DNA of 62,286 bases, filler included, from Callorhinchus milii (GCF_018977255.1; 3 parts of 3 records of this genome joined end to end with filler, not necessarily neighbours in it), one strand, 5' to 3'. Positions 1-62,286 are shown, numbered from the whole stretch's first letter. Program-made: numbers and translations. The notes: generated by a model not told the origin, from the sequence alone.

Positions 1-432
1 GGTTCTGGACCCAGATTGGCAGTTTGAGCTCACATTATATCGGAGATAACGCTTCAATTGTTACATTAACTGAAACTATGTCAGTTGTATTCTCGCTTCC
101 AAATTAAACCGAAATAAATGAGCATATTTCTCTTAACAAAATGTATCACATTTATTACCGCAGTGAGATCCACATAAAGGCGGCTACTTATTTTGGAGAA
201 TGTCAACACATGTAAAAAGTGACACAAATAATGTTTCTTGAGTAATCTAAATTTTGTGCCAATCATCTTTTAGACACGGTTTTTACACGTCAACTGAAGC
301 AGCAACGGTGTATGTCAGGAAAGTATGTCATTTGCAACAGGAAACACCTGTTATTGCTGCCAAGGAAGTTAGTTACAGAAAGGAACGTGACAAGTTATGT
401 CAGTCGCAGCTCATGTTATAATATTTCTTAGT

Positions 433-446
433 GCGACATCTGCTGG
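433..446 (-). promoter_or_regulatory. CTCF core motif CCAGCAGATGTCGC (one mismatch) in the F1 downstream module
   Basis: Compared by eye to CCASYAGRKGGCRS. Binding not shown. Confidence 0.55.
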
Positions 447-813
447 TGGATTGGAGCTACAGCATGTGTACATTTGTAGACAGTTGATAGCAAAAAGTTT
501 TCGGCCCGTCACAACTTTCCCGTTATGAATTTCACGACGTAAATTCAAGTTAAAGTTTCTTATTTATTATTACTTTTTCAAATAGCAAAGGAAGACACTT
601 CCATGTGCAGATCTCCGCAGAATGCAAAATATATGAAGTTATTTATGTGAAAATAACATGATCGTACTTAATAATAATAAGTATCGTTGCATTTAATACA
701 GTGCAAAATCAGATCTTCGAAACGCCACAAAACACTTTGCCGTGAATCGAACCCACGTATCTTGCTTGCTTGGTTGCTTTCGATGCGAGCGCTATAAACA
801 TTTAGCTACAGGC

Positions 814-852
814 AGTTCTTGTAGGGCGGAATCGCTGATCTGTACCTCTGTG
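814..852 (-). other. 23-spacer RSS (CACAGAG / ACAAGAACT)
   Basis: Heptamer 846-852, 23-nt spacer, nonamer 814-822. Confidence 0.92.
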
Positions 853-1992
853 GGGCTCAGTGCACAGTAATACTCCGCAGAGTCCGTAACTCTCACTTGC
901 GATATATTTAATGGGACGGTTCTCTCCCCTTTAGACACATTCGTGGAGAAACGTCCTTTTGCGAAGTCCGCGTGGTCCGGGAACTTGTTGCTGCTGTCTG
1001 TTCTTAGGATATATTCTGGAGCTTTATTGGGATAGTGACGGTACCAGAACAGATAGGGATCGCTGGTGCTTGTAGCTGTGTAATTACACTGCAGATAAAC
1101 ATTCTCCCCTTCATTCACTGTCAGAGTAGATTGCAGCTGTGTCACAGAATCTCCTCCACTATGTCCTGGGAAAGAGAAACACATCAGCGTTTAACAGCAA
1201 TAATAAAAATAATAATAATAACATGAATAATTATTGGATTTGATATAGCCCCTAATCACATGGTTGCGGTGTCTGCAAATGGTGCACATAATACACTTTT
1301 ACTTTGCAATTTGTGGGCGACACGTGGCAGTTAATTGCGCACAGCATTCACCCACAAACAGTAATGGAATGATTGACAGCATTTTTATTGTTAATATAAG
1401 TATACATTTTTTTGAAGGATTATTTACAAACGAAATATATTCCAACAATCGATTAACAAACGTGTATCTACTGACTTCTGGGCAAACAGAGTGTGTGTTT
1501 GTGGTGTAAGGTAACTTGCATAGGGTTTCGCCCTGTCTCGCCCGGGAATCGAAACCAGGTCATCTCGCTGACGAGACCAGTTCCTTGTCCGCTGAGCTAG
1601 AATTCTCCATGAGGCAGGTAGCGTATTGGTTATTTTATACAACAAACATAGGAACATACGAACAGAGAAATCAGGAACAGGAGTAGGCCCGTCGGACTCT
1701 CCAGCCTGCCTAGCCATTCAATAATATCATGACTGATCTTCTAACCTAACTCCATCTGCACTCCTGATCCCCATATCCCTTAAACCCTCTATCCTTTAGA
1801 AATCTATCAATCTCAGTCTTGAACCTGTAGATGGACTAAGCATCTACAGCCTTCTGCAGTAGAGAACTTCATAAATTCCATAAATAAACATAAGCATTTG
1901 ATAATATGTACAGGAAACAGGCTGATAGAGTTAGTTTATCGCTTACCTGATAAGGAAATGATGGTTGCTACCACATAGATATACATTATCAT
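853..1992 (-). CDS. TCR alpha/delta-type V segment, family F1, open (leader 1947-1992; V exon 853-1165)
   Basis: Leader MIMYIYVVATIISLS-G with GTAAG donor and CCCAG acceptor. Ig V-set hallmarks: DSVTQ...LQCNY, WYRHYP, DSAEYYCALSP. Followed by a 23-spacer RSS. Confidence 0.93.
1645..1880 (-). mobile_element. CR1-type LINE 3' end in the leader intron of the first F1 V
   Basis: Minus strand encodes ...FKTEIDRFLKDRGFKGYGDQ..WS*, a typical CR1 ORF2 C-terminus, followed by a tail. Absent from the other F1 introns. Confidence 0.75.
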
Positions 1993-3663
1993 ATATATTT
2001 AATGTCACAGGGCGTTGAGGGAACGTTGATGGTGCAGTTGGAGAATGTTGGCTGGGAGAGAGTAAGATACGGTGAGGAGTACTGAACAGGAATAACCTAG
2101 AGAAGTTACTCTACAATCTGAGGGAGAGGGTCTGAGGGTTACGTACAAATCTTTTGTCTCTGCGTCATTTTCTCTGCTCTGCCGTATCGCTCCTCCATTG
2201 GTTCTCTTCCATCACTAATATGTTTTTGTTCAATCGGATGTCTGAAACCTGTAGCAAGATACACCCATATGTAAGTTCATCAAACGCTCATAAATGAGTT
2301 CACATATATGTACAATGAGTAGAGTTCTGTAGCTCACGGATTAAAGCCATCGCCCCAAGCGAGAGATATCTGTTCGATTCCTGACATGGTCAACTGTTGG
2401 TCAAATTTCCTTACTCCACACTCAACACTGTTTACAGCGCAGTAAGTACGAATCTGGTAGATAGTCGATTGCTGGTTTACTTTCTGGGTATAATATCCTG
2501 TTTCGCCTTCAAAATGCACAGCCACTATAATTTAGAGATTTTTCTGTGAAGCGCATTGAGACATCTCAGAGGCGAAATTATTCGCTCTATTCAATGTCAA
2601 GGTTTATTGTAATACAGATAATCAAAGAAGGCAGAAACGGTATTCAGTGAAGCCACTGAGTGTGTGCAGATGGCAAAATGACCTAATGTGTGTTGGCTTC
2701 ACATCCCCGGGGCAGCTGTCAATTTGGTAACGAAGTGAAACGAGCCATTGAGAGGGTTCAAAGCGAAAGGGTAGGAGCCACGTTTCGTCAGCAGTTTCTC
2801 AGCTTTCTCACCCCCAATTAGTTGAGAGTTTTCTTCTTGCCGCTCTCCGCTCAAGGCTTCTGGGTTACAGCAGTTTGGGGACAAAACACAAGTTTCTTAG
2901 CATCATTCAATTCTACAAGCTACTGCGTTGTACTATTTATTTCGATGAATGAGACTTCACAGATTCACATTTATTTTTCTTAACCGGTGTCTGACCCATG
3001 TGGGGACATACATAGCCATTCTTTTTAATATCCAAACCAACCTGTGTGATATAATAATCGCCAATGCCTTGCATATCAAACCTGATCACTTTTTCGAGTA
3101 ATCTATACGAACTTCGCAGGAAAAAGTGTATCGACAGTGTATTTTGTAGACAACAACTTGCAGCTACGTGCACACAGCAGTGTCTCGCAAACAGTCTTCG
3201 ATCGAGTGATCAACTTTTATAATCGACTAAAAGCGATTATCCAAACTCCTGTCAACCGGGTTCCTATTTCCGGCTCAGTAAAGCAATACAGACATAATAA
3301 ACCTTGCATTTGATACAGTCCTTGATCACGTCTTCGTGACATTATGCAGCATTTCGTAGGTTGTAGAAGTAGGGAATTGACTGTGTCTGCTATGGGATAA
3401 TTACGGCAGCCGAATGCACACAGCAGTGTCCCACAAACTCTTGTGGAATTAAGTGAATTTCTCTTTTCTTTTTAAAGCAATTATTAGCCCCGGAAAAGCG
3501 ATCCGCCAGTCAACTAACAGACATGTTGCTACACCCTGCGAAGTAAACAGACGCATGTGGAGTAAAAAAAGTAGCACAACATTTTGCCCGAACGGAAACC
3601 GAACCCAGGCCCTCACGCTGCGGAGGCGAGTGCTCTAATCATTGAGCTACAGTAAACCCAACA

Positions 3664-3702
3664 TGTTTTTGTACAGGTCCCTCATGGATACACAGCACTG
3701 TG
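3664..3702 (-). other. 23-spacer RSS (CACAGTG / ACAAAAACA)
   Basis: Heptamer 3696-3702, nonamer 3664-3672. Confidence 0.93.
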
Positions 3703-4163
3703 CTCTCCACACAGAAGTAAATTGCGGTGTCTGACATTCGCACATCTTCGATGGTTAGCGTGCAGTTTTTCTGTTTTCGCTCAGCCAAAGCACTTATCCT
3801 GTCCTTCATATTTGCGTCACTTTTTCCCAAAACCAAGAACCGATAGGAGCCGTTTCCATAATGTTTGTACCAGTGAAAGACAGGGTTGGTCACAGTGGCG
3901 ATGCATTCCAAACAACCATTTTTCATTTTCATTCACTGTCAGGGCGTGAGGTGTCTGTGAGACATCGCTTGCGGCCAAGACGCCTGGAAAGACAGCAGAA
4001 ATGAACATTATTGAAAAGGAATTCGGAAAATATCTGCCACGACAATTTGTTAATATTTAGCAGGAAAAATAAGCAGTTGCTTGAAAACAATCATAATCTA
4101 CTTACACGATACAAGTACACTAAGATTCAAAGTAATATATTTTGCATTGTAATTCTGCTTCAT
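3703..4163 (-). pseudogene. V segment, family F2, +1 frameshift in FR1 (leader 4106-4163; V exon 3703-3983)
   Basis: V exon is 281 nt versus 280 nt in both paralogues. The frame breaks at the T5 run 3919-3923, splitting it into two ORF-track entries. Ends in DTAIYFCVES with an intact RSS. May be an assembly error. Confidence 0.85.
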
Positions 4164-5726
4164 TCTCAACTGCCGTCGATTCACGTCAATATCTTCGGTT
4201 GAAATGCAACGAAGAATTACCTAAACGTAGTGTTTGGCTGATAAACGTTTGTCCATTGGAGGAGTTGTCTCTTGTCTCCGCGTCATTATCTTGTCTCTGT
4301 TCATTGCTGGAGGTGTATTGCGACTCCTACTACCGTTTATGTTCAGATTCCCTTCACCTCGCTATGGCAAACTATAGTAATGTGTGAAAGACACAGTGCT
4401 GAGAGACCGAGTTAGAATGACTGAAATGATACTTCTCGAATTGTTTCACAGAATATACTGTAAAATTGATTGACTCTGTATTTCTAGAGCGAAGCCAATT
4501 GGGAACAATTGTATCGCACAAAGAATCGTGGATTGAATAACCAATTTATTATAATTTATTTTCAAAGTATTGTAAAAGCGATCCGCCAACCGACTACTGA
4601 ACATGTTCGTCCTAATCTGAGTGCTAAGCAGTGGTGTGTGGAGCAAGGAAACCTGCCCAAAATTTCGCGCTGACGAGAATGGAAACGACATCTCCTGATT
4701 GCGAAGTGTGGGCTCTAACAACGGAGATATTGGATCCAGGTGTCCTGAGCAAAGACTTCGATAAATCGAATACTTGCAGGAACAGCGAATGAGAGAACTG
4801 ATGGTGAAGGGAATGAGATAGATATGTCCTCAAGATTGTGCAGTGAACAAGTGTAGAATTTTTAGGATATAAGAAAGAGCTTCCCCAGGAACTGTGAAAC
4901 CAGAAGAGTCAGAGAATCCTGAAGCACCATTACATGGTGTGGACAGATTACCTACAATTTGTAATGAACTTTGATTCCTATACTGTAACTTTCTAGAACA
5001 TCCTTTGTTCAGAATGGGAAGTATAAAACAAGGAACGGGACGAGGTTTACAAGCTTCTGAAAACGATTGGAAGTGAGTCCTGGAATGTGCGTTATTGAAC
5101 CACTTTTCATCTGCCATTCAGCCAGTGATGTCTCGTCAAAATATCAGCGCACCCGCGCAATCAGTAGTCAGAATCCGCAATATATTCCTCAAGCTGGTGC
5201 CAAAATAATCATATTAATCATAATCTTAATGCTTGCATTTAATACAGAGTCTTGTCATACAATTGAGATGACTCCGGGCTATATTGCACAGTGTAGCGAC
5301 CGTGATTTTAGGGTTCATAACGTGGTAGTCTGTTGAGTAAAATCATTGTTGTTAATATCATGTTCTAAGGGATTATTACTCCAGGAAAAGCGATTGGCCA
5401 ATCGACTGACAACCGTGTTCCAACTTCTGCTGGGTATACAGAGGCATGTGTGTGGAGCAAAGAAACTTACACATCGTTTGCTTCCGACCGAGAATCGGAC
5501 CACGGTCTTCTCGCTTGCGCAGTGAATATCTAACTAACACACTGATGCATCTCGACATATTTCACTGATTTATTGCAATGATCACATGTTAAGCGTTGCT
5601 TGCATTCTACAAATCATGGATTTCAAACTCAAGCAATATTTCTCCATGAGTTTCGAAACGGCTTGAAAGATTTTCCCTATATTTAAGCAGATATAAAAGT
5701 TGTTTTATTTTTGCTTTAATGCAACG

Positions 5727-5740
5727 TCGCCCCCTCGCGT
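5727..5740 (-). promoter_or_regulatory. CTCF-like motif ACGCGAGGGGGCGA, 23 bp 3' of the F3 nonamer
   Basis: Retains the central AGGGGGCG. A positional homologue exists at 25992-26005. Confidence 0.45.
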
Positions 5741-5763
5741 AAAACAGCATATTAACCTGTTCA

Positions 5764-5802
5764 AGTTATTGTACGGAGCCGCCATAGCACCGCAGCGGTG
5801 TG
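5764..5802 (-). other. 23-spacer RSS (CACACCG / ACAATAACT)
   Basis: Heptamer 5796-5802, nonamer 5764-5772; both deviate from consensus. Confidence 0.85.
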
Positions 5803-6578
5803 GGCCGCTTGGCGCAGTAATACACGGCACTGTCCCTGATCAGGACGTTGACAATACTCAGTTCGAAATCTTCATTAGTATTATTGACTATGGAGGAAAA
5901 TCGATCTGGGAAGTCAGGGCTCATATAATCCTTCCCTACAGCAGACTGAAGTATGTAGACAGGAGCGTTTCTGGAAGCTTGTCTGTACCAGTAAAGATAG
6001 GTGGCATCACTGATTTTCTTTAAGGTGCAGGATAATTTCACAAATTTTCCCTCTTCAACTGATATTTCAGCAATCGGTTGTTTCCCCGTGTCTTGCAGGC
6101 TGACTCCTGTGATTTAAAGGAAAATATTGTTGAGCAGAAAATTTGACTTACGTGGAGTCCTGTAGTGTTTGATGGGAGCATTCGCCTCACAAGCAAGAGA
6201 TTCAGCTTTTATACTGGGGCAGGGCGAAAGCTTAGGCAATTTTTCTTGCTCCATATGCCTCTGTTTACCAAGCAATCAATAGGAACAAATTTATCAGCCG
6301 ATTGGCGCCTCTCTTTTCCAGTTGGTAACTAGCCCTTCAATAATAAATCAATAATAAAATAGATAGTAATGTGATCACTCAATCCATGATTATTCGATAA
6401 AAGCTGCTATTCGCAATCGGCTCGAATATACGATAAGGCACTGTATCAAATGCAAAGATTATTAATATTATAATGTTGTAAATGGTATAACACGATATTA
6501 AGAAAGGAAGATGTACAAAAGATACAAACGGCAAAGTAAGCTGAGAGTGATTGAGAGCACAGCACATGTCTCCCACAT
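5803..6578 (-). CDS. V segment, family F3, open (leader 6530-6578; V exon 5803-6106)
   Basis: Leader MWETCAVLSITLSLLC-R with a weak GTTTGT donor (GTTAGT in the paralogue) and CACAG acceptor. Protein shows VKLSC, WYRQAS, DSAVYYCAKRP, then a 23-RSS. Confidence 0.85.
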
Positions 6579-6660
6579 CAGCATCCTGATCCCGTGTCTG
6601 ACATTAACTCCCCAATGTGGATTGATGGGGCTTTTTGGCTCAGTAGCCACAAAGTTACAT

Positions 6661-6906
6661 CCCCGCCCACAAAGAGAGCCCGGCCCACACAGTCATTGCC
6701 ACGCCCACAAATCTACGTCGCTCAATCACTGCCCCGCCCACACAGAGCCCCGCCCACACAGTCACTGCCACGCATACAGAGCTACGTCAATCAGCCACTG
6801 CCCCGCCCGCACTGAGCCCCGCCCACACAGCCACCGCCACTTCCACAGAGCTACGTCACTCAGTCGCTGCCCCGCCCGCACTGAGCCGCATCGCCCAATC
6901 ACTGCC
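6661..6906. repeat. About 3.5 copies of a ~69-bp GC-box/CRE-containing tandem repeat in the F3 promoter region
   Basis: Unit GCCCCGCCCACACAGAGCCCCGCCCACACAGTCACTGCCACGCCCACAGAGCTACGTCACTCAGTCACT, starting ~80 bp upstream of the leader ATG. Confidence 0.85.
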
Positions 6907-8182
6907 GTTGCATTACTCCGCCCACCCACACAGAGCTCCGCCCCCTCCACTCCCACCACACAAACACACGAAGTGCCACACAATCAGGTCATTCAATTCA
7001 CAACAATGTTGGGCCGCTGTTTTACACAGTTGGCTACCAAGTTTGGCCCACATATTCTAACGACCCATCCAAACCATCCCCCCTCCACCCCACACGCCAC
7101 TCTCACCCACTCTCACAGTGCCGCAAATTAAGGGAACTCAAACCACAACATTTTGTGGGATACTGCTGTAATCAATTGGCATAAAAAAATATAGTCACTA
7201 CACTTTTCAGCGTTTTCTGTGAAGTGCTCTGAGACGTCTCAATGACATAATATTGCAGTATATCAAATGCAACTTTTGCTTTTATTATCGTTATGATTAC
7301 AATGTTGAATAAGATATGCCCTTACTAATGTTTTTAGTGTTCGGGTTCAGAAATGCTTTTATCAAATACAGCCTTGTCGTTTAGTCGATACGCCTCTAAC
7401 CTCCTCAAACAATTTGTATGCAACACTTTCCTACGAACAGCTATGAATGAAAGATGAATTTAACTGATGGAAAGTCTGTCCAGACACCGGTTGAAAACTT
7501 TCTCGAGCATTGCAATGGCATCACTATAGTCCCTTCATGCAAGCCGCCTGGGCCTGGGTTTAATATCTCCTCGGTAGGACAAGCTTCACCAACAATACTG
7601 ACAGCCAGGCCTGCTCTAGAGTGTCAGACCAGAACAGCAGAACATAATCCAATCTGTATTTCACAGTGAGCAGTTTGGTCGCTTTTGAATGTTTCAGTTG
7701 CGGGATGACATATCAATGATCTTTTTAAATTGCATAGTAATAAACGTATTAAATAGCTCAATGTTCACGTTTAATGTCGTTGCCTGAACAAACTGTGAGG
7801 AGCAGATTTTTTTTTCACACTGTCAGTGGTTCTGATCTTGAATGCATTGCCTGAAAGGTTGGCAGAAGCCGATACTGTAAACAAATGTCAACAGAGAATT
7901 GCTATACCGCAGAAAAAACAATTTAAGAGCGGCTGCTAATCGAAAGTAAAGGCAATAATAGAAAATAGGTGAGATAGAAATTGTTTCATGAGCAACCTAG
8001 GCCTTGTATTAATACTTTAGGCAAATATTTGTAAATAACTGTTGAAGCAGCAATAGTGTGTGAGTGAAATATGTCAACTGCAACAGGAAGCACCTGTTAC
8101 TGCTGCAAATGAAGGTAGTTACACAAAGGCGCGTGACGTGTTATGTGAGTTGCAGCTCATGTTATTTGTGTTTTTATTTAGT

Positions 8183-8196
8183 GCGCCATCTGCTGG
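8183..8196 (-). promoter_or_regulatory. CTCF core motif CCAGCAGATGGCGC (perfect match)
   Basis: 14/14 match to CCASYAGRKGGCRS. Confidence 0.7.
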
Positions 8197-9554
8197 TGGA
8201 TTATAGCTACAACACGTACACAATAGGAGAGGTTTCATAGCATAATTATTTTGGACCCGTCTTGCCTTTCCTTGGTGCTATCTTCTCCACAGGATGTTTG
8301 TGCATTAGTCTAATTTCCCTGCTCGTTCCCCTTATTTTCTATTCCTCTCTGGAACATTCGGATATTCGGTGTCATTCACATTCTTTTACATTGACGTGTC
8401 TCTCTGCTAACACTTGCTGTGCCACTTGCTCCTCCATTTCTATTCATTTCCTTGCCTTATTATTTCGTCGATTATATCGTTTGACTGAACAATTAACTGA
8501 CTTGGAGCATTTTGCACCAGAGTGACAACATATTGACACTTATTCAATCAGTTCACATCAGGACTTCGTCGCAAGTCAAATGTGCTCACTAGACTTTAAA
8601 TGAAATGTAATGTTCATTCTTCTTTAACTTCAATACACTAAATTGTTTCGTTTCTTTAGTGACTCGCCAAGACGCTCCCATACGTGGAAAGCGCTAACTA
8701 GGAATAGGAGCAGACCATCAGGTCCTTGAGTTTGTTCCAACGTTATATTACATCATGGCTGATTTATCTCTCAACACATATTCTAATCTTTTCTCCGTAA
8801 CCCTTGAAATTCTGAACTAAAATGAATGTATCCAACTAAGTCGGCAAAATATGAATGGAACCAACCTCTCCAGATTCCTTGTGGAAGTTTTCCAGGTTTC
8901 CTTAAATTTTTCGTAATTTTTTCCTACCATTTTTCTGCTAACTGGACTGGCTCTAATACACCCTTATTCTGCATTTCCCCAAAAGCCAGAAGTAACAGTT
9001 TCTCTATAGATAGAGGAAATAGTTTTTGTTTAAGCAATATAAAAGGAAATTGTTTGCTTTGATGTTTACTTACTTACTAATGCAGCATAGTAAGAATATT
9101 GCACATGGCAGCGCTCCCCAGAATGCAAGACATTTTTAAATATTACTGGAATGATAACATGACTACAGTTAATAACAACAATAATAATAGTTGCATTTGA
9201 TACAGCGCCATATCACATCTTCGAGACGCCACTCAGTGCTTCATTCAATATGCAGTAAACGAATTGACTGCATAGTGTGAGGGCGAAGCACGGCAGCACA
9301 TTGTATATATCGGTGTCTCATTGGATGAAGTGACCAATTTATTATCAACACTATTATTCAGAAGGAATTATTGACTCTGAAAAATCGATACTCCAAACGA
9401 TTAACAACCTGCTTCCTATTTGCTGCTGGTAACCAGAGCCCAGTGTGTGGAATAAGGAAAGTTGCGCAATGATTCGTACTGCAGGTCATTGAACCAACGT
9501 CTATCGCTTGTGAGGCAAGTGCTGTAACCACTGAGCCACAGGACCCCACATGGC

Positions 9555-9593
9555 AGTTTTTGTAGGGCGGAACCGCTGATCTGTGCCTCTGTG
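9555..9593 (-). other. 23-spacer RSS (CACAGAG / ACAAAAACT)
   Basis: Heptamer 9587-9593, nonamer 9555-9563. Confidence 0.93.
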
Positions 9594-10440
9594 GGGCTCA
9601 GTGCACAGTAATACCCCGCGGAGTCTGTAACTCTCACTTGCAATATATTTAATGGGACGGTTCTCTCCGCTTTAGACACATTCGTTGAGAAACGTTCTTC
9701 TGCAAAGTCCGCGCCGTTCTTGATCCTGTTGTTGGTGTCTGTGCTAAGGATATATTCTGGAGATTTGTTGGGAAAGTGACGGTACCAGAACAGATAGGTA
9801 TTGTATTCGCTTGTAGCTGTATAATTGCACTGCAGGTAAACATCCTCCCCTTCAGTCACTGTCACAGTAGATTGGAGCTGTGTTACAGCGTCTCCTCCAC
9901 AATGTCCTGGGAACCAGACCCATATCAGCGTTCAATACCATAACAATAATCATCATACAAATTATTGCTTTTCATACAGCGCCATACTACATCATTGCGT
10001 CTCCAAATGCTTCATAGAATATTCTGAGAATGTGTATTGTGTGGGCGACAGTGGCAGCAAATTGCGCACAGCATTTTCCTAATAAAAATTCATGGAATGA
10101 CTGATAGCATTATTATCACTCGTACCCGTTAAGAGATTATTAACACCGAAAACTGATCCGACGATCGACCAACGAACGGGTACCTACATATCTCGATGTA
10201 CAAAGTGGTGCGTGTGTGGAGGAAGGAAACTTGCCTGAGGTTTCGCTATGTCCAAGCCGGGAACTAAACCCAAGTCAACACGTTTGCTGCAGGAATGCAT
10301 GAGTCGTGTACCGTATTGGTTATGTAATGCAAAATATATATTCATTGGATAATATGCACATGAAGCAGACTAATAGAGCGAGTTTGTCGCTTACCTGACA
10401 AGGTAATGATCACTGCTACCACATAGACATACATTGTCAT
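9594..10440 (-). CDS. V segment, family F1, open (leader 10395-10440; V exon 9594-9906)
   Basis: Leader MTMYVYVVAVIITLS-G. V exon LQCNY...WYRHFP...DSAGYYCALSP. Canonical splice sites and 23-RSS. Confidence 0.93.
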
Positions 10441-11140
10441 ATGTATTAATGTCACGGGACGTTGTGAGAGCGTTGAGGGTGGAGTTGGAGAAAGTTGGCT
10501 GGGAGGATGTAAGATACCGTGAGGAGAGCTAAATAGGAAATAACATACAGAAGTTGTCATATTCTGTGAGGGAGCAGGTCTGAATGTTATGTACAAACCT
10601 TGTGTCTCTGTCGTTGTGCGTCACCTTCTCTGCTCTGCCATCTCACTCATCCAATGGTTCTCTTCCACCAGTGACATGTCTTTGTAGAGCAGTGTGTCTG
10701 CACACAGTTACACCCATATTCCAGTTCACGAAAACACATACATCAGTTCCACACATATATGCCATCTTCGCGTGTAAATGTGCCTATGGAAACGATTTTT
10801 TTCTTTCCCCCTGGAGGAACGCATAGTGTTTGCTTAATTTAACAGACTACTGGTGCTGACAGGCAAGAGACAAGATTTGGTGAGGTATATCTATTTTGGG
10901 CTCCATTCTGGTACATTAGTTCGCTTTTGTTGTTATGTTCAACCGCTGTCTGCTGGCAGGAAAAAGCGTTTTTTTCTAAAGAAACCGGTTCCCCTAGCTT
11001 GCAAAACGACTGCTTAATCCCATGCACAACAAGACAGCACAGCCTGTTTACACCACTCTCCTTGTTATCATTGTATAACCGCATCAGTTTGTTGAAAGCA
11101 CCAAATTAAATGTGTGAGCGGAAGTCATGACTTTCTGCTG

Positions 11141-11179
11141 AGTTTTTGTACGGGGTATGTGCCTTCCTGTAACAGTGTG
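11141..11179 (-). other. 23-spacer RSS (CACACTG / ACAAAAACT)
   Basis: Heptamer 11173-11179, nonamer 11141-11149. Confidence 0.92.
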
Positions 11180-12364
11180 GGCTCCAGGGCACAGTAATAC
11201 AGTGAGTAATAATAATTACAGTGAGTGCGATGCCCAGTCACAGCATTACAGTGAGTGCGAAGCCCAGTCAAAACATTACAGCATTTGTGGAGTCCTGTAG
11301 CTCAGTGGTTAGAGCACTCGCTTTGCAAGTGAGAGACCCGAGTTCAATTCCAGGCAGAGGGCGAAACCTTGGGAAAGTTTACTTACTCCACACAGAGCTT
11401 AATAATAATCCCTCGAATAAACCAACAACAATAATAAATTGGTCATTTTCAATCTACGACTGTTTGTGGGACATTGCTGTGCGCAATTGGCTGCCGCGTT
11501 CGCCCACAAATATACAGTCAATTCACTTTACAGTGTGTTCTGTGAAGCGCTTTGGGACGTCCTCCCGACGTGAAAAGCGCTATATCAAATGCAAGGATTA
11601 TTATTATTATTATTAATACACAGTGCTGTCACCCACAACAGCCCCGAGTATCTGCAGCTTAGTTACTTTATTCTTCTTGATCAGCTCAGCAGTGAATCGT
11701 TCAGGTAGATCAGGAGATTTGTCAACCGTTCCAGAGGTAAATATCTTGAGCGCGTATTGAAGAGCTCCGCCGGGGTTTTGCCTGTACCAGAAGACAGTGT
11801 CCAATCTTGAAATATTGCAGTTTAGTATCACGTCTTGCCCTTCAATTTCTGTTTTCTCGCGAGGATATTGTGATACAACATCTTGCCCGCTAACTTCTGC
11901 AAAAGCAACAACAACACATTTTTCCGAGCAACTTAAAATTTGCTTTTATCCACTTTATGGAGCACGTTACCGGACAGTACATCAGTCTCAAAGAAACCAC
12001 AGAATATATTGCAAAGCGAATTGATTATATTTTTGCGAAACTGAGCAGACAAAACCGCAGTATTTCACCGATATTATTGTAATATTATACGATAATGGGT
12101 TATTGACCTCCGATAGCGATCGGGGAATCGACTATCAACATGTTTCCTACATAATGCTGTGGAAACAGATTGGTGAGGTGTGAGCAAACGCATTGAAAGG
12201 TTTCATTGCCTGCAATCAAACTCGGGTTCTCTCGCTGGTGAGGCGACCTCTCTAAACATTATGCTTCGGAATTTTATGATGTAAAAATCATGCACTGTGC
12301 ATGTCCACACATACTTACTGGCTATGGTGAGGATTGCTATCAGTAACTGGCAGAGAGCTGTCAT
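11180..12364 (-). pseudogene. V segment, family F4, split by a SINE insertion in the YYC motif (leader 12319-12364; V exon 11180-11896 including 419-bp insert)
   Basis: Leader MTALCQLLIAILTIA. Exon reads ILNC...WYRQNP...DSTVY and is then interrupted; the remainder YCALEP and the RSS lie at 11141-11200. 7-bp TSD TAATACA at 11195-11201 and 11614-11620. Confidence 0.9.
11285..11613 (+). mobile_element. Young tRNA-headed SINE (DeuSINE-like body, L2-like tail, (ATT)n end)
   Basis: A box TAGCTCAGTGG, B box GAGTTCAATTC. Body CTGTTTGTGGGACATTGCTGTGCGCAATTGGCTGCCGCGTT recalls the AmnSINE1/SacSINE1 domain (from memory). Flanked by a TSD. Confidence 0.88.
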
Positions 12365-13576
12365 GTTGGCTGCTGAGGTGTGGACAGATAATGGGATCTC
12401 TTCCTTTGTATATCGCTGTGTTGCTGCTTCAGCGACAACTTGTGAGGCAGCGGCTGATCTGACGTGTTGGATGGTTTATTTTGTACAATTGTAGGCGTTT
12501 CCCACTAACCAGAGGAACTTGAACTTGATCTGCTGGCGATTGGGAGCCAATGGGTCTGGGCTTGGATGGGAACATTGACAAACTTTTCATCCAATGTCAT
12601 TTCCCTTACAATGTATCATGTGAACCGCTTTGCGATGTCTGTAAGATGTGATCAGTCACTACATCAAATGAAAACGTTATTTTTATTTAAAACTTTATTA
12701 TTAAAGTGATTGCATTCGTTAAGTTGATGAATGGTTGAGACATGCAGCAGAGACTGAAGGGATAAAAGTTTACGTTCTGACATCAAGGCTGAGGTGACAA
12801 CATTTCTCTGTTGATGTTACTTTCTCCTGTGAGGATCACGAAGTTGATCTGCCGCGGATTGAAGGCGAGAGGTTCTGGGCCAGGATGTGAGTAGTCGCGT
12901 TTCACCCACTCACAATTTTGTTTTAAAGTATATTCTTTGAAGCGCTTTCAGACGCCTCCATGACGCAATATGGTTCCATATCAAATGCTCATTTTTATTT
13001 TCATTATTGATCTGAATGCATTCACTTGGTTGGTTTTGAACCAAGCAGCCCAGCTTTAGAAAAAAGTTTACTTTCTATCATCGTGGCTGAGGTGAAAATC
13101 TGCCTCTGTTACCGGTACTTGTTGTTATGAGTCTGAATGTTGTTGGTTTTGCACCCAGTTCGGCAGTTTCAGCTCACAGGCTATACGAGATAGTTCTTGA
13201 CTTCTTAAATTAACATGAACTAGGGCGGTTGTAATCTCTTTTTCAAACAAAACCAATATCAATGACCGTATTGTTCTTTACAAAAAATAACACATTTATT
13301 ACCGCAGTGAGATCCACATAAAGGCCGCTGCTTATGTGGCAGAAATACAACACATATAAAAAGTGACACAACTGATGCTTCTCGAGCAATGTAAGTTTTG
13401 TGCTAATCATTTTTCAGACAAGATTTTTACACTTCAGCTGAAGCAGCAACAGTGTTTATGAGTGAACTATGTCAACTGTAACAAGAAGCACCTGTTATTG
13501 CTGCCAAGTATGTTGGCTGCAGAAAGGAATGTGACAAGTTATGTCAGTCGGAGCTCATGTTATATATCTTTCCAAT

Positions 13577-13590
13577 GCGATATCTGCTGG
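13577..13590 (-). promoter_or_regulatory. Degenerate CTCF core CCAGCAGATATCGC
   Basis: Two mismatches; same module and position as the other copies. Confidence 0.4.
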
Positions 13591-13755
13591 CGGATTGCAG
13601 CTACAGCTTTTGTGCATTTGGAGACAGTTGATAGCAAACAGTTTTCGGCCCGTCATAACTTTCCCGTTATGAATTTCACTACGTAAATGCAAGTTAAGGT
13701 TTCTTATTTTTTACCCTTTTTTCAAAGAACAGGTGAAGACACTTCAACGTGCAGG

Positions 13756-14087
13756 TAATAATAATAATAATAATAATAATCCTTGCATTTGATATAGCGC
13801 TTTTCACGTCGGGAGGACGTCCCAAAGTGCTTCACTGAACATAATGTAAAGTGAATTGACTGTATATTTGTGGGCGAACGCGGCAGCCAATTGCGCACAG
13901 CAATGTCCCACAAACAGTCATGGATTGAAAATGAGCAATTTATTATTGTTTTTGGTTTTGGAGGGATTATTATTAGGCTCTGTGTGGAGTAAGGAAACTT
14001 GCCCAAGGTTTCGCCCTCTGCCTGGAATTGAACTCAGGTCTCTCAATTGCAAAGCGAGTGCTCTAACCACTGAGCTACAGGTCTCCC
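13756..14087 (-). mobile_element. Young SINE copy, near-identical to 11285-11613
   Basis: Reverse-complement match. Absent at the paralogous sites (~605 and ~20430). Confidence 0.88.
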
Positions 14088-14289
14088 AGAATGCAAAATA
14101 TATGAAGCTATTTCTGTGAAAATAACATGATCGTATTTAATAATAATAATCGTTGCATTTATTATAGTGCCAAACCACATCGTCGAAACGCCTCAAAGCG
14201 CTTTCCCGTGAATCGAACACACGTATCTCGCTTGCTTGCTGCTTGCAAGTTGTGTGCTATACCCAGTGAGCTACAGGACTCCACGTGGC

Positions 14290-14328
14290 AGTTTTTGTAG
14301 GGCAGAGCCGCTGATCTGTGCCTCTGTG
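14290..14328 (-). other. 23-spacer RSS (CACAGAG / ACAAAAACT)
   Basis: Heptamer 14322-14328, nonamer 14290-14298. Confidence 0.93.
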
Positions 14329-15135
14329 GGGCTCAGTGCACAGTAGTACGCCGCGGAGTCTGCAACTCTCACTTGGGCTATACTTAGTCGGACGGTTCTA
14401 CGACTTTCATCCAGTTTCGTTGAGAAACGTTCTTTTGCAAAGTCTGCATGTTGCGGTTGACCCCTGCTGTATGTCCAAAGGATATATTCTGGAGCTCTGT
14501 TGGGATAGTGACGGTACCAGAACAGATAGGGAGTGTTGCTTGTTGTTGTGTAATTACACTGCAGACTAACATCCTCTCCTTCATTCACTGTTAAAGCAGA
14601 TTCGAGCTGTGTCACCGAATCACCTCCACAATATCCTGGGAAACAGACACAATGCAACAACATTCAATACAATAATTATAATCACGTTGATAAAGCTATC
14701 AATTCATATAGCGACTTATCACAGCTTGGAGACGTCCAAGCGCTTCATGTCATTCACATTAAGTGTATTTTCTGGGCAAAGCACCGCATCGTATGCGCAC
14801 AGAAGTAACCGCTAACGAGTTCTGGATGGCGAGCACATATTATCACAGGTAATATATTTTTAAGGGATTATCACACCACAAAAGGCATCTGCGGATCGAC
14901 TTATTATCGGAAGCCCACGTACTGACAGGTCAACACCGGCGTGTGTGTGGAGTAAGGATACTTGCCAAAGGTTTTAACCTGTGCCGCTAGTCGACCGCCA
15001 AAGCCCTGCAGCATATTGGTTATTGTATGCAATAAAACATAAGCATTGGATTTTATTTGCAGGGACCAGACTTAACGAGTGAGTTTACCGCTTACCTGAT
15101 AAGGTAATGATCACTGCTGCCACATAGAGATACAT
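14329..15135 (-). CDS. V segment, family F1, open (leader 15096-15135; V exon 14329-14635)
   Basis: The first leader ATG is mutated (TCG); the second ATG gives MYLYVAAVIITLS-G. V exon ends DSAAYYCALSP, followed by a 23-RSS. Confidence 0.9.
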
Positions 15136-16498
15136 TATCGAATGTGTTTAATGGCAAGTGGCGTTGAGAGAGCGTTGATGGTGCAATTGGAGAATGTTTC
15201 CTGGGAGGCTGTAAGATACCGTGAGGAGAGCCAGACAGGAAACAACATACAGAAGTTGGCATATACAGTGATGGAGCAGGTCTGAGGGTTATGTACAAAC
15301 CTTGTGTCTCTGTCACTTTGCGTCATCCTCTCTGCTCTCCCGTCTCGTTCCTCCATTGGTTCTCATCCATCACTGATATATCTTAGTTCAGCTGAGTGTC
15401 TGACACCTGCAGCAAGTTATAACCATATTTAAGTGAATCGAAAACACATACATGGGTTCCACAAATGTTTGCCATCTGTGGACTCCTGTAGCTCAATGCT
15501 TATTGCTCTTGCCACATAAGCGGGAGATGTTGCTTCAATTCACGGCAAGGCGAAATGTTGGCCATCTTTCGTTACTTCCTAAACTCATCTGTTTACCTGG
15601 CTGTAAATAATAACCAAGTGCTTAGTCGATTATCGGCTTCCTTTCTGCGGATAATATTCTCGTTTCTTATTCAAAATGCACAGTCATACTTAACACTACA
15701 AATTACAGAAAACTATATGAAGCGCAATGACACACCGCAGAGACGACACAAGGCGCTGTTCCAAACGTTAAAGTTTGCTATGATACAGACAGTCAAACTA
15801 AGTTAGGACGAGGGATTCAGTGGACCTGATTGTGTGCAGATGCCTCGATATAGAACTAATGTGTGTGTCTCTGCCCCATTTAATTGCAAGTGTCCTTCAT
15901 GCCCCTTTCCGCTCTTGGCTTACGGGTTACAGCAGTTTGGGTACAAAACATACATTTGCTCGTCCAATTCACAGCTATTGTTTTGTACTGTTTATTTCGC
16001 TGAATGCGGCTTTATATTTTAACATTTATTTTTCTACAATGTGTGTCTGGCACACGAGGACAACCATCTCCCTGATTTTGAGTATCCACCTAAAAACTGT
16101 GCCTTATATTCATAAGCTTTCCTATTGATATTTCGTCCTATCACTTCTTCTAGACGTCTCAAGTCGTATCACTGTAATACCTTAAACTGCAGTGACTGAG
16201 TTTATTACGGCCGAAATTGTGCGTTTTGTGGATTCAACGGTTACGCCAATGTGGCACAACGGTGTCACACTGACAGTGATATGATCGATAACCTTTTTTT
16301 TGATTTTTTTAAGGAATTGTTGCTCCAGGAAAAGCGATCCGCTAATCGACTAACAGCCAAGATCCTACTTACTGCGGGACATACAGAGTCGTGAGGAGTA
16401 AGGAAACTTTCCCAACGTTTTGTCCTGCAGGTAATCGAACCCATTTACTTCGCTTGCGAGGCGAATGCTCTAACCATTGAGCTGCAGTGAACATAGAA

Positions 16499-16537
16499 TG
16501 TTTTTGTACAGGTCCCTCTTAGACACGGAGCACTGTG
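16499..16537 (-). other. 23-spacer RSS (CACAGTG / ACAAAAACA)
   Basis: Heptamer 16531-16537, nonamer 16499-16507. Confidence 0.93.
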
Positions 16538-16995
16538 CTCTCCGCACAGAAGTAAGTAGCGGTGTCTGACACTCGCAGGTGTTGGATTGTTAGAGTGCAG
16601 TTTCTCTGTCTTGTATTAGCCAAAGCGCTTATCCTGTCATTCTCACTGATGTCTCTTGTTCCCAAAACCAAGAACCGGATGGAACCGTTTCCATACTGTG
16701 TGTACCAATGAAAGGTTGGGCCGGACACAGTGGTGTTGCACTCCATAGATACGTTTCCATTTTCATTCCCTGTCACGGCCTGAGGTGACTGTGAAACATC
16801 ACTTTCAGCCAATACACCTGGAAAGATAACAGAAATCAATATACTCGCAAAGGTATTAGGAAAGTGTCTGCCGCGACAAACTATAAATATTTAGCAGGTA
16901 AAACGAATTTGTTTATCCAAATTCATTCACTACTTACACAAAAGCTTTATTGTTACAAACAAAATAATATACGTTGTGCTGAAAATCGGCTTCAT
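16538..16995 (-). CDS. V segment, family F2, open (leader 16938-16995; V exon 16538-16817)
   Basis: Leader MKPIFSTTYIILFVTIKLL-C with GTAAGT donor. SDVSQSP...MEC...WYTQY...DTATYFCAES. RSS with consensus heptamer CACAGTG. Confidence 0.9.
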
Positions 16996-18311
16996 TCTCA
17001 ACTCTCTTTGAATTACGTAAATATATCCGGATGAATTGCAACCAGAAATCATCTAAAGTCAGCGTCTGGTGGATAAACGTTTGTTCAATTGAGAGGTTGA
17101 CTCTTATTCCCGCGTCATTATTTTGTCCCTGTTCATTGCTGGAGATGTATTGCGACTCCTCCTATCGTTTATGTTCAGATTCCCTTCGCCTCGCAGTGGC
17201 AAACCACAATAACGAGTGAAAGAGACAATGTAGAGGGAGCTAGTTACAAAGACTGAAGCAAAGCTACAGATAAAAATAACAATAATCCTTGCATTTGTTG
17301 TAACCCCTTATCACATCGTTGAGGCGACTCAAAGCACTTCACAGAATATTATGTAAAGTTAATTGAGGAGATAATTTGTGGGAGCAGAACGGCAGATGTT
17401 CACGCACAGAGGCGGCCCACAAATATTTGTGGCTTGATTGACGAATTAACTCTTTTTAAAGAACTATTACCACGGAAATCTATCAGCCATTTGAGTAGCA
17501 ACCGGATTACTAATTAATGTAAGTTTAAACCAAGCCGTGTGGAGTTAGGATACGTGCCCAACATTTTGCCCGAATAAGAATCGAACCAATGTCACCTGCT
17601 TGCGTGGCGAGTGCTCTAGGCACTGAGTTATAGGGCCGAGATGTCCTTAGGAAAGTGACCAGATCTTGATATTTTGGCGATGCAGAAGAATGGTTTATCA
17701 GGAATTTTGCGATTAAGGGACAGAGATCAATAGCTTCTCAGGGTTCCGTAGAAACCAACGTTGCGATAGGTTAGGACATAACGAAGACATTTTCCAATAA
17801 TCCTGGGAGCTGAACAGTCGGGGATTCCTGATGCATCCTTATTTTTGTGGACTGATCACCTAGACTTGTAATAAACTGTAATCGCAATAAGCTATGTATC
17901 GAGTACATCTGTTTTTTGCTGAATGGAACGTACGATAGGAAATTTCCAGTATATTTTGTTTGCGAAACTCGGCAGCGAATTCTATGCAGCAGCGAACAGC
18001 AACAGTCTTAAATTGACCAAATTATAATTATTCATTTATGAAGGGAACATTCCCTACAAAACGTCTTTCCACCCAAGCGGCTAACAGTTGCATTCGAGTT
18101 AGTGGAGTAAAGAAACTTGCCTAAGCTTCCGCCTTCACCTGCCAGGGAATTGAACCCAGGTCCACTCGCTTGTGAGGCGAGTGTTATAAGCAGAACCATA
18201 CAGGACTCCACAGACTCTGTACACTACACTCCCTGTTATAATTATGGAAACACATCAGTCTGTTCAAACCACTAACTTAAATGTGTGAGACGAGGCCATG
18301 ATTCTCTGCTG

Positions 18312-18350
18312 AGTTTTTGTACTGGGAATCTGCTTTCCTATAACAGTGTG
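18312..18350 (-). other. 23-spacer RSS (CACACTG / ACAAAAACT)
   Basis: Heptamer 18344-18350, nonamer 18312-18320. Confidence 0.92.
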
Positions 18351-19166
18351 GGCTCCAGAGCACAGTGCTAAACAGCGCTGTCACCCACAACAGCACTAAG
18401 TATCTGCAGGTTAATTACTTTTTTCTCCTTGATCAGCTCGGCAGTGAAACGGTCAGGAGGGTTGTCTACATTTCCAGAGGCATATATCCTGAACAAGTAC
18501 TGAAGAGCTCCATCAGGATATTGTCTGTACCAGAAAGCAGCGTTTATTGTGGAATAACTGCAGTTCAATGTCACGATTTGTCCTTCAAAATCTTTTATCT
18601 CGGAAGGATTTTGGGTTACTACATCTTGCCCGCCGACTTCTGCAAGAAAAACAACACATTTTGCTCAGCAAAGTTCAGTGATGATTTGCAGTCATAATAA
18701 TTATAATAATTATACTATTTTCTGTAGCGCGTTATCACATGGTTTGCGCGTCTCAATGCTCCCGCAGAATATATTATTATGTGAATTGACTATATATTTT
18801 GAAGGAGAAACTTGGCAGCCAATTAAGCATTGCAGTGTCGCTCAAACCGTCATGAATTGATAGACGAAATGATTACTGATTTTTTTATTCTTTAATAAAT
18901 TATTACTCTCGTAAAGCTATCCCTGAAACAATTATCAACCGGGTTCCTACTTATTGCCGGTAAACAGAGGGTTGAGCTGTAAGCAATCTTGCTGGAAGTT
19001 TCGAGTTGCCCGAGAATCGATCACAGTTCCTCTCGCCTGTGAGGTGAATGCTCTCAACACTAAACTTCTGATATAATATAATGTAAAGGCCATGCACTGG
19101 ATATGTCCACTTATACTTACTGGCTATGGTGAGTATGGCTATCAATAACTGGCAGAGAGCTGTCAT
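18351..19166 (-). pseudogene. V segment, family F4, in-frame stop in the YYC motif (leader 19121-19166; V exon 18351-18639)
   Basis: DSAV-TAG-CAC-TGT-ALEP, with the stop at 18368-18370. The rest of the exon, the leader and the RSS are intact. Confidence 0.9.
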
Positions 19167-20256
19167 GTTGGCTGCTGAGTTGTGGACAGACAATCGGATC
19201 TCTTCCTTTGTATATCGCTGTGTTGCTGCTTCAGTGACAAGTTGTGAGGCAGCGGCTGATCTGACGTGTTCAGTGGTTTATTACCTCCAATTGTAGGCGT
19301 TTCCCACTCACCAGAGTATCATAAATTTGATCTTCTGGCGATTGGTAGCCAATGAGCCTGGGATTGGATGGGAGCAACGACTCGCCTTTCACCCACAAAG
19401 AATGTAATATACGTTATATTCTGTGATGCTATTTGAGACGTCTCGAATAGTAATGAGTCGCTGTATAAAGTGAAAAGTCTACTATCATTGCTATGATTGC
19501 TTTAGTTTGGCAGATTTTGAAGAAAGCAGTCTCACCTAAGCCATTAAAGCTTTCATTTCTATCATCGAGGCTAAGGTGACAACCTTTCTCTGTTGATGGT
19601 AGTTTCTATTGTGAGTCAGAATGTTGTTGGTTCAGGAGACAAGTCGGCACTTTGAGCTCAGTGTCTACGTTATGAATATTCGTGGGGAAATTAATGCGTG
19701 AGTATTGCTTTTTTTGTTTTGGCTCACAATGTGCAGTCACTGCTTCTTACAGAAATGCCATTTAAAGTCTTGGAACCGCATCCAACGTGAAAAGAGCTGT
19801 ACCAAAGGCAAGGTTATTGTTATTATTATTATTGTTATCGATGGCCAAACCTTCTTATCATTGCATCAAAACAAGGAATCTGCAAACTGAGATACCTAAA
19901 CCATATTAAACAAAGTCAGCTTTAATCTTCTTCTGCATTGAAACCAAAACAAGCGAACATATTGCTGCTAACAAAATGAAGCACATTTGTTCCCGAAATG
20001 AGAACTATTAAGTGCGGCTGCTTACTTGGGAGAAAGACAATAAAGCATAGAATCAGAAATTTAAATTGCTTCTTGAGTAACCTAAGGCCACGCCGTAGGC
20101 AAATCTTTGTAAATTACAGTTGATCCAGTAACAGTGTATAAGATGGAAGTATGTCACCTGTAACAGGAAGCAATCTGTTATTGCTGACAAGTCAATTAGT
20201 TACAGAAAGGAACCTGACAAGTTATCTGAGTTGCAGCTCAGCTTATATATTTTGGT

Positions 20257-20270
20257 GCACCATCTGCTGG
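20257..20270 (-). promoter_or_regulatory. CTCF core motif CCAGCAGATGGTGC (one mismatch)
   Basis: 13/14 match to consensus. Confidence 0.6.
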
Positions 20271-20849
20271 TGGATTGCAGCTAAAGCACGTGCACAGTTG
20301 GAGGCATTTGAAAGCAAATAGTTCGCAGCCAATCTTTTCTTTCCCAGTTGTGAATGTTGCTGTATAAAAGAAAGTTGTTGTTTCGGATGAACGTCTACTT
20401 ATTTAAACAGCACAGATGGACATGCACACGTGGCGAGACTCCCAGGAAAGCAAGACGTTTGAAGTTATTTATGTGAATGTAGCATTATTATATTTAATAA
20501 TGATAATAACATTCATTGCAGTAATTCACTTGGTATCGCGCCATATCTCGTATTCAAGACACTTCAAATCGCTTCACAGAATAGACTGTACACGAGTTGA
20601 CTGCATATTGTGTGGGTGAAACGCGGCAGCCAATTGCTCACATCAGTGTCCCACTGGATTGAGTGCACACTTCAGTATTAATATTATTGTTTTGAAGAAG
20701 TAATTACTTCTGGGAAATCGATTCGCCAATCAAATAACAACCGGGTTCCTTCTTTTACTGCTCGTTGAACAGAGTTGTTCGTGGAATAAGGAAACGTGCA
20801 CAAAGCGAGGCGAATCCTCTCTCTACTGAGCTACAGGACTCCACCTGAC

Positions 20850-20888
20850 AGTTTTTGTAGGGAGGAATCGTTGATCTGTGCCTCTGTG
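20850..20888 (-). other. 23-spacer RSS (CACAGAG / ACAAAAACT)
   Basis: Heptamer 20882-20888, nonamer 20850-20858. Confidence 0.93.
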
Positions 20889-21742
20889 GGGCTCAGTGCA
20901 CAGTAATACCCCGCGGAGTCTGTAAGTCTCACTTGGGATATATTCAAGTGAACGGCTCTCTCCTCGTTGGACACATTCGTTGAGAAACGTTCTTTTGCAA
21001 AGTCTGCACGTTGCTGCTTGTTATTCCTGATGTAGGTATTAAGGATATATTCTGGAGCTGTATTGGCATAATGACGGTACCAGAACAGATATGTATCGCT
21101 GCCGCTTGTAGCTGTGTAGTTACACTGCAGATAAACAGCCTCTCCTTCATTCACTGTCACAGTAGCCTGGAGCTGTGTCACAGAGTCTCCTCCACAATAT
21201 CCTAAGAACAAGACAGAAATCAGCGTTCAATACAACAACAACCTTAATAATAATACTATTACCTCTATTTGATACGACTCATCGTGTCTTCGAAACATTA
21301 CAAAGTACTTCACGGAAAACACTTTAACTGTATTTCTTCGGCCAATGCAGCTCCCAGTTATGCAGCAGCCCACAAACAGTCGTGGTTTGATTGAATGAAT
21401 CGTGAACAAAATCGTAGGGATTTTCCTACCATGAAAATCCATTCGCAAATTCACTTACAACGGATTCCTACAGCTATTGAAACAGAGTCGTGTGTTCGTT
21501 GTAACCAAATTCCCCTGAGGTTTCTCCCTGCCCAGGAATCAAACCCAGGTCCTCTCTCTTGCGATGCGAGTGCTATATCAACTGAGCTACAGGACACTAT
21601 AACGCCACAATTCTGTAGCGTTTTGCTTATCTAATGCAAGAAAATAGGCATTGGACAATATCTGCGGGATAGAGATTCTTGAGCTTGATGGCTTACCTGA
21701 CAAGATAACGATGGCGGCTGCCACGTAGATATACATTGTCAT
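20889..21742 (-). CDS. V segment, family F1, open (leader 21697-21742; V exon 20889-21201)
   Basis: Leader MTMYIYVAAAIVILS-G. V exon ends DSAGYYCALSP, followed by a 23-RSS. Confidence 0.93.
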
Positions 21743-22124
21743 ATGTATTTAATGGCAACGGGTGTTGAGAGAGCGTTGATGGCGTAGTTGGAGAATGTTG
21801 GCTGAGAGGAAGTACGATACAGTGATGAGCTGAATAAGAAATCATACACAGAAGTTGCCATATGCCGTGAAGGAGCAGGTCTGAGGGTTACGTACTAAAC
21901 TTGTGTCTCTCTCGTTGCTCGTCATCTTCTCTGCGCTGCCATCTCGCTCCTCCATTGGTTCTCTTCCATCACTGACATATCTCTGTAGGTCCGGGTGTCT
22001 GACACATGGAGCAAGTTACTCCCACCTTAAACTCCACCAATGCCTGTACATGAGTTCCACTTTTGTGTTCCCTTGAAGGACTCATCCTCATCAGTTAACG
22101 TTTCATGTCACGAGGCGGGACGAA

Positions 22125-22568
22125 CTTGACCTCTTCTCTTTGACGAGCCTTCATCTCCCTCTCCCCTCCCCCCCCTCCCCCCTCCCCTGACATTTCCTCG
22201 CTCCCTTCCTCATCACCTGACAATTTCCTCGCTCCTACTCTCAGGCATCTCCTCGCTCACTGACATCTCCTCGCTCCCTCACCTGACATCTCCTCCTCGT
22301 CCTTTCCTCACCCTGACTTTTCCTCGTCCACTTCGCTTCACCTGATTTTCTCCTCGTCCTTTCCTTCACCTGACCATCTTCTCGTCCTCTTCCTCCTCAC
22401 CTGACATTTCTCGTCCTCTTCCTCCTCACCTGACCTTTCCTCTCGCTCCACCTTCGCTCCTCACCTACTTTTTGCTCGGATCATGAAACTGTGCAGCGCT
22501 TGGATGTCTCTGAGTGAAGGCGCTTTATAAATGGAATCCTGTTGTTGTTGTTGTTGTTGTTGTTGTTG
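22125..22568 (+). mobile_element. L2-type LINE 3' end with an expanded internal ~20-bp repeat and (GTT)n tail
   Basis: CTTCTCTTTGACGAGCC (LF..AF-like end of ORF2), CCTCACCTGAC repeats, tail GCAGCGCTTGGATG...GGCGCTTTATAAATGGAATCC(TGT)n. Confidence 0.7.
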
Positions 22569-23956
22569 AAACAAGACTAGGGGCAGGTAAATCTCTGTTG
22601 GGCGACACTCTGATCATGTACTTATTAATTGTCTTTTATTACTCAGGTCCACGCTTGTTATGCCAACTATCCGATGGCAGGACAATCCCTCCTCGCCCTC
22701 CCTCCCCAGTCCCCAACCCCGCCTTTCACAAACAGCAGATTTTCACATCTCTTCTTCTAAAGTGACAGTAATCAATGCATTTGATACAGTTCCTGATCAC
22801 ATTACTGAGACCTCTCATAGCGCTTCTCAGTTTGTGCATTAAACAGTAGTGACTGTTTGTTATGTGGACTAAACGCGGCAGCCCATGTGCAGGCAAGTCG
22901 TCTCACAAGCAGTGCTGGATGTGGTGAGCACATTTGAAAAACAAGTCCTGTTAACAACCTCTCAAAAATTTATCCCTGAAACCGCGACTGTTGTGTGAAA
23001 TTGGTTCCCGAGGTGCGCCCATAAAATTCACAGTCACGACACATTATACTGTATTCTCTGCAGTGCTGTGAGGCATCGTGGAGACGAGATGAAGCGCTGT
23101 ATCAAATGTCAAGATTTATTGTGATATAGATGTTTAAAACGAGGTCGGACGTTGTATTAAGTGGAAGCCCCTGAGTGTGTGCAGACGGCTGGAAACTTTC
23201 TGCCAGTTTCTGTGTTGTACGATTTATTTCGCGGAATGTTCCTTCATACATAATCATATAGTTTTGTTAAACTGGTGTCTTACATATGTGGAAACCATTT
23301 CCATGCATATGATTATCTAAACCCACTTTGGGTTTTAATAAAAGGGCTTGTAATTAACATAACGATTTATCACTTGTCCGAGTCGACTGTACGGTCTTCA
23401 GAGGGTACCGTGTAAAGTGTATCGACAGTGTATTTTGTGGACAACACCCGGCAGCCAAGTGCATAGTGCAGCGTCTCTCAAACAGTCTTTGATCGAGTGA
23501 TCCATTTTGTTGATGGATTATTACACCCGAAAAAGTATCATCCAAACTACTATCAAACGTGTTCCTATTTCCGTCTATGAAACCAATAAAAATAAAAATA
23601 AACTTTGCATTTAATATAGTGCTTTATCATGTATTCGACGACACATAGCATTTGGTAGGTTGTACGGTGAAGTAAATTGACTGTTTATGTTATGGCCGTA
23701 ATGTCGCAGTCGTTTGCGCGCAGCAGTGTCCCACAAACAGTTGTGGATTGAAATATTTTCTCTATTTATAGGAATTATCACCATCGGAAAAGCGATCCGT
23801 CAATCAACTAACAACCATATTCCGACTTACCGCTGGATATACAGACGCATGTGGAGTAACGAAACTTGGCCAACATTTTGCACTGCCCGGTATTGAACCC
23901 AATTATCTCACTTGTGAAGCGAGTGCTCTAACCATTGATTTGCAGTAAAGCCAACA

Positions 23957-23995
23957 TGTTTTTGTACAGGTACCTCTTGGACACACAGCACTGTG
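23957..23995 (-). other. 23-spacer RSS (CACAGTG / ACAAAAACA)
   Basis: Heptamer 23989-23995, nonamer 23957-23965. Confidence 0.93.
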
Positions 23996-24455
23996 CCTTC
24001 CGCACAGAAGTAAGTGGCGGTGTCTGTCACTCGCAGGTCTTGGATTGTTAGAGTGCAGTTTCTCTGTCTTGTATTAGCCAAAGCGCTTATCCTGTCATTC
24101 TCACTGATGTCTCTTGTTCCCCAAACCAAGAACCGGATGGAGCCGTTTCCATACTGTGTGTACCAATGAAAGGTTGGGCCGGGCACAGTGGTGTTGCACT
24201 CCATAGATACGTTTCCATTTTCATTCCCTGTCACGGCCTGAGGTGACTGTGAAACGTCACTTTCAGCCAAGGCACCTGGAAAGAAGGCAGAAATGAACAT
24301 ACTCGCAAAGGAATTAGGATAGTGTCTGGCCGCGATAAACTGTAATTATTTTGCAGGTAAAAAAGATTTTTTTTATACAAATTCATACACTACTTACACC
24401 AAAGCTTTGTTGTTAAATTCAAAATAATATACGTTGCGCTGAAATTCTGCTTCAT
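23996..24455 (-). CDS. V segment, family F2, open (leader 24398-24455; V exon 23996-24275)
   Basis: Leader MKQNFSATYIILNLTTKLW-C. V exon ends DTATYFCAEG, followed by a 23-RSS. Confidence 0.9.
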
Positions 24456-25134
24456 TCTCGACTCTCTTCGATTCACGTCAATATAACCTGATGAATTGCA
24501 ACCAGAAATCATCTAAAGTCAACGACTGGTGGATAAACGTTGGTTCACTTGAGACGTTGACTCTTATTCCCGCGTCATTACTCTGTCTCTGTTCATTGCT
24601 GGAGATGTATTGCGACTCCTCCTATCTTTTATGTTCAGATTCCCTCCGCCTCGCAGTGGCAAACCACAGTAATGTGTGAAAGAGACAGTGTAGAGGGAGC
24701 GAGTTACAAAGACTGAAGCAGATAAAGGTAAAAATAACAATAACCCATATAACGCCTTATCTCGTCATTGAGAGGTCTTAAAGCGCTTCATGGAGTATAC
24801 TGTAAAGTTTATTGACTGCATAAGTTGTGGGACAGTGCGGCAGATAATTACGAACATACGTCGCCCACAAATACTTGTGGGTTGAATGACTTACTTAGCC
24901 CTTTTTTAAGGAAATGTTACCAGTGAAATCTATCAGCCATCTGAGTAGCAACCGGGTTACTATTCACTGCAATGTTAAACCAAACCGTGTGGAGTCAGGA
25001 TAAGTGCCGAAAAATTTTGCCCGAATAAGAATCGAACCGATGTCTCCTTCTTGCGAGGCGAGTGCTCTAACCACTGAGCTATACATCCAGATGTCCTGAG
25101 GAATGAGCCCAGATCTTGATAATAATAATTATTA

Positions 25135-25357
25135 GACAGAGCCTAATAATAATCCCTCGATATCCAAAAAGAATAATAAATTGGTCATTTTCAATCTACG
25201 ACTGTTTGTGGGACATTGCTGTGCGCAATTGGCTGCCGCGTTCGCCCACAAATATACAGTCAATTCACTTTACAGTGTGTTCTGTGAAGCGCTTTGGGAC
25301 GTCCTCCCGACGTGAAAAGCGCTCTATCAAATGCAAGGATTATTATTATTATTATTA
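25135..25357 (+). mobile_element. 5'-truncated young SINE copy
   Basis: Near-identical to the 3' two-thirds of 11285-11613. Confidence 0.85.
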
Positions 25358-25991
25358 TAATGATGGTTATATTTATGATTGCATTTGATAAAGCGCCGTA
25401 TAGTGCCATTGGGACGACAGAAAGCGTTTCGCAGAATATTATGTGCTGCGTTATGATGTACAGAGATTACTGGAGGCGAAGCGCGTCGTCTACTGGACCC
25501 GATTATTCATATTTTCAGTGACCAACTTGCTGTTATTTTTTTAAGGGATTATTAATTCTGTAAAAGCGATCAGCCAAGAGACTATCAACCGTGTTCCTGC
25601 TTCTGCGAGAAAGACAGAGGCAAAATAAAAATGATGTTATGTTATATTATGTATCGCAACGACATTGTGATTGTGACAGTTGAAACGTGACAGTCTATTG
25701 CACACAAAGAGTAAACGATTGAGCTACCAAACTGTTGTTATAATTTTCAAAGAATTGTTAATCCTGGAAAAGCGTTACGCTGATGGAATTCCAACCGTGT
25801 TCCAACAACTGATAGGAAGGCAGAGGTATGTGAGTGGAGCAAAGACATTTGCCCAATGTTTCGTCCCACCTGGGAATTCGTACCCAGTTCTTCACGCTTG
25901 GGAACTGAATTAGCTGAAGTCAAACCAATATAACACAGGACTCTGTGAGTAAACAGACATAAATGCTGTTTTAATTTTGCTTTATGCAATG

Positions 25992-26005
25992 GCTCCCGCT
26001 GGCGG
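25992..26005 (-). promoter_or_regulatory. CTCF-like motif CCGCCAGCGGGAGC, 24 bp 3' of the F3 pseudogene nonamer
   Basis: Aligns without gaps to 5727-5740. The two copies together imply CCGC(C/G)AGGGGGCGC. Confidence 0.35.
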
Positions 26006-26029
26006 TTCAGTAGCAAATGAACCGGTTGC

Positions 26030-26068
26030 AGTTTTTGCACGGAGCCGCCATAGCACGGCAGCAGTGTG
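26030..26068 (-). other. 23-spacer RSS (CACACTG / GCAAAAACT)
   Basis: Heptamer 26062-26068, nonamer 26030-26038. Confidence 0.9.
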
Positions 26069-26832
26069 GGCCTCTTGGCGCAGTAATACACGGCACTGTC
26101 CCCGATCAGGACGTTGGCAATACTCAGTTTGAAATCTTCGTTCGTTTTATCGACTTTGGAGAAAAATCTATTTTATCTTTTATTCTTCCCTGCAACAGAC
26201 AGTAGAATGTAGACAGGAGCGTTCCTGGAGGCTTGTCGATACCAAAAGAGACTGTACGCATCACTTATTTTCTTTAAGGTGCAGGATAATTTCACATCTT
26301 TACCCTCTTCAACTGATATTTCAGCAATCGGTTGATTCCCAATGTCTTGCAGGCTGTTTCCTGTGATTTAAAAGAAAATATTGTTGAGCAGCAAGTTTGT
26401 CTAATATGGAGACTGTAGTGTATTGGTGAGAGCATTCGCCTCAGAAGCAAGAGTTATGTGGCTTTGATATCAGGACAGGGGAAAGCTGAGGACATTTTCC
26501 CTACTCCATACGCCTTTGTTTAAGAAGCAGTAAATAGGAACACGTTTACCAGTCGATTGGCGCCTCTCTCGTTCAGGGGTAATTAGCCCTTCAATAATGA
26601 AACAATAATGAAACAGATCATAATTTGGTCATTCAATCCATGATTATTTGAAGAAAACTGCTATGCACAATCGGCTCGAATACACGATAAGGCGCTATAT
26701 CAAATGCAATGATTATAAATATTATAATGTTGTAAAAGGCATAACAAGGTATTAAGAAAAGAAGGTATACAAAGGATACTAACGGCAAAGTAAGCTGAGA
26801 GTGAAGGCGAGCACAGCACATGTCTCCCACAT
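26069..26832 (-). pseudogene. V segment, family F3, with a 12-nt deletion and TAA stop after CDR2 (leader 26784-26832; V exon 26069-26360)
   Basis: Exon is 292 nt versus 304 nt in the paralogue. TAA at 26173-26175. Still ends DSAVYYCAKRP. Leader MWETCAVLAFTLSLLC. Confidence 0.88.
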
Positions 26833-26911
26833 GAGCACCTGATCCCGTGTCTGACATTAACTCCCCAATGTGGATTGATGGGGCTTTTGGGCTCAGTAGC
26901 CACACAGTCAC

Positions 26912-27159
26912 AGCCCCGCCCACACACAGAGCCCCGAACAGACAGCCACTGCCACGCCCACAGAGCTACGTCACTCAGTCACTGCCCCGCCCACACAGAG
27001 CCCCGCCCACACAGCCACTGCCACGCCCACATAGCTGCGTCACTCAGTCATTGCCCCGCCCACACATAGCCCCGCCCACGCTGCCACTGCCTCGCTCACA
27101 GTGCTACGTCACTCAGTCGCTGCCCCGCCCGCACTGAGCCGCATCGCCCAATCACTGCC
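26912..27159. repeat. Paralogous ~70-bp GC-box/CRE tandem repeat in the second F3 promoter
   Basis: Same unit, copy number and position as 6661-6906. Confidence 0.85.
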
Positions 27160-27529
27160 AACAACAACAACAACAACAACAAGATTCCATTTATAGAGCG
27201 CCTTTCACGTCAGGAGGACGTCCCAAGGCGCTGCACAGTTGGGTCATGACCCGAGCAGGGGGAAATGGTCAGGGTGAGGGGAGGGAAGGGAGGGAGAGAG
27301 GAGGGGGGAAATGGTCAGGGTGAGGGGAGGAAGGGAGGGAGCGAGGAGGAGGAAGAGAGTCGAGAGGGGAGCTGAAGGCACGGTCAAAGAGAAAGGTTTT
27401 GAGACCGGCCTTCAAGGAGGAAAGGGAGGAAGCGGCGAAGGCACTGGGGGATGGAGTTCCAGAGCCTCGGGGCTGAGAGGCTGAAGGCCCGACCACCGAT
27501 AGTAGGGCGGTTGGGGCGGGGGACGTGGA
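27160..27529 (-). mobile_element. 5'-truncated L2-type LINE
   Basis: Encodes HVPRPNRPTIGGRAFSLSAPRLWNSIPQCL...SLSSLKAGLKTFLFDRAF, a classic L2 ORF2 C-terminus, with a (GTT)n tail. Absent from the paralogous site at ~6906; flanked by GCC on both sides. Confidence 0.85.
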
Positions 27530-28864
27530 GCCGTTGTTTTACTGCGCCCCGCCCACACAGCGCCCCGCCCCCTAAACCACCCCCACAGGAACACACAGTG
27601 CCACAAAATCAGGTCAATCAATCCACAACAATGTGTGGGCCACTGTTTTACACAGTTGGCTACCACGTTTGGCCCACACAATACAATCTAACGCCCCATC
27701 CCCACCCTCTCCCCCGCTCCAGCTCACCCCCACACTCTCCCACACACACAGTGCCACAAAATAAGGCAACTCAACCCACAACTTTGTGTGGGACACAGCT
27801 GTACACAATTGGCATAAAAGAGTTTAGTACTCCACTTTTCAGCGTATTCTGTGACGAGCTTTGAGACGTCTCAATGACTTAATATGACACTATATCAAAT
27901 GCAACCTTAGTCATTATTATCGATATTGTTACAATATTGAATAAGTCACGACCTTACAATTGTGTTGGTTATTCGTGTTTGAGAAACGCTTTTATCGAAC
28001 ACAGTCTTGTCATTTCGTCGATTCGCCTTAAACCTCCTCGAAGGTTTTAATGTCGAATACAGAGGCAGATTGTTCGTCAACTTGGCATCCAATTCGTGTA
28101 CAACAATGTTCCACAAACAGCTATGAATGAAAGACGAATTTTACCGATAGAAAGTCTGTCCAGACATCGGTAGAAACCTTGTCTTTCTCGAGCAGTTCTA
28201 TGGCATCATTATAGTCCATTCAGGCAAGAGGTCTGGACCTCGGTTTAGTATCTCCTCGGTAGGATAAGCTTCACCGACAATACAGACAGCCAGGCCTGCT
28301 CTAGAGTGTCAGCCCAGAACATCAGAACATAATCCAATATATATTACCCAGTGAGCACTTCGGTGGCTTTTCAATGTTTCAGTTGCGTGATGAAATACGA
28401 AAGATTTTTTTAATTATAGTTTATAGTAATAAACGTCTTAAATAGATTAATATTTACGTTTAATGATGTTGCCTGAATAAGCATTGAGGAGGGGAGAAGT
28501 ATTTTTCCACACAGCGAGTTGTTCTGATCTATAACGCATTGTCTGAAAGGTTGGCAGAAGCCGATAATATAACAACTTTCATGAGAGAATTGCAATACAG
28601 TAGAGAATAAAATTTATCAGCGGCTGCTGCTTGGGAAAAGGGAACAATATGTGAGATACAAATTATTTCCTGAGCAACCTAAGCCTTGTGTTAATACTTT
28701 AGGCAAATATTTGTAAATTACATTTGAAGCAGCAATAGTGTGTATGAGTGAACTTTGTCAACCACAACAGGAAGCACCTGTTACTGCTGCAAAGGAAAGT
28801 CGTTACCGAAAGGAGCGTGACAAGTTATGTATGTTGCAGCTCATGTTGCATGTGTCTGTTTAGT

Positions 28865-28878
28865 GCGCCATCTGCTGG
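28865..28878 (-). promoter_or_regulatory. CTCF core motif CCAGCAGATGGCGC (perfect match)
   Basis: 14/14 match to consensus. Confidence 0.7.
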
Positions 28879-30226
28879 TGGATTGTAGCTACAGCACGTG
28901 TGCAATTGGAGAGGTTTCGAAGCATATTTGCTATGGTCCCGACTTGCCTTTCTTTGGTGCTGTCTTCTCCACTGAAATTTTATACATTAGTCTCATCTCC
29001 CCTCTCGTTCCTCATATTTTCTGGTCTTCCCTGGAGCATTCGACCATTCGATGTCATTCACATTTCCTTAATTTGACGTGTCTCTGTGCAAACACTTGCT
29101 CCTCCAATTTAATTCAATTCACTAACTTTTTACTTCATCGATTATAATATTTGACTGAACACTTCGCTGACGTATAGCATTTTAAAACAGAGTAACATCA
29201 GAGGGGCATTCAGGTAAATCCGTTCGTGTCAGGCGGACGTCCCGAGGCAAATGTGCTCAATAAACTTAAAATGAAAGTTAAAATTCATCCTTCTTCAACG
29301 TAAATTCCCCAAATTGGTTTCTTTCTTTTTTGATTCACCAAGACGTTCCCCAACGTGTAAAGCGCTAAATAGTAATAGGATCAGACCATCAGCTCCTTGA
29401 GCCTGTTCCAACATTATATTACATCATGGCTGATTTATCTCTCAACACACATTCCAACCTTTTCTCCGTATTCCTTGAATTTCTGAGCTAAAATAAATAT
29501 ATCCAACTCAGTTTGGAAAATATGAATGGAACCAACCCCTCCAGATTCTTTGTGGAAGTTTTCCAGATTTCCTTAAAATTTTCGTAATTTTTTCCTGCCA
29601 ATTTTTCTGCTAACTGGCCTGGCTCCAATGCACCCTTATTCTGCATTCCCCCAACAGCCAGAAGGAACAGTTTGTCTATAGATAGCGGAAATAGTTTTTG
29701 TGTAAGCAATATAAACGGAAATTGTTTGTTTTAATGTTTACTTACTTATCAATGCAGCATAGAAAGAATCGTACATGTGGCAGCGCTCCCCAGAAAGCAA
29801 GACATTTTTAATTACCTCATTGATGATAGCATGACTACAGTTAATAACAATAATAATAATAGTTGCATTTGATATAGCGCCGTATCACATCTTCGAGGCG
29901 CCACTCAGTGCTTCATTCAATGTACAGTAAACGAATTGACTGCATATTGTGAGTGCGAAGCACGGCAGGAAATTGTACATATCGGTGACTCATTGGATGA
30001 AGTGACCAAATTATTATTAACACTATTATTCAGATGGAATTATTGCCACTGAAAAATCGATACTCCAATCGATTAACAACCTGCTGCCTATTTACTGCTG
30101 GTAACCAGAGACTAGTGTGTGGAATAAGGAAAGTTGCACAATGATTCGTTCTGCAGGTCATTGAACCAACGTCTATCGCTTGTAAGGCGAGTGCTGTAAC
30201 CACTGAGACACAGGACACCACATGGC

Positions 30227-30265
30227 AGTTTTTGTAGGTCGGATCCGCTGATCTGTGCCTCTGTG
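30227..30265 (-). other. 23-spacer RSS (CACAGAG / ACAAAAACT)
   Basis: Heptamer 30259-30265, nonamer 30227-30235. Confidence 0.93.
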
Positions 30266-31090
30266 GGGCTCAGTGCACAGTGATACCCCGCGGAGTCTGT
30301 AACTCTCACTTGCAATATATTTAATGGGACGGTTCTCTCCGCTTTAGACACATTCGTTGAGAAACGTTCTTCTGCAAAGTCCGCGCCTTTCTTGATCCTG
30401 TTGTTGGTGTCTGTGCTAAGGATATATTCTGTAGATTTGTTGGGATAGTGTCGGTACCAGAACAGACAGAGATTGCCGCTGCCGCTTGTATCTGTGTAAT
30501 TACACTGCAGAGAAACATCCTCCTCTTCATTCACTGTCACCGTAGATTGAAGTTGTGTCACAGCGTCTCCTCCACAACGTCCTGGGAACCAGACACATAT
30601 TAACGTTCAACAAAGTAACAATAATAATAAAAATTACCCTAATGTTGGACAGAGCCACTTATCAATCTCTCTAAACAACTTGAGCAGCATTATCTGTGCG
30701 AAATGCAGCAGCTGATAACGACATCAATAACCCACAAACTGTTGTGAATTCAATGGATTATTTTTGAATACATTTGTAAGGGTAAAACAGAACCAAAACT
30801 TAACTTGCAAGAAGAGTCCTGCCTATCGCTAGCGAAACAGAGGCGTGTGTATGCTTTAAAAAATTAGGCCTAATATGTTGCCCTGTCCTTGAGTCGAAAC
30901 TCGGTCCTCTTGCTTGTTAGTCAAGTTCGAGATATGCTGAGCTGCAGGACTCCACTTGTCATGTAGCGCATTGGTTTTTTTATGCAATAAAATACAAGCA
31001 TTGGATAATATGTTTATGAACGAGACTGATAGAATGAGTTTGTCGCTTACCTGATAAGGTAATGATGGCCACTACCACATAGATATACAT
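30266..31090 (-). CDS. V segment, family F1, open reading frame with YHC and an extra Cys (leader 31051-31090; V exon 30266-30581)
   Basis: Leader MYIYVVVAIITLS-G (first ATG lost). GNLCLFWY...DSAGYHCALSP, followed by a 23-RSS. Confidence 0.88.
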
Positions 31091-31190
31091 TGTGAAATGT
31101 ATCTAAAGCCACTGGGCGTGGAGACAACGTCGTTGGAGAATATTGGTTGCGAGGCTGTAAGGCAACACGAAGAGGATCGAACAGGAAACA

Positions 31191-31290
31191 NNNNNNNNNN
31201 NNNNNNNNNNNNNNNNNNNNNNNNNNNNNNNNNNTTAATTAATTAANNNNNNNNNNNNNNNNNNNNNNNNNNNNNNNNNNNNNNNNNNNN
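31191..31290. other. Artificial contig spacer (44 N + TTAATTAATTAA + 44 N)
   Basis: Exactly 100 bp, with a six-frame stop linker in the middle. Confidence 0.97.
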
Positions 31291-34200
31291 ATCTTTTATA
31301 TGCCTCATAATAGCCATCGAAATGTTCAGGGGAAAGTTCAGAATCCTTCTCTAGGAACTCGATTCTGACTTCCCCTTCAAACCAGGCGTTCAATCACTTG
31401 ACATTAACTGAATTAGGTCAAAGTCAGGATGTAAAACTTTATAATATATTTTGCCCACAAAATACACAGCCAATGGACTTTACAGTTTATCCTGTGAAGC
31501 GCTTTGAGACGTCTCGAAGACGTGATGAGGCGCTATATCAAATGCGAGGATTATTATTATAAAAGCTTGAGGCTGAAATTGAGAATTCTGTAACGTCAGA
31601 GAATACAAGCTCAACTTTGCCAATAAGAATCTTCGAATATTCTTAACCATTTATAAACATTTGTAGGCGTTTGAAACAAAGTGTACAGTCACTACACTGT
31701 GCTTTGAGATGTCGTCTCCACGTGAAAGGCGCAACATCAAATGCAAGGATTATTACAATGTGATTTGCGATTTAATAATAGATATCAAACCAACAAGCCT
31801 TCATCAAACTAATGACATGAGTAGGATCCACATTCTCTATTAAATCACCACAGAATAGCGAATTAAAATTAAAGCATTCCACGCGGTCCTCCACAAAGAA
31901 ACAAACATAATCTTTCTTCTGGCCCACAAAACACCACCTGACCTGATTTGCCTCGACAATCCAGGTGCGATGCCAATTTTCTTCTTTTGAAGTTCGGAAA
32001 CTTAAGAAGCAAATCTCACTGACCGAGCATGACAGCCTCGAGCAGATTTCTCATCCCCTAAAAAAAAATAATCGTGTTTCGACCCACCTGCAATTTCAAC
32101 TATTTTGCAAGAATTCCGGCGTTTGTACAGATAACAAGAACAATAGAAAGTGGTGTTGAAATAAAAGGCAAGATTATGACCTAACTCAAAAGAATGGATG
32201 AGTTATGACAAGTCTGGGTGAGTCTGACTACTGTGGTTAACAATTCTTAATGGCATGTGATACAAAAATCAGCTGAAAACCAATGACCTAATAGGAACTG
32301 GATTGGCCCGATCCCAAAAAGTACAGCAAACATCTTAAATCAGCATTTGTGGGTTTCAGATCGTCACCCACCCACTACCCCTCAATACTTGTCGAAGTTT
32401 GATTTTGTCAATTTAAATTTAAACGCTAACTTCCAAGAAAGACAAAACATATGCACAAGTTAGTACCTGACGCACTGTATACAGACAACACACAGATCTC
32501 ATGTTAAAGGACTGAAATAATGATCCGAATGTCCTTGGGGTATCATTGTTTTTTCCCCATTTCTTTTACTTGTCTGAACCTGCTTAACAAGATCCACAAT
32601 GGGGTCCTATTGTACTTATTACAATATATCAATCGTGTAGCGCCTGAACAGATTTAATAAACATATCAAATCAGTTAAACATGTAAACTTTTAAGATGCA
32701 AATCTCACTTATCAAGCACGGCAACCTGAAGCATATTTTTCTTCAAAAAAAAGTGTGTTGCAGCCCATTTACAGTTGCAATCATCGAACAAGAATTCCAG
32801 AATTACATAACAATGCAGCGCATTCCCACCGTTGCAATGGAGTGTCACCTTTGACTATGTGAATTTCAGACTATATAAAGTGATTTACTCTGCTGCCAAA
32901 AATGGGGAAATTCCAATATCTCGTCTCTTTGAACCAGTTGTTGCTGCTGCTCAGACTAACCTTACAAAGGACAGCCTGCGATTTCCTGTAAGACTTTCAT
33001 CTTTTCAATCAGTACTGCATGGACTGTATTCAAGCTATGCCGTTTGGATATCAGAGCAAGGCCTTTTTAAGAAGGCTTAATAAGGCAATATCCTTCTGAA
33101 CCAGCCCATCATAATTAGCAATTGTATGTTCTTTAGTAGGATTAAGCAAAGTCTCTCTGTACAACAGCTACATTTGTAACAAGTCAAACTTAAGAGTTCT
33201 TCATTTTATTGTGCAAGATTTATTGTTTCAAATGCAAGCATTATTATATATTATTATTCAGCTGGTAAGAACCAGGAACCTTGGATATTCTCCCCACTCC
33301 ATACCCAAGGCCACCAAGAGAGAGAATAACCCCATCACCAATCCTGAAGGCAAGATCAGACAATAAAGGTTTAAACCTGAAGCCTTGGCTCAGTACCACA
33401 ACCCAGTTGTATTAAGAAACATGGCAGTAATACAACTCTAAATATCCAGCATATGCTGGTAGTGAAGGGAAGATAAATGAGATATGGAAGTTGTTCCAAA
33501 GACCTGGAAAGCAGCAGATGTTTCCCAAAGGAAAAGCCAAGATCCAGAGATCTATAGGTCAGTGAGTCTCAGAACAACAATAGAACATAGAACAAAAACA
33601 CGCAGTTATATATAATACTCCTCATACAAAGATACTCAGTTAATTTGATAAATATATTTGGATGTACAGTCAGGACTGAGTTAGTTGTAGGGAAGCTGCT
33701 TGAGGTCAAGAAGAGGAAGAAATTAAAAAAAGGATCATGTTTCTCCCAGTGTCCTGACCAGATAAAATAGGTCATTTTCTTCAAGGTTCTTTATGTGACA
33801 TTGCTGCGCACAAATTAGTCTATTTACCTACAAAATACACAGCCAATACACTTTACATTAAATCCTGTGAAGCAATTTTTGAGACGTCCTCCCGATGTGA
33901 AAGGTGCTTTATCCCATGTAATGATTATTACTTTAAAGTTAATGCTATTACTGGGAGTTCAAGAACAATCGCCTAAAATACGGCCATGTATAGGGTACAG
34001 AAAAAAAAATCTGGGGTTTCATCAGAATCCCAAACAACCCATTAAATTCTTTTCTGAAATTACGACACTTATAATTATTTAAAAAGTAGTGAGGAAGCCA
34101 ATCATCCCACCCCCCCCCCCCCCCCCCACGCACCCCCCCCCATCCCATCACTCTTAACCCCCAACCCTTTCAAAGTGAAAGGTGGAGCCAAGCCAGATGT

Positions 34201-62286: not shown

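Follow-up and report, generated by a model that had tools for sequence, protein, structure and literature searches.

A candidate CTCF-binding element 3' of one V family in a T cell receptor V array of the chimaera Callorhinchus milii

Introduction

Does CTCF-assisted V choice go back as far as V(D)J recombination itself in translocon loci? Oriented CTCF sites within V arrays are central to models in which cohesin loop extrusion brings RAG to distant V segments. In the studies we consulted, the evidence for them is mammalian, coming from mouse, human, chimpanzee, and rabbit (PMC6746451) and again from mouse (PMC5859386), and our literature search found V-array CTCF sites described for no cartilaginous fish. 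In the little skate, which is a cartilaginous fish, matches to the JASPAR CTCF matrix MA0139.1 at a threshold of 8 mark TAD boundaries with an orientation code (PMC10115646). These oriented sites imply loop extrusion and were described as a genome-wide boundary feature in fin tissue; in the accessible part of that study we found no analysis of an antigen-receptor locus. As the orientation code is established in skate (PMC10115646), the general loop-extrusion machinery is expected in a chimaera as well. We examined a V array from Callorhinchus milii, in which a first-pass annotation had noticed CTCF-like motifs behind one family of V segments.

Results

The DNA analyzed belongs to a TCR (alpha/delta-like) V array of the translocon type. 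The window, by which we mean the whole stretch of 62,286 nucleotides, filler included, contains 11 V segments of four families (F1, F2, F3, and F4), all of them on the minus strand, and five of the 11 belong to F1. The F1 V exons with their 23-RSS (CACAGAG-23-ACAAAAACT) are located on that strand at 814..1191 (unit U1; RSS 814-852), 9555..9932 (U2; RSS 9555-9593), 14290..14664 (U3; RSS 14290-14328), 20850..21227 (U4; RSS 20850-20888), and 30227..30607 (U5; RSS 30227-30265), and the units fall into three lineages: A (U1 and U3), B (U2 and U5), and C (U4). The history of U1 is mosaic, indicating that recombination between F1 units occurs. tRNA-derived SINEs are abundant across the window.

A five-unit alignment revealed one block of about 240 bp, also on the minus strand, 3' of each F1 RSS: 280..522 in U1, 8028..8273 in U2, 13424..13666 in U3, 20106..20346 in U4, and 28710..28955 in U5. 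The blocks could be aligned over approximately 240-270 bp with a mean column identity of 79%. From the RSS nonamer to the CTCF 19-mer within the block the distance was 364, 1355, 696, 576, and 1345 bp in U1 to U5, respectively, in agreement with the 0.37-1.36 kb given at the first pass. The annotation had also stated that the sequence between V and block differs between two F1 sub-lineages; it does differ, by SINE insertions and by a segment of about 800 bp in lineage B, but among three lineages rather than two. We propose that F1 expanded through tandem duplication, with each unit comprising promoter and leader, V exon, 23-RSS, and 3' block of about 240 bp, and that later SINE insertions and the indel of about 800 bp would have shifted the block to its present 0.36-1.36 kb from the RSS.

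A search of the window found no homologue of the block behind F2, F3, or F4 V segments and no copy away from F1 V segments. Copy number was estimated as summed word depth in whole-genome contig sets, which was 808/612 and 489/239 for the block (808/612 for the U2 copy), 1118/1030 for the F1 V exon, and 1e5 to 4e6 for SINE bins; the block thus resembles the F1 V exon in copy number and lies 100 to 5000 times under the neighbouring SINEs, with its core covered by about 25 contigs. The block therefore goes with F1 V segments rather than being a transposon spread over the genome; the latter had been named at the first pass as a finding that would refute the proposal. Transposable-element-borne CTCF sites are, nevertheless, well known in mammals, and rodent B2 SINEs, which carry a CTCF motif, offer a model in which an old element piece with such a motif was captured a single time by the ancestral F1 unit and then spread solely through V duplication, whether or not it later acquired a function. 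The richness of the window in tRNA-derived SINEs and the internal inverted repeats present in the block would suit such an origin. As the depth of the block equals that of the F1 V exon rather than that of the SINE bins, no tRNA-like or other Rfam match was found at the block, and its copies in the window lie solely behind F1 V segments, we consider this origin very unlikely.

Each block contains a CTCF core on the minus strand. For scoring we used a hand-entered version of the JASPAR matrix MA0139.1, cross-checked against the published IUPAC consensus CCASYAGRKGGCRS. The 19-mer is CCACCAGCAGATGTCGCAC in U1 (431..449; score 16.3), CCACCAGCAGATGGCGCAC in both U2 (8181..8199; 20.2) and U5 (28863..28881; 20.2), CCGCCAGCAGATATCGCAT in U3 (13575..13593; 8.9), and CCACCAGCAGATGGTGCAC, with CpG changed to TpG, in U4 (20255..20273; 16.3). 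The maximum score is 28.5, and all five copies were above the threshold of 8 used in skate. The 14-mer core CCAGCAGATGGCGC was perfect at 8183-8196 and 28865-28878, had one mismatch at 433-446 and 20257-20270, and had two at 13577-13590, and the IUPAC consensus ranked the copies identically (0, 0, 1, 1, and 2 mismatches). Thus, the five minus-strand cores, two of them perfect, were confirmed at the positions first reported, and the U3 copy was, as predicted, the weakest by both measures. Core matches with at most three mismatches numbered 8 against 1.3 expected, a count reached in 0 of 100 shuffles, and matrix matches scoring at least 14 numbered 4 against 0.26 expected in 31 kb.

Full CTCF sites may include an upstream motif, with a published consensus of CAGCTGTTCC or CTGCAGTTCC-like sequence and a linker of 2-7 bp (PMC12885311). 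The first-pass annotation had described a block of this type just 5' of the core, and we found the upstream-type motif CTGTAGCTNC in each of the five copies, separated from the core by 6 bp on its 5' side (453-461, 8203-8211, 13597-13605, 20277-20285, and 28885-28893 in U1 to U5), where it agrees with CTGCAGTTCC or CAGCTGTTCC at about 7-8 of 10 positions. A search with TGTAGCTNC gave 6 matches, the five block copies included, against 0.31 expected.

All five cores lie on the V sense strand, and the footprint, here meaning upstream motif, linker, and core, therefore points in the direction of V transcription. The D/J/C end, together with any convergent sites there, is outside the window, so that orientation was scored relative to the V sense strand only. 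A strand-bias scan, which had been suggested for the entire scaffold and which we carried out on the window, placed 11 of 12 matrix matches scoring at least 8 on the V sense strand, with a plus-strand maximum of 8.4; the block sites are dense, with one 3' of each F1 RSS and five in all over 31 kb. In mouse, V-region CTCF sites point toward D-J-C without exception in Igh and Tcrb, and in 129/144 cases in Tcra/d (PMC5859386). The orientation of the F1 cores is uniform, as emphasized at the first pass, but tandem duplication copied V and block as a pair, and the uniformity that follows from it is a single event and not five.

Orientation is then no evidence against a rival explanation, in which the block is ordinary flanking DNA copied with F1 V as a neutral passenger, chance produced the CTCF-like motif in the ancestor of the F1 units, and the apparent island of conservation was produced by SINE and indel scrambling of its neighbours together with differing unit ends. 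The rates of change bear directly on this question. Over the five copies, the number of steps per column was 0.26 for both the CTCF 19-mer and the RSS, 0.34 for upstream motif plus core, 0.43 for the V exon, 0.53 for the rest of the block, 0.98 for the post-block flank, and 1.26 for the intron. The slowest 31-column window of block and flank coincided with upstream motif plus core (Poisson p=0.024 versus the rest of the block). To this we added a paralogue comparison of 37 and 43 contigs aligned on the copy at 8135-8262, which are mostly lineage-B relatives at 80% likeness or above and therefore related copies, with allelic contigs counted twice. Positions varying at a share of at least 10% made up 1/31 of the footprint (8181-8211) against 9/25 beside it (Fisher p=0.0019) and 0/19 of the CTCF 19-mer alone (p=0.0098), and from 8181 to 8202 there was no such variant among about 25 contigs. 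A core diverging at the rate of neutral flanks, which would have spoken against the original claim, was thus not what we observed: the core changed more slowly than its flanks by both measures.

Several observations nevertheless fit a neutral passenger. Between lineages the block was 73-76% identical and alignable intron and flank 65-71%, so that the block was only slightly higher; in the recent pairs U1/U3 and U2/U5 there was no excess conservation of the block, and in U1/U3 the core was not better kept than its flanks; the U3 core is decaying (score 8.9) despite an intact V reading frame; and recombination between units, recorded in the mosaic U1, occurs. Against these stand a footprint that changes as slowly as the RSS and is near-invariant in about 25 contigs while adjoining bases vary (p=0.002), a motif scoring at least 14 that is expected only 0.26 times in 31 kb, and the presence of the upstream motif at the right spacing. 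On balance we regard the neutral explanation as unlikely. The block is, from its sequence, probably a V-family-specific CTCF element with neighbouring conserved sequence.

That neighbouring sequence is substantial, since about 150 bp are conserved beyond the CTCF footprint and a bare CTCF site leaves those bases unexplained. By rate per column, the alignment contained a second slow-changing segment, GCAGCA(A/G)TAACAGGTGCTTCCTGTTGCAG, on the minus strand at 8078..8107, with equivalents at 332-361, 13476-13505, 20158-20188, and 28762-28791, which can be read as two sites, an E-box-like CAGGTG and an ETS-like CTTCCTGT. The whole might be an enhancer- or promoter-like element specific to the V family, on the model of V8E, at which E-box, ETS-like, and GGGAA-like sites act through lymphoid factors in local opening or germline or antisense transcription, with the CTCF-like site as a local modulator and not a loop-extrusion anchor. 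Such an element would explain why the 150 bp outside the footprint are also kept, at 0.53 steps per column, with the CAGGTG/CTTCCTGT segment as the second slowest window; it has a precedent in mouse V8E, which is about 200 bp long, family-restricted, located just 3' of the VH8 RSS, and enhancer-active, and in PAIR4, where CTCF is partly a repressor (PMC10390877). However, U4 has a disrupted E-box, U1 and U3 have changes in the ETS-like site, and the slowest part of the block is the CTCF footprint and not these sites. In addition, the RNA runs contained only 0.00-0.01 of the words sampled from a 2-kb stretch including the block. We consider an enhancer- or promoter-like element of this kind quite unlikely.

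The near absence of the 2-kb stretch from the RNA runs also argues against a small structured RNA, or else a short peptide, as the product of the block. RNAalifold did predict a hairpin (GCAGCAATAACAGG...CCTGTT...TGTTGCTGC) in all copies, yet its covariation term was +0.96, a penalty, with compensatory change in 1 of 41 pairs, and Rfam gave no match at E<=1. Open reading frames of at least 80 aa overlap the block only in the lineage-B copies (8262-8525 and 28827-29147). We consider a coding or structured-RNA role extremely unlikely.

Discussion

The most constrained part of the block, 31-35 bp, fits a full CTCF footprint in which the upstream motif would be contacted by zinc fingers 9-11 and, across the 6-bp linker, the core motif by zinc fingers 3-7, and we infer a genuine binding element for CTCF. 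In thymocytes it may play the part that forward CTCF sites play in the V regions of mammalian Igh, Tcrb, and Tcra/d: as cohesin extrudes loops from the J/C side, bound CTCF would stall or stabilize it at the footprint, and the F1 V segments nearby would thereby become more available to the recombination center. Lymphoid-specific accessibility may come in addition from the neighbouring conserved E-box/ETS-like sequence, in the manner of the mouse V8E/PAIR modules. CTCF occupancy, cohesin stalling, and an effect on recombination are predictions from sequence, and to the proposal as a whole, that the F1 block is a genuine CTCF element aiding F1 V recombination via loop extrusion, we give about an even chance.

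The broader statement, that a holocephalan TCR locus uses forward V-attached CTCF elements with a full footprint to guide cohesin-driven V(D)J recombination, is more tentative, and we regard it as possible but doubtful. If true, the folding of translocon antigen-receptor loci under CTCF guidance would belong to jawed vertebrates in common and would not be a mammalian refinement. An origin in the earliest jawed vertebrates cannot be derived from one recently expanded family in one species. What is new here is a concrete set of candidate CTCF sites in a chimaera TCR V array, and the F1 copies, ranging from perfect to decayed cores, form a natural allelic series.

Several known systems resemble the F1 element in part. 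In the mouse Tcra/Tcrd V region, CTCF sites are mostly at or near V promoters, whereas the F1 site is 3' of the RSS. The locus is of the same kind and has many V-region sites, 129/144 of them toward J-C (PMC5859386; Shih et al. 2012 and Chen et al. 2015, as cited there), with ChIP-seq support and the known partners TEA, INT1-2, and EACBE, whereas our view of F1 is limited to the V array. V8E of distal mouse Igh has in common with the F1 block a length of roughly 200 bp, sequence conservation, a position downstream of the RSS, restriction to a single V family, and repetition along with that family (PMC10390877). V8E follows the RSS directly, unlike the F1 block, and in the literature we found no CTCF site reported for it. 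Grouped with V8E in one regulatory module are the PAIR elements, Pax5-activated repeats with a CTCF site (PMC10390877); they are Pax5-dependent and lie kilobases upstream of the VH8 gene, whereas the F1 block lies 3' of the RSS. Neither V8E nor PAIR has sequence homology to the F1 block.

The proximal VH genes of mouse and human have RSS-associated CTCF elements (Jain et al. 2018, as cited in PMC10390877), for which the mouse consensus is GACCAGCAGGGGGC, 17-19 bp from the nonamer (PMC6746451). Common to these and the F1 sites are a V-sense CTCF core 3' of the RSS in one orientation through the array, a similar core sequence (ACCAGCAG..GGC), a presence predicted by V family, and conservation as good as that of the RSS. 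The VH sites are in Igh, whereas the candidate F1 sites are in a TCR locus and embedded in a larger conserved block, and no sequence homology is implied. As the mouse VH spacing is fixed at 17-19 bp and that of F1 varies from 364 to 1355 bp, the F1 sites fall outside the RSS-associated subclass. Only the weak CTCF-motif matches at F3 segments come close to that spacing, at 20-21 bp from the RSS nonamer.

Arrangement of V segments in the array

All V-type gene segments of the 31,190-bp piece (NW_024704849.1) lay on the minus strand. They numbered eleven: five of family F1 (Cys codon regions at 872, 9613, 14348, 20908, and ~30285), three of F2 (3719, 16554, and 24012), two of F3 (5822 and 26088), and one broken segment (~11199). 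No D, J or C elements were found in the window, and an array of V segments without them is a translocon layout. The F1 V segments ended in ...YYCALS followed by a 23-spacer RSS, CACAGAG-23-ACAAAAACT; because of this heptamer and nonamer, a search with the strict RSS consensus gave zero F1 matches. When one F1 V segment was searched against protein entries, the best 15 matches were UniRef entries of Callorhinchus milii with 65-87% identity. A PDB search, swamped for chain assignment by multi-domain antibody constructs, listed among its single V domains TCR V-alpha and V-delta chains (3tf7_C, 3omz_A, 4mng_E). We treat the locus as an elephant shark V array of TCR alpha/delta-like type; the chain label, based on these domains, the CALS motif, the 23-RSS, and the translocon layout, is only moderately secure.

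Several other features of the array were observed. The broken segment is a pseudogene of a fourth V type (11130-11831, minus strand), with FR1-FR3 at 11613-11831 and a YYCALEP end plus 23-RSS at 11130-11199, split by a ~400-bp insertion of a tRNA-derived SINE of very high copy number (summed depth as high as 3.9 million, with an Rfam tRNA match at 11295-11357) that contains a 30-bp tandem repeat at 11215-11281. Upstream of both F3 segments lies a 69-bp GC-rich tandem repeat (6661-6887 and 26901-27140; 3.3-3.4 copies), which contains CCCCGCCC boxes and yields long spurious Pro-/His-rich plus-strand ORFs. A C/T-rich low-complexity stretch at 22157-22466, between the fourth F1 unit and the F2 segment at 24012, shows strong strand skew (GC skew −0.34) and imperfect tandem units of 29-88 bp. 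Within 7900-13890, even seemingly unit-specific parts were covered by ~10 or more contigs at a likeness of at least 80% in whole-genome contig sets, which suggests that the multi-V cassette itself is present many times in the genome.

The block is part of the F1 unit

The minus-strand blocks 3′ of the five F1 RSSs aligned over ~240 bp (280-522, 8028-8273, 13424-13666, 20106-20346, and 28710-28955). In self-comparison the F1 unit ran from a promoter/leader island through intron, V exon, and RSS to the block, and three lineages could be told apart among the five units (U1 to U5): U1 with U3 forms lineage A, U2 with U5 lineage B, and U4 alone lineage C. The distance from the RSS nonamer to the 19-mer that matches the CTCF core was 364, 1355, 696, 576, and 1345 bp, varying through insertions of tRNA-derived SINEs, to which much of the variation was traced, and through an ~800-bp segment that is specific to lineage B. 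We therefore concluded that V and block were duplicated as one, and thus that the five like orientations represent one ancestral arrangement rather than five independent ones. The first-pass annotation had pointed to the uniform orientation of the module; all five copies are indeed alike, but as evidence this counts for less than it had been given.

tRNA-derived SINE heads occur across the array (9474-9545, 14018-14080, 16425-16487, 18136-18205, and 25024-25082); the one at 9474-9545 and its U5 counterpart, both in lineage B, lie only ~9 bp beyond the F1 RSS nonamer on its 3′ side. U1 is a mosaic: its V exon (813-1191) is nearest lineage B (85-87%) and the sequence 3′ of its RSS (280-812) is nearest U3 (80-92%), a pattern that indicates that F1 units have exchanged sequence, by unequal crossing-over or conversion, and that the breakpoint was close to the RSS.

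We considered whether diverged copies of the block lie behind the other V segments. No homologues were found behind F2, F3 or F4 V segments, where local alignments did not rise above shuffled controls, and this possibility was rejected; for the same reason the core matches at 10943-10956 and 25483-25496 (two to three mismatches) are not block remnants. The block is an F1-specific element.

The CTCF core and upstream motif

All five CTCF cores reported in the first-pass annotation were recovered on the minus strand (433-446, 8183-8196, 13577-13590, 20257-20270, and 28865-28878). Two were exact matches to CCAGCAGATGGCGC, two had one mismatch, and that at 13577-13590 had two; a search allowing up to three mismatches gave 8 matches versus 1.3 expected. 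Scored with an approximate version of the JASPAR MA0139.1 matrix (PWM), the 19-mers of U1 to U5 gave 16.3, 20.2, 8.9, 16.3, and 20.2 against a maximum of 28.5, and the five cores ranked identically against CCASYAGRKGGCRS, a published consensus that PMC6746451 quotes. Matches scoring at least 14 numbered 4, versus 0.26 expected from shuffles, and the PWM scan found no plus-strand CTCF-like match above 8.4 anywhere in the window. Each of the five cores is preceded on its 5′ side, at a distance of 6 bp, by a CTGTAGCTNC element. Its proposed reading as a CTCF upstream motif is reasonable, because the motif read by zinc fingers 9-11 is CAGCTGTTCC or CTGCAGTTCC-like with a linker of 2-7 bp (PMC12885311).

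Conservation of the footprint

Parsimony steps per column, counted on the lineage tree for the five window copies, were highest in the intron (1.26), followed by the post-block flank (0.98), the pre-block sequence (0.78), promoter and leader (0.64), the rest of the block (0.53), and the V exon (0.43); the 35 columns of upstream motif plus core, hereafter the footprint, gave 0.34, and both the CTCF 19-mer and the RSS gave 0.26. Within block and flank, the slowest 31-column window coincided exactly with the upstream motif plus core, the second slowest being the CAGGTG/CTTCCTGT segment. Relative to the rest of the block, the footprint had 12 steps in 35 columns (Poisson p=0.024). Between lineages, identity was 65-71% in alignable intron and flank, 73-76% over the whole block, and ~85% on average in the footprint; the whole block is thus only mildly better kept than alignable intron and flank.

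Genome paralogues gave a second comparison, using 37 and 43 contigs at 8135-8262 (~25 across the core), which are related copies, mostly lineage-B-like and with allelic duplicates included. Among variants present in at least 10% of depth, substitutions occurred at 8170, 8172, 8176, 8180, 8203, 8212, 8216, 8218, 8219, and 8225 and indels at 8171, 8174, and 8179; at this threshold, 8181-8202 and the upstream motif's AGCTACA were both free of variants. Variable positions made up 1/31 of the footprint versus 9/25 of adjoining sequence (Fisher p=0.0019), and 0/19 of the 19-mer alone (p=0.0098). In the young pair U1/U3 the footprint was kept no better than the flanks, and the U3 copy had lost two key G's with its V reading frame intact. 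These results suggest that selection maintains the footprint in most copies, on evidence that is moderate rather than conclusive. Of the first-pass interpretation, what holds is a real element attached to one V family, CTCF-type by its motif and probably constrained; the argument from orientation carries less weight than it first seems to.

The block is neither a dispersed repeat nor an RNA gene

The first-pass annotation had considered whether the block might be a genome-wide transposon unrelated to V genes. We compared contigs from two whole-genome-sized runs (X1 and X2) with 7900-13890 at 80% likeness and summed word depth. The block gave depths of 808 (X1) and 612 (X2) at 8100-8299 and 489 and 239 at 13500-13699; the F1 V exon bin gave 1118 and 1030, most bins of other V-cluster DNA ~110-1200 with a few higher, and SINE bins 5e4 to 3.9e6. 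In copy number the block therefore matches the F1 family and not a dispersed repeat, and its reading as a genome-wide transposon was rejected. The block was also rejected as an RNA gene, with zero Rfam matches and an alignment fold lacking covariation; almost none of the block-containing stretch was found in RNA sequencing runs.

A possible role in F1 recombination

Along the V sense strand the motif reads 5′-CCA...GGC-3′ and, by the convergent-loop-anchor convention, points along V transcription. Provided that rearrangement here is by deletion, as the single V orientation suggests, J/C would lie in this direction. In mouse, all bound V-region sites in Igh and Tcrb and 129/144 in Tcra/d point to D-J-C (PMC5859386), and >98% of Igh CTCF sites share one orientation (PMC6746451). 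In mice, according to PMC10390877 (with reference to Jain et al. 2018 and Hill et al. 2020), forward sites stabilise cohesin and allow downstream DNA to be drawn in up to the reverse sites close to the recombination center, and RSS-adjacent CTCF sites raise usage of their own V segment. CTCF-oriented loop extrusion is documented in skate, also with MA0139.1 (PMC10115646). Because of the motif orientation, the mouse V-region parallels, and skate loop extrusion, we propose that the block binds CTCF and includes accessory sequence; CTCF would occupy it, cohesin would stall there, and F1 V segments would be favored in recombination.

As candidate accessory sequence, ~150 bp on the 3′ side of the CTCF footprint is likewise conserved and contains CAGGTG adjoining CTTCCTGT, with GGGAAAG at its 5′ edge. 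We read CAGGTG as a putative E-box-like site, broken in U4, and CTTCCTGT as a putative ETS-like site, altered in U1 and U3.

Our literature search, with incomplete coverage that is no proof of absence, found no report of CTCF sites in cartilaginous-fish antigen-receptor loci. The arrangement may be ancient, as the first-pass annotation suggested, or may be a gain within the chimaera lineage. As proposed, the F1 block would work like mammalian V-region CTCF sites. In layout, a ~240-bp, family-restricted, conserved block 3′ of the RSS, it is closest to mouse V8E, and in combining a CTCF site with other candidate factor sites it is closest to PAIR elements, the same module as V8E (PMC10390877); we neither claim nor expect that it is homologous in sequence to any of them. 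The RSS-associated VH subclass is defined by a spacing of 17-19 bp, whereas the F1 block lies at 364-1355 bp and so falls outside it. Separately, weak CTCF-like matches on the V sense (minus) strand were seen behind F3 segments at 5725-5743 (PWM 11.1; 3′ half AGGGGGCG good, CCA half poor) and 25990-26008 (10.0); the two agree at ~10/15 bases and sit 20-21 bp 3′ of the RSS nonamer, near the mouse VH spacing.
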